From NCBI RefSeq assembly GCF_963921235.1, contig NC_086109.1, forward strand, positions 12,090,001 through 12,154,000: a stretch of 64,000 nt of DNA. Reading direction: 5' to 3'. Positions 1 through 64,000 of this stretch are shown piece after piece. Origin of the DNA: Mobula hypostoma (Eukaryota). The position numbers and the translations under genes were made by a program. Under the pieces are notes generated by a model. It did not search any database. It saw only the letters and a list, made by a program, of their open reading frames with translations, and was not told where the DNA came from. Each line of letters starts with the position of its first letter. Position 1 is the stretch's first letter.

Positions 1-302
1 CACTGAGATCAACAATTTCATGTGGAATCCCAATGTCCCATTCTCAATAAATGGTTCTGATGGCCTTGGACTATTAGTGGATGTTAGGTACCTCCAGATA
101 TGGTTTGCCATTTTATTTCTACCCACTAGACATCACTTCTCATTATAAGCTTACCGCAGTTGTTCATTCCTTACTACTATGTTTCTAAGCAATTGACCTT
201 CGGCATCAAGTCAACCATCTTATAATCACTTGTATTTTTATTTATTCATTCATTAGAAACACTTTGTTGCAAGTCAAAGGAATTTTAATTAATATTTGAA
301 TG

Positions 303-569
303 GAGTAAGCCTCTCTGGCCCTTCAACACAGCAACCCCAACAAGTCTGATTAACCTTAACCTAAACATGGGACAATTTACAATGACCAAATAACATACTT
401 GGTGTACCTTTGGACTGTGGGAGGAAACTGGAGTACCCTGGAAAAGTTGATACATTCAATGGAGAGGATGTAGAAACTCCTTACAGAATTTCACGGAATT
501 GAACTCCAAACTTCAAACTGTCCCCAGCAGTAATAGCGTCACGCTGACCTCTATGCTACTGTGGTGCCC
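303..569 (-). mobile_element. tRNA-derived V-SINE (HE1-like), decayed
   Basis: Minus strand starts GGGCACCACAGTAGCATAGAGGTCAGCG, has a B-box-like GAGTTCAATTCC, and contains the V-SINE core TCCAGTTTCCTCCCACAGTCCAAAG...GTAAATTGTCCC. Confidence 0.6.
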
Positions 570-796
570 ATCTCAGAATCATTTCAAAAAAGGAGAACAC
601 TGACTTAATCTATGGCAACTATTTCCAATCAGAGCAGGGAAATTTCTCCAGTGACATGCAGTGAGTGGTAGATTGATAAAAGATACACCTGATTTTTTTT
701 TTAAATAAGAATTACATGGGAGTATGTCTTTACACATACATTGTCGAAATGATTGCATTTAATTGGAGGTTGTACTGAGGAACAGCTTATTGAATA

Positions 797-1192
797 TTGA
801 GGGGGGATCTGATTGAAGCGTATAAGATCCTAAAGGGATTGGACAGGCTAGATGCAGGAAGATTGTTCCCGATGTTGGGGAAGTCCAGAACGAGGGGTCA
901 CAGTTTGAGGATAGAGGGGAAGCCTTTTAGGACCGAGATTAGGAAAAACTTCTTCACACAGAGAGTGGTGAATCTGTGGAATTCTCTGCCACAGGAAACT
1001 GTTGAGGCCAGTTCATTGGCTATATTTAAGAGGGAGTTAGATATGGCCCTTGTGGCTACGGGGGTCAGGGGGTATGGAGGGAAGGCTGGGGCGGGGTTCT
1101 GAGTTGGATGATCAGCCATGATCATAATAAATGGCGGTGCAGGCTCGAAGGGCCGAATGGCCTACTCCTGCACCTATTTTCTATGTTTCTAT
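797..1192 (+). mobile_element. CR1 LINE 3' fragment (RT C-terminus plus 3' tail)
   Basis: ORF 797-1102 reads RGDLIEAYKILKG...KNFFTQRVVNLWNSLP. It is followed by GGCTCGAAGGGCCGAATGGCCTACTCCTGC and a CTATGTTT tail. Confidence 0.9.
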
Positions 1193-1509
1193 GAATATAC
1201 TTTTAAATACAACAGCTAATTCTCCAAAACTGAGTAGTACAGGTGAGACCATCTAAATCTTTCTTCTATCCAGCCTTGTGGTTCTCTGCCATTTCACAGT
1301 TGATGTGAGATTCCATCGCCTGATGTTTCAGGAATAATGGAGTCACCAGGTTACAATGGAAACAACACCATTCATTCATGTGTTGTAAACCAACACATCA
1401 ACACTCTGATCCTGGCTTTTTGTTGACTGCAACCAAATCAAGTTCCTTAAGATTCAGCAGCTAGTTATCATATTCATCATGAAATAATTAAAGGAAAAAT
1501 GAAACCTAC

Positions 1510-1601
1510 CCCTGTTTTTTCTCTTCAGGTAGCAAAGTGGACAAACAACAAGCAGTATGAGTAGAATCCCAATGACACTGAGCACAGTTGTGTAAGTATG
1601 T
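1510..1601 (-). CDS. Transmembrane exon of Ig-superfamily receptor (HTYTTVLSVIGILLILLVVCPLCYLKRKNR)
   Basis: Acceptor cctattctttaccacag| and donor |gtaggt. The 92-nt exon runs phase 2 to phase 1. It encodes ~20 hydrophobic residues followed by the basic stop-transfer KRKNR, and its entry phase matches the stalk exon. Confidence 0.85.
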
Positions 1602-2325
1602 CTGTGGTAAAGAATAGGATAGGGTCAGTCCTGGTTCACCATATATTCTTAGCCATTTGAAAAGTCTGACATTTACACAGCATTTTTCATGAGCTCAGGA
1701 TGTCTGCAGCTCAGAAAATGAACATTAGACACTGTTGACAATATGGGAAATTGCAACAGCCTATCCGTTCACTCCAAAGTCTCACAAGCAGAAATGTGAT
1801 CATGACCAATGATAGTGATGTTGGTTAAACAGTAACTATTGTCCAGACCATATGGGAATCCTACCATGTTTTTTCACAAACATGTCACTTGAACTGTTGC
1901 ATTAAAGGATTGATTGGTGGTTTCTTCTCTGACAGACAGCATTGCTGACCATGTAGCCGAACCTCTTCTTTGAACGTTTTCCATGGTTTTCTTTATTTTG
2001 TGGCTGTCTGGGCTCTTGGCAAGTCAGGCTGAAGAGCCTGCTGTTCTAATATATAACAATAACTTTATGACTCAGAACATGAGCTTCAACTGCTATGCTT
2101 AAATTATTAAATATTTAGGGTAAGAAAATTATCTTTTTTCTCAGGCTTGATGCATGTACAAGAAAACCAGGAATAATACTCAGTTCCCAATACATGATTT
2201 CATTGCAGTTAATCATGTCAAATGTGCTTAACGCCAGTTAAAGAGAAACAAATTTCTATCCTGACTGGTACTATTCGGAAGCAATAGCAGTGAATCTCCC
2301 TGTTAGAGAGACACTTATACTTTAC

Positions 2326-2404
2326 ATTTTCTCTGATGTAGATTCATCCCCTTGTGTAGTTGTCGTAGATTCTGTCACAGTATTTTCACAGAAATGAATT
2401 GGCC
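2326..2404 (-). CDS. Stalk exon ((G)PIHFCENTVTESTTTTQGDESTSEK)
   Basis: Acceptor ttttattttcttttaacag| and donor |gtaaag. The 79-nt exon runs phase 1 to phase 2 and is Thr/Ser-rich. It joins the C2 exon at 7182 to the TM exon in frame. Confidence 0.8.
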
Positions 2405-3389
2405 CTGTTAAAAGAAAATAAAATCCAATTTTATCTGCTTTGTACTCTTAAAAACAAGAGAGCACAATTGTTAGACCAATAGGTACTTGATCATGGTGGA
2501 TGAATGCTTGCAAACAGTGGTGGGAATTGGACCCCAATCACCGATTGCTGGCAGAGTAATAATGTTACGCTAATTGTGTGCCCAACTACGTTCACATTTG
2601 GATTCTTTCCCATATTCAGGCACCGGCGGTGTGAAGGTACTGCTGGGGAAGTGAAAGGACTTGGACTGAGGGAACTGTAATCCTATATAAGCATGTGTAA
2701 TCATAAGGGAAAGGTCCACCATCAAGCATGACTTTCAAAAGAAATTTGTGAATCTGTTAAATCCAAGGAAATGTGTCATGTTCAGTAAAAGCAGCAAAGC
2801 TGAGTATTAGAAGTAATTTAGAATTCTAAACAAAACAATCGATTAAAACATTGAAAATATAGAACATGAGCAATTTTGCAGGGAATATATACAGTAGGTA
2901 ATGCCCTGGTTCATATTTTTTACTGTTATCTGTATGTATTTCATTTTCTGCTGTTCTGTGGGAGCTGCTTGTTTTCAGCTTATGTTTAGGTTATTGTTGA
3001 AGATAAGAGATGAGGAGAAATGTAAGCCATCCAATTAGGACGGTCCAGTTGAAAGGGAGGTTTCTCTGGTGAGGGACTCTAAGGTTGGGCTTGGGGCTTG
3101 TTTTGTTTGAGAGGAGATGAAGAGAGAAGACGCTGGGGAGAACCGGTCACAGCATACGATCCAGTGGGAGACTGCTTGGATGGATAGCAAGCAACATTTG
3201 GAAGGTGTTGTGTGCTTTCACGTTGACCGAGGGGCCAGCGTGTGAGTGACAGTGAAGTGCAAGATGAGCTCTAACTTGTGCACATTTGACTGTTTAATTA
3301 GAATGGGCCCTTTTCTTTTCATTACTCTTTACTAACCCTTTCGTTAAGATTCATAAATATAATTCCTTTAATTGTATGCAGTGTACTGT

Positions 3390-3960
3390 CTGGAGGCAGC
3401 TTATGTGGAAGTGCTCCAAGGACTTGATGTGACGGCTGTAGGTTACCCAAGCTTCACAGCTATAAAGGAGGGCGGTGACACAGACCGCTTGGTATATGGT
3501 GACCTACGTGGAGGGATGAAGGCTCCTGTTCTGAAAGACTCTAGGACAAAGTCTCCCAAAGGCAACTGATGCCTGTTTATTGCGGCTCTGGATGTCGTTG
3601 TCAATGCCGCTATTCTCAGAGAGAATGCTCCCCAGATATTTGAAAGATGGCACTACTGACAGCTTTTCATCACCAACAGTGAAGAAAGGTAGAGTGGGTG
3701 GGACACTGGTACTCCATTGGCAAACCACTTTTGTCTTGGTGGTATTGACAGTCAGCCCCATCCTGCTGTACGCTCTCACCGCCACAGCAAGGACAGTCTG
3801 AAGATCACAGAGCACAGTCGTCTACATACTGCAGCTCCAGGACCCGCTCTCTATGGAGTTTGGTGGTTGCACGAAGCCTCCTGATGTCAAAGAGGTTGCC
3901 ATCTAATCTGACGTCCACTGCCACACCGCTGCTGTCTTCAATCTCGTTGTGGAGAAGCTT
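3390..3960 (-). mobile_element. RTE-clade LINE fragment
   Basis: ORF 3504-3815 reads MGLTVNTTKTKVVCQ...VPSFKYLGSILSENSGIDNDIQSR...ASVAFGRL, typical of the RTE RT C-terminal region. Confidence 0.8.
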
Positions 3961-4779
3961 AACACAGCAGGAAGATTTTAAAGAGCACTGGCACTAGTAC
4001 ACACCCCTGCCTCACCCCTGTGCATACAAGAAAGGGCTCAGACTCTTGTCCTCCTGTGGTCACCCGAGCAGTCATCCCATTGTGGAACTGTGTGTGGGTG
4101 GGAGTATTTGCTCACAGGGTGCGTGTGAAGCGTCTAGTGCAGTAGTGTAGTAGTGCTTGTAGTTAGTGCATGGTGCATGCTGTATGCTGCACAGTGCTCT
4201 CTGCTTGCTACTCCCTGCTTACAGCTATTGCCGCTGGCTAGCCTTCTTAATAGAGGGTGAAAAGAGGAGCCGAGTGTGTAAGCCTCCTCCTGCCAGTACA
4301 GAGCCTCTCCACCGCCAAGACTCTTGCAGTGCCTCCTCGGGGCCACACACGGAAACTGGGTCTTTTACGCTCCCAGGCTAAATTACAGGGGATCTCGGAT
4401 CAGCAGTGGGTCCCAGAGACGTGGCGTGCAGACCCACCACTGTGTGGACACGCCCTGGAGCCCGTCAACCACTGTCCCAGCTATGGGCAAATAGCCCCAC
4501 TGCCTTGTGGTAAGTCTGTTGAGACAAGGCTAAGGGAGCACTCCCTGACAGAAAAGCAACGCGCTGGCAGCACACAATAGACGGGCCTTAACAAACAAAG
4601 GACCCGGCAGCCTCCTGCAGCCAAGATGTGGGACCGGTTGTCCTGGGATCACCCTTGCCACTGGGATTTACCTCATCATGGTGAAGACAGTGCTACTGGG
4701 GATGGCGCACCCCCTGTGGCACTTTAAAGTCTTCCTTGCACAGGTCTCCACCTCTGACCACGGTGAACAAAACCTTGAC

Positions 4780-5330
4780 CTTTTTTTCCGGAGGAATTTA
4801 CAATGGGCACAAAAAACACAAGACCAATTCGATACATTGATTTTTTTTTCTTTTGTCTTTCTTCACCACATTTCCTTGTACCAATGTCAGGCCAATTGCT
4901 CTATAATTTCCACCTTCCTCTCTACCTCCTTTTTAAAATAGAATGGTCAGCTTCTCTCTAATCCATTGGAACTAAAAATGGCCAGCAGTGCATCTATTAT
5001 TTCTCATGCCAATTCTTCATGTTCTCTGGGACATAGAGTATCGCAACCTGGAGATTTATTGGTTTTCAATCACACCAGTTTTCCCATCCCCATTCCGATA
5101 TTATTGGTGAATACCGATTTTCTACCTTTCAATAAACCCTCTGATCTCTAGTATTTCTGGGAGAGTAATTGTTTCCCATATCTCTGCATCTCTCTACCAT
5201 TGAGAAAAGTAACTAAATCTTTCTTGAATACAGGTTCACCACTTTCTGAGAGAAGAAGACTTCCCTAATCCCAGTCTTAAATGGCTCTGATCTAATGTCA
5301 CTTGTGACATTCCAGAAACCAGTCTGCTGA
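4780..5330 (-). mobile_element. Highly decayed CR1 ORF2 fragment
   Basis: Broken minus-strand translation gives KTNKSPG.D...E.AEIIDALLAIF, a CR1 pre-RT segment. Confidence 0.5.
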
Positions 5331-6459
5331 TCCTTTGCTCGCCTCCTTCCATAACAAGAACATCTTTCATCGGATCAAATCTGCTGACAATGCTGGAGTC
5401 CCGAGAGCAAGGAACAAGTCGAAGTCAGGCGGATTTAAGCTTTGGGCCAGAATGGAAATGTCGCATACAAGCTGAATCGGGGCAGCGGGTCCCACCCACA
5501 AGAGCGTTTCGAAACGACAGGGCGTGGGTCCGCGAGTGAGGAACAACTTGTTGTTTGGCTGATTGAAGCACTGGGTCAGATTGGAAAGGTGAGGGCTGGA
5601 GGAAAGGGACAGGCAGATGTAAGGCTAACTGCTCTGCAAGGTTTACTCATCTCTGTGCTGAACTGAGGCTGTGACCTGCAACTAACGGGTCCTAGATCAG
5701 CTGTGACTGGCTTCATGGCTGTGGACTCACTTGCATGAACTTCAGTCCTGAATGTTAATTGCTAATTATCATTATTTGATTGATCTGCTTTTTTTCTGCA
5801 CATTGCGTGTTTGACAGTCTTTTTTTAATGGGTTCAATTGGGTTTCATTTTTTGTGGCTGCCTGTAAGGAGACAAATTTCAAGGCTGTATACTTTGATAA
5901 TAAATATACTTTGAACTATTTCCAACTGATAAAGTCCCTGTAACATTACAGTGTTTCATGCTGGTTCCTTTTCTCAAATCTCCTCTCTGCAAGTCCGCAT
6001 ACAATTTGCATTCTTTATGCCCTGTTTTTGCCCAAGAATTTCTAATTTGCTGAATATGGGAAATAGTAAGACCCAATTCAACTGATCCAAGCCCCCAGTG
6101 GTTTAGTGGTTGAGTGGTCCCAATTTAATCCTACCCTCTCCAATAATGTTTCTGTCCTTGAAAATACTCATTACAGGATTCATTTCAGCTCCATCTTTCT
6201 ACACTTTTGCTTGGAGACTCAGTGAATGAGGATACACAGGTTTTAGAGGTCACATCTCACAATTCCATCCACTAGAAAAAGATATGTTGGTTTTCAGCAC
6301 ACAGACTTTCACAATCCATGTGATTTCTACATATTTTATAAAGATACAACTGCTTTGATTTTATGATTCAGCCCATTTTCTATAAGGTACAGAACAGATA
6401 ATTGTTTATAAATTCAGGCAGAGCAAATATGGATAAATTCTCCAAGGAGCTCTGCCACG

Positions 6460-6890
6460 AGAAAGCAGCATCCATCATCAAGGACTGCTACCATCCAGGC
6501 CATGCTCTCCTCAAGCTGCTGCCATTGGGAAGGAGGTGTCACACCAGCAGGGTCAGAAACAGTTATTACCCTTCAACCATCCGGCTCCTGAACCAGCGTC
6601 GATACCTTCACTCACTTCAACACTGAACTGATTCTGCAACCAGTGGACTCACTTTCAAGAACTCTATAACTTACGTTCTCAATATTTTTTTTTACTTTTT
6701 AATAATTTGTTTCTTTTATATTTGCACAGTTTCTCTTCTTTTCGACATTGGTTGTTTATACATTTGATTGTGTGTGGTTTTTCATTGATTTTGTTTTATT
6801 TATTTGTATCTACTCTGAATGTCTGCAAGAAAATGGATCTCAGGATAGTATATAATGACAAATATGTACTTCGACAATACATTTACTTTA
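6460..6890 (+). mobile_element. Rex1/L2-type LINE 3' fragment
   Basis: EKAASIIKDCYHPGHALLKLLPLGRR...RVRNSYYPSTIRLLN, followed by an AT-rich 3' UTR. Confidence 0.7.
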
Positions 6891-7181
6891 AACTTTGCAG
6901 TAGATTATCTCAGAAGTACTATTATAATTAATGGTAGAAATATTACCAGTTGAGACACATTTACACCCAGTATGTGAGAGCAAATCAGAGACAGGAGACA
7001 CTGTGGTGGGTGACTCATGTTTGAACGGCTGTGCTGAAAGGCTTTTCATTCTTTGAAAGGTGGTGACAACAGACACTCCATGCTCCTGAGTGAAGTTCCA
7101 GCAACACAATATCCAGCACACATCAGTCAATCAGTTGGACTCCATCGGCTATCAGAAAGAATCAAACCCTGCACCACTTAC

Positions 7182-7499
7182 CCATGCTGTTGACTTCAAT
7201 CACATTTCTGCAGGTGCTGACACTGTTGGAGATGGACACATTGACCCCTTCACTGGACTTTTCTCCTTTAGTATTTGAGGCTTTACAATAATACAGATGA
7301 TTTTTGTATTTTATGGATTGACAATGGAGATCCAGTTTATTGGTATCAGAGATCTTTGAAACCACAGATGGGATCTTTTCATACCATGAGTACTGAATGG
7401 GAAGGGATCCATGGACAGACTCACAGGACACTGACACGGAGTCCACACAACTTGAGTCATTTGTTGGTGAAAATCGAAGCAAAGGAACAGACACAGGTT
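7182..7499 (-). CDS. Ig C2-type domain exon, membrane-proximal (C2-1)
   Basis: Acceptor ttcttttccacag| and donor |gtaagt; 318 nt, phase 1-1, open. Translation PVSVPLL...VSVSCESVHGSLPIQYSWYEK...YYCKASNTKGEKSS shows the canonical Cys/Trp/Cys of FcRL/PECAM-like C2 domains. Confidence 0.92.
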
Positions 7500-7999
7500 C
7501 TGTGGAAAAGAATCAGTGAACATCTGAAAATCAAACACACTGAAGATTTCAGCAGTTCTGTATCTCAACCAGGACCAACCAGTTTGGAATCTCGGCAGCT
7601 CATCTACCTCTCTGTGTCCCTGCGTCCCCCCCATCCGCCTGAACTGCCATGTCTGACATTATCACAGGACTCCAGATCAGGACAGCAGTGACGGCACTGA
7701 GTATGTGTCAGTGTGAAAATCAGAGTTACAATCTCTCTCAGCAGCAAGGAGGCAGTGTTCAGTGGCACCTAACAGGTTGACTTTGGAATGGTAGCATTTG
7801 TATGTGTCCTGGAAAACTTCCCCCATCATGTGAAAGCAGGAAGTTGTCAGATATGTACAAGATGAATGGTGACATTTGGGACAGAGTATAATTGTGATTG
7901 GTTTCAGTGACCTACAGCAGCAAGGGAACCCGTGAGTATTAGTATCGATATGAAGCCAAAAAGGAATCATATGTGACTGGAGAACTAGAAGGACCATAG

Positions 8000-8880
8000 G
8001 CCATAAGACCATACGATATAGGAGCAGAATTAGGCCATTCTGTCCATTGAGTCTGCTCCACCATTCAATCATGGCTGATTTATCATCCTTCTTCATCTAT
8101 TCTCATACGTTCTCTTTGTAACTTTTGATGCCCTTAAGAATCACCCTCTGCTTTAAATATACCCAATGATTTGGTCTCCACAGATACTTGTGGCAATGCA
8201 TTCCACAGATTCACTAGCTTTTGGCTAAATAAATCCCCCTCTCATCTCTCTTTTCAAGGACATACTTTTATTCTATTACTGTGCCCTCTTTAGTCCCAGA
8301 TGCTCGCACTGTAGGAAACCTCCTCTCCACATCCACTGGGCTTTTCAATGCTCGATAGCTTTCCATGAGATCCTCCCTCATTCTTCTAAACACCAAAGAG
8401 TACAGGCCCAGTGCCTTCAGATACTCCTGATACATGAGGGAAGATTGACTTCACCTGGAATTTAATTTCCAGTTTCGTTACACATTCCAAAGACCTACCA
8501 GTTGGTACGTTAATTTATCATTGTAAATTGTCTCATGATTAGGCTAGGGCTAAATCTGGGCATTGCTGGGCGGCAATGCTTGAAGGGCATAATCTACGCT
8601 ATATCTCAATCAATCAATCAATCAATCAATACATAGTTACCTGGATTGGAGTGTATTAGCCATGGACAGAGCTGGAAAAACTTGATTTGTTTTCACTCGA
8701 GCGTAGGAGGCTGACGGGAGACCTGATAGAAGTTTGTAAATTTATAGAAGTCAGAGATAGGGAAGATAGTCAGAATCTCTTTTTCCCAGGGTTGAAATAT
8801 CAAATAATAGTGAGCATAGTCTTAAGATGATCAGGGGAAATTTTAAAGGACATTTGTGACACAAGTTTTTTTTTATACTG
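8000..8880. mobile_element. Cluster: CR1 3' tail (minus), V-SINE fragment with (TCAA)n tail, CR1 fragment (plus)
   Basis: ATAAGACCATA..GGAGCAGAATTAGGCCATTC is a reversed CR1 tail. ACATTCCAAAGAC..GTAAATTGTC is SINE core, with (tcaa)n at 8604-8629. GGAGGCTGACGGGAGACCTGATAGAAG is CR1. A paralogous copy lies at 22130-22387 and 30262-30780. Confidence 0.6.
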
Positions 8881-9509
8881 AGGGTGGTGACTGCAGGGAT
8901 TGTGTCCCATGTTCTCTCTAATTCCATTGCTCTATTTCTCACCAGGAATGGGCTGGGTGTAGAGGCTGGCTGCTGGGAAGTAGATGGTCAATGGGTTCTG
9001 GGGAGTGGATTCCTGGAGCACATTGACAGAGACAAAGAGAGTCAGCATGTGGTAGAGAGGGAAGTGACTGATCCATGAAGCAGGGATGGATAGTGGGAAA
9101 GCCTGCTGTGGGAGAACTGAATGAAATCTGTTTAGCTCTGGAACTGATTCCCTTTTTATGAATTTCAAGGTATTTACACCATGAGAAACACTTGTTTCTC
9201 ATCGACCTGTTAATATCAGGTTATTAAGTTTGGTCTGAATTCAAACCTCTGACAGGGTGACATTTCATACAGTTCAGAGGCAGGAAAATGTGATGAGCCT
9301 CTCACCGGAAATCGGTGTCCTGTCAGTGGGTCAGACTCTGCACTCAATGAGAGCATCATGAGAGGGGTTTCCTCGTTCCTTGACCAGAACCCACAGGACT
9401 CTGCACCACTGTGGAGCCTCAGGATATCCGTGCTGCCCGAACTCCGACCAGGGAAAGCAGGAATCAGACATTTCAGTGGAGACATCAAATCTATATACGA
9501 GAAACCTAC

Positions 9510-9830
9510 CGTCAGAAACTACTACATAAATGTCAAAGGCTGGATGATTGCCAGATGTTGTAATTCCGCATCTGTAAAGTCCTGTATCTCGAGAGACAAG
9601 ATTCTCCATAGTAACAGTAAATATTCCCAGGGATGTGTTATCTCTGATTGTCGTTCTTCCATACTGCTCACTTTGTCCACTTGTATTCACTAACGATGTG
9701 CATTGGCGATCCCACATGCGGCACAAATACTTTGTGTGTGAACGGTACATTGGGGCATAGTGACAATCGATTGTGATCACTCTTCCCACAACTCCTCTTA
9801 CTTTATCTTCTGCCCATAAAGCACCTGAAA
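9510..9830 (-). CDS. Ig V-set domain exon, CD300/pIgR/TREM-like (V1)
   Basis: Tandem acceptors ctccctcag|TTTCAG|GT (9830 or 9824) and donor |gtaggt; phase 1-1, open. Translation SGALWAEDKVRGVVGRVITIDCHY...KYLCRMWDRQC...FTVTMENLVSRDTGLYRCG has the extra C-C' disulfide pair typical of CD300/pIgR. Confidence 0.92.
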
Positions 9831-10318
9831 CTGAGGGAGACGTTCTTCAGAAAATGGACAGGTAAAATCAAATTTACACAAGCAGATTCAAGTTTCAAGA
9901 TTGTGTCATGTCAGTTCCTGTACACAAGTGTAAAGGAGAACAAAATCATTGTTACTTTCGATCTGATGGAGAACAAAAAAACACAATATGAAGAATAGAT
10001 TAAAATTCAAGATGTTTCATTTAAAGCTGTCACTGTGTTCTAAGGAATCTGCCACACTGTCAGTTGGTGTAATTGAATTCCACACTGACTGAGAAGACAA
10101 CAGCATCGTCCCTCATCTCATGCTCCCAGCTTTTCACAAGTAATGATTTTTATTTGATTGGAGTCATCATTGTCACTGCCCACTACTGTCTGGGTGTGTT
10201 TCCATATTTCTGAGTCAATAGATTACTGATCCAGTCCCAATCCAGGCAGGTAAGCACAAGATCAGTGGTGGGTAACTTACTGGAGGTGATTGTGTGAGAC
10301 AGGATCTACCTGAATTTG

Positions 10319-10433
10319 AAAAGGCAAGATCTGATTTGAGATCGTCAACATGAATTTGTGCATAGGAAATCTTCTCTCTAAAAATACAACTGAGTTTTTT
10401 GATGATGGAAGCAGTCAGATTGTGATAGTGAGG
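10319..10433 (+). repeat. Left copy of 115-bp target-site duplication of the L1
   Basis: Matches 14706-14820 with 8 mismatches. The sequence is single-copy at the paralogous empty site 32329-32441. Confidence 0.85.
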
Positions 10434-13400
10434 TTTATTTCTTGGAATGTAAAGGGGCTGAATGGTCCGGTTAAAAGAGCAATAGTTTTCTCTCATCTGA
10501 AACAATTGAAAGCAGATATACTATTTCTACAAGAGACACATTTAAGAGTCGAGGACCATAATAGACTTCGTAAAGCATGGATTAATCAGGTTTTTCATTC
10601 CAGATTTAATAGTAGGTCCAGGGGGGTGGCAATATTAATCACCAAAAGAATGCAGTTCACACCATCTGATGTAATCAGTGACCCTAATGGTCACTTTTAT
10701 TATAGTCTCTGGCTCTCTGTTTCAGATACCTGTTATTTTGGTAAATGTTTATGCTCCTTATTGGGACGATGTCCAATTTGCAAATAAGGTTTTGTCATCA
10801 ATACCTAACCTGAATACACATAAGCTAATCTTTTCCAGAGATTTTAACTGTGCTATTGACCCACTGCTTGATAGGTCTTGCCCTAGGGGAACATTTTCTG
10901 GTATGGCAAATGCCTTCTCGATGTTTATGCAACAAAATGGTTATATGGATCCTTGGAGATTTTTGAATCCACCAGTTAGGCAATTCTCTTTCTTTTCTCA
11001 TGTTCACCATTCCTATTCCAGGCTAGACTATTTCTTTACAGATAACTCCTTTATACCAATGATTAGACAAATTGAATACACTGCTGTACTTATATCTGAT
11101 CACTCACCCATGAAACTGGACCTATGTTTTCCATTAAATGTTAGAAAATGGCCTCTGTGGAGACTTAACCCTCCTTTGCTTTCTAATGAGAAATTTTGTA
11201 GTTATACATCGGCTAACATTGACACATTCTTCGAGACTAACAAAACTGAGTCGGTATCATACTCTTTACTTTGGGAAACTTTAAAAGCTTACTTGAGAGG
11301 TCAAATAATATCTTATACTTCACATGCCAATAAAGAGTGTAGGAAGGAAATGCAATTGTTATTGCAATCTATTTTGGACCTGGATAGAAAATCCTCTGAG
11401 GCACCCACTGCGGAATTATATAAAAGCCGGGTTGATTTGCAAGCGAAGTTTAATCTTCTATCCACAAACCTATCAGAACAATTAATTCTTAAGACACGTG
11501 GCCTTGATTATGAATATGGTGACAAGGCGAGCCGGTTTATGGCTCATCAGTTGAAATGTCAAGCTGCGTCACGACTTATTCCCCAGATAAGAGACACGCA
11601 CCAAAACTTGACAAGCAATCCAAAAGAGCTTAATAACATCTTTGCAACTTTTTATTCCTCTCTGTATGCCTCAGAGTTCCCCTCAGATAAAACAAATATG
11701 GAACGTCTTTTAGATAATTTGGAAATACCAACTCTTGAACCAGAGGAGGTGGAGAACCTAGATCGGGCTCTTGGGCAGGAAGAGATTAATAATGCCATTA
11801 TGGCTATGCAGAGTGGTAAGTCCCCAGGTCCTGATGGTTATCCAATAAAATTTTATAAGAAATTTAAGGATAAGCTCATACCGGTCCTTCTAGAAGTGTT
11901 TCAGGAATCTTTGGAGAACGGCTCCTTACCCCCTGCTCTTTCACAGGCAGCTATTTAACTACTTCTTAAAAAGGACAAGGACCCGATTCAATGTGGATCA
12001 TATCGCCCCATCTCACTTTTGAATGTAGATGTGAAAATTTTGGCTAAAGTGCTTGCATGCCATTTAGAACGTCCCCTTCCCAAGATAATTTCAGACGATC
12101 AAACAGGTCTTACTAAAAATCACTATTCTTTTTTTAATATCCGTCGACTGGCTGATGTGGTTTATTCACCCAGTGATTTTCCAAGTCCAGAGGTTGTTAT
12201 CTCCTTGGACGCGGAGAAGGCGTTTGATAGATTGAAGTGGGTATACTTGTTTAATGTTTTGGAGAAATTTGGATATGGTAGCATATTTATAGCTTGGGTT
12301 AAGCTATTATACCATTCGCCTTTAGCATGTATACAGAGAAATTATTTTTGATCTGACTACTTCCCATTAACACGTGGCACTCGCCAAGGCTGCCCACTGT
12401 CCCCTCTTCTTTTTGCAATTGCAATTGAGCTTCTTTCTATTGCACTTAAGTCAACTACATTATTTCAAGGTGTTAGAAAAGGGGACATGGAACACCCTGT
12501 ATCCCTATATGCTGATGACCTCTTACTTTATGTTAGCGACCCTGTAGGTGGTAGTCCTGCTATTGTGTTATTATTAGGTCAATTTGGAGCTTTCTCTGAC
12601 TATAAACTGAACTTTCAAAAAAGCAAATGCTTTCCCATTAATAACTTGGCCCTACAGATCCGACAGGAATCTTTGCCTTTTCCTTTATCTCAAGATGGTT
12701 TTGTATACCTAGGAATACATATTACTTTCTCTTTTACATCTCTGACTGAAGCTAACTAGTGAAGTTTAAGAGACTGCTAGACAGGTATATGGAGGAATTT
12801 AAGGTGGGGGCTTATATGGGAGGCAGGGTTTGAGGGTCGGCACAACATTGTGGGCTGAAGGGCCTGTACTGTGCTGTACTATGTTCTAACTACAGGCCTC
12901 AGGTTAGCCGAATGAAGGCTGATTTCGAGAGATGGCACAGTTTACCCCCGAAAGATGGCACAGTTTACCCCTTACTATAGCTGGGAGAATTCAGTCAGTG
13001 AAAATGACTATACTTCCTAGATTTCTTTATTTGTTTCAGTGTTTGCCAGTTTTCTTACCCAAGTTATTTTTTAAATCAGTCGACCAAGCTATAACCTCCT
13101 TTATTTGGGAAAATAAGGTCCCAAGGGTTAATAAGCACACTCTCCAAAGAGGTCATGACGTAGATGGAATGGGTCTTCCCAGCTTTATTCATTATTACTG
13201 GGCATCGAACATTCAAAAAGTATTATTTTGGCTTCACCGGCCGGATATAATCTGGTGCCTGCTTGAGTCACGGTCTTGCCACTCCTCGTCTCTCCCAGCT
13301 TTGGTGTATTCTTCCTTACCATTGAAATCCTCTCAATTCACATCTAACCCGGTCGTGCTCTCCACCCTCAAAATTTTTAATCAATTTCGCTGCCACTATA

Positions 13401-14705
13401 AGTTCATATCAGCTTCAGTTTTGGGCCCCATTCATAAAAACCATTTATTTCCTCCCTCCACATTTGATTCAGCTTTCAGACAACGGGGTTTGAATGGTCT
13501 TATGCGCATTAAGGATTTGTATACTGATAACATATTTGATAGTTTTGATAACCTGCTCGGTGAGTATGGCCTTCCGCATAATTATATTTTTAAATACCTG
13601 CAGATTCGCCACTTTGTCAAGGAAAATTTTCCCTCTTTTCCTGATCTACCACCTGCTATCTTATGGGAAAAACTCACTCTTAGCTTTAACAATAAAGGGC
13701 TGATCTCTGAACTATACTCTCAGCTGATGTCTTTGGGAGTTCAAGATCTAAACCAAACTAAGAGTAGGTGGGAGGATGACCTCGGTATGGATCTGGCGGA
13801 GGAATATTGGGCAAAAGTATTGAATAGGGTTCATTTCTCATCATCATGTGCTAGACTGGGGTTCATACAATTTGAAGTTTTACACAGGGTACATTTATGT
13901 AAAGCCAGACTTGCAGACATACACCCTGGGACAGTCGCTGGCTGTGACAGGTGTTCCTTCTCTCCGGCTGGTTTAGTATATGCATTTTGGTCATGCCCTC
14001 GGCTTGATAACTATTGGGCACTGGTTTTTAAAATTATCAGTGAGGTTTTGGGGGTGACACTGAGACCTTGCCCGCTTATAGCTGTATTTGATGTGGCAGA
14101 TGATGATTTGGGTTTAAATGCAAGCCAGTCGGATATCATTGCATTTACATCGCTATTGGCCCGTAGGAGAATTTTGCTGGTTTGGAAATCTGCCAATCCC
14201 CCAACTGCTGCTGCTTGGTTAGAAGATGTAATGTTTTTTCTGAAATTAGAAAAGATTAAATTCAATTTGAGGGGGTCTGTGAAAAAGTTCTATTCGAAAT
14301 GGGGACCTTTCTTATCATATTTTGGGAGTCTTAAGGAATTACCTACCAGTTGAGGGCATTTGATTGTACTTAGGAAGTTGCCTCCCATTTAACAGGCTTA
14401 TAATTTACCTCACAAGGTGGTTGATGAATTGTAAATATGAGTGTATTTTGGATCATCTGACATGTTGCAGATGTGTGTGAGCCGTCGTCTTGAAGTAGTG
14501 TGGGGGTATGGTTGTGAAATGTCCGTACTTGTATTTGTGAATTGTTGTGTTGTAAATATATTAGCTGCCATGATATGTTCGGGGAGGGTGGGTGGCGGGA
14601 GGTTTGTTTTGGGGGTACGATATTAAAGCAAAATGGAGGAAAATGCAATTCATTATATATTCTGTATTGTGTCATTCCTTCAATAAAAATAAAAAAATAA
14701 AAAAG
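10434..14705 (+). mobile_element. L1-clade LINE, 5'-truncated at the start of ORF2, frameshifted
   Basis: APE motifs FISWNVKGLN, FLQETH and YSRLDYF; RT motifs GKSPGPDG, RGTRQGCPLSP and SLYADDLLL; C-terminal CDRC..FWSC; AATAAA and an A-rich tail at 14681-14705. Confidence 0.95.
12759..12886 (+). mobile_element. Short CR1 3'-tail insertion nested in the L1
   Basis: Flanked by TAACTA at 12753-12758 and 12887-12892. Ends GGGCTGAAGGGCCTGTACTGTGCTGTACTATGTTC and interrupts L1 ORF2. Confidence 0.8.
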
Positions 14706-14820
14706 AAAAGGCAAGATCTGATTTGGGATAGTCAACATTATTTTGTGCATGGGAAATCTTCTCTCTAACAATATGACTGAGTTTTTTGATGATGGAAGCA
14801 GTCAGATTGTGATAGTGAGG
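14706..14820 (+). repeat. Right copy of 115-bp target-site duplication
   Basis: Begins immediately after the L1 A-tail and matches 10319-10433. Confidence 0.85.
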
Positions 14821-15789
14821 AGTGGGTTTTCTGACAACATCAGACTTTATCACCAGTGGTGTGACACTGGGATCAGTGCTGTTATTTGTTAACCACTGTT
14901 ATTTGTCATCGATATGAATAGTTTGTAATGATAATGCAGGTGACATGATTAATAATGTGTGGATGACACTGTAGTGCGGTGGACGGTGAAAAGAGTTGTC
15001 GAAGTTTACAAAGGGACCTGGAAAATGATCCAGTGTTCAACCCCATTACTCTGTGCCAGCAACGACCCCCAGGTGAGCCTGTTCCATCTGCCTGCATTTG
15101 ACCCATCTCCGTCTCTTCTCGCTACTACCATCAGGTGGGAGGTGCTGGAGTCTAGGGGCCCACACCACCAGGTTTGTCAGCACTTGGTGATCTGCAGCTA
15201 TCGGGCTCCTGGATTGGCTTCACTCATCTCAGTGTGAACGGACTCTGCAGCTGCAGAGTCACTTTCAGGGACTCTGCGTCTCATGCTCCATGTATTCATT
15301 GTTTACATATTTTCATTATTTGCACCATTCATCCTCTTTTGCATATTAGATGTTTGTCAGTCTTTGTAGTGTGTGGTTTGTTGTGGATTCTATTGTGTGA
15401 CTTTGTTTTGTGGGTATCTGCAAAAAGATGAATCTCTAGATTGTTTATAGTATACATAGTTTGGTAATAAAATTACTTTGAATTTTGAACTAGGGAAGTG
15501 GCCAATGGAACAGGTGATGGAATTGAACTCAGGCATTCTGGGAAATTAAACAAGGACACAACTTACACTGTAGGGAATGAGGTGTGCAACTACATTGGTC
15601 CCTGAAAGTGGCAACACAGGTGGACAAAGTGTTGAACAAGGAGTATGACCGGTTTGCCTTCTTTGGATGGTGATATTAAGTACAGTTGGAATGGCATGTT
15701 ACAACTATAAAAGATGTTGACAAGGTCTCACCTTGTCTACCCTGTGCAGTTCCAGAAGACGTGCGTGATTAAGTTAGAGAAGGTACAGA

Positions 15790-16605
15790 AAACACTGGAA
15801 CCAGAAATGCAATTTTCATGCTACAGATGATATGTGAACGAGCCATCCAGGTACAGAAAGACATCTCCCTAAGTATCATCGACTATACAAAAGCTTTTGA
15901 CGCTATCAGACAGAAAGATCTTCTGGAAATGCTTCAAGACCTTGACATAGATGGGAAAGATATACGTTTCTTAAGAAACTTATACTGGGACCAGACAGCG
16001 TCCATCAGAATAGAAGGAGAAGTGAGTGGGTATGTGAATATCATGAGAGGAGTCAGGCACGGTTGTGTCTTTTCGCCAGACTTACTCAACCTGTATAGTG
16101 AAAATATCTTGAGAAGTATCAGAAACATCAAAGAATTCACAATTGGAGGACATAATATATGCTGATATATTACAATCAGATTTGCTGATGACATCGTACT
16201 AATAGCTGACTCAGAAACAAAACTTCAAGAACTACTCACTATAGTGGCAGCAGAAAGTAATCGCAGAGGCCTCTCAATCAATACCAATAAGACAGAGAGC
16301 ATGGTCATCTCCAGAGAGACAAACATCCCACAATGTGTGATCAAGATCGGAAATACAAACATCAAACAAGTCAACAAATTCAGATATCTTGGCAGCCTAA
16401 TAACAAGTAATGGCAGGTGTGACACAGATATCAAATACAGAATAGCAATGGTGAAAGAAGCTTTCCAAGAAATGAAGACCGTATTAACAAACAGAAAGAT
16501 GAGCACATACACTAAAAACAGAATACTGCAGTGCTACATTTATTCTATCCTGACTTATGGAAGTGAATACTGGACCATTTCCCCAGCAATGGAAAAGAGA
16601 CTAGA
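15790..16605 (+). mobile_element. RTE-clade LINE RT fragment
   Basis: GTRNAIFMLQMICER...IDYTKAFD...GVRHGCVFSPDLLNLYSE...RFADDIVLIA...FRYLGSLIT. Absent from the paralogous block. Confidence 0.9.
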
Positions 16606-17834
16606 ATTTCAAAATTCAAAGTATATTTAATGCCCAATTATGAATACTATATACAGCCTTCAGATATTCTCTTTACAAGCAGCCGTGAAACAAAAAAAAC
16701 TATAGAATCCTTTAAAAAACACTGTCAAACACACAATGTGTAGTAAAAACATTAAATCATGCAAAGAACAAAAGTAAGTAAATAAATTTGGAACTGAAAT
16801 TCACAAATGTGAGTCCACAGCCATAAAGCCAGTCATCACTGCAGCCAGTTAAGGAGCCGTTAATTACAAGTCACCAGCTCAGTTCAGCACAGAGACAGGT
16901 AAACCTCGTGGAGCAGCAAACTGAAGACTTGCCCATCCTTCGCATAGGACTGACATTCCTATACTGTTTTACATGAATTTTGAAAGCTTATTATCCTATT
17001 CACAGCCATGAAATGCAGCAGCCTTGTTCATATCTGTACATAGACTCAAATAGAAGGTATGGGTTCCCTTCCTGTATCTCAAAGTGAGCGAGGTATTTTA
17101 ATCAGCAACCTGAATCTCAGTTTAAGTAGTCAATGATTCACTTGGACTGTTCATGAAATTCTAAAGATAGTGATGACCATAAGACAATGGGACCATAAGA
17201 CACAGGAGCAGAATTAAACCACTTTGCCATAGAGTCTGCCCTATCATTCCATCAAGGTTGAGTTATTATCCCACTCAATCCCATTCTCCTGATTTCTCCC
17301 CATAATCTTTGATGCCTTTACTAAACACAAAACTATCGTGCTCCATTTGCAATAAACCCAATGAGTTAGCCTCAAAAGCCGTCTGTGATAATTAATTCCA
17401 CAGATTCAACACCCTCTGGCTAAATAAACTCCTCATCTCCATTCTAATGAATGGAGTCAGTACGTTGTACATGTGGAATGCGTGGTGTTTCCCCTGGGTG
17501 GTCCCATTTCCTCCCACAGTCCACAGACAATTTGGAAAGATTAACTGGTCTTTGTAGATTGTCCTGTGATTAAAATATAGTTAATCAAGTTTGTCGAGGG
17601 TCGCTGGGCCTTTGTGGCTTGAAGGGCCGGAAGGACCTACTCTGCATTCTATCAGTAAATAAATAAAAGAAAGGAACATCCTTGCTTTCTGAGGATGATT
17701 TTTCAGACAAGATTTCCCCATATGGAAACCAGATTTTATCAAATCCCTCCAAGTACCCCCAAACCTTGTTCTTAATAATGGACTTGAAGGGTGGAGCAAA
17801 GTCAAGATGGTGCTAAATGGCAACTGCTTTGAAA

Positions 17835-18380
17835 CATGGAAACATAGAAAACCTACAGCACAATACAGGCCCTTCAGCCCACAATGAGGTGCTGAACATG
17901 TACGTACTTTACAAATTACCTAGGGTGACATGTACCTATCCAGGAGTCTCTTAAAAGACCCTATCCACCACTGTCGCCAGCAGCCCATTCCATGCACTCA
18001 CCACTCTCTGCGTAACAGACTTACCCCTGACATCGCCTCTGTACGTACTTCCAAGAAACTTAAAACTGTGCCCTCTCATGTTAGTCATTTCAGCCCTGGG
18101 AGAAAGCCTCTGACTACCCACACGATCAATGCCTCTCATCATCTTATACACCTCTATCAGGTCACCTCTCATCCTCTGCCGCTCCAAGGAGAAAAGGCCG
18201 AATTCATTCAACCTGTTCTCATAAGGCATGCTCCCCAATCCAAGAAACATCCTTATAAATCTCCTCTGCACGCTTTCTATAGTTTCCACATCCTTCCTGT
18301 ACTGAGGTGAACAGAACTGAGCACAGTACTTCAAGTGGGGTCTCTCCAGGGTCCGATATAGCTGTAACATTACCACTTTG
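17835..18380 (-). mobile_element. CR1 LINE 3' fragment
   Basis: YRTLERPHLKYCAQF...GLFSLERQRMRGDLIEVYK...TQRVVSAWNGL plus 3' tail. Paralog at 40545-41095. Confidence 0.9.
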
Positions 18381-19034
18381 CTTGCATCTTTGGAAATGGT
18401 TCTATTCCTGTTTTTTATATATATATATTTTTTCCTTATCAAGGTTCTCTGACTCTGACTCTGACTTTGGATATTTGTGGAAATGGGACCCACTATCAGG
18501 TCCTTATGACAGGCCTGGAAGACTAGCGTGTATTCAGGGTGCCGGATTTTTGTGGCTCTGGGGACAGGCTGATTCTCGGCTGGTGCCCCTGACTGAGGCG
18601 TCACTGGAGAACATGGAACATGGAACATCAGGAGCAGTGGGTTAGCTGCCGGCTGTGGGTCCTGAGACCTGAGCCCTGGGGCCGACCCTCTGGGCACTGA
18701 GCTCGGAAAAAGCGATGCAACAGTCATTTAACATTATAAATCAACGAGTTATTTGTTATATGTCCCCTCTCGCTGAGATACGGGTTCACCTCTTTTTCCC
18801 TTAGGGAGAGAACGACCCTGTAGTATGTCGAATTACTGGGTGAACGAGTCTTTGGGGTACTGCAAGTCTACGTCTTTATTGATGCTTTGCTGCATGCTTC
18901 AGTGCTCGGTGGAGGGTGTTGGTGCTTTTTTTGCTCATGTGGGAAGGAGGAGGGTCATTGCCTAGCAGCTGCTTGTGAATGGGTGGGGAGAGCTGGGGGG
19001 CGGTTTTAGGGTTCTAACGTTCAACTGTCATTCA

Positions 19035-20350
19035 TGATGTGACCTTTCACATCATGAGACCCTGGAGAGACTCGTTCTGGAGCTGCTCCGACCTATGGTG
19101 AGGCCACACTTAGATCCCCCCCAGTTCGCCTACCAGCCCCGACTAGGAGTTGAGGATGCCATCGTCTACTGTGTCTATGCCCACCTGGACAAGCCAGCGA
19201 GCACTGTGAGGGTCATGTTTTTTGACTTCTCCAGTGCGTTCAACACCATCCGCCCTGCTCTGCTGGGGGAGAAGCTGACAGCGATGCAGATGGATGCTTC
19301 CCTGGTACCATGGATTCTTGATTACCTGACTAGCAGACCACAGTACGTGTGCTTGCAACACTGTGTCGGACAGAGTGATCAGCAGCACTGGGGCTCCACA
19401 GGGGACTGTCTTGTCTCCCTTTCCCTTCACCATTTACACCTTGGACTTCAACTACTGCACAGAGTCTTGTCATCTTCAGAAGTTTTGGGATGACTCTACC
19501 ATAGTTGGATGCATCAGCAAGGGAGATGAGGCTGAGTACAGGGCTACGGTAGGAAACTTTGTCACATGGTGTGAGCAGAATTATCTGCAGCTTAATGTGA
19601 AAAAGACTAAGGAGCTGGTGGTAGACCTGAGGAGAGCTAAGGTACCGGTGACCCCTGTTTCCATCCAGGAGATCAATGTGGACATGGTGGAGGATTACAA
19701 ATACCTGGGGATACGAATTGACAATAAACTGGACTGGTCTAAGAACACTGAGGCTGTCTAAAAGAAGGGTTAGAGCCGTCTCTATTTCCTGAGGAGACTG
19801 AGGTCCTTTAACATCTGCCGGACGATGCTGAGGATGTTCTACACGTCTGTGGTGGCCAGTGCTATCATGTTTGCTGTTGTGTGCTGGGGCAGCAGGCTGA
19901 GGGTAGTAGACACCAACAGAATCAACAAACTCATTCGTAAGGCCAGTGATGTTGTGGGGATGGAACTGGACTCTCTCACAGTGGTGTCTGAAAAGAAGAT
20001 GCTGTCTAAGTTGCATGTCATCTTGGTCAATGTATTCTATCCACTACATAATGTACCGGGTGGGCACAGGAGTACATTCAGCCAGAGACTCATTCCTCCG
20101 AGATGTAGCACAGAGTGTCATAGGAAGTCATTCCTGCCTGTAGCCATCAAACTTTACAACTCCTCCCTTGGAGGGTCAGACATCCCGAGCCGATAGGCTG
20201 GGTCCTGGACTTATTTCATAATTTACTGGCATAATTTACATATTACTATTTAACTATATATGGTTCTATTACTATTTATTATTTATGGTGCAACTGTAAC
20301 GAAAACCAATTTCCCCCGGGATCAATAATGTATGACTATGACTATGACTA
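19035..20350 (+). mobile_element. Rex1/Babar LINE, 5'-truncated
   Basis: FFDFSSAFNTI, GAPQGTVLSPF, KFWDD (degenerate RT dyad), YKYLG and an (ATGACT)n tail at 20332-20350. The empty site is at ~41776 in block B. Confidence 0.9.
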
Positions 20351-20769
20351 TTCTTTGGGCCATTCCTCTGTTTTTGTGGATGTTTGCAAAGAAAAAGCTT
20401 GTTCTTGATAATGGACTCCAACATCTTCCTAACCACAGATGTCATGCTAACTGTTCTATAATTTCCTTTCTTTTGCCTCCGTTCCTGCTTAAAGAGTGGA
20501 ATGACACTTTCAAATTTCCAGTGCTCTGGAATTCTCTCAACTTGTCTGGAAGTGCAATTCCAACTATGTTTTAGATGCTCCACATCTTCATCGAGGAAGT
20601 GATGGACCTCACTGTTCACAACACCTTATTTCCACCCCATGGTGGCTGCAATGTGTAGCTTCTACAAATGCAAAGAAATTTCTTACCCTCACTAGAAGTA
20701 TAAGAGCAGCAGTAACAGAGTAACAAAAAGAAATATTTAAATGTATCCTCCCTTGAAAGGAGGACTTAC

Positions 20770-21090
20770 TGGTGCCATTGATTTCTGTCACATAGCTGCA
20801 GATCTCTCCGTTGTCGAAGACTGTCACATTAACCATTGCACTGGATCTTGCTCCAAGCCAATTCGAGGCACTGCAGTAATATTGATGGTGCAGCTGTTTG
20901 AAGGATTGACGATGTAGAGCCAGTTTATTGGTATCTGAGATCTTTGGATGCCCAGATGAGGTTTGTTCATACCATGTGTACTGAATGGGAAGGGATCCCT
21001 GGAGAGACTCACAGGAAACTGACACTGAGCCCCCGAGACGTGAGACATTTGCTGGTGACAGATATTGAAGCACAGGAACAGACACAGGTT
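20770..21090 (-). CDS. Ig C2-type domain exon (C2-2)
   Basis: Acceptor ttctttcccacag| and donor |gtaagt; 321 nt, phase 1-1, open. Translation PVSVPVLQY...VSVSCESLQGSLPIQYTWYE...YYCSASNWLGARSS. Confidence 0.9.
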
Positions 21091-21140
21091 CTGTGGGAAA
21101 GAATTACACAATCAGACACTGAATGAACATCTGAAAATCA

Positions 21141-21695
21141 TACACGCTTCTGCCACTTTATTAGACACACCTGTTCACCCGCTCATTAATGCAAATATCT
21201 AATTGGTGAGTCATGTGGCAGCAATACAGTCCATTTAAACATGCAAAGACAAGAGGTCTGTCTCTGTCTCGACCAGACATCAGAATGAGGAAGAAAGGTG
21301 ACTTTGACCGTGAAATAATTGTTGGGGCCTGATGGTGTCGTTAGATAATCTCAGAAACTACTGATCTTCTGGGATTTTCACCCACAACGGTCTCTAGAGG
21401 TTACAAAGAACGGTGTTACAAAGAACATAAATAAAACATCCAGTGAGCAGCAATTCTGTGAACAAAAATACCTTGTTAATGAGAGAGGTCAGAGGAGAAA
21501 GGCCAGACTGGTTCAAGCTGACAGAAAGGTGACAGGAATTCAAATAACCGGGTGTTATGACAGTGGTGTGCTGAAGAGCATCTGAAAATACAACATATCG
21601 AACCTTGAAGTGGATGGGCCACAGAAGCAGAAGACCAGGAACATCCAATCAGTGGCCACTTTATTAGGTGTAGGAGGTACCAAATAACGTTGCTC
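21141..21695 (+). mobile_element. Tc1/mariner non-autonomous deletion derivative
   Basis: TIR-like GCCACTTTATTAG at ~21152, decayed transposase N-terminus (ATGAGGAAGAAAGGTGA...GAAACTACTGATCTTCTGGGATTTTCAC), and a second CAGTGGCCACTTTATTAGGT at ~21651. Paralog at 42770-43320. Confidence 0.75.
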
Positions 21696-21710
21696 TTGCT
21701 TGTTTAAAGA

Positions 21711-21980
21711 CAGTGATGTGAGATATCTGTCAAGTGTTTGCTGTCTTTCAGGAGAAAATGATATTGTGACTGGGTTTAATGAGGGAAACATGTGGCATTG
21801 ATTTTAATGCAGATATAGTGAGGGATGGACAGGGTGGGGACAAAGATCATGAGATATTAACTTTACTTGTAAATGTAAATTAAATCTCCTATTGAAAATT
21901 GGTCTTATAATTCCACAGTAATGTGAGATATCTGTTTGGTGGCTTTCAGGAGATAATTAATTTGTGACTGGGTTCAGTGG
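21711..21980. repeat. ~205-bp intronic tandem repeat, second unit cut at the duplication junction
   Basis: CAGT(G/A)ATGTGAGATATCTG at 21711 and 21916. The same period is seen at 43332 and 43537, where unit 2 continues to ~43700. Confidence 0.75.
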
Positions 21981-22387
21981 GTACAAGATGAATGGTGACT
22001 TTTGGGACAGAGTATAATTGTGATTGGTTTCAGTGACCTATAGCAGCAAGGGAACCCGTGAGTATTAGTAACGATATGAAGCCAAAAAGGAATCATATGT
22101 GACTGGAGAACTAGAAAGACCATAGGCCATAAGACCATAAGATATAGGAGCAGAATTAGACCATTCAGTCCATTGAGTCTGCTCCACCATTCAATCATGG
22201 CTGATTTATTATCCCTCTAAATCTATTCTCCTGCCTTCTCTTTGTAACTGTCGAGGCCCTTAAGAATCTACCTCTTCTTTAAATATACCCAATGATTTGG
22301 CCTCCCCAGCTGCATGTGGCAATGCATTACACAGATTCATAAGCTTTTTTTTAAAGAGATTCCCCCTCATCTCTCTTTTCAAGGACA

Positions 22388-22990
22388 TGTAATCCTCAGC
22401 TATATTGGCTCGTATTTATCTCGGGGAAACCCCGTCCGCCACCCAACCTTGTCTCCCAATTACGCCGGTTGCTGTGTAATGCCACCTGATTTGGCTTCAA
22501 ACATCAATCATCAGCCAGCACACAATGTACGTTTTTCAAATTACACTTTATAAATCTTACTAGGACTATGAGATTAATAGAGGTACAATTTTAAAAGGAA
22601 CAGGAAAAAGGTGCCAAACTTATCAAAGTTCGATTTCTTAGTGCACACAGTTGGAGCTCGGAATCTTCTTTCTTCCCCCTGAGATCCGTTCTGACCCCGT
22701 CAACTCGCAGCTTGGGACTAACCGAAGTGATGGACCAAAGCACTTCCAGCACGTCCGTCATCTTCCCGGTCTCTCCTCTAACTCCCCCCCAAAACCCCCG
22801 TTTCCCAGCCATATGAGACAGCATATCACCCCACGAAAGAATAACGTGGACACCCATTGGTTCATTTGCACTTTTATCGCTAACATAACCCAAGCGAACT
22901 ACTAGCCAGAGAACTTTCTCAGCATTTAACATAACAACGAAGCCATTTTGATTAACATACGCAGTAACATAAAAGAAGAAACTCCTTACA
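22388..22990 (-). repeat. 3' LTR (603 bp)
   Basis: TGTAAT...CCTTACA. The adjacent CTCTCCCCCC at 22991-23000 is the polypurine tract on the minus strand. Confidence 0.9.
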
Positions 22991-23589
22991 CTCTCCCCCC
23001 ACCAAAAAAAAAGTCATGCCCTCATGACATTAACAGAGTTCACCATTGCTCCTTGCAACGCACAAAAACCAACCCAGGTGCATAAAGCAGTGACATAACT
23101 TCCCAGAGCAATAGCGATCACACCCTGTTCTCCTGGCACTGTGTAGGTCAGCCTCTCCGGGGTGGGGGTGTTACTTCCCTGAGGCCTCTGTACGTCCTCT
23201 GCCGACCCTTCCAGCTCAGACACCACAGGTGATACCCCGGGCCTACCTGTCAGACCCTCACCCTCTCCCTCACTGGGACCCCTCAGCTCCTGTGAGCCCT
23301 CTATCTCGGGTTTTGGTTCCACCCTTTCTTACCCCAATGTGAGCTGTATCTCAGGCTGCCCCTCAACACCCTCCCTCCTCTCACCTAACTCAGTGGGGCA
23401 AGGGCCAGGAGCCTCTTCTTCCGATACCGAAGAATTAGTGAACGGAAACAGGTGCCACACTTCCGAATCTTTGTCTTCCAATGAATTATCCCTCTCTGGA
23501 TTGGGGACCGGTCCCATCTCTTTCACAGTGGGCTCTTCCCTCGCCCCGTGCCCTCGCAGAGTCCTCGCACTAGGCGTAAACTCCCATTA

Positions 23590-26500
23590 GGGCTCTTGGT
23601 CTACCTGCACCTCTCGACCCAGAGGCAACAGGTGGTGCTGATGGAGTACTCTGACAGGCCCCTTCCCATCCTCGGGTCTCACCTGGTAAACAGGTAGATT
23701 CGGCGTCTGGCTCTCTACCACATAGGGGGTGGCCGCCCAGCGATCGGCCAACTTGTGCTTACCGGGCAGTCCTACGTTTCGTATAAGGACCCGGTCTCCC
23801 GGCAATAGTTGGGCGAACTTCACTTTCTGATCATACCTCCTCTTATTCCCCTGATTCTGCTTGGTGGCTGCCGCCTCAGCCAACTCGTACACCCTTTTCA
23901 ACTCTCTCCTCATATCGGATACGTACTTCAGACATGGCTTCAAAGGTAATTCACCTGCTTCAGTCCCAAAACACAGATCAATGGGCAATCTTGCTTCCCA
24001 CCCGAACATCAGATAATAGGGCGAGTACCCCGTAGCGTCATTGCGAGTACAATTGTAACAGTGAACCAAATGCCCGATGTGCTGACTCCACTTACTCTTC
24101 TAACCGATCTCCAAAGTCTCCAGCAGGTCCAACAGGGTCCGGTTAAACCTGTCGGGCTGAAGATCACCCTGCGGGTGATAGGGGGTGGTCCTGGATTTCT
24201 CGACCCTAAGCATACCCAGTAATTCATGGATAAGCCTGCTCTCGAAGTCCTGTCCCTAATCGCTATGGATCCGCTTGGGGAGGCCATAATGAACAAAGTA
24301 CTTCTCCCATAACACCTTCGCCACTGTAGTCGCTTTCTGGTCCTTAGTGGACATATCTAGTGTAGTGATCCATGATGACTAAGACATTCACGGTGTTGCT
24401 GGTGTCTGGCTCAATAGACAGGAAATCCATACACACCAGGTCCATTTCTTACAGTAATCTTCAACCTCCCCCCTCTTCCGGGGCCAGTATAACCGGTCCT
24501 TGAGTAATCCATAGGTCTTTTCCACCCCCAGGTGCCTGGAATCATCATGTAGTGCCTGGAGCACAGTCTTCCGATACTTCTCAGGCATGACCAGCTGCCA
24601 ACGCTGGTGCTGGTCTGGGGGCGGTGGGGGGGTGACTTGACTCGGTACAAAACTTGGTTCTTCAGCTTTAACCGAGGCCAATCCTTCAGTAGTAAGGGCA
24701 CGGAGGCGTATCCCTCTTTTTAACCGCGTACCAGATAGTGCCAATGCTTGGGTCATCACGCTGAGCCGCCCCCACTTCCTTGGGGCTCACCTCCGGCAGT
24801 TGCCTGTTCCTCAGAGCAGTCAAATTACAGTAAACAGAGGGTAGCACATCATCATCAGCCCCCAGTTAATCCACTGCCCGATCCGGCCCCATCGGGGCTC
24901 CTGCTTCAGCATCGCTCACAAATTGACACATGTCCTTCACTCCCGGGGCAGGGACACTCTTCCACTCCTCAGCCGTGCCCGACTCGTCGTGCGCCCAACG
25001 AGATAGCGTATCTGCATCGATGTTCCGACTCCCCGGCCGGTACTTCAGGCTGAGCTCATAGACCGACAAGGCCACCAACCACCGATGCCCAGTGGCGTCC
25101 AGTTTTGCCAAGGTCAGGATATAAGTGAGAGGGTTGTCGTCCGTTCTCACCTCAAACTTGGCCCCTTATAGATAGTCGCTCAATTAGTCCACCACCACCC
25201 ATTTCAGCGCCAGGAACTCCAACTTGTGAGTGGGATAGTTTCTCTCAGATGGCGAAAAGATCGGCTGACAAACGCTACCGGCCTCAATCCGTTGCCCTGT
25301 TCCTGGTACAGGACAGCCCCCAGACCCTCTCGACTGGCATCAGTGTGCAGCACATACGGCATCCTGGGATCAGCAAAAGCCAGCACCAGGGCTTGTGTCA
25401 GCGCCCTTTTCAGAGATTGGAACGCTTCCTCACATTGAGCATCCCACCTTGATCCAAAAGGCTCTGCCGAGTTCAAGTATCCTCCTGCCTCCTGCCCTCG
25501 GTCTCTCTTCCTTTTCTTCCCCACAGGTGGATAGCCACACAACAGGAATCGCTGGTAGTACCCACAGAACCCCAAAAACGAGCACAGGGCACTAACTTTC
25601 TGGGGTCTCGGCCAGGTGGTCACTGCGCCTATCTTAGCTGGATCAGTAGCCATTCCATTTCACGAAGTTAGGTGTCCAACATAGCCGACCGATGGCTTAC
25701 AGAACTGGCATTTATCCAGGGAAAGTTTCAACCCTTCCTCCTTCAGCCCGCTTAACACCTTCAGCAGCTGCTCCTCATGTTCCTCCGACGTAGATCCAAA
25801 CACTATCAGGTCATCCAGATACATCAACACCTCCAGTAGGTTCATAACCCCCACCGTCCTCTCCATGAGCCGCTGGAAGGTGGCTGGGGCCCCGGATAAG
25901 CCTTGGGGCATTCGTTCGAACTGAAAGAATCCCAGGGGGCAGATAAAGGTCGTCTTCTCTTTATCAACCTCACTCATCGGAATCTGGTAATACCCACTCC
26001 GCAAATCCAATACACTAAACCACTGCGCACCACTCAGACAGGCCAACGCGTCTTCAACCCTCGGGACCGTATATTGGTCGGGAACCGTGCGCCAGTTCAG
26101 GGTCCTATAGTCCACGCACATGCGTACCTTCCCATTTTTCTTCCTAGCCACTACTATGGGGGACTGCTCGATAATCCCTGCATCCTTCAACTGCCGCACA
26201 TCTTCCACAACTGCTGGGGCCAACCGCCGCGACCTTTCTCTAAACGGGGTGTTATTTGTCACCTGAATAGTGTGACGAGTGCTCTTGGAACAGCCCACAT
26301 CAAACTCGCCCTGAGAAAAGACATCCCCTATCTTCAGCATTTTCTCCACCAGCCTGCTCTTATACTCCAGCTGTAAAGGGGAGTCCTTAAAATTAAAGGC
26401 CTCCTCGGTCAGCCGCCCCCTGTTCTCCAATAGTTCTCCTCCAGTGGGCCTCACGGGGGTGCTAGACATCACCGTCACCGAGAACAAGTGTGCAAGGGGC

Positions 26501-27309
26501 ATCCTGCACTTATAGGTGATCTCCCTCACCGTTGTGTTCCTTACAATCACCCCCATCTGGCGTGCCGGTACAATTGAGGGCCTCTGCAATTCAGGTCTCA
26601 CCAGCGCCCCAGCTGGGAACCGGGACTCCCCCTCAAGGTCTTCCAGGGCGTCTACTAATAGGGCCTCGCCCACCGGTACTCCCGGGAATCTGGGGGTCCC
26701 CATCACTAGTGCCACCTCCCCTGGGCGTATCACCTTAGGCCTCGCCTGAGTACACCACACTGTCCCTCGTTTGAACTCAGGATCCAGCTCCTGGGGGTCA
26801 CTAACTTCTTCGAATGCTGCTCGAAACACAGGGTGGGTCTCCAGAAAGTTCTCCTCCGCCTTCTCCTTACAGGCTCCCAGGAGCCGTCACACCAGAGGGG
26901 AGTTAGTCCCCACCAGAAGGGCAGCGCCACCGGTTTCCACCGGGTCCGGACAAACCAACACCAGCGTCTCAAGGGCTTCTGACACTCCCACATCGCCCTC
27001 CGAGAATTCCAATCTCACTGACAGGTACCCATCGTACGGGTAATCACCCTCACTTATACCCCAAATCTCCAGGGCATTAAACGGGTTTACTGGCAAATAC
27101 TTCAGATATTTTTGGTAGAACGACCGGTACAATAAGGTAACCTGCGATCCGGTGTCAAGGATGGCTCTTGCAAAGATTCCCTCTATCCGTAGGGACACGC
27201 TGGAACGGGGTCCCACCAGTCCATCCGGAATAAGGGGTTGGGTTTTCAGGGGTCCCATGGCTGATTTCTGGGAATGTGTTCCTCCTGAGACTCCACTCTG
27301 TTCCCTCAC
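23590..27309 (-). pseudogene. Gypsy pol (PR-RT-RH-IN), frameshifted with stops and small deletions
   Basis: ORF track segments 26887-27309, 25660-26829, 25204-25653, 24411-24701 and 23587-24069. The integrase core IHSDQG carries a TAG stop. Confidence 0.9.
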
Positions 27310-28695
27310 TGAGTCTCTCCTAAGTTTCCCGACACCACTCCCTTCTTAGTGGCCCAGGGGTTTGCCCTCCGCCATGCGCCTTGTCTCTTACAATCCCTCC
27401 GAAAGTGACCCGCCTCCCCACAGCTGTAGCACACGCCCGGCCACTCACATTCCCGCCTGAAATGGCCCTTCTTTCCCACAGTTATAGCACCCGCTACCAG
27501 CCACCCCTCTCCTCGCGGGATGCCCCCCACTCCCAGCCCACGTTGCGGGACGTCCCCCGAAGGGGGTACTCTCCCTGCCCATCCCCTCAAGCGGAGGCGG
27601 GGTCCCTACCCCACTGGGACCCCTTGGGTTTCTCGGTTCTCAATCCAGCCACCATCTCCTGAACCGCTGAGGACCGTCCCCGGTGGCTCGAGCCCCTTTT
27701 CCAGCCCAACGCTCTCTCCTCCTCCCACACCTCTCTAATCAGCTGCCCGAATGATGGAGGGAGGCTCCTTTTATAGAACTGCCGGAGACTCCAAGCCATC
27801 TTGTCCTCCACCAGGGAACCACTAAATATCTGACTCATCTTCAACCTTGCCACCTCGTCCACCTTCACTACCCCTTGGCGCCGCAACCTGGTAAGCATTT
27901 TTTCCAGCCGAAAAATGTATTCTGAGAGCTTTTCCCCTCTACCTTGCCCCATGTGGTGAAACTCCGCTAAGAACTCCCCGGGATCTCCTGACATTCCAAA
28001 CGCTCCCTCCAAAGCTTCCAGATACACTGCCAGGGAAGCCGAGGGCTGTTCCGCTTTCAGCTCCCGGACGACACCGGCTGCCCCTCCCCTCAAACTCTCT
28101 ATCAATTGCTGTCTCTTTTCCTCATCCGAACCTGGCCACGCCTCTAACAACTGGGCCGTATTTTCGATCCATGTTTCATAGTCATCCTCCCCTTCCGGGG
28201 TAGGTGTGGCTCCTGAGAAAATTCTCAGTGTTGGGTGGGGCCCCTCAGCCCTTCTCACCATGGAGTTAATGGCGGCTGCTAACTCGGAGGTCTCACCTCT
28301 AGCTGGGGGACGGGGCCTGGCCAAGCCTTTCCACTCTGACCACCCCACACAACTGACTACAGGCACCACCCGTGGGGTTTCATCTAGCTCTTCCACCGGT
28401 GTCTCCTCAATTTCTTCCTCCAGGAGGGTGTGGAGGCCCCACGGCCCTGCCTCCCCCAGGACGCTGACTGTCACTGGCAGTTGCAATGTCATGACGTCAG
28501 CGCTTGTACGAGCCAACACCCAGCTAGATTCCACTTCTTTACCACACCTTCTACCTGCCCTATAGATTTGACCAAACTCAACCCTCGCACTAGTACTTCT
28601 CTTGAAGTGCGGAAATCCACCCCAATTAACACACATGCATGATTCACCGGTACGTCCTGTAACTCACACCAGCTTCCAATCTTATCTCGATCCAT
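27306..28695 (-). pseudogene. Gypsy gag, PNMA-like capsid with two CCHC knuckles
   Basis: LRIFSGATPTPEGEDDYETWIE...KRQQLIESLRG...YLEALEGAFG; knuckles CYSCGEAGHFRRDC and a frameshifted ..GKKGHFRREC. Confidence 0.85.
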
Positions 28696-28743
28696 CTCCG
28701 CACTACTTAATGTGGCGATTTATACAGCTTTACTGAAAATTCA

Positions 28744-28761
28744 ATCCCGGATGAGCCCCCA
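28744..28761 (-). promoter_or_regulatory. Primer binding site complementary to tRNA-Pro
   Basis: Minus strand TGGGGGCTCATCCGGGAT, 4 nt from the 5' LTR. It has one mismatch to the canonical tRNA-Pro PBS TGGGGGCTCGTCCGGGAT. Confidence 0.9.
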
Positions 28762-28765
28762 CAAA

Positions 28766-30261
28766 TGTAACGCTCAGCTATATTGGCTCATATTTATCTC
28801 AGGGAAACCCCGCCTGCCACCCAACCTTGTCTACTGATTACGTCAGTTGCTGTGTAATGCCACCTGATTTGGCTTCAAACATCAATCATCAGCCAGCACA
28901 CAATGTACGTTTTACAAATTACACTTTATAAGACTCCTTTTCATTGACTACAGCTCTGCCTTTAATACTATCGTTCCAAATAAACTGATTCCTAAGTTCC
29001 GGAACCTGGGCCTTAGCACTCAGATCTGCAGCTGGATCTTCAACTTCCTCACAGACTGGACCCAGGCTGTAAAAATAGGGGACAAGCTCTCCTCTGCAAT
29101 CACTCTGAGCATCGGTGCCCCTCAAGGCTGTGTACTCAGCCCCCTGCTGTACTCATTGTACACCCATGATTGTGTAGCCAAGTTTCCATCAAACTCAATA
29201 TATAAGTTTGCTGATGACACAACAATTGTAGGGCGTATCTCGGGTAATGATGAGTTTGAGTACAGAAAGGAAATTAAGAACCTGGTGGCATGGTGCAAAG
29301 ACAATAACCTATCCCTCAACGTCAGCAAGACAAAGGAATTGGTTGTTGACTTCAGAAGGAATAGCGGACCTCACGACCCAATTTACATTGGTGGTGCGCA
29401 AGTGGAACAGCTCAAAAGCTTTAAGTTCCTCGGGGTCAATATCACAAATGACCTGACTTGGACCAACCAAGCAGAGTTCACTGCCAAGAAGGCCCACCAG
29501 GGCCTTTACTTCCTGAGAAAACTAAAGAAATTTGGCCGGTCCCCTAAAACCCTCTCTACTTTTTATTGATGCACCATAGAAAGCATTTTTCTAGGGTGCA
29601 TCACAACCTGGTATGGAAGTTGTCCTGTCCAAGACCGAAAGAAGCTGCAGAAGATCGTGAACGCAACGCAGCACATCACACAAACCCATCTTCCGTCCTT
29701 GGACTCACTTTACACCGCACACTTGGAGCAGTGCTGCCAGGATAATCAAGGACACAACCCACCCAGCCAACACACTTTTCGTCCCTCTTCCCTCTGGGAG
29801 AAGGTTCAAGAGCTTGAAGACTTGTACGGCCAGATTTGGGAACAGCTTCTTTCCAACTGTGATAAGACTGCTGAACGGATCCTGACCCAGATCTGGGCCG
29901 TACCTTCCAAATATCCGGACCTGCCTCTCGGTTTTTTTGGAACTACCTTAATTCCCATTTTTCTATTTTCTATTTATGATTTATAATTTAATTTTTTTAA
30001 TATTTACAAATTTTAACTATTTTTAATATATTTAATATTTAATATTTGTAATCCTGGGAGTGTGAAGCGCAGAATCAAATATCGCTGTGATAATTGTATG
30101 TTCTGATACCAATTGTTTGGTGACAATAAAGTATAAAGTTTAGATCTTAGGACTATGAGATTAATAGAGGTACAATTAAAAAAGGAATAGGAAAAAGGTG
30201 CCAAATTTATCAAAGTTCAATTTCTTTGAGCACACAGTTGGAGATCGGTACTTCCCTTACA
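28766..30261 (-). repeat. 5' LTR, interrupted by Rex1 and internally deleted
   Basis: 28766-28931 and 30144-30250 match the 3' LTR. About 330 bp present in the 3' LTR is missing before the terminal CCTTACA. Confidence 0.85.
28932..30143 (+). mobile_element. Rex1/Babar LINE fragment nested in the 5' LTR
   Basis: [43 protein letters not shown], and an AATAAAGTATAAAG tail. Confidence 0.9.
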
Positions 30262-31527
30262 GAGATCCTCCGATTCTGAGTCTGTGCCCTCTAGTCCAAG
30301 ATGCTCGTACTGCAGGAAACCACCTCTCCACATCCACTGGGCTTTTCAATGCTCAATAGCTTTCCATGAGATCATCCCTCATTCTTCTAAACACCAATGA
30401 GTACAGGCACAGTGCCTTCAAATACTCCTGATAAATTAGGGAAGATTGACTTCTCCTGGAATTTAATTTCCAGTTTCATTACACGGTCCAAAGACTTACC
30501 AGTTGGTAGCTTAATTTATCACTGTAAATTGTCTCATGATTAGGCTAGGGCTAAGTCTGGGCATTGTTGGGCGGCAATGCTTGAAGGGCATAATCCACGC
30601 TATTTCTCAATCAATCAGTCAATCAATAAAACATAGTTACCTGGATTGGAGTGTATTAGCCATGGACAGAAGTTAGAAAAACTTGGATTCTTTTTGCTGG
30701 AGTGTAAGAAGCTGAGGGGATACCTGATAGAAGTTTATAAATTTATGGAAGTCAGAGATAGGGGAGATAGTCAGACCAGCTGGTGGAGAGGGATATTATC
30801 ACAATATTTTAGAGGTTTTTGTACAGGGACATGAAAAGGGAGGGACTGAAGGGATATAGACCAATGCAATACGATAGAATCATGGGAAGTGAACCAAAGA
30901 GTCTATTCTTGTGCTGGACTGTGTCCCGTGTTCTCTCTAATTCCATTGCTCTATTTCTCACCAGGAATGGCCTGGGTGTAGAGGCTGGCTGCTGGGAAGT
31001 AGACGGTCAGTAGGTTCCGGGGAGTGGATTCCTGGAGCACATAACCAGAGACAAAGAGAGTCAGCATGTGGTAGAGGGGGGAGTGACTGATCCATGAAGC
31101 AGGGATGGGTAGTGGGAAAGCCTGCTGTGGGAGAACTGAATGAAGTCTGTTTAGCTCTGGAACTGATTCCCTTTTTATGAATTTTAAGGTATTTATACCA
31201 TGAGAAACACTTGTTTCTCATTGACCTGTTAATATCAGGTTATTAATTTTGGTCTGAATTCAAACCTCTGACAGGGTGACATTTCATACAGTTCAGAGGC
31301 AGGACAAGGTGCTGAGCCTCCCACTAGAAATCGGTGTCCCATCAGGGGGTCAGACTCCGCACTCAATGAGAGCATCATGAAAGTGGTTTCCCCGTACTTG
31401 ACCAGAACTCACAGGACTCTGCACCACTGTGGAGCCTCAGGATATCCGTGCTGCCCTAACTCTGACCTGGGAAAACATGAATCAGACATTCCAGTGGAGA
31501 CATCAAGTCAATATACGAGAAACCTAC

Positions 31528-31848
31528 CATCAGAAACTTCTACATAAATGTCAAAGGCTGGATGATTGCCAGATGTTGCAATTCCGCATCTGTAATGTCC
31601 TGTATCTCGAGAGACAAGATTCTCCATAGTAACAGTAAATATTCCCTGGGATGTGTTATCTCTGATTGTCGTTCTTCCATACTGCTCACTTTGTCCATTT
31701 GTATTCACTAACGATGTGCATTGGCGATTCCACATGCGGCACGAATACTTTGTGTGTGAACGGTACATTGGTGCATAGTGACAATCGATTGTGATCGCTC
31801 TTCCCACAGCTCCTCTTACTTTATCTTCTGCCCATAAAGCACCTGAAA
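31528..31848 (-). CDS. Ig V-set domain exon, CD300/pIgR-like (V2)
   Basis: Tandem acceptors at 31848 and 31842, donor |gtaggt; phase 1-1, open. Translation ITIDCHY...KYSCRMWNRQC...DTGHYRCG. Confidence 0.9.
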
Positions 31849-33504
31849 CTGAGGGAGAAAATCTTCAGAAAATCAAATTTACACAATCAGATCCAAGATT
31901 CAAGATTGTTTAATGTCATTTCCTGTACACAAGTGTGAAGGAGAACAAAATCATTGTAACTTTGGATCTGATGGAGAACAAAAAAAAAACACACAATATA
32001 AAGAATAGACTAAAATTAAAGTTGTTTTATTTAAAGCTGTCGCTGTGCTCTAAGTAAGCTGCCACACCATTATTTGGTATAATTGAATTCCACATGGACT
32101 GAGAAGACAAGAGCATCGTCCCTCATCTCGTGCTCCCAGCTCTTCATATGTAGTGATTTTTATTTGATTGGAGTCATCATTGTCACTGCCCACTAATGTC
32201 TCAGTGTGTTTCCACATTTCTGAGTCAATAGATTACTGATCCAGTCCCATTCCAGGCAGGTGAGCACAAGATCAGTGGTGGGTAATTTACTGGAGGTGAT
32301 AGTGTGAGACAGGATCTACCTGAGTTTGAAAAGGCATGATCAAATTTGGGATTGTCAACATGATTTTATGCATGGGAAATCTTCTCTCTAAAACTGACTG
32401 AGTTTTTTGATGATGGAAGCAGTCAGATTGTGATAGTGCGGAGTTGGTTTTCTGACAACATCAGACTTTATCACCGGTGGTGTACCATTGGGATCAGTGC
32501 TGTTATTTATTAACCACTGTTACTTGTCATCGATATGAATAGTTTGTAATGATAATGTAGGTAACATGATTAATAATGTGTCGATAACACTGTAGTGCGG
32601 TGGACGGTGAAAAGAGTTGTTGAAGTTTACAAAGGTACCTGGGAAATGATCCAGTGTTCAGCCCCATTACTCTGTTCCAGCAATGACCCCCCAGTTGAGC
32701 CTGTTCCATCTGCCTGCATTTGACCCGTCTCCCTCTCTTCTCGCTACTACCATCAGGTGGGAGGTGCTGGAGTCTTGGGGCCCACGCCACCAGGTTTGAC
32801 AGCACTTGGTGATCTGCAGCTACCGGGCTCCTGGATTGGCTTCACTCATCTCAGTGTGAACGGACTCTGCAGCTGTGGACTCACTTTCAGGCACTCTGCA
32901 CCTCATGTTCCATGTAGTAATTGTTTACATGTTTTTATTATTTACACCATTCATCCTCTTCTGCACATTAGATGTTTGTCCTTCTTTGTTGTGTGTGGTT
33001 TGTTGTGGATTCTATTGTGTTACTTTGTTTTGTGGGTATCTGCAAAAAGATGAATCTCTTGATTGTTTATGGTATACAGAGTCTGGTAATAAAATTACTT
33101 TGAAGTTGAACTAGGAAAGTGGCCATTGGAACAGGTGATGGAATTGAACTCAGGCATTTTGTGAAATTAAACAAGGACACAATTTACACTGTAGGGAATG
33201 AGGTGTGCAACTACATTGGTCCCTGAAAGTGGCAACACAGGTGGACAAAGTGTTGAACAAGAAGTATGACCGGCTTGCCTTCTTGGAATGTGCATTAAGT
33301 ACAGTTGGAATGCATGTTACAACTATAAAGGACGTTGACAAGATCTCACCTTGTCTACCCTGTACAGTTCCAGAGGAAGGGTGTGATTAAATTAGAGAAG
33401 ATAAAGAAAACATTCACAAAGATACTACTGGAACTGTAGGGTCTGGGTTATCGATAGGCTGGGACAGTTTTCACTGAAGTGAACAGAGCTGATGGGTGAC
33501 CTTA

Positions 33505-36500
33505 TTTTGTTAACTTCTAATTATTTGATTTCTGATATTGTTACTACCGAGTTGATAGTGAATTTCTATTGTATGGAGGAATATCTTGTTTTTTATTTGC
33601 TTTGTATAATTAAGATAGCGGTTTGTTTCCCTGTCTTCATATTATCTGTTGTTCTTTTTACTGTGTCATCTTTTCATGTTCCTTCTCCCCATAATTCCTG
33701 TCTTTTTTTTTGAAGTTCCATTTTCAATTATTTATGTTTGTAATTGACGAATAATTTATATCAATGCTTTTTTTGCATTCATTTTAGAAATCACAATATG
33801 AAGATTATTATAGTACAGTGTTTAATTTTTCTTTTTGGATTTTGGGGTGTTTTCTTTTTAACATATAGCTTTGGAGTTGCCTTCTGGAGAAATGGGGGTA
33901 GATTTAGTATTAGTTCTTAGTTCTCCTTCTAGCCCTTTCTCACTTAGTTTCAGGACTTTATGGGTGGAGGGTGGGGTTTTTTTTGCATTTGTTATTAGGC
34001 TTTTCTGTTGAGCTGATTCAGAACTACAAAGATGTCTGCAGTGTCGCGACTTCCAGTCTCTCTGAATGTTTATTCCTCTTCTGATTTCATGAGTTTACAT
34101 TATGGTTAACTCTTTATATACTAAAGGGTTGACTTTAAATTATGGCTCAGATTTATTAATTTTGTCTCTTGGAATACAAATAGTTTAAACCATCCAATTA
34201 AATGGAAGAAGATTTTTAAAGTATTCCAAAAACTGAATGCTCATATTATTTTTGCTCAAGAAACTCATGTGATGAAAGAGGATAATCAATGTTACTTCAG
34301 GTTTTCGTATGACTAGACGTATCACTCGAACTCTCAGGCCAAAGTGCAAGGAGTTTCAATTTTCATAGATTCCTCAATTACCTTTACTCATCAAGACATT
34401 GTTTCAGACCCAGGTGGTAGATTTTTGTTAATTACTGGGTAACTTTTTAATAACAAATTTGCTATGGTCAATGTTTACGCTCCAAACATGGTTTATCGCA
34501 AATTTTAAAGCATCTATTCACTTCTTTTCCTAATTTAAATGAGTATACATTGATAATGGGTGGTGATTTTAATTGCTGTTTGAATCCCCTCATGGATAGA
34601 TCCATATCTAGGCAGCCTTTTCCGAATAAGTCAGCTACACTTATCAACTCTTTTATGATTGACTCTGGAATTTCAGAAATTTGGAGAATTTTACACCCTA
34701 AGGATAAAGAGTCTTCATTTTTCTCACATTTTTATCATTCTCATTCTCGAATTCACTACTTTTTTATTTATTCTCGTTTAATTCCTTCTGTAAATTGACT
34801 GTAATTATGACATTACTGCCATTTCTGATCATGCTCCATTGAAACTTTCTATCAAGTTAATAGATACTTCTCCCAGTATTAGACAATGGCTATTTAATTC
34901 TAATCTGCTTCAAGACCCGGATTTTGTTAAGTTTATGAAGGAACAGATTGATCTCTTCTTTTCAGCTAATATTATGGAAGAAGTCTCTAACGGGACAGTA
35001 TGGGACTCTTTTAAATCATATATCCGTGGGCAGATTATTTCTTATTCTGTTGGTTTGAAAAAATGTATTAAGAATGAAACACTTTTGTTGGTCAATAAAA
35101 TTAAAGAAATTGATAAGAAATACTCTATTGCTCCTAGTAAGGAGCTTTATAAACAGAGAGTCTAACTTCAAGTGGAACATAGCTTATTATTAACATCCTC
35201 GATTGAAAATCAATTAATGAAAACTGGAAGTGAGCTTTATACACATAGTGACACATTGGGTAAATTAGTCATAGTCATAGTCATACTTTATTGATCCTGA
35301 GAGAAATTTGGTTTCGTTACAGTTGCACCAACCAAGAACAGAGTATAAATATAGCCATAGAAAACCATAAATAATTAAATAATCATATGTAAATTATGCC
35401 AGGAAATAAGTCCAGGACCAGCCTATTGGCTCAGGGTGACTGACCCTCCAAGGGAGGAGTTGTAAAGTTTGGCCACAGGCAGGAATGACTTCCTATGACG
35501 CTCAGTGTTGCATCTCGGCGGAATGAGTCTCTGGCTGAATGTACTCCTGTGCCCAACCAGTACATTATGTAGTGGATGGAAGACATTGTCCAAGATGGCA
35601 TGCAACTTGGACGGCATCCTCTTTTCAGACACCACTGTCAGAGAGTCCAGTTCCATCCCCACAACATCACTGGCCTTACGAATGAGTTTGTTGATCCTGT
35701 TGGTGTCTGCTACCTTCAGCCTGCTGCCCCAGCAGACAACAGCAAACATAATAGCACTGGCCACCACAGACTCGTAAAACATCCTGAGCATCGTGAATTG
35801 ATTATTAGCTAATCAATTGAAAACAGCTTTGGTTAAATGTCAAATTATCAAGATTCGCAAACATGATGACACCTTGACGGTTAATCATGATGAGATAAAC
35901 AAATCTTCTCAAAAATGTTATACTTCAATATCATTCTGAATTTTTTCATGATCCCAACACTCATGACTTTTTAAAGAAATTGAATTTTCTGAAATTATCA
36001 CGCGAAGTATGTTTAACAATAGAAATTCTTATTAGGGATGAAGAAATAATAGCTATTATTTCCTGAATGAATTCTGGCAAAGCACCTGGTCCAGATGGTT
36101 TTACAGTGGAATTTTTAATGTTTTTTTCTTCTACTCTTTCTCCTTGGTTGTCTAGAGTTTTAAAGAAGCAATTAGATTAGGTAAATTACCACAATCATTT
36201 TATGGAGCTCTATTTCTTTAATTCTTAAAAAGAATAAAGATCCTACTGATTGTGCATCATACAGATCGATATCTCTCCTGAATGTAGATTCTAAATTTTT
36301 TTAAAGTATTAGCAACTAGGTTGGAGAAGGTATTACCTCAAATTATTTCTGTGGACCAAACTGGATTTATTAAAAATCATTATTCAACTTCTAATATTAG
36401 GAGTTTAATGAGTATTGTTTATACTCCTTCATTTAGTACTCCAGAATGTGTTATTTCATTAGATACTGAGAAAGCTTTTGACAGAATTGAATGGCCATAT

Positions 36501-38840
36501 TTATTTAGTGTGCGTGAGAAATTTAATTTTAGTTCAATATTTATATCTTGGATTAAAATTGATATATCATACCCCTGTAGCTTTGGTTTTTACTAACGAT
36601 CAAAGATCTTCCTTTTTCCGCTTATCTCAGAGTACTAGGCAGGGATGTCCTCTTACTCCATTATTATTTGATATTGCCCTTGAACCCTTAGCAATTGCTA
36701 TCCGAGACTCACCTAACATTTTTGCTATTACCCGTGCAAATGAAATACATAAGTTATCATTATTTACAGATGATTTGTTATTACACATTTCTAATCCTGA
36801 GAAATGCATTCCCGCTGTTTTATCCTTGTTGGCTCAGTTTAGTAATTTTTCTGGTTACAAATTGAACCTTAATAAGAGTGAACTATTTCCCCAAAATGTG
36901 CAGGTTCTCATTTATGGATGTTTACCATTTAAATTGGTTACCAACTTTTTTTTTACATATTTAGGGGTTAAAACTACAAAAAAGCACAAGGATTTATTTA
37001 AGGCCTTTTTTTTCACCTTTAGTGGATCAGATTAAACTTCTGTTTACTAAATGGTCACCAATGTCTCTATCATTGATAAGTTGGATCAATGCTATCAAGA
37101 TGATTATTTTACCTAAATTTTTATATTTATTTCAAGCAGTACAAATTTTTATTCTGAAATCCTTTTTTGATAATGTTGATTCCAAAATTTCTTCATATAT
37201 ATGGCAGAACAAAAATCTTAGGTTAGGTAAAAGATACTTACAGAAATCTAAAAAGGAGGGGGGATTGGCATTGTCGAATTTTAGATTTTATTATTGGGCA
37301 ATTAATATTCGATATTAAAAATTTTGGTTATGGGACTTAGACGTAACTTCAAGTCCATATTGGGTAAATCTTGAATGTAATTCTTTACAAGGGTTTTCAT
37401 TGGATTCTATTTTAGGGACTTAGCTTCCCTTTACTCTTTCTAAATTGTATTACCAAATGGATAACCCAATAGTAAAATACACTTTATGAATACGGTTTCA
37501 ATTTCAAAAAGTTTTTGGTTTGAATCAGTTTATTCTAGCAAGTCCTATTATATCTAATTTCTTCTTTCAACCCTCTATCATGGATCAAGCCTATTTGGCT
37601 TGGAAAACTAAAGGTATAGTATGATTTTGTGATCTATTTTTGGATAATTGTTTCATGTCCTTTGAACAATTATCTAATAAATATAATTTGCCTAGATCCC
37701 ATTTTTTTTAGATATTTACAGATTAGAAAATTTTTAAATACTGCTCTTCCTACCTTCCCAAATTTATATTCAATGGATATTTTGGAAAAAAAAATTAGAT
37801 TTAAATCCTTTTCAGAAAGGTGTAAAAGCAACTATTTATGAGATGATAATGAAAATACTTCCAGACGTACCTAATAAAGTTAAGACTGATTGTGAAAGGG
37901 AACTTATGATTACTTTACCGATTTAAAAATTGGAAAAAATTTCTTCAATTTGTTAGCTCATCCTCTATATGTGCTAAATATGCATTGATACAGTTTAAAG
38001 TAGTGCATAGGGCTCATATGTCTAAGGATAAATTAGCTCATTATTACTCTCATATAAATCCTGTATGTGATACATGTCACTCTGAGATAGCTTCTTTAAC
38101 TCATATGTTTTGGTCATGTCCTTTTTTGAAAAAATAATATTTTGATATTATTTCAACTGTTCTGAATATTGATTTACAACCTTACCCTATTACTGCAATC
38201 TTTGGGTTACCAATGATAGAATCAATTCATTTAACCTCTTCAGCTCGTCGAATGATTGCATTTCTTACATTAATGGCTAGAAGATCCATTTTGCTGAATT
38301 GGAAAGAGATCAATCCTCCCACACATTTCATTGGTTCTCTCAAACTATGCTGTGTCGAAACTTAGAAAAAATTACAAGTGTTATTCGTGATCCCTCTATT
38401 AAATTCGAAAAGACTTGGAGGCCATTTATTCAATACTTTCGTATGATGTAATTTGACCTTTTCCAAACCTATTCTATTTCTTTTTAATATATGTCGAAAG
38501 GAGCGGAGTCAACAACACTAATGATTCTTTTTTTTTGATGTTACATAACAGCCCATGTCTTTCTTTTCTTTTTTTTTAGTTTAGTTGATTAGTATTGTTT
38601 TGGTTAGTTTTTCTTTTGGAGTATATATATTTTCTTTCTTTTTTCATGTTATATTTTAAAAAATTCTTTTGTATATTATATATGTATCTCCTATGATTGG
38701 GGGATTTAATACCCATGTGTCAACTGGGTTTATATTTAAATATGTTAATTACAACAATATAATCCCAATAATTTTGTATCAATACTATGTTACGTTTATA
38801 ATTTTGAAATGGATAAAAAGATTGGAAAGGAAACAAAGAA
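33505..38840 (+). mobile_element. L1-clade LINE (ORF2 plus upstream spacer), heavily decayed
   Basis: FVSWN (~34150), FAQETH, GKAPGPDG, STRQGCPLTP, SLFTDDLLL and a GAAAG-rich tail at ~38820. It splits a CR1 fragment that resumes at 38841. Confidence 0.9.
35268..35795 (-). mobile_element. Rex1 3' fragment nested in the L1
   Basis: MLRMFYESVVASAIMFAVVCWGSRL..., near-identical to 19825-20350, with a (GTCATA)n tail at 35268-35285. Confidence 0.9.
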
Positions 38841-40544
38841 AGAGGTTTACAAATTAAGAGGGGCAAAGGTATGGTGGATAATCACAGTCTTTATCCCAGG
38901 GTAGGGGAGTTGGAAACCAGATAGCATCCGGTTAAGGTGAGAAGGGAGATTCTTGGAGGGGCAGTGTTTTCCACACAGAGCAGTGCAGTGTGTATGTGGA
39001 AAAGGCTGCCAGAGGAAGAGCTAGAGGTGGGTACACATACAATATTTCAAACAGATTAGGACAAGTTCATGGACAGGAAAGCTCTAGAAGGATACCAGCC
39101 AATTGTGAGGAAATGGGAGAAGCTCAGGAAGACACTGTGGTCAGCATGGACGATTTCAGCTGAAGCACCTGTTTCCATAGCCTATATCTCTATGACTCTG
39201 CTGCATCCTCTCTAAACTGTAACATACTTTTGAAAGGTTAAAATCAGAATTCTATTTCATTGCATTGGTGTGACAGCTTATTGGATCACAGCCAATCATA
39301 TTACAGTTCAATTTCAAAATTCAGAGTATATTTAATGCCCAAGTATGAATACTATATACAGCCTTCAGATTTTCTCTTTATAAGCAGCCACCAAACAAAA
39401 AAAACTATAGAATCCATTAAAAAACACTGTCAAATGCACAATGTGTAGTAAAAAAAATAAATCATGCAAAGAATAAAAGTAAGTAAATAAATTCAGAACT
39501 GAAATTCACAAATGTAAGTCCATAGCCATAAAGCCAATCATAACTGCAGCCAGTTAAGGAGCCATTAATTACAGGCCACCGGCTCAGTTCAGCACAGAGA
39601 CAGGTAAACCTCGTGGAGCAGTAAGCTGAAGACTTGCCCATCCTTTGCATAGGACTGACATTCCTATACAGTTTTACATGGGTTTTGAAAGCTTATTATC
39701 CTGTTCACAGCCATGAAATGTGGCAGACTTGCTCATATCTGTGCATAGACTCAAATAGAAGGTATGGGTTCCCTTCCCGTATCTCGAAGTGAGCGAGGTA
39801 TTTTAATCAGCAACCTGAAACTCAGTTTAAGTAGTCAGTGATTTACTTGGACTGTTCATGAAATTCTAAAGATAGTGATGACCATAAGACAATGGGACCA
39901 TAAGACACAGGAACAGAATTAAACCATTTTGCTCATAGAGTCTGTCCCACCATTCCATCATGGTTGAGTTATTATCCCACTCAATCCCATTCTCCTGATT
40001 TCTCCCCGTAATCTTTGATGCCATTACTAAGCACAAAAATATCGTGCTCCATTTTCAATAAACCCAATTGGTCAGCCTCAAAAACCGTCTGTGGTAATTA
40101 ATTCCACAGATTCAACACCCTCTGGCTAAATAAACTCCTCCTCATCTCCATTCTAATGAATGGAGTCAATACGTTGTACATGTGGAATGCGTGGTGTTTC
40201 TCCTGGGTGGTGCCGTTTCCTCCCACAGGCCACAGACAGAATGGAAAGATTAATTGGTCTTTGTTGATTGTCCTGTGATTAGGATGTAGTTAATCAGGTT
40301 TGTCGAGGGTCGCTGTGCCTGTGTGGCTTGAAGGGCCGGAAGGACCTACTCTGTACTCTATCAGTAAATAAATAAAAGAAAGGAACATCCTTGCTTTCTG
40401 AGGTTGGTTTTTCAGACAAGATTTCCCGATATGGAAAACATATTTTATCAAATCCCTCCAAGTACCCCAAAACCTTGTTCTTAATAATGGACTTGGAGGG
40501 TGGAGCAAAGTCAAGATGGTGCAAAACAGCAACTGCTTTGAAAC

Positions 40545-41095
40545 ATGGACACATAGAAAACCTACAGCACAATACAGGCCCTTCGGCCCACAATGCGATG
40601 CTGAACACGTACATATTTTAGAAGTTACCTTGGGTGACATGTACCTATCTAGGAGTCTCTTAAAAGACCCTATCCACCACTGTCGCTAGCAGCCCATTCC
40701 ACGCACTCACTACTCTCTGCGTAAAAGACTTACCCCTGACATCGCCTCTGTATCTACTTCCAAGAAACTTAAAACTGTGCCCTCTCGTGTTAGCCATTTC
40801 AGCCCTGGGCAAAAGCCTCTGACTATCCACATGATCAATGCCCCTCATCATCTTATACACCTCTATCAGGTCACCTCTTATCCTCCGTCGCTCCAAGGAG
40901 AAAAGACCGAGTTCACTCAACCTATTCTCATAAGGCATGCCTCCCAATCCAGGCAACATCCTTGTAAATCTCCTGTACACCCTTTCTATAGTTTCCACAT
41001 CCTTCCTACAGTGAGGTGACCAGAAACGAGCAGAGTAGTCCAAGTGGGGTCTGACCAGGGTCCTATGTAGCTGCAACATTACCACTTTGCTTGCA
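40545..41095 (-). mobile_element. CR1 LINE 3' fragment (paralog of 17835-18380)
   Basis: ORF 40660-41148 reads RTLVRPHLDYSARFWSP...RGDLIEVYK. Confidence 0.9.
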
Positions 41096-42390
41096 TCTTT
41101 GAGAATGGCTCTATTTCTGTTTTTGATATATGTTTTTTTCCTTATCAAAGTTCTTTGGAAAACTTTGACTCTGACTGGATATTTGCGGGAATGTAACCTG
41201 CTATCAGGGCTTCACCACCGGCCTTAATACCCCAAGGACGCGGCCTGGAAGACAAGCGTGCATTCAGGGTGCCGGAGTTTTGTTGCTCTGGGGACAGTCT
41301 GATTCTCGGCCGGTGCCCCTGACTAAGGCGTCACTGGAGAACATGGAACATGAAACATCGGGAGCAGTGGGTTAGCCGCCGGCTGGGTGTCCTGAGACCT
41401 GAGCCCTGGGGCCAAACCTCGGGGCATGGAGCTCGGAAAAAGCGATGCAACAGCCATTTAACATTATAAATCAATGAGTTGTATGTTTTATGCTCCCTCT
41501 CGCTGAGAAAAAGAGACACCTCTTTTTCTCTTATTAGGGAGAGAGAGTCCCTGTAGTATATTGAATAACTGGGTGAACGAGTAGTCTTTGAGGTACTGCA
41601 AGTCTATGTCTTTATTGATACTTTGCTGCACGCTTGAGTGCTCGGTGGAGGGTGCCAGTGCTTTTTTAGCTGGTGTGGTGAGGCGGGGGGGGGAGGGTCA
41701 TTGCCTTGCTGCTGCTTGTGTATGGGAGGGGGGAGCTGGGGGGGCTTTGGTGTTCTAATGTTTAACAGTCACTCATTCTTTGGGCCACCCCTCTGCTTTC
41801 ATGGATGTTCGCGAAGAAAAAGCTTGTTCTTAATAATGGACTCCAACATCTTCCCAACCACTGATGTCATGCTAACCGGTCTATAATTTCCTTTCTTTTG
41901 CCTCCCTTCCTGCTTAAAGTGTGGAGTGACACTTCTAAATTTCCAGTCCTTGGGAACATTCCAGAGTCTAGTTCTTATTGAAAGTTCACCACATATACCT
42001 CCACAAAGTCTTTCAGAATGGTGGGGTGCAGTCCATCTGGTCCTGGTGACAATCTACCTGCAGACCTGTCCTTCCTTTGGTTTTTATGAGTATCACTGTC
42101 TCACAACTCAACACCTATTCCAGCCTTTTCAAAGCAGAAGGCAGAAGTATGAATGGAATGCTTTCAACTGGATGTGCAAGTCCAACTATGTAAGAGGTGC
42201 TCCACATCTCCATGACGAAGTGACGGACCTAACTGTTCACTACACTTTATTTCTACCCCATGGTCTCTGCAATGTGTAGCTTTTACAAATGTAAAGAAAT
42301 TCCTTATCCTCACTAGAAGTATAAGAGTAGCAGTAACAGAGTAACAAAAAGAAATATTTAAATGTATCCTCCCTTGAAATTAGAACTTAC

Positions 42391-42711
42391 TGGTGCCATT
42401 GATTTCTGTCACATAACTGCAGATCTCTCCGTTGTTGAAGACTGTCACTTTAACTATTGCACTGGATCTTGCTCCAAGCCGATTCGAGGCACGGCAGTAA
42501 TATTGATGGTGCTGCTGGTTGAAGGATTGACAATGTAGAGCCAGTTCATTGGTATCTGAGTTCTTTGGATCACCATGTGAGGATTTTTCATACCATCGGT
42601 ACTGAATGGGAAGGGATCCCTGGAAAGACTCACAGGACACTGACACTGAGCCCCCGAGACGTGACACATATGCTGGTGACTGATACTGAATCACTGGAAC
42701 AGAAACATGTT
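42391..42711 (-). CDS. Ig C2-type domain exon (C2-3)
   Basis: Acceptor ttctttcccacag| and donor |gtaagt; 321 nt, phase 1-1, open. Translation HVSVPVIQY...VSCESFQGSLPIQYRWYE...YYCRASNRLG. Confidence 0.9.
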
Positions 42712-42769
42712 CTGTGGGAAAGAATTAAACATTCAGACACTGAATGAACATCTGAAAATCCAACAGTCT

Positions 42770-43320
42770 TCTGCCACTTTAGTAGATACACCTGTTCAGC
42801 TGCTTGTTAATGCACATACCTAATTAGTCAATCACATGGCAGCAACACAGTCCATAAATGCCTACAGACATGGTCAAGAGGTTTGGTTGTTGTTCAGGCC
42901 AAACATCAGAATGAGGAAGAAATGTGATCTAAGTGACTTTGACCATGAAATAATTGATGGGGCCACATGGGGTAGTTTGAGAATCTCAGAACATACTGAT
43001 CTCCTGGGATTTTCACATACATCTGTCTTGAGAGTTTACAGAGAATGGTGTGAACAACATAAAATAAAACATGCAGAGAGCAGCAATTCTATGAACAAAA
43101 ATGCCTTGTTAATGACAGAATGGCCTGACTGGTTCAAGCTGACAGAAAGGTGACAGGAATTCAAATAACCGGGTGTTATGACAGTGGTGTGCAGAAGAGC
43201 ATCTGAAAATACAACATATCGAACCTGGAAGTGGATGGGACACAGAAGCAGAAGACCAGGAACATTCAATCATTGGCCACTTTATTAGGTGTAGGAGGTA
43301 CCAAATAAAGTTGTTCCTGC
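42770..43320 (+). mobile_element. Tc1/mariner derivative (paralog of 21141-21695)
   Basis: MRKKCDLSDFDHEIIDGATWGSLRISEHTDLLGFSHTSVLRVYREW is a decayed Tc1 HTH region, with TIR-like GCCACTTTA motifs. Confidence 0.75.
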
Positions 43321-43731
43321 TTGTTTAAAGACAGTAATGTGAGATATCTGTCATGTGTTTGCTGTCTTTCTGGAGAAAATGATATTGTGACTGGATTTAG
43401 TGAGGGAAGCATGCGGCATTGATGTAAATGCAGAGATAGTGAGGGATGGACAGGGTGGGGACAAAGATCATGAGACATTTACTTTACTTGCAGATGTAAA
43501 TTAAATCTCCTATTGAAAACTGGTCTTATAATTCCACAGTAATGTGAGATATCTGTTTGGTGGCTTTCAGGAGATAATTAATTTGTGACTGGGTTAAGTG
43601 GCCTACCACACAGAAGGGAACATTTGGCACTGGTATGAATGCAGAGATAGTGAAGGATGGACAATGTCTGGGCAAAGATCAAGAGACACTTACTTTATAG
43701 AAGGCACAATGTTAATCACTGAGAAACCTAC

Positions 43732-44052
43732 CATCAGATACTTGTAGATGTACATTAAATCTCGGATCAGCAACTGCTGTTGTAATCGCACAGCTGTACC
43801 ATCCTGTATCCCTAGAGCGAAGATGCTCTATAGTAACAGTAAATATTCTCTGTTCCGGGTTATCTGTGATTGACACTCGTCCACTCCGTCCGTGTTGCCC
43901 ATTTGTTTCCACTAAAACTGAACAGCGACGAGTCCATCCATGACACCAATACTTTGTGTGTGAGCGGTACGTTGCTTCATAGTAACAATCGATTGTGATC
44001 GCTCTTCCCACAACTCCTCTTACATATTTCTCTGCCCACAATGCACCTGAAA
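43732..44052 (-). CDS. Ig V-set domain exon, CD300/pIgR-like, N-terminal (V3)
   Basis: Tandem acceptors at 44052 and 44046, donor |gtaggt; phase 1-1, open. Canonical ITIDCYY...KYWCHGWTRRC...FTVTIEHL...DTGWYSC. Confidence 0.93.
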
Positions 44053-45425
44053 CTGAGGAAGGCATTTTCAGATTTGAAGGGAACATCTCAATGCAAACAA
44101 ACATTTTTGAACATGACGGTGGAAACAAGTGCAGGTCATGCCCAGACTGTGGTCCATGACACCACAGCCAATGATTTTGGTCTGAGGTGCAGTCAGTGCT
44201 ATTACTGTGTCAGCTGTGTCAGTGCTCTCTCCCCTGTGTCAGTACATTGTGGGTTCACTTCCCACTCCAGAGTCCTGAGCAGAAACCCAGGGCTGACCTT
44301 CCAGTGCAGTATTGAGGGACAGCGCAGTGTTGAACTTTCAGTTACTTCAGAATATGTCAGCCTTTGAAATGTCGAATAAGATCCCAGCTGTTTCATTTGG
44401 GATGCGTCTGTGTCTCAGATTCCAGGGAACTCTAGGATTCAGATGGGGTTGATAGGATCTCTTGAGGCCAATGTCCTGACTTCCTCCCCACTTACAGACA
44501 AATTTATAAACTGCACAAAGAAACCCCTCATAATGTCCGAAGCTGTCCCTTCTAGTTCCAATGGAAATTTTGTATTTTGTACCTGTCAACTACTTGTATG
44601 TGCAGTTAGAAGGTGCTGCAACAGAGGTTGTTACTTTAGTATATAGAAATCTAGTTTGACTTTAAATTCTTTAAAAATGTATTGAGTGTTTAGATCCAAT
44701 CTATTAATTATTTCTGGAACTAAAAACCACATATTGATAATGATAATGATGACTTGCCAGATTGTCAGAATCCCATTTGGATTGGAAAGGCCTTTAAGGA
44801 GAGAAACCTTTCATCCCTGCCCACCTTGGTTTACCTTGGATTCCAGTTCCAGTAATGTTCTTTACTGATTGCCCCACTGAAATGGCCCAGGAAAGACAAT
44901 GATTTCAAGACAATAACGTCAATTGTCATAGTGATCCCTGCAGAGGAGGATCAGATTCCAGCAATGGAAGACCTGATGTTTCCACTTAACAGCCCCAAGG
45001 GGATTTCTCCATCTGGATGTATTCTTCCCTCACCTGCACTATTCCCCTTTTCTCCTGATCTGTTTCAACCTCTCACTCCCCCTCCAAACGTCACCCCTTT
45101 TCTTCCCCATTCCATTTGCATGTTGTGTTTCACCTCTCCTCAGTCCCGAACCACCTAATGGACCCAGTCTCACACCTCCTCCTGTCCTATTTACTTTATC
45201 TCATTCTCCACTCACACTTGATGCAGGGTCTCGATCCAAACTATTGACATTCCCCTCCCCTTGACAGGTGCTGCTTGACCAGTTGAATTCCTCCAGGAGT
45301 GTATTCCCAACTCCAGTTTCCGACATCTTTAGTGTCAACGGGTATTCAAGCATTGTTGTGGATACAGTGTACAACTCTCAAACCAACATTGATTTTGCAA
45401 ATGTCCAGAGCTGTCTGTCAATCAC

Positions 45426-45465
45426 AGGGGAGGAAATCAATCAAAACGAGCAAAGTCCACAGCAT
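45426..45465 (-). CDS. Candidate signal-peptide exon (MLWTLLVLIDFLP)
   Basis: acaaaATG has A at -3. Thirteen codons plus 1 nt end at |gtgatt, phase 1. Splicing to V3 gives MLWTLLVLIDFLPFSGALWA. The donor is weak and the h-region contains an Asp. Confidence 0.55.
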
Positions 45466-45509
45466 TTTGTTCACAGAGACCCAACCAGGAACTGTCTGTC
45501 CTCAAAAGA

Positions 45510-46540
45510 TGACCAGGCAGCATCTATGGAACAGAGAATAGTCGACGTTTTGGGCTCAGACCCTTCATCAGGACTGAAGAAAAAAGATGAGGAATCAGAG
45601 ATAAAAGTTGGGGTGAGGAGAGGAAGAAACACAAGGTGATAGGTGAAACTGGGGGAAGGGGGGGATGTGTGAAATAAAGAGCTGGGAAGTTGTTTCGTAA
45701 AACCTATGCAGGGCTGGAGAAGAGGGAATCTAATAGGAGACGATAGAAGGCCATGGAAGATAAAAATGGTGAAGAGCACCAGAGGGAGGTGATGGGCAGG
45801 TAAGGAGATAAGGTGAGAAGGGAAAGGGGAATTGGGAATGGTGAAAGGGGGCAGGGCAATACTGGAAGCTGGAGAAATCGATGTTCATGCTATCAGGTTG
45901 GAGGCCACACAGATTGATTATAAAAGTGTTGTTCCTCTCATCTAAGTGTAGCCTAATTACGACAGTGGGGGACACCATGGATTGACGTGTCAGAATGGGA
46001 ATGGGAATGGGAAGTGTAAGTAAAATGGGTGGCCACTGGGAGATCTCACTTTTTCTGGCAGATGGAGTATAGTTGCTCGGCGAGGTGGTGTCCTAATCTA
46101 CGTCAGGTCACACCAATATTCAGGAGGCTGCACCAGGATCACCAGATTCAGTTGATAGCCCCAACAGATTCACAGATAAAGTGTTGCCTTACCTGGAAGG
46201 GCTGTTTGGGGCCCTGAATGGTGGTGAAGGAGGAACTGCAGGGGTAGGTGAGGCATTTGTTCTTCTTGCAAGGATAAGTGCCAGGAGGGAGATCAGTGGA
46301 GAGGGATGGATGGACAAGGGAGTCACGTAGGGAGCGGTTGTTGTGGAAAGCAGAAAGTGGGGGAGAGGGAAAGAAGTGCTTGGTGGTGAGATCCCACTGG
46401 AGATGGTGGAAGTTACAGAGACCTCTGTGCTGGACATGGAAGCTACTGCGCGGTAAGCTTTGAGTCTCTGCATCCAGCACATAATTCTTCATAACTTCTG
46501 CCATCTCCAATGGGATCCCACCACTGGGCACATATTGCCC
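45510..46540 (-). mobile_element. Penelope-like element 3' fragment (GIY-YIG region)
   Basis: FPSPPLSAF...SLRDSLVH...GTYPCKKNKC...QGPKQPFQVRQHF, with tail CCTGATGAAGGGTCTGAGCCCAAAACGTCGAC. Confidence 0.85.
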
Positions 46541-47027
46541 TCCCCATTTTCTGACAAAGTCCTATAGATGCACAGTGGAGAGTACGCTTATTGACTGCAT
46601 CATGGCATGGTATGAAAACATCGATCCCTTGAACAGAAAAACCACAAAAGATAGTGCGTACAGCCCTGTCCATCACTGGTAAACCCCTCTTCATTGCTGA
46701 GCACATTGCGGTACTAAAAACAGCATCCGTCATCCAGGCCATGCCCTCTTCTTGCTGTTGCCATCAGGAAGCTGGTACAGGAGCCTCATGTCCCACACCA
46801 CCAGGTTCAGGAACAGATTCTGAACCAGAGTTGATAATTTCACCTATCACTGAACTGATTTCACAACCTATGGACTCACTTTTAAGGACTCTACAACTCA
46901 TGTTCTCAAGTATTATTTAGTACTTACTTACTTGTTATTATTATTTTGTTTTTCTTTTGGTATCGGCACAATTCTTTGTCTTTTACACATTTGTGTTTTT
47001 TCTGTCTTTGTTCATGGGTACTTTTTC

Positions 47028-50000
47028 TTTTTTCTAAAACTTCACTTTTATTGTTTTGCCAATAACAGAACAAACAGGATAAGAACAAACAGACAGACAG
47101 GGTCATCATAGGTGAAGTAAAATCCATAACTTATAATAGAAAAAATGAACAGGGAAATGGGTTACATTGCCGTAACAAGATTAACTAAATATCCATAATT
47201 GTCCTTTAAAGTCTCAGGGGACCTTAAGATGCATGACTTTAAAGTCCATTCTGCAGGTTCTCTCATCGAAAGAAATAAAACAAAGTTCTTCAAACCAAAT
47301 AAATGTACAGTGACGAAGTTATTTCAGGTTCAAATAAAATGACCAATTTTCCCAGTATCCTTCAAAATTTTTAGTTTCATGTCTCAGAGAGAAAGTCAAT
47401 CGTTCCATGACATAAATTTCTTGAACTATTTCTATCCATTCCAGGACTGAAGGAAACTCTTTGTATAGACATTTCCTGGTCATCACTTTCTTAACAGGCT
47501 GCTGTAGTATTTGCAATAAATATCTTTCATGTTTTTTGAGCCCATTTGGTACATTACCCAAATAAATAACGTTAAAGACAAAATTAATCTCTGGGCTGAT
47601 TATTGACCTTATCTTTTTTTAACCATATCTAACCAATAAGACAAAATCTTTGGACACTCCCAGAAAATATGAAAATGATCAGCCTACAGATTATCACACA
47701 TTCTCCAACATTGACCTTGTTCAGGTCTGTTACATTGAACTTTATTTTTGGCGTTATGAAAAATCTTAAGGTATTCTTCCAGGTGAATTTCCTCCACAGA
47801 CCTGAAGCTTGAAGTAATTGAATGTGTTCTGCATATGTTTAACCCATCATCTTCTGTCAATTTTATGTTGGCTTCTTTCTCCCATTTTGATTTAACATAC
47901 ATTGTGGAGAGATTGTAAAATCGAGTAAATCCTGGTTATCAGTTTCTTTTTAATATTACCTTTATACACATCAATGAACATATTAACCAGACTTAACCCC
48001 TTCTCTCCAATAGTTTTAATATTTTTATTAAAATATTGTCTTAGCTGAAGATATCTAAAGAAGCCTTGTTTCTCTAAGTGATATGTTTCTGTGAGTTGTT
48101 GAAAGGACTCCAAACCCTTAATGGAGGATATTGTACAGAATAAGGCGATTCTCTTACTTGTCTAATGTGTAAATCTACCATCCAATTGTACTGGGATAAA
48201 TTCTGTGTCATGTGCCACTCAACATAGTATTCTTACATTTCTTTCAAATTTTGGGTCTTTAAATTCTTTATACCAGATGTTTAGAGGGACGGTTGTCCAC
48301 AGAGTCAGTTTATTGAAATGCTTCTTTTGGAGTGTTTTATCCCCCAGTAAAGATTGGAGAGGGATATTTATTAAACTTTGTTCTAAATCCTTCCACTTTG
48401 CCTCACAATGAGGGTCACACCAACAGACCAAACTGCGCAGCTGTGCTGCTCTATAATAATCTTCAAAGCAAGGCACAGCAAATCCACCTTTATCATCATG
48501 CAGCTGTAATGTCTGAAATCTAATTCTTGTTTTCTGTTTTCCTCAAATAAATGTTTGAATCATTCTTTTCCATTCATTAAATTACTTAAAAGGTACTTCA
48601 ACAGGTAATGATTGAAAAAGGAAGAGCAATCTAGGTAATACATTCATCTTTATGGCTTCTATTTGATTATTCATATTCATTGGCAGCAATGACCATCTAT
48701 TTAAGTCTGCCTTAATATCAGCTGTCATGGGAATATGATTATTTTTGTACATAGTAGATAAGTCTTCAGGTATTTGCACTCCTAGATATTTGATAATATT
48801 ACCTTTCCATTTGAATTTACTCATTCTGTAGATGTTTTCTTGTGGTTCATAATTAAAATTTAAAGTTTGGGTTTTATATAAATTTAAATTATAGCCAGAG
48901 CAGGAACTGAATTCTTTCAGCAGGGATATTAATTTAGGCAAACCTGCATTGGGGACTGGTAAGAGTCACGAGAATGTCATCCGCATGTGGACAAATCTTA
49001 TATTCCGTATCTCTGATCAGTACACCTGTTATAAACTTGACTTCTCTAATTGCCTGGGCCAATGGCTCGATAAAGAGAGTGAAAAGCCTGGGGCTTAGGG
49101 GGCACCCTTGTCGACATCCCCTTTCAAGAAATATTGTTTTAGATAAATTCCCATTTATTTTAATTCTGGCTGTAGGGGAAGAATATAAAGCTTTTAGACA
49201 TCCAACTACCTGATTATTAAAGCCAAACCACTTACGTACCAAGTAGAGATATTCCCATCGTACTGAGTCGAAGGCCTTTTCAGCATCAAGGCTAATTACT
49301 ACAGATTCCAGGTTATTTTTGCTTATATGGTCAATGAGATGAAGGGCCCGTCTCACATTGTCCTGGATTTGCCCACTTTTAACAAAACCTGTTTGATCTG
49401 TGTCAATTAGATCTGGAACTATATTTTCCAATCTTTTTACTAATATTGATGCAAATAATCTATAATCTATGTTTGGAACAGATATGGGCCTATAGGAACA
49501 GCATTCAGTCCGATCCTCATCACTTTTAGGAACTACTGAAATCATTGCTTGATTCCAGGACAACGGAGTCTCCCCTCCTCTGAAAACACAAGCAAAACAT
49601 TTCTTAGGTATTGGTATTATCCCTCTGAAAGTGCCATCAGCACCTGAGATTTTATTTGTTTTTAATTCTGATATAGCCTTACCTAGTTCTTCTTCTGTTA
49701 TCTCCTGAGTTATTAGTTTATTTTGCTGTACCTGCAGATGGTGAATCTAAGGACGTTAAGAAATTAGATATGTCTGCTAACTCTGCAGCTTTGGGTTCAG
49801 CGTATAACATTGTGCAGTACGTTTCGAAAGATTTTTGAATGTCTTCCAATTTGTGAAGCATCTTATTAGTCTGGGTGTCTTTCACCCAATGTACAGATCT
49901 CTCAGCCTGTTGTTTACGTATTCTCCATGCAAGTAATTTCTCAGATTTCGGACCATTCTCATAGAAATTTTGTTTAACGAACTTAGATCTCTTCTCAACT

Positions 50001-53000
50001 TCACTTTCATGAATATTATTTAGAGTTTGTTTTGTATCCAAAATTTGATTCAAGACATTACTGTCATTATACTCCATATGCTTACTCTCCAAAAATGGTA
50101 ATTTTTCAGTAAGTTCCTTGATTTGTTTCTCTTTTTCCTTTTCCTTCTGAGCTGATCACTTTTTGAGTTTACCCCTAATAACAGCTTTTGCCGCATCCCA
50201 CAGAGTGCTGGGGGACACCGTTCCTTATCATTATATATCATATAATCTTCAAACTCTTTCTTTAGGTATTTTAAACATAGAGGTCATTCAAAAGACTGGT
50301 ATTAAGTCCCACAAGGTATCTTTGCATTTGTTGTCCAAATGTAATGTTAAGTAAACCCCTGTGTGGTCAGCGTTGTCTCTTACCCCTATATCGCATTTTA
50401 TAATCCTGTGTCTCTCTGAATTAAACATAAAAAAAATCTATTCTTGAGTGCACGGAGTGGGGATGAGAAAAAAAGGTGAACGGTCTATCAAGTGCGTATA
50501 ACTCTCTCCATATATCTATCATGCCTATTTCTTTGAGCAGTTTCTTGACATGTAATGTTTCCGGTTTATCTTTTTTTTCTATTTGAGGAGTCCGGGGAAG
50601 GATGTAATTGAATATTCCAGTTCCCCCCACAGATTACCACACCAGATGTTTCCAGAGATATCGTGGTAACTTCAACTTTGAAAAAGGAACACTCGACAAC
50701 TTCATGTGCAAAGGCACAACTTTATCTCGAAAAGCAAAACCGATATTTATATCCAGATGCTTTCACAACCCGTACAGCATGGCAGGGACACTATATACAA
50801 AGCACACCAGAAGTAAAAACAACAGAAGAAAAACCCCGCCAACCCCTGAACCAGCCCCTCTTTAAAAACAGCTTCCCAATTAGTATTATCCTACTTTTAA
50901 TAATGCTCACATTACCACATATATCATATTAAAAATATTCTTAATCAGCTGTTTATCATTTCCTGTTCATCTGTAGACATTCAGTAGTGTAACTTCTTTA
51001 TGATCAATAAAACCCTTCACCAGTCACCAGTAAATAACACCCTTCTTTGTCTGTAATCTGTGAGGAAAACTAGAAATTTACTTTATTTGAGATTAATATT
51101 GCAACTCCACTTGTGTTTCCCCTCTCAAAAGAAGAGTAATAAAAATTTTTAAACCCATTTTGCGTAACTTCTCATGTTCAATCTTTGAAAGGGGAGTTTC
51201 TTGCCAAAAAGTTATATCTTGGATTTCTCTCTTCATTTTAGCTATAGCCTTACTCCTTTTGATTGGGTTCTGTAACCCATTCACATTAAGAATGATTACT
51301 CTGTATTCTTGATACAGCATTCCACGCCGATAAAAAAGGGTTTATATAAATAGTTAATTATCCCTAGATGACCTAAAAATGAATTTCTGTCTGTACAACA
51401 AACTAACATTTAACATATAATCAACACATATAACATCTGTGCCTTCCATGCTTGAAGTTTAAACTAAACTTCTAAGTCGAGGGCGGGGGGAGCCCTTAAA
51501 CCCGAAGGGGCCCCTCCTAGTGCAGGTTGATGCCTCTGAATAATTGAAATCAGGACAGTGCACAAACAAAAACAGTATCAAACATCAGCTCCCAGGTTTA
51601 TGGTCAGTTATAGTAATAAGTGCTTACAGAGAAAAAAAAATCGTTTATGTTCTATTTTTAAGTTCTTAATACAAAGTCAATTATAGTTTGGTGTTAAGGT
51701 ACATGTGATTTTACCGACCTGGCTGAAGGAAGGATATTTTATCGCTATACCTTTAAGAGCTCTCATGCAGTCTCTTTGTTGCGTCGAAATTCCTTTAGCT
51801 TGTTCTGGATGCGTTTCAGACGTGTTTCTTGGTCCCGGCGGGACTTTGCACCAGCTGTCTCCCAGGAAAGTTGTCTCAGTTTCGCTGTGGCTATGCCTTC
51901 CACGGAAGCCACGATTCCGGGACAGTCCAGGAAAAATTCCACTGTTCTTCAGGTCTTCCGTCGCCTCCGATGCGTTATTGTAGATGACTTGTCCAGTGTC
52001 AAAAAACATTCGAAGTTTGGCTGGGTAAAGAGTCTGGAACTGGAATCCCTTTTCTTTAAGCGTCTTTCTGAGCTTTTTTTTTCATTAGTATTTCGGTCGG
52101 GTAGTCTTGATCAAAAAATACTCTTTTCCCGTCGTAATAGAGCTCTCGTTTTTTTCCAAGCAGAGCGAAGCACCAACTCTTTAATTTTATACTCCAGAAA
52201 GTAGATGACCACAGACCTTGGGTTGGAACCTTGTGGTGGTTTGAATCCACAGAAATCCCAGCCTGCAAAAACTCATTTCAGGGAGGTAGCACCATCAATT
52301 GGTGGGAGACTCCCGGAACTTCTGGGAGAGGTGGGATGTCTGCAATAGAGTAGCTGCTGAGCAACTGGCCAGCTAGTTTAAAATACGTTAGCTATGCTAA
52401 TGAACGAATGACACCTGTTAAACTCACCTCAACATGTCTCTTACAGTCTTAACCCACCATGGGCAATAGAAAAGTCACTGTTGCAAACAGTGCAGCGAGC
52501 AACACTGTCATTATTTTTAACCCCTATTAGGCAGGGGTACACTTTAAGGTAGTCTTTTTTTTTGGAACACTCTGCCATGGCGCGCGCGTGCTCTCTCTCT
52601 CTCGCACTCTCCCTCTCTCTGTCTTTCTCTCTCCCTCTCTTGCTTTCTCACGCTCGCTCTCAAAAAAGTTGATTTCCCTGATATTATATGTAATTTTTGG
52701 GCATCAGGGAGCCACTATTAATATGCGGGAGACTCCTGGAACTTCCGGGAGAGGTGCGATGTCTGAGTCCAAGAGATTGATGACAGCGTTTTATGCCGAG
52801 GGCGGCATCGGGAAGGGCCAACTCTGTTAGAATAAATTTTTCCAGAAATTCCTGTATGTTGTCTCCTTCTGCCTCCACGGAAATTCTGTGGATATGTATG
52901 TTATTCCTGCGAGAACATGCCTCCAGGTCTGTTAGTCAAGCTTGAATGATCTCCTGAAGTTCCAGTGTGTGGAAAAGAACCTCCCTGGCTTCGGCATTCC

Positions 53001-53454
53001 ATTCCTCCACTTCTGCCATCCTTTGCTCCATATCCTCAACTCTACCCGTTATTTCTTTTAAATCACCAACAATAGCATTCAGCTTGTAGTTAATTTCTTC
53101 TCTGAAATCCAACAGTTTCTTCTTCAGAAAACCCAAGGTATCACTCAGTTCTTTTTGCATGTCCGAACGAAGCGTCTGTATTTCGACCATGATGTTAACA
53201 TGAACAGCCTCTGTATCCTCGCGTTCGGCTTGGTTGCTAGAGCCGTCATCAGTGTCCTCGCCATCAGTTGGTATTTTAGCACTTGTCGTCGGGTTTTGTT
53301 GCGGTTTTCCTCGTCTTTCTTTTGTTTCCCCCTTTCATGCTACAAGACCCACTTTTCTATTTAAATAACTGTTCCTTATTGAGGGGGAAATAAGACCATC
53401 TGGGAGCCCTCACTGATTACGCTACTGGCTGTATCTGCGCCATACCAGAAGTCC
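47028..53454 (-). mobile_element. Full-length L1 (5' UTR, ORF1, ORF2, A-tail), decayed, with perfect 18-bp TSD
   Basis: TSD GTTCATGGGTACTTTTTC at 47010-47027 and 53455-53472. ORF1 coiled-coil at ~52936-53190; ORF2 motifs LNVNGL, FWQETP, RGCRQGCPLSP and PHADDIL. Confidence 0.93.
52250..52765. mobile_element. MITE-like non-autonomous DNA element inside L1 ORF1
   Basis: Termini CAGAAATCCCA ... TGCGATGTCTG form an 11-bp imperfect TIR. Flanks are AATCCA/AGTCCA, with an internal (CT)n run. L1 ORF1 reads through once the element is removed. Confidence 0.65.
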
Positions 53455-53839
53455 GTTCATGGGTACTTTTTCATTGTTACTATTGTGCTACTTTGTATTC
53501 ACTGTGAATGCCCAAAAGTAAATGAATGTAAGGATAGTATATGGTGACAAATGCAGTATGTACTTTAATTATAAATTTAAGTTTCTTTTCTGAGAATGAT
53601 GCAACAATTTGATCAACATAACATTAAAAATGATTGAAATTGGGTACATTTCCAGTCAATATTCAAAGGTCTTAAAAATGATTGAACAAGGAATTAAAAG
53701 TTGGGCATTGAACAAAATAAGTGGTTACAGCTTGATGCAGCTTGCAGTGGTCAGTGGAGTGTGAATCTGCAAATAGAAGTTGCTACCTCTCTTCAAGTTG
53801 ACATGTAACTGTAACCCGTGGATATACAATTAGCCTCTC

Positions 53840-54270
53840 AGCTGCTACATGAAGGAAGCTACAGTACCTCTGCTATCTCCTCCACTTCCAGACACACTTT
53901 TCCACTGTCACACTTGATTGGTCCTATTCTCTCACATCCTTTCCTCTTGCTATTCACATACTTGTAAAATGCCTTGGGGTTTTCCTTAATCCTGCTTGCC
54001 AAGGCCTTCTCATGGCCCCTTCTGGCTCTCCTAATTTCCTCCATAAGTTCCTTCCTGCTAGTCTTATAATTTTCTAGATCTCTATCATTCAATGGTTTTT
54101 TTGAACCTTTCATAAGCTTTTCTTTTCTTCTTGACTAGATTTTGAACTTCCTTTGTACACCACTGTTCCTGTACCCTACCATCTTTTCCCTGTCTCATTG
54201 GAACGTACAATGCAGGACATCACACAAATATCCCCTCAATATTTGCCACATTTCCGCCGTACATTTCCCC
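53840..54270 (-). mobile_element. CR1 ORF2 fragment
   Basis: RRARRGHEKALASRIKENPKAFYKYVNSKR. Confidence 0.85.
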
Positions 54271-54274
54271 AAGA

Positions 54275-55285
54275 ATGTCCAGTCCTTATATACTTCCATC
54301 CCCCATCAGGAAGGTCTCAAAGCTCTACGCTTCTTTTTGGATTCCAGACCTAATCAGTTCCCCTCTACCACCACTCTGCTCTGTCTAGCGGAATTAGTCC
54401 TTACTCTTAATAATTTCTCCTTTTGCTCCTCCCATTTCTTCCAAACTAAAGGTGTAGCTCTGGGCACCCGTATGGGTCCTAGCTATGCCTGCCTTTTTGT
54501 TGGGTTTGTGGAACAATCTATGTTCCGTGCCTATTCTGGTATCTGTCCCCCACTTTTCCTTCGCTACATCGACGACTGCATTGGCGCTGCTTCCTGCACG
54601 CATGCAGAACTCGTTGACTTTATTAACTTGCCTCCAACTTTCACCCTGCCCTCAAGTTTACCTGGTCCATTTCCAACACCTCCCTCCCCTTTCTAGATCT
54701 TTCTGTCTCTGTCTCTGGAGACAGCTTATCCACTGATGTCTACTATAAGCCTACTGACTCTCACAGCTATCTGGACTATTCCTCTTCTCACCCTGTCTCT
54801 TGCAAAAACGCCATCCCCTTCTCGCAATTCCTCCATCTCTGCCGCATCTGCTCTCAGGATGAGGCTTTTCATTCTAGGACGAGGGAGATGTCTTCATTTT
54901 TTAAAGAAAGGGGCTTCCCTTCCTCCACTATCAACTCTGCTCTTAAACACATCTCCCCTATTTCACGTACATCTGCTCTCACTCCATCCTCCCACCACCC
55001 CACTAGGAATAGGGTTCCCCTGGTCCTCACCTACCACCCCACCAGCCTCCGGGCCCAACATATTATTCTCCGTAACTTCCGCCACCTCCAACGGGATCCC
55101 ACCACTAAGCACATCTTTCCCTCCCCCCCTCTCTCTGCATTCCGCAGGGATCGCTCCCTACACAACTCCCTTGTCCATTCGTCCCCCCCATCCCTCCCCA
55201 CTGATCTCCCTCCTGGCACTTATCCGTGTAAGCGGAACAAGTGCTACACATGCCCTTACACTTCCTCCCTTACCACCATTCAGGT
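54275..55285 (+). mobile_element. Penelope-like element RT and linker fragment
   Basis: VQSLYTSIPH...QTKGVALGTRMGPSYACLF...LRYIDDC; RVPLVLTYHP...GTYPCKRNKC. Confidence 0.92.
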
Positions 55286-55589
55286 TACTACTACTGCTCC
55301 CTGGGAGAAAAGTGTTCTCCTCATTCCCCCTCTAATCCTAACAACAGTTAACTTTTAACCCAGGACCCCTATTTTTAACACTTCATCTAAGTGATCACAA
55401 ATATTCCTTTTCATACATTTGATGCCCTTTATAATTTTTCCACAACTCAATTAAGTCTCCTCTTTTCCTCTTTAGTTTCAGACAAATTCACCCCAGCCAA
55501 TCCAATCAATCCAATGGGTGAAGCACTCATTCCCAGGCAGCAGTCTCCCCAATGCATTCCTTTCTTTATCAATCTTTGTATTTATGCAT

Positions 55590-58500
55590 TTTTTTTTTAA
55601 ATCAATCAAGAGGAGAATTAGTTCAAAAAAATATAAATAATCAGTAACAATATAAACCAAAATTGAGATAGATGTTGTCAAAATCATATTGTTAAACTAG
55701 TATAAAATATATATTAAAAAATGAAAATAATTTGCCTCTTACCAGTTTATGAAGAGAAAGGAAAAAATATTGATTTTAAATGAAAAGAAACAAAAAACCC
55801 CACTACACTAAAAACAAAAAAAGGACTGGGCAGTGCAATTTGAGGATACGACCAAAAAAGAAAAAGGCTTCTGATTGAATCTAAAACTTAGAAAAAACTG
55901 AAAGAGTAATAAATCATATTAAATGAAAATATTGGATAAATGGTCACCATATTTGCTCAAATTTAAAGGATGTATCAAATGTCCAACTTCTTATTTTCTC
56001 TGAACTTAAACAAGACATAATGGAGGAGAACCAATGAAAGACCATAGGTGGATTAGAATCCTTCCTCTTCAATAAAATGTCTCCCCTAGCCAGTAAGGTC
56101 AAAAAGGTCATCATACATTGAGCAGAAACAAGAGTATTTCCTGCTTCTGATGGGATAATCCCAAAAATTGCCATAAGCAAATTAGGTTGTAGATACAGAT
56201 CCAAAACTTTTGATAGTGTTTAAAAACATCTCTCCAAAAGTTATCTAGCTTTATACAAGACCAATACATACGAGTTAAAGTGGCCAGCTCAGTATTACAT
56301 CTGTCACAAATAGAATTAATATTAGAGAAAGTATGCACTAGTTTATCCTTTGACATATGGGCCCGATGCACTACCTTGAACTGTATCAAGGAATGAAGGG
56401 CACAAATAGATGAGTTGTTAACCGAATAAAAAAATTTTACTCCATTGATTATCTGAAAATGACTCGAAGTTCCAATTCTCAAGTGAGTTTAATTTTATCA
56501 TTAGATCTTATTTGTGAACTCTAACCATTTATAGATTATAGTCATCAACCCTTTTTGAAATGGTTTAAACTGAAAGGGAACATCTGTCATATTAGGTGGA
56601 TAAGCAGAAAGATGATTTGGTAACAAACCACAAAAAATTCCTAATTTGTAAATATCCAAGTATACATTAGATAAATCATATTTATCCACCAACTCAAAAA
56701 AAATTACAGTCCCCTAAAAAGAAATCTGAAACAGTTATTATTCCCTTGGTTTTTCAAATTAAAAAGGCCTTATCCAAAATTGATGGTTTAAAAATAATTG
56801 AGATTGATATTACTAGAAAGAATAAAATTATTTCACTCAAAAAATCTATGAAACTGAAACCAAATTCTTAATGTATGTTTAATAATGGGATTAAATTCTT
56901 GTCTGCTGATCTTAGAAAAAAAAAGGGGAAGAACTCCCAGGAAAGAGGCCAGAGACAATCCTTCTTTTCAAATCTTTTCATCATTGTTATATTATTCAAA
57001 AATAGCACAAGTACATCCAAGTAAATGACACTTACAATGTCTCAAGGAAAAAAAAGGATTGAAAAATTTTTGGTGATAAAAAACCCACTAAGCAGAAAAA
57101 GTGGGGAAAAAACCTATTTGGTGTACAACCCGGAGCTATGTGTCATACAAAAAGCTTCTAGAGATAAGCATCAAATTTCGATCAAGAAAAAATTTACAAT
57201 TAGATTGTGGAGGAAATCAATTAACTCAAATGATAATAACAAGCAAATGAACCCCATCTTTTCTCAAAATCAAATAAAGGTTCAAAAGTTCGACTTCTAA
57301 TTTTCTCCAAACTAAAACATAGCATCACTTGAGAGAACCATTGTGACAAATTGGGAGCTGATGTATCCTTCCACTTCAACTAAATGGCTCTCCTAGCTAT
57401 CAATGTAACAAATGCAATAACATGTTGGTCAGACACAGAGATACCATGGATATTTTGAGGAATTATTCCAAGTAGCACAGTTAATTTGTTAGGTTGTAAA
57501 TTAATTTTAAGTGCTTTAGAAATAGTCAAAAAAACTGACTTCCAGAGCTCTTCCAATATAGAACAAGACCAAAACATGTGTCAGTGTAGCTGTCTCAGTT
57601 TTACATCTATCACAATAACTATCAACATGAGGGAATATTTCAGACAGTCTCCTTCATCAAATGGTAACAATGTACAATTTTAAATTAAATCAGTGAATAA
57701 CTAGCACAGATCGAAGAGTTAACCAGCTTCAGAATCCACGTCCAATCCTCCATCATAAAAGCCAAATTGAGTTCCTTTTCCCCCAATCTTGTTTAATCTT
57801 AAATAACAGATGTTTATCTCATTGTAATAATAAATTATAAATTCTTCCAATAGAACCCTTTGTCGAAGTATCTAACAGATCACCTTCCAATATGCAAGGT
57901 AAATTACTTAAATATTTTTGTAAGAAATGTCTAACTTGAAGGTATTGTAAAAAGTGTGAGTATGAAAGAGAATATTTATCAACTAATTGTTCAAAAGACA
58001 ATCTATCTTCTTTAAATAAATCCAAAGAAGGATTAATACCTTTAGTTTTCCAAAGTAAAAAAATTGGATCACTCACAGGAGGCTTAAAAATGTAATTTCA
58101 ATAAAAAAAATTAAACTTTGTAGTTTAATTTAAGATTAAAAAGATTGCAGAACTGGAGCTAAATTTGTAAATAATGCTTAATCACAGGATATAGGTTTAA
58201 ATTAGTAACTTTAGCTAATTGTATAGGTAAAGCAACTCCCAATAACGAGGTTAAATGAAACTGTTTCACAGCTTTGAATTCCAGGTCTACCCAAATTGGC
58301 TGATCATTCTCATCAACCCAATATAACCAAAAGGACATTGATTGCACATTGCACATTAACAGCCCAGTAATACATTCTTAAACTAGGCAAAGCAAGACCT
58401 CCATCCTTTTTCAACTTTTGTAAGTGACATTTCCTAATTCTTGGTCTCTTATTATTCCAAATAAAAGATAAAATAGAATCAATCTAATCAAAAACTTTAG

Positions 58501-61500
58501 TCAAAAAAACAGGGATATTCTGAAATAAACATTTTAGTAAAATCATCATTTTAACTGTATGGATATGACCAAGTGAAAATGTAAGTGGACTCCATCTACT
58601 AAATAAATACTTCATAGAGTACCAAGGGAATGAAACTGACTTTATAAAGATCCTTATATTTTTAGTGATTATAACACCTAAATATCTAAAAGAATCTGAC
58701 TTTGAAAGGAGTATTATCATATATAGAGAGATTCATTTAAAGGAAACAATTCACTTTTACTAAAATTTATTTTACATCCTGAAATATCTCCAAATCCATT
58801 GAATAATTTTAGCAAGATTCTTCAGGATTAGATATATAAACCAATAAATCATCAGCGTAAAGTGAAATCTTATGAATGGTCTCATTCATACAAACCCCAT
58901 GAATATTTTTAGCTTCACGAAGAACCATAGCAAGGAGTTCTAATATTAAATTAAATAACAATGGACTTAATGGACAACCTTGTCTTGTCCCCCGTGAAAG
59001 CTGAAAAAAGGAAAACTACAGTTGTTAGTGACAACAGTAGCAATAGGAGCTTTATAATCCAATTATTAAAATTATTCTAATCCAATTATTAAAATTAACA
59101 CCAAAGCCAAATTTCTCTAAGTAGTATCCCATTCGACTTGATCAAACGTTTTATCAGCATCCAGAGGAGATGCATTGTGGAGTTTTCAAAGAGGATGAAT
59201 GTTAAATAGTCTCCAAACTTGTGAAAAACAATAACAACCCTTTATAAAGTCTGTTTGATCTTTAAAAATAATTTTACCCAAAATATTCCCCAACCGATTG
59301 GCCATTATCTTTGACAGAATCTTAGCATTGACATTCAATAATGAAATAGGTCTACATGAGGCACAATCAGTAGGATATTTATCCTTTTCAAGAATTAACA
59401 AAATAGAAGCCTCAGAAAGTAGAGGGTAAATCACCTTTCACAAAAGAATCTTTAAACATTTCCAACATATACAGAGAAAGCAATTTTCCAAATGTTTTAT
59501 AAAATTCTACAGGGTAACCATCAAGTCCAGGGGCCTTACCAGATTGCATTGAAAAAATAGCTTTATGAATTTTGGCTTCAGTAATTTGGGCATCAAGAGT
59601 TTTTTGATCCTCCAGAAATTTTAGGAAAAGCAATCTTTCATAAGAAAGCATTCATTTCAGAAGAATCTACTGGACATTGAGATTTATTCCCAAGCATATT
59701 CCCAAGCCAGGGTACCATCTTTCCTACAAATTTTCAAAATTTGCCTTTTGACTCTGGCCGTTTTTAACTAAGATGCCAGTAGTTTGATATTTTTATCTCC
59801 AAACATATAAAATTGGCTCTTTAACTTAAGCAAATAGCCTTCAATGGGATGAGGTAGTAATTGGTTATATTGTGATTGAAGTTCCACCCTTGGTTTGAAT
59901 AAATCAATGTTAGGGGAAATTGCATGAATATTATCTAAGCCTTTAATTTGTTTAGAAATCTTATCTAATTCTACTTTAGTCTGTTTTTTTAAGCTTAGCT
60001 GAATAAGAAATGATCTGACCACAAAAATGCTTTAAATGTATCCCATGTGATTAATTTGGACATACTCCCTGCATCATTAAAAAGAAAAAAAATATTTTAT
60101 CTGGGTTTCAATGAAACTGACAAAGTCAGAGTTTTGCAATAATGTCTGAGACATGCGCCATGGTGGGGGGGCAAGAATGACATCAAATTCAAAAGATAAA
60201 CTCAGAGGTGCATGATCAGATATAGCAATAGCACCATATTCACAATTTTTAACACTAGGCAAGAAGTGGGGATCGATTATATTTTTTTTATAAACATGTG
60301 AAAAGAAAGAATATTCTGTTATCAGGGTGCAGATAATTCCATAATTCAATCAATCTAAAATCAGTCAAAAAGGAGTTAATAAGTGACACAGCAATTTGGA
60401 AGTCACTGATTGGTTGAGCTCTTATCAAAGAATTTAAACAGTTAAAATCCCCACCCATTATCAACATATATTTATTTAAATCAGGCAGCAAAGCAAACAC
60501 CTTTTTAAAAAAGGATCATATAAATTAGGACCGTACAGATTGACCAAAACAACTTTTCTGTTACAGATCGCTCCTTTAGCAATTAAAAATCTACCATTAG
60601 AATCTGGCTCAATATCCTCTTGAATAAATATAATGGATTTAATAAAGATGGACACACCTTTAGTTTTACTGAGAAGTAGAGTGAAACTGCAAACTTCTCC
60701 ACCATCCAAAAAAAATCTATTTTGATCTCCCGCCCTGATATGTGTCTCGAGCAAAAATTATATCAGGTTGGAATCGGTTAATAATTTTAAGTCTTTTTTT
60801 CGTTTGTTATGATGATTCCAACCACGTACATTCCAACTTATTACATTAATCCATTTTAAAGTACCATACTATAATTTTATTCTACTTTATACATGTGCAG
60901 AGCACATACCAATACGGGATGATCAATAATGGCAGCGATGAAGAATACAACCACATAGAAAACACGCATGCTCCGGAACCACCCAATGGGAAAAAACTCC
61001 TAACTCTAACCCCACCCGTCTCCCCCATAGCCCGAAAAAAAGGCAAGCAAGCTAAAATGGAATACGAAGCCGGGGATTGCTCTGTCAGTACGAAAAAAAT
61101 AAATTTAAAGGATTTTCTTTCCATCCCCCTAGTTAGTAAAAAACCGAGTGACCTTGTAAAAAGAACAATAAACTCTCAAAGGAAAGTATTTACATTCCAG
61201 CATCAATTAAACAAGAAAGAACCAAAGTAATGTTATCTCTTAAAGAAAAATCGACGCCATTTTTAAGTTTAACATCAAATCCTTAAACATTAAATCGTTT
61301 ATAAGACACTATAATAAAGCAGAAAAAGTTAATAGCATATTTAACCCAGCTAAATTTTCAAAAATACTAATTAATACCATAATTAAACCCTCATATATAA
61401 GAAGCCCCATTCGTGGGGGGAAAACTACCAATTAGTTAATATAGAAAGCAGCAAAACAAACCAGATATTAGGTTAAAGAAACAAATCCCTTTATCTTCTT

Positions 61501-63030
61501 TCCCCAGTCGAATGTCCGAGTAACCACTTAAACAGGCATACTTGAACCATAGATCTTCTTTCCAAAAGACCAATAATATGCAATAATGAACAAATCTCCT
61601 TATCTTCTATTAGTCTCTCAATGGAATATCCAAGTAACCTTCATAATTCTTCTTTCCAAAATGCAAAAAATATACTGATAACCAAACAACCTTTCAGATA
61701 GTTCATTCGGTCATGGCGGCAGGTATAGTTTGAACGAAGTCGTGTGGCTTTTGGATCAAAAAAAATGTATGAAGAGGAGCGTAGGAGGAAAAACTTTAAT
61801 TCTTGTTGGGTAATGTAAAGAAGGAAACAGTTTCTTATCATATGCCTGTTTCATTACCAGAGCAAATCTTGATCTTTGTTCCATTACCTCCTTCCGATAA
61901 TCTTCCTAAAAAGAGCTCAGATTCCTTACATCTGAAAACTGTTTTCTTGCCTGTTGCATTATTTGATCTTTAATTTTAAAATGATGAAAACAAACCAAAA
62001 CAGATCTTGGTTTATTTGGATCTTTAAATTTTGAAGTAAAAGCTCTGTGTGTTCTTTCTATAATAAGTGGCTGTGATAATATGGTAGGAAATAAAGTATG
62101 AAAAAGCTTACCAAAATAAGCAGTTAAATCTCCATCTTCAGCTCCTTCTTGCAGCCCAACAATTCATACCTTCCTTCAGCAAGACCTAGTTTCCAGGTCT
62201 ATAATCTTATTTAGATATCTTTCCAAATGAGTTGTAGCTTCAAACAATTTTTGCTTAGTTATCTTCAGTTCCTCTATGTAATAACTTGAGTTTCCAAGTC
62301 TTAAGTGTTCCCAAAAATGACTTCATTTCATTACTGTTCTTTTCCAGTTGGTCCTTAATTGACCTATTCAGATCATTTATTGAATTCAGTGTCCAACCAG
62401 CATCTTCAGCCCATGGTGGCATTTCATCAGATCATTCCTTTGGCATCTTTCCTTTCCAATTACCTTTGTCACTAGGTTCAGACAAGTTCTTCCCACTCCT
62501 CGTAGACATAAACAGACATATTGTTCCCCCTCAAGAATCAGCAAATAAAAATTTTAAATTCGAAGTTTAAACTAGGAGGAGAGAGCCAAAACTAAGAGCA
62601 GCACAAGATTGCTGCTACTCCATTTGCAGACAGGCACGGTCTGTCTCAAAAAGGGAAGAGGAGCTCCCAGTAAAGAGGCCAAAGAGAATCCTTTCACCAA
62701 GTTTACCTCTAGATCCAACCATGAAGGACATTTATGTATATCTGAATAGTGAATCCAAAAAGTAATATATCAAATATTAATTGCCTAATAGTACATTCTA
62801 AAGTTAGGCAAAGCCATACCACCATCCCTTAATTTCTGCAATAAGTGTTTACTCACTCTAGGATTTTTATAGTTCCCAATACAAGATAAAATTTTAGAAC
62901 CTATTCTGCTGAGGAACTTTTTAGGAACAAAAGGAGGAACTGCCTGAAATATATATAAAAATTTAAGTAGAACTATTTTAATAGCATTAATTCAACCTAT
63001 TAATGATAATGTCATAGAGGAAGGAGGGAC
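55590..63030 (-). mobile_element. 5'-truncated L1 (host), split by a second L1
   Basis: T-run tail at ~55590, with ORF2 C-terminal parts at 55944-56964. The reading continues at 62650-63030 (GGMALPNFRMYY). Confidence 0.75.
56965..62649 (-). mobile_element. Near-full-length decayed L1 nested in the host L1
   Basis: Tail at ~56965; ORF2 remnants SWNV (~60840), ETH, GKAPGLDG, GTRQGCP and SLYADD; ORF1/5' UTR remnants to ~62649. It is flanked by a diverged ~44-bp direct repeat. Confidence 0.8.
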
Positions 63031-63243
63031 CATCGACTCAGACCACGAGGGGCTTGCGTCAGGCATTTTCATGCCTTACAAGGTGTAGCTTGGAAGTCTG
63101 TGTGGGAAACCACTCCTCGCACAGATTAGGGCAATGTGTGATTAAGTGCCTTGCCCAAGAGCACAAACACGCTGCCACAGCCGAGGATCGAACTAGCAAC
63201 CTTGCGTTAACTAGACGGACGCCTTAACCACTTGGCCACGTGC
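63031..63243 (-). mobile_element. tRNA-derived SINE
   Basis: A box TGGCCAAGTGG (63228-63238) and B box GTTCGATCC (63185-63193), followed by a GGGCAAGGCACTTAA core. Confidence 0.8.
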
Positions 63244-63436
63244 ATAAATACCTCCAGACACCAGGGCGTGGCTGCTGGATTGTTCTTGTCCTTGCATCCC
63301 TTCCCCATCTTCTGTTTCCTCGCCGGTAACTCTCGCCTCGCCTGAGGTCTTGTCTTGGAGCCACCCTGTATCTATGTCCTTTCCTGTCCCTTGCCTCCGT
63401 CGGGTAAGTCAGGCCAGATTGCCATTACTCTGTGGG

Positions 63437-64000
63437 TGTTGCACGGGGAGACTCAGGAGAACCCAAGTGCAGGACACCGGCACGTCGACTGAGTTGGGGA
63501 TGCTGGCGTAGACATGAACGTAGAACAGCAAACCGGAGGAATCTTGACAAGGAGACGGGATCCACAGGGACTATCTTGAAACGAGAGAAGAACTTGGAAC
63601 TAAACTTAAAACTGACAGTTCCTAGTGGATGAGAGAACGAAGTATCACACAAGAATAGACCAACAAACTGGCGACCTGTGTAGTGACGCCATCGTACTTA
63701 TTTCAGTCTCTGATGCAAACCAGGTGTACTGTAATTAAGTAACTAGCTGCAATTTGAAATCTAATGGCTGTAATTAGGGCATAATCGGAGAAAGGAGCAT
63801 TAAAGGGGAACAACCAAATGCAACCATGACAGTACACCCCACCCCCCCCCCCCCTCAAAGGGAGCCTCCTGGCGATGCCCCAGGCTTGTCTGGATGGTCC
63901 CGATGGAAACCCCGGATGACAGAAGGGTCCAGAATGTAGGAGCGGGGAATCCAGGAATGTTCCTCCGCGCCGTACCCCTCAGTCAACCAGGTACTGGAGA
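63437..64000 (-). mobile_element. 3' end of a chromodomain-bearing Gypsy (chromovirus): chromodomain, PPT, LTR
   Basis: Minus strand reads QYLVD(W)[19 protein letters not shown] (frameshifted), then a G-rich PPT, then TGTCA at 63831 running to ...GCAACA at 63437. Confidence 0.8.

Follow-up and report, generated by a model that had tools for sequence, protein, structure and literature searches.

A probable six-domain MDIR receptor gene of Mobula hypostoma and its internal tandem duplication

The MDIR (modular domain immune-type receptor) family of cartilaginous fish has been known since 2006, together with its two domain types and its arrays of several domains, and its members reportedly range from one to six domains. 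Skate MDIRs combine CD300/pIgR-like V domains that carry an extra cysteine pair with FcR-like C2 domains that carry four conserved cysteines, and the Mobula gene described here shares with them these two domain types, the leader consensus, the layout of stalk and transmembrane (TM) segment, and an ITIM-bearing tail. The cDNAs recovered from the clearnose skate, Raja/Rostroraja eglanteria (Cannon et al. 2006, Immunogenetics 58:362, cited in PMC3031540), encode V-C2 (MDIR2), V-V-C2-V-C2 (MDIR3) and V-C2-V-C2 (MDIR5), whereas the Mobula gene, from a myliobatiform ray rather than a skate, encodes V-C2-V-C2-V-C2.

Two other receptor groups resemble parts of this protein. CD300/CMRF35-like molecules have in common with it the extra disulfide cysteines and ITIM-type tails, but possess a single V domain, followed by stalk and TM, and no C2 domain, in contrast to six Ig domains in Mobula. 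The repeats of human FCRL5 (PDB 9loc) align with the Mobula C2 domains, and both are ITIM-type receptors; however, FCRL ectodomains consist of C2 domains only and lack the CD300/pIgR-type V domain, whereas domains 1, 3 and 5 of the Mobula receptor are V-set and CD300-like, and C2 domains of the MDIR type carry an additional conserved cysteine pair.

Gene structure and domain content

The window analysed, a stretch of 64,000 nucleotides of M. hypostoma (contig NC_086109.1, positions 12,090,001 to 12,154,000), very probably holds most of one real gene, encoding a six-domain type I membrane receptor of the MDIR family (Table 1). Nine minus-strand exons, for which the earlier note had claimed AG/GT sites, matching phases and no stops, were all borne out on re-reading: the internal exons are preceded by AG and followed by GT, the phases follow on from one another as 0, 1-1 (all six Ig exons), 1 and 2, and the spliced product of 2134 nt is one open frame (711 codons plus 1 nt). 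Because the TM exon ends on a donor, the gene continues past the start of the window, where the exons of the ITIM tail lie. Additional exons were sought with blastn at word size 7, with tblastn of the window exons and of 240 family proteins, and with a leader pattern scan. In the window the family is matched only at the six Ig exons, the stalk exon and the TM exon, and the pattern scan identified a single leader-like exon, whose GT donor is in phase 1, so that the earlier claim of a single leader and a single TM exon stands for the window.

Table 1. Positions of the receptor exons, the duplicated copies and associated elements in the window
Feature	Position	Strand	Remarks
Leader (signal-peptide) exon, MLWTLLVLIDFLP	45426..45465	-	ATG with A at -3; phase-1 GT donor
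Ig domain 1 (V1), V-type, CD300/pIgR-like, exon phase 1-1	43732..44052	-	Pfam V-set 1.8e-12
Ig domain 2 (C2a), C2-type, FCRL-like, in copy B	42391..42711	-	Pfam Ig_3, Ig_C17orf99
Ig domain 3 (V2), V-type, in copy B	31528..31848	-	V-set 2.4e-9
Ig domain 4 (C2b), C2-type, in copy A	20770..21090	-	91% nt identical to C2a exon
Ig domain 5 (V3), V-type, in copy A	9510..9830	-	V-set 1e-9
Ig domain 6, C2-type, membrane-proximal, outside duplication	7182..7499	-	Pfam Ig_C17orf99, Ig_2
Stalk exon	2326..2404	-	in frame, AG/GT sites; residues 794-820 of RefSeq model
Transmembrane exon, TM without charged residue	1510..1601	-	GT donor at end
Tandem-duplication copy B, holds C2a and V2 exons	21981..43601	-	self-megablast blocks of 88-92% identity, collinear with copy A
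Tandem-duplication copy A, holds C2b and V3 exons	7855..21980	-	self-megablast, breakpoint definition
V-exon 3' end remnant, in V1->C2a intron	43485..43538	-	duplicate at 21864-21917
LTR retroelement, in copy B	22388-30273		PNMA-like gag and RT
L1-sized insert, in copy A	~10431-14704		later than duplication

The HMM domain string of the protein is VCVCVC. Among solved structures (PDB), the V domains matched pIgR (8e-52, summed over five domains) and CD300lf (1e-18), and the C2 domains matched FCRL5 (5e-37, summed). A second cysteine pair, C...KY[WSL]C-x6-C...C, is present in all three V exons and aligns with the extra pair of pIgR D1. In an AF2 model of V1-C2a (pLDDT 90), a structure prediction of the kind proposed as a check, the fold search placed the single V domain closest to mouse CD300lf (PDB 5ffl, 6h6l), with a TM score of 0.89-0.91 (target-normalised), an rmsd of 1.1 A and 38-39% identity; the earlier assignment of the V domains to the CD300/pIgR group, extra disulfide included, agrees with these results.

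The gene is represented in RefSeq by P0152, a 948-aa protein named "polymeric immunoglobulin receptor-like [Mobula hypostoma]" that matches all six Ig exons, order included, at 100% identity (domain 5, for example, corresponds to residues 582-687) and shares the stalk and TM as well. The first 150 aa of P0152 derive from exons at ~52009-51731 and 47136-46933, which replace the leader exon of Table 1, and contain neither a signal peptide nor a Pfam family. Compared with the consensus drawn from 43 family members, MLWTLILLIGFLP|VSGALWA, the leader exon that P0152 leaves unused fits better than the RefSeq N-terminus does. Residues 855-948 of P0152, the cytoplasmic tail of 94 aa, have no match within the window; this tail, encoded beyond the window and known from the RefSeq model alone, contains three ITIM-like motifs (VVYTDL, IVYVDV and VTYADI). 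From ITIM biology we infer inhibitory signalling: the protein would be an inhibitory leukocyte receptor, and engagement of its ectodomain would recruit SH2 phosphatases to the tail.

Family membership

In BLASTP comparisons with MDIR2, MDIR3 and MDIR5 of the clearnose skate, the single domains of the receptor show 50-76% identity (E 1e-27 to 2e-59), and the full-length protein reaches 60% with MDIR5 over 439 aa and 56-60% with MDIR3. This level of identity per domain to named skate MDIRs, a comparison that the earlier note had suggested, indicates that its MDIR reading was right, and the PDB matches and the fold search point the same way. CD300/pIgR-like V domains with the second cysteine pair and FcR-like C2 domains occur in one chain; the protein is a type I TM receptor with an uncharged TM and, in the RefSeq model, an ITIM tail that lies beyond the window; and it belongs to a multigene family: the 98.2-Mb record on which it lies contains at least five M. 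hypostoma paralogues, and other elasmobranchs have dozens more. Whether the exact architecture had been described was left by the earlier note to a database check, and the answer is that it is already present in RefSeq as P0152 and that at least ten elasmobranch species have models of the order V-C2-V-C2-V-C2. The six-domain architecture is not new, and the gene is ordinary for its family.

Internal duplication and splicing

Copies A and B of the tandem duplication are about 90% identical, introns included. Their junction at 21980/21981 reads ...GGTTCAGTGG|GTACAAGATG..., and the sequences flanking the outer breakpoints share no homology. At the exon level, V2 and V3 are 96.9% identical in nucleotide sequence, and the domain 6 exon shares 72-75% with the C2a and C2b exons. 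Gene conversion of the V exons was considered and not established: although their dS, 0.028, is lower than the ~0.10 divergence of the introns, it reflects only two synonymous changes. Copy B was enlarged later by transposable element (TE) insertions that include the LTR retroelement, copy A received the L1-sized insert, and additional RT fragments are found elsewhere in the window. These elements bear out in part the earlier claim that the gene is spread over TEs. Further matches in the exon searches were TE-derived or on the wrong strand, except for one short basic ORF-let.

The closest picture of an earlier state is provided by Hemitrygon akajei P0005 (597 aa), a V-C2-V-C2 protein that is 71-75% identical and agrees in leader, stalk, TM and ITIM tail, but which, like other four-domain V-C2-V-C2 members, is without the extra C2-V pair of the Mobula gene; going by its sequence, it looks like the pre-duplication architecture. 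We infer that the four-domain form preceded the duplication and the six-domain form followed it. The ancestral gene would have encoded four Ig domains, V-C2-V-C2, as P0005 still does, and a segment of roughly 10 kb, delimited by breakpoints in the V1->C2 and V->C3 introns, would have been duplicated in tandem by a non-homologous event, which copied exactly one C2 and one V exon. Since all Ig exons are phase 1-1, such a duplication added two domains in frame. The same phases would allow isoforms of 2, 4 or 6 domains.

RNA evidence comes from runs labelled 'RNA?' in the form of short assembled contigs. The V1, C2a and C2b exons are covered by such contigs, whereas the adjacent intron bins have no depth. 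Matches of the V1 contigs end at the 5' border of the exon (the acceptor), with 12-65 letters extending further. The C2a contigs of runs X2 and X4 have 0 differences, as do C2b contigs of 169 and 199 nt, the latter exon having intron flanks without depth. A contig of run X1 (199 nt, 0 mismatches) extends from C2b into 120 more letters, 30 of which were compared and match the 3' end of V2 uniquely, with 0 mismatches versus 2 for V3 and 11 for V1. V2 and C2b are therefore joined directly by splicing in RNA, at a junction created by the duplication only; RNA support for junctions is for this one, out of three that are specific to the six-domain form.

Alternative readings and implications

The V2->C2b junction, the single leader and TM exons, the confinement of the duplicated unit to C2 and V exons and the RefSeq model together support the reading of the earlier note, one gene of the form L-(V-C2)x3-stalk-TM. 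That it and Gnomon had wrongly fused two or three separate V-C2 genes is hardly credible. Such errors have a precedent in a model of Leucoraja erinacea, P0164, with the order V-C2-V-C2-V-C2: its exons come from a tandem pair of V-C2-V-C2 genes that possess separate TM and tail exons, which shows that read-through models exist in the MDIR family. In the Mobula window, however, blastn, tblastn and the pattern scan found no leader, TM or tail exon between the V-C2 pairs, on which ground a three-gene reading was rejected; the duplicated unit likewise contains no stalk exon, its breakpoints lie in introns around just one C2 and one V exon, and the join of V2 to C2b in RNA crosses the would-be gene boundary. 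It is also unlikely, if less so, that the gene is real but its duplicated C2-V pair is mostly skipped, leaving a four-domain product as the main form and a six-domain product that is minor or decaying. Any Ig exon, being phase 1-1, could be removed with the frame kept. The dN/dS of the duplicates is about 0.9-1.3 (0.87 for C2a/C2b and 1.33 for V2/V3, from few changes), and domain 4 has arginine (CGT, 20909-20911) at a position occupied by cysteine in 70 of 71 C2 domains of the family; together, values near 1 and the loss of this near-invariant residue from the second C2 exon make some relaxation of constraint possible. Yet run X1 gives similar contig depths for the V2->C2b junction (8.1), C2b (7.8) and V1 (9.2), the splice sites and frames are all intact after ~10% divergence of the copies, departures from family-conserved residues stay within the normal range (31-43 of 33-43 retained across all six domains), and the one model listed by RefSeq is the six-domain form.

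The RefSeq name would make the gene a pIgR orthologue that carries polymeric Ig across epithelia, and pIgR is the best solved-structure match of the V domains. This is nevertheless very improbable, because pIgR ectodomains consist of two to five V domains only and pIgR is a single-copy orthologue, whereas here every V domain is followed by an FCRL-like C2 domain, three in all, and the gene is one among many paralogues; in addition, its ITIM-like motifs are typical of inhibitory leukocyte receptors, and the nearest fold of the single V domain is that of CD300lf.

Beyond the single six-domain MDIR gene favoured here, a wider reading is offered with little confidence: that duplication of a C2+V exon pair enlarges MDIR ectodomains again and again, separately in each lineage, that the free cysteine of domain 4 alters the receptor, and that MDIR hybrids are the missing Ig receptors. 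Domains 3 and 5, and likewise domains 2 and 4, are mutually closest within skates, Hypanus and Mobula. Domain 4, having lost a disulfide partner, would expose a free cysteine that might serve, for example, in covalent dimerisation. As for the bolder part, Ig (Fc/polymeric-Ig) receptors were reported absent in cartilaginous fish in a 2014 survey (PMC4016189), and MDIRs, in which pIgR-like V domains are combined with FCRL-like C2 domains, could be those receptors.

The locus reveals no new kind of receptor, and its wider interest hinges on the ligands of MDIRs, which lie beyond sequence analysis. It does correct the public annotation, in which the gene has a pIgR-like name and an odd N-terminus, and it is a clean case of a modular immune receptor gaining domains through one intronic tandem duplication and symmetric phase-1 exons.

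Exon structure and coding ends of the gene

All nine minus-strand exons claimed in the earlier note were found, and the internal ones are flanked by AG on the 5' side and GT on the 3' side. Exon phases are consistent (leader 0 to 1, six Ig exons 1-1, then stalk and TM), and the spliced 2134 nt form one open frame, which opens with MLWTLLVLIDFLP followed by FSGALWAEK and runs to a hydrophobic TM segment and KRKNR. The TM exon ends in a GT donor, so the gene extends past the start of the window. Searched by low-stringency blastn with each exon and by tblastn with the six domain peptides and with 240 family proteins, the window yields exactly six exons for Ig domains and one each for stalk and TM; a pattern scan gives 45465-45426 as the sole family-type leader with a phase-1 donor. 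With one such set alone, the alternative named in that note, three genes that each have a separate leader and TM, falls away; both its observation and its interpretation as one gene are correct.

The gene has a RefSeq model, P0152 ("polymeric immunoglobulin receptor-like [Mobula hypostoma]", 948 aa), in which all six Ig exons recur in unchanged order at 100% identity; this places the window in the lesser devil ray, and the NCBI pipeline had therefore already predicted the six-domain protein. P0152 supplies a 94-residue tail, encoded outside the window, that carries three ITIM-like motifs (VVYTDL, IVYVDV and VTYADI). Its N-terminal 150 residues, which have neither a signal peptide nor a Pfam match, come from two exons, probably artefacts of annotation or else an alternative 5' UTR, and the leader is unused. 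That leader fits the consensus MLWTLILLIGFLP followed by VSGALWA, common to 43 relatives, and has a good start context; we take it to be the true first coding exon, although its junction with the first V exon was not seen in RNA. A very high-copy repeat adjoins the RefSeq N-terminal exons, and an RNA contig reads unspliced across their supposed donor.

Tandem duplication and the duplicated exons

Self-comparison reveals two collinear copies (copy A and copy B), 88-92% identical across introns and about 90% overall, that meet at a clean junction (GGTTCAGTGG abutting GTACAAGATG); comparison of their outer flanks found no shared homology. With the Ig domains named V1, C2a, V2, C2b, V3 and C3 from the N-terminus (exons 2-7), each copy contains a single C2 exon, a single V exon and no other part of the gene. 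Duplication of this pair accounts for the odd pattern of exon similarity: C2a and C2b are 91% and V2 and V3 96.9% identical, but V1 and C3 match the others at just 72-77%. Tandem copying of a C2 and a V exon points to a V-C2-V-C2 ancestral gene, which it would have enlarged to V-C2-V-C2-V-C2; the four-domain architecture is retained in P0005 of the stingray Hemitrygon akajei (597 aa, 71-75% identical). The LTR retroelement of copy B is missing from copy A, which places its insertion after the duplication, and the L1-sized element would also have entered copy A after that event. About 111 bp of copy B are matched on both sides of the L1-sized insertion, meaning a very long target-site duplication.

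Coordinates of features in and around the duplicated region, and of the tandem gene copies in Leucoraja erinacea
Feature	Position	Strand	Remarks
Copy A	7855-21980		C2b and V3 exons
Copy B	21981-43601		C2a and V2 exons
LTR retroelement	22388-30273		copy B, V2-C2b intron
PNMA-like gag ORF of LTR element	27587-28636	minus	
RT ORF of LTR element	25660-26829	minus	
Direct repeats of LTR element	22387-22553 and 28765-28931		167 bp
L1-sized insertion	~10431-14704		copy A only; counterpart 32328-32438 in copy B
ORF-lets in C2-V introns	15335-15451 and 32957-33079	minus	
P0181-like stretches	18095-18244 and 40804-40953	plus	opposite to the gene
Very high-copy repeat	46728-46891		
RefSeq N-terminal exons	46933-47136 and 51731-52009	minus	P0152
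Tandem V-C2-V-C2 whole-gene copies, L. erinacea (L001)	1899-14427 and 18700-38206		84-94% identity

The V2-C2b junction is the one that only the duplication can create. In X1, a sequencing run of short assembled contigs labelled 'RNA?', a 199-nt contig carries 79 nt from the 5' end of the C2b exon with 0 mismatches, joined to 120 further letters; the 30 of these that are listed are the 3' end of V2 (at 31529 with 0 mismatches, versus 2 for V3 and 11 for V1). The intron flanks at V2/C2b have no RNA depth in this run, and the contig confirms this one splice junction. V1, C2b and the junction have similar contig depths (9.2, 7.8 and 8.1), a crude measure that hints at more than a minor share for the six-domain form. 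Of the junctions, V2-C2b is the one seen in RNA, as against C2a-V2, C2b-V3 and leader-V1.

Family-conserved residues are kept by all six domains (0-2 departures in 33-43 columns, inside the family's normal spread). Between the duplicates, dN/dS is about 0.87 for C2a/C2b and 1.33 for V2/V3, the latter on 11 changes only, values with which relaxed constraint and diversifying selection would be alike compatible. Domain 4 has CGT (Arg), also present in the RNA contig, at a site that is Cys in 70 of 71 family C2 domains; this loss presumably leaves the partner Cys unpaired. Both C2-V introns hold short basic ORF-lets, 45-49% like the C-terminal tail spliced straight after the C2 exon in Hemitrygon model P0206, which could be an alternative terminal exon for a truncated or soluble form; that of copy B has an in-frame stop. 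Two further stretches, with 70-72% protein identity to the stalk region of Hypanus sabinus P0181, probably reflect a repeat exonised or mis-annotated in that species.

Fold, family and occurrence in elasmobranchs

Pfam identifies exons 2, 4 and 6 as V-set and matches exons 3, 5 and 7 to Ig_3, Ig_2 and Ig_C17orf99. Among solved structures, the V domain matches pIgR (8e-52 as the sum for its five domains) and CD300/CMRF35-like molecules (1e-18), and the C2 domain matches FCRL5 repeats (5e-37); the KYWC-x6-C cysteines of the V domain line up with the additional cysteine pair in D1 of pIgR. AlphaFold, run for V1-C2a with 52 family sequences, gave a model of mean pLDDT 90.2 whose V domain fits mouse CD300lf (rmsd 1.1 A, 38-39% identity), bearing out the earlier placement of the V domains in the CD300/pIgR group with the extra disulfide cysteines kept. 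pIgR, CD300 and FCRL possess only one of the two domain types apiece, so the protein is strictly none of them: it adds FCRL-like C2 domains to pIgR-type V domains, and has C2 domains unlike CD300 and V domains unlike FCRL.

Exhaustive HMMER search with the C2a domain and then word-indexed search with one four-domain relative recovered more than 100 elasmobranch proteins, including the UniRef entries "Modular domain immune-type receptor 2, 3 and 5" (MDIR) of clearnose skate. Domain by domain, the window is 50-76% identical to these cDNAs, and over 439 aa the spliced protein and MDIR5 share 60% identity; with both domain types present, the proposed MDIR assignment holds, and the protein fits every MDIR feature tested. 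Whereas a 2014 survey described cartilaginous fish as without homologues of pIgR or FcRL (PMC4016189), the matches to pIgR and FCRL5 show homologous domains to be abundant in elasmobranchs, within MDIR genes.

The V-C2-V-C2-V-C2 order recurs, with a TM, in models from Rhinoraja, Leucoraja, Hypanus, Mobula birostris, Chiloscyllium, Mustelus and Heptranchias, most with ITIM-like motifs; in those of Hemitrygon and Pristis a TM was not detected, and M. hypostoma itself has an eight-domain paralogue. The architecture, whose novelty had been queried, is thus already in RefSeq for this gene and other elasmobranchs. Some six-domain models are doubtful: the RefSeq isoform P0164 of Leucoraja erinacea combines exons of two whole-gene copies in tandem, both complete with TM and tail exons, and may be a read-through chimera; another isoform (P0196) has four domains. 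The Mobula case is cleaner, as C2 and V exons alone were copied. Within each species, domain trees pair domain 3 with domain 5 and domain 2 with domain 4, which would fit repeated independent duplication or concerted evolution.

Beyond its observed ectodomain, TM and tail motifs, the protein may be an inhibitory leukocyte receptor signalling via SH2 phosphatases, as suggested by the ITIM motifs and uncharged TM. By analogy with CD300 the candidate ligands would be lipids; by analogy with pIgR and FCRL, immunoglobulin. A known family gains a new, well-resolved member in this gene, for which the analysis adds a duplication history, one confirmed junction, a lost cysteine and a probable 5'-end annotation error in RefSeq.
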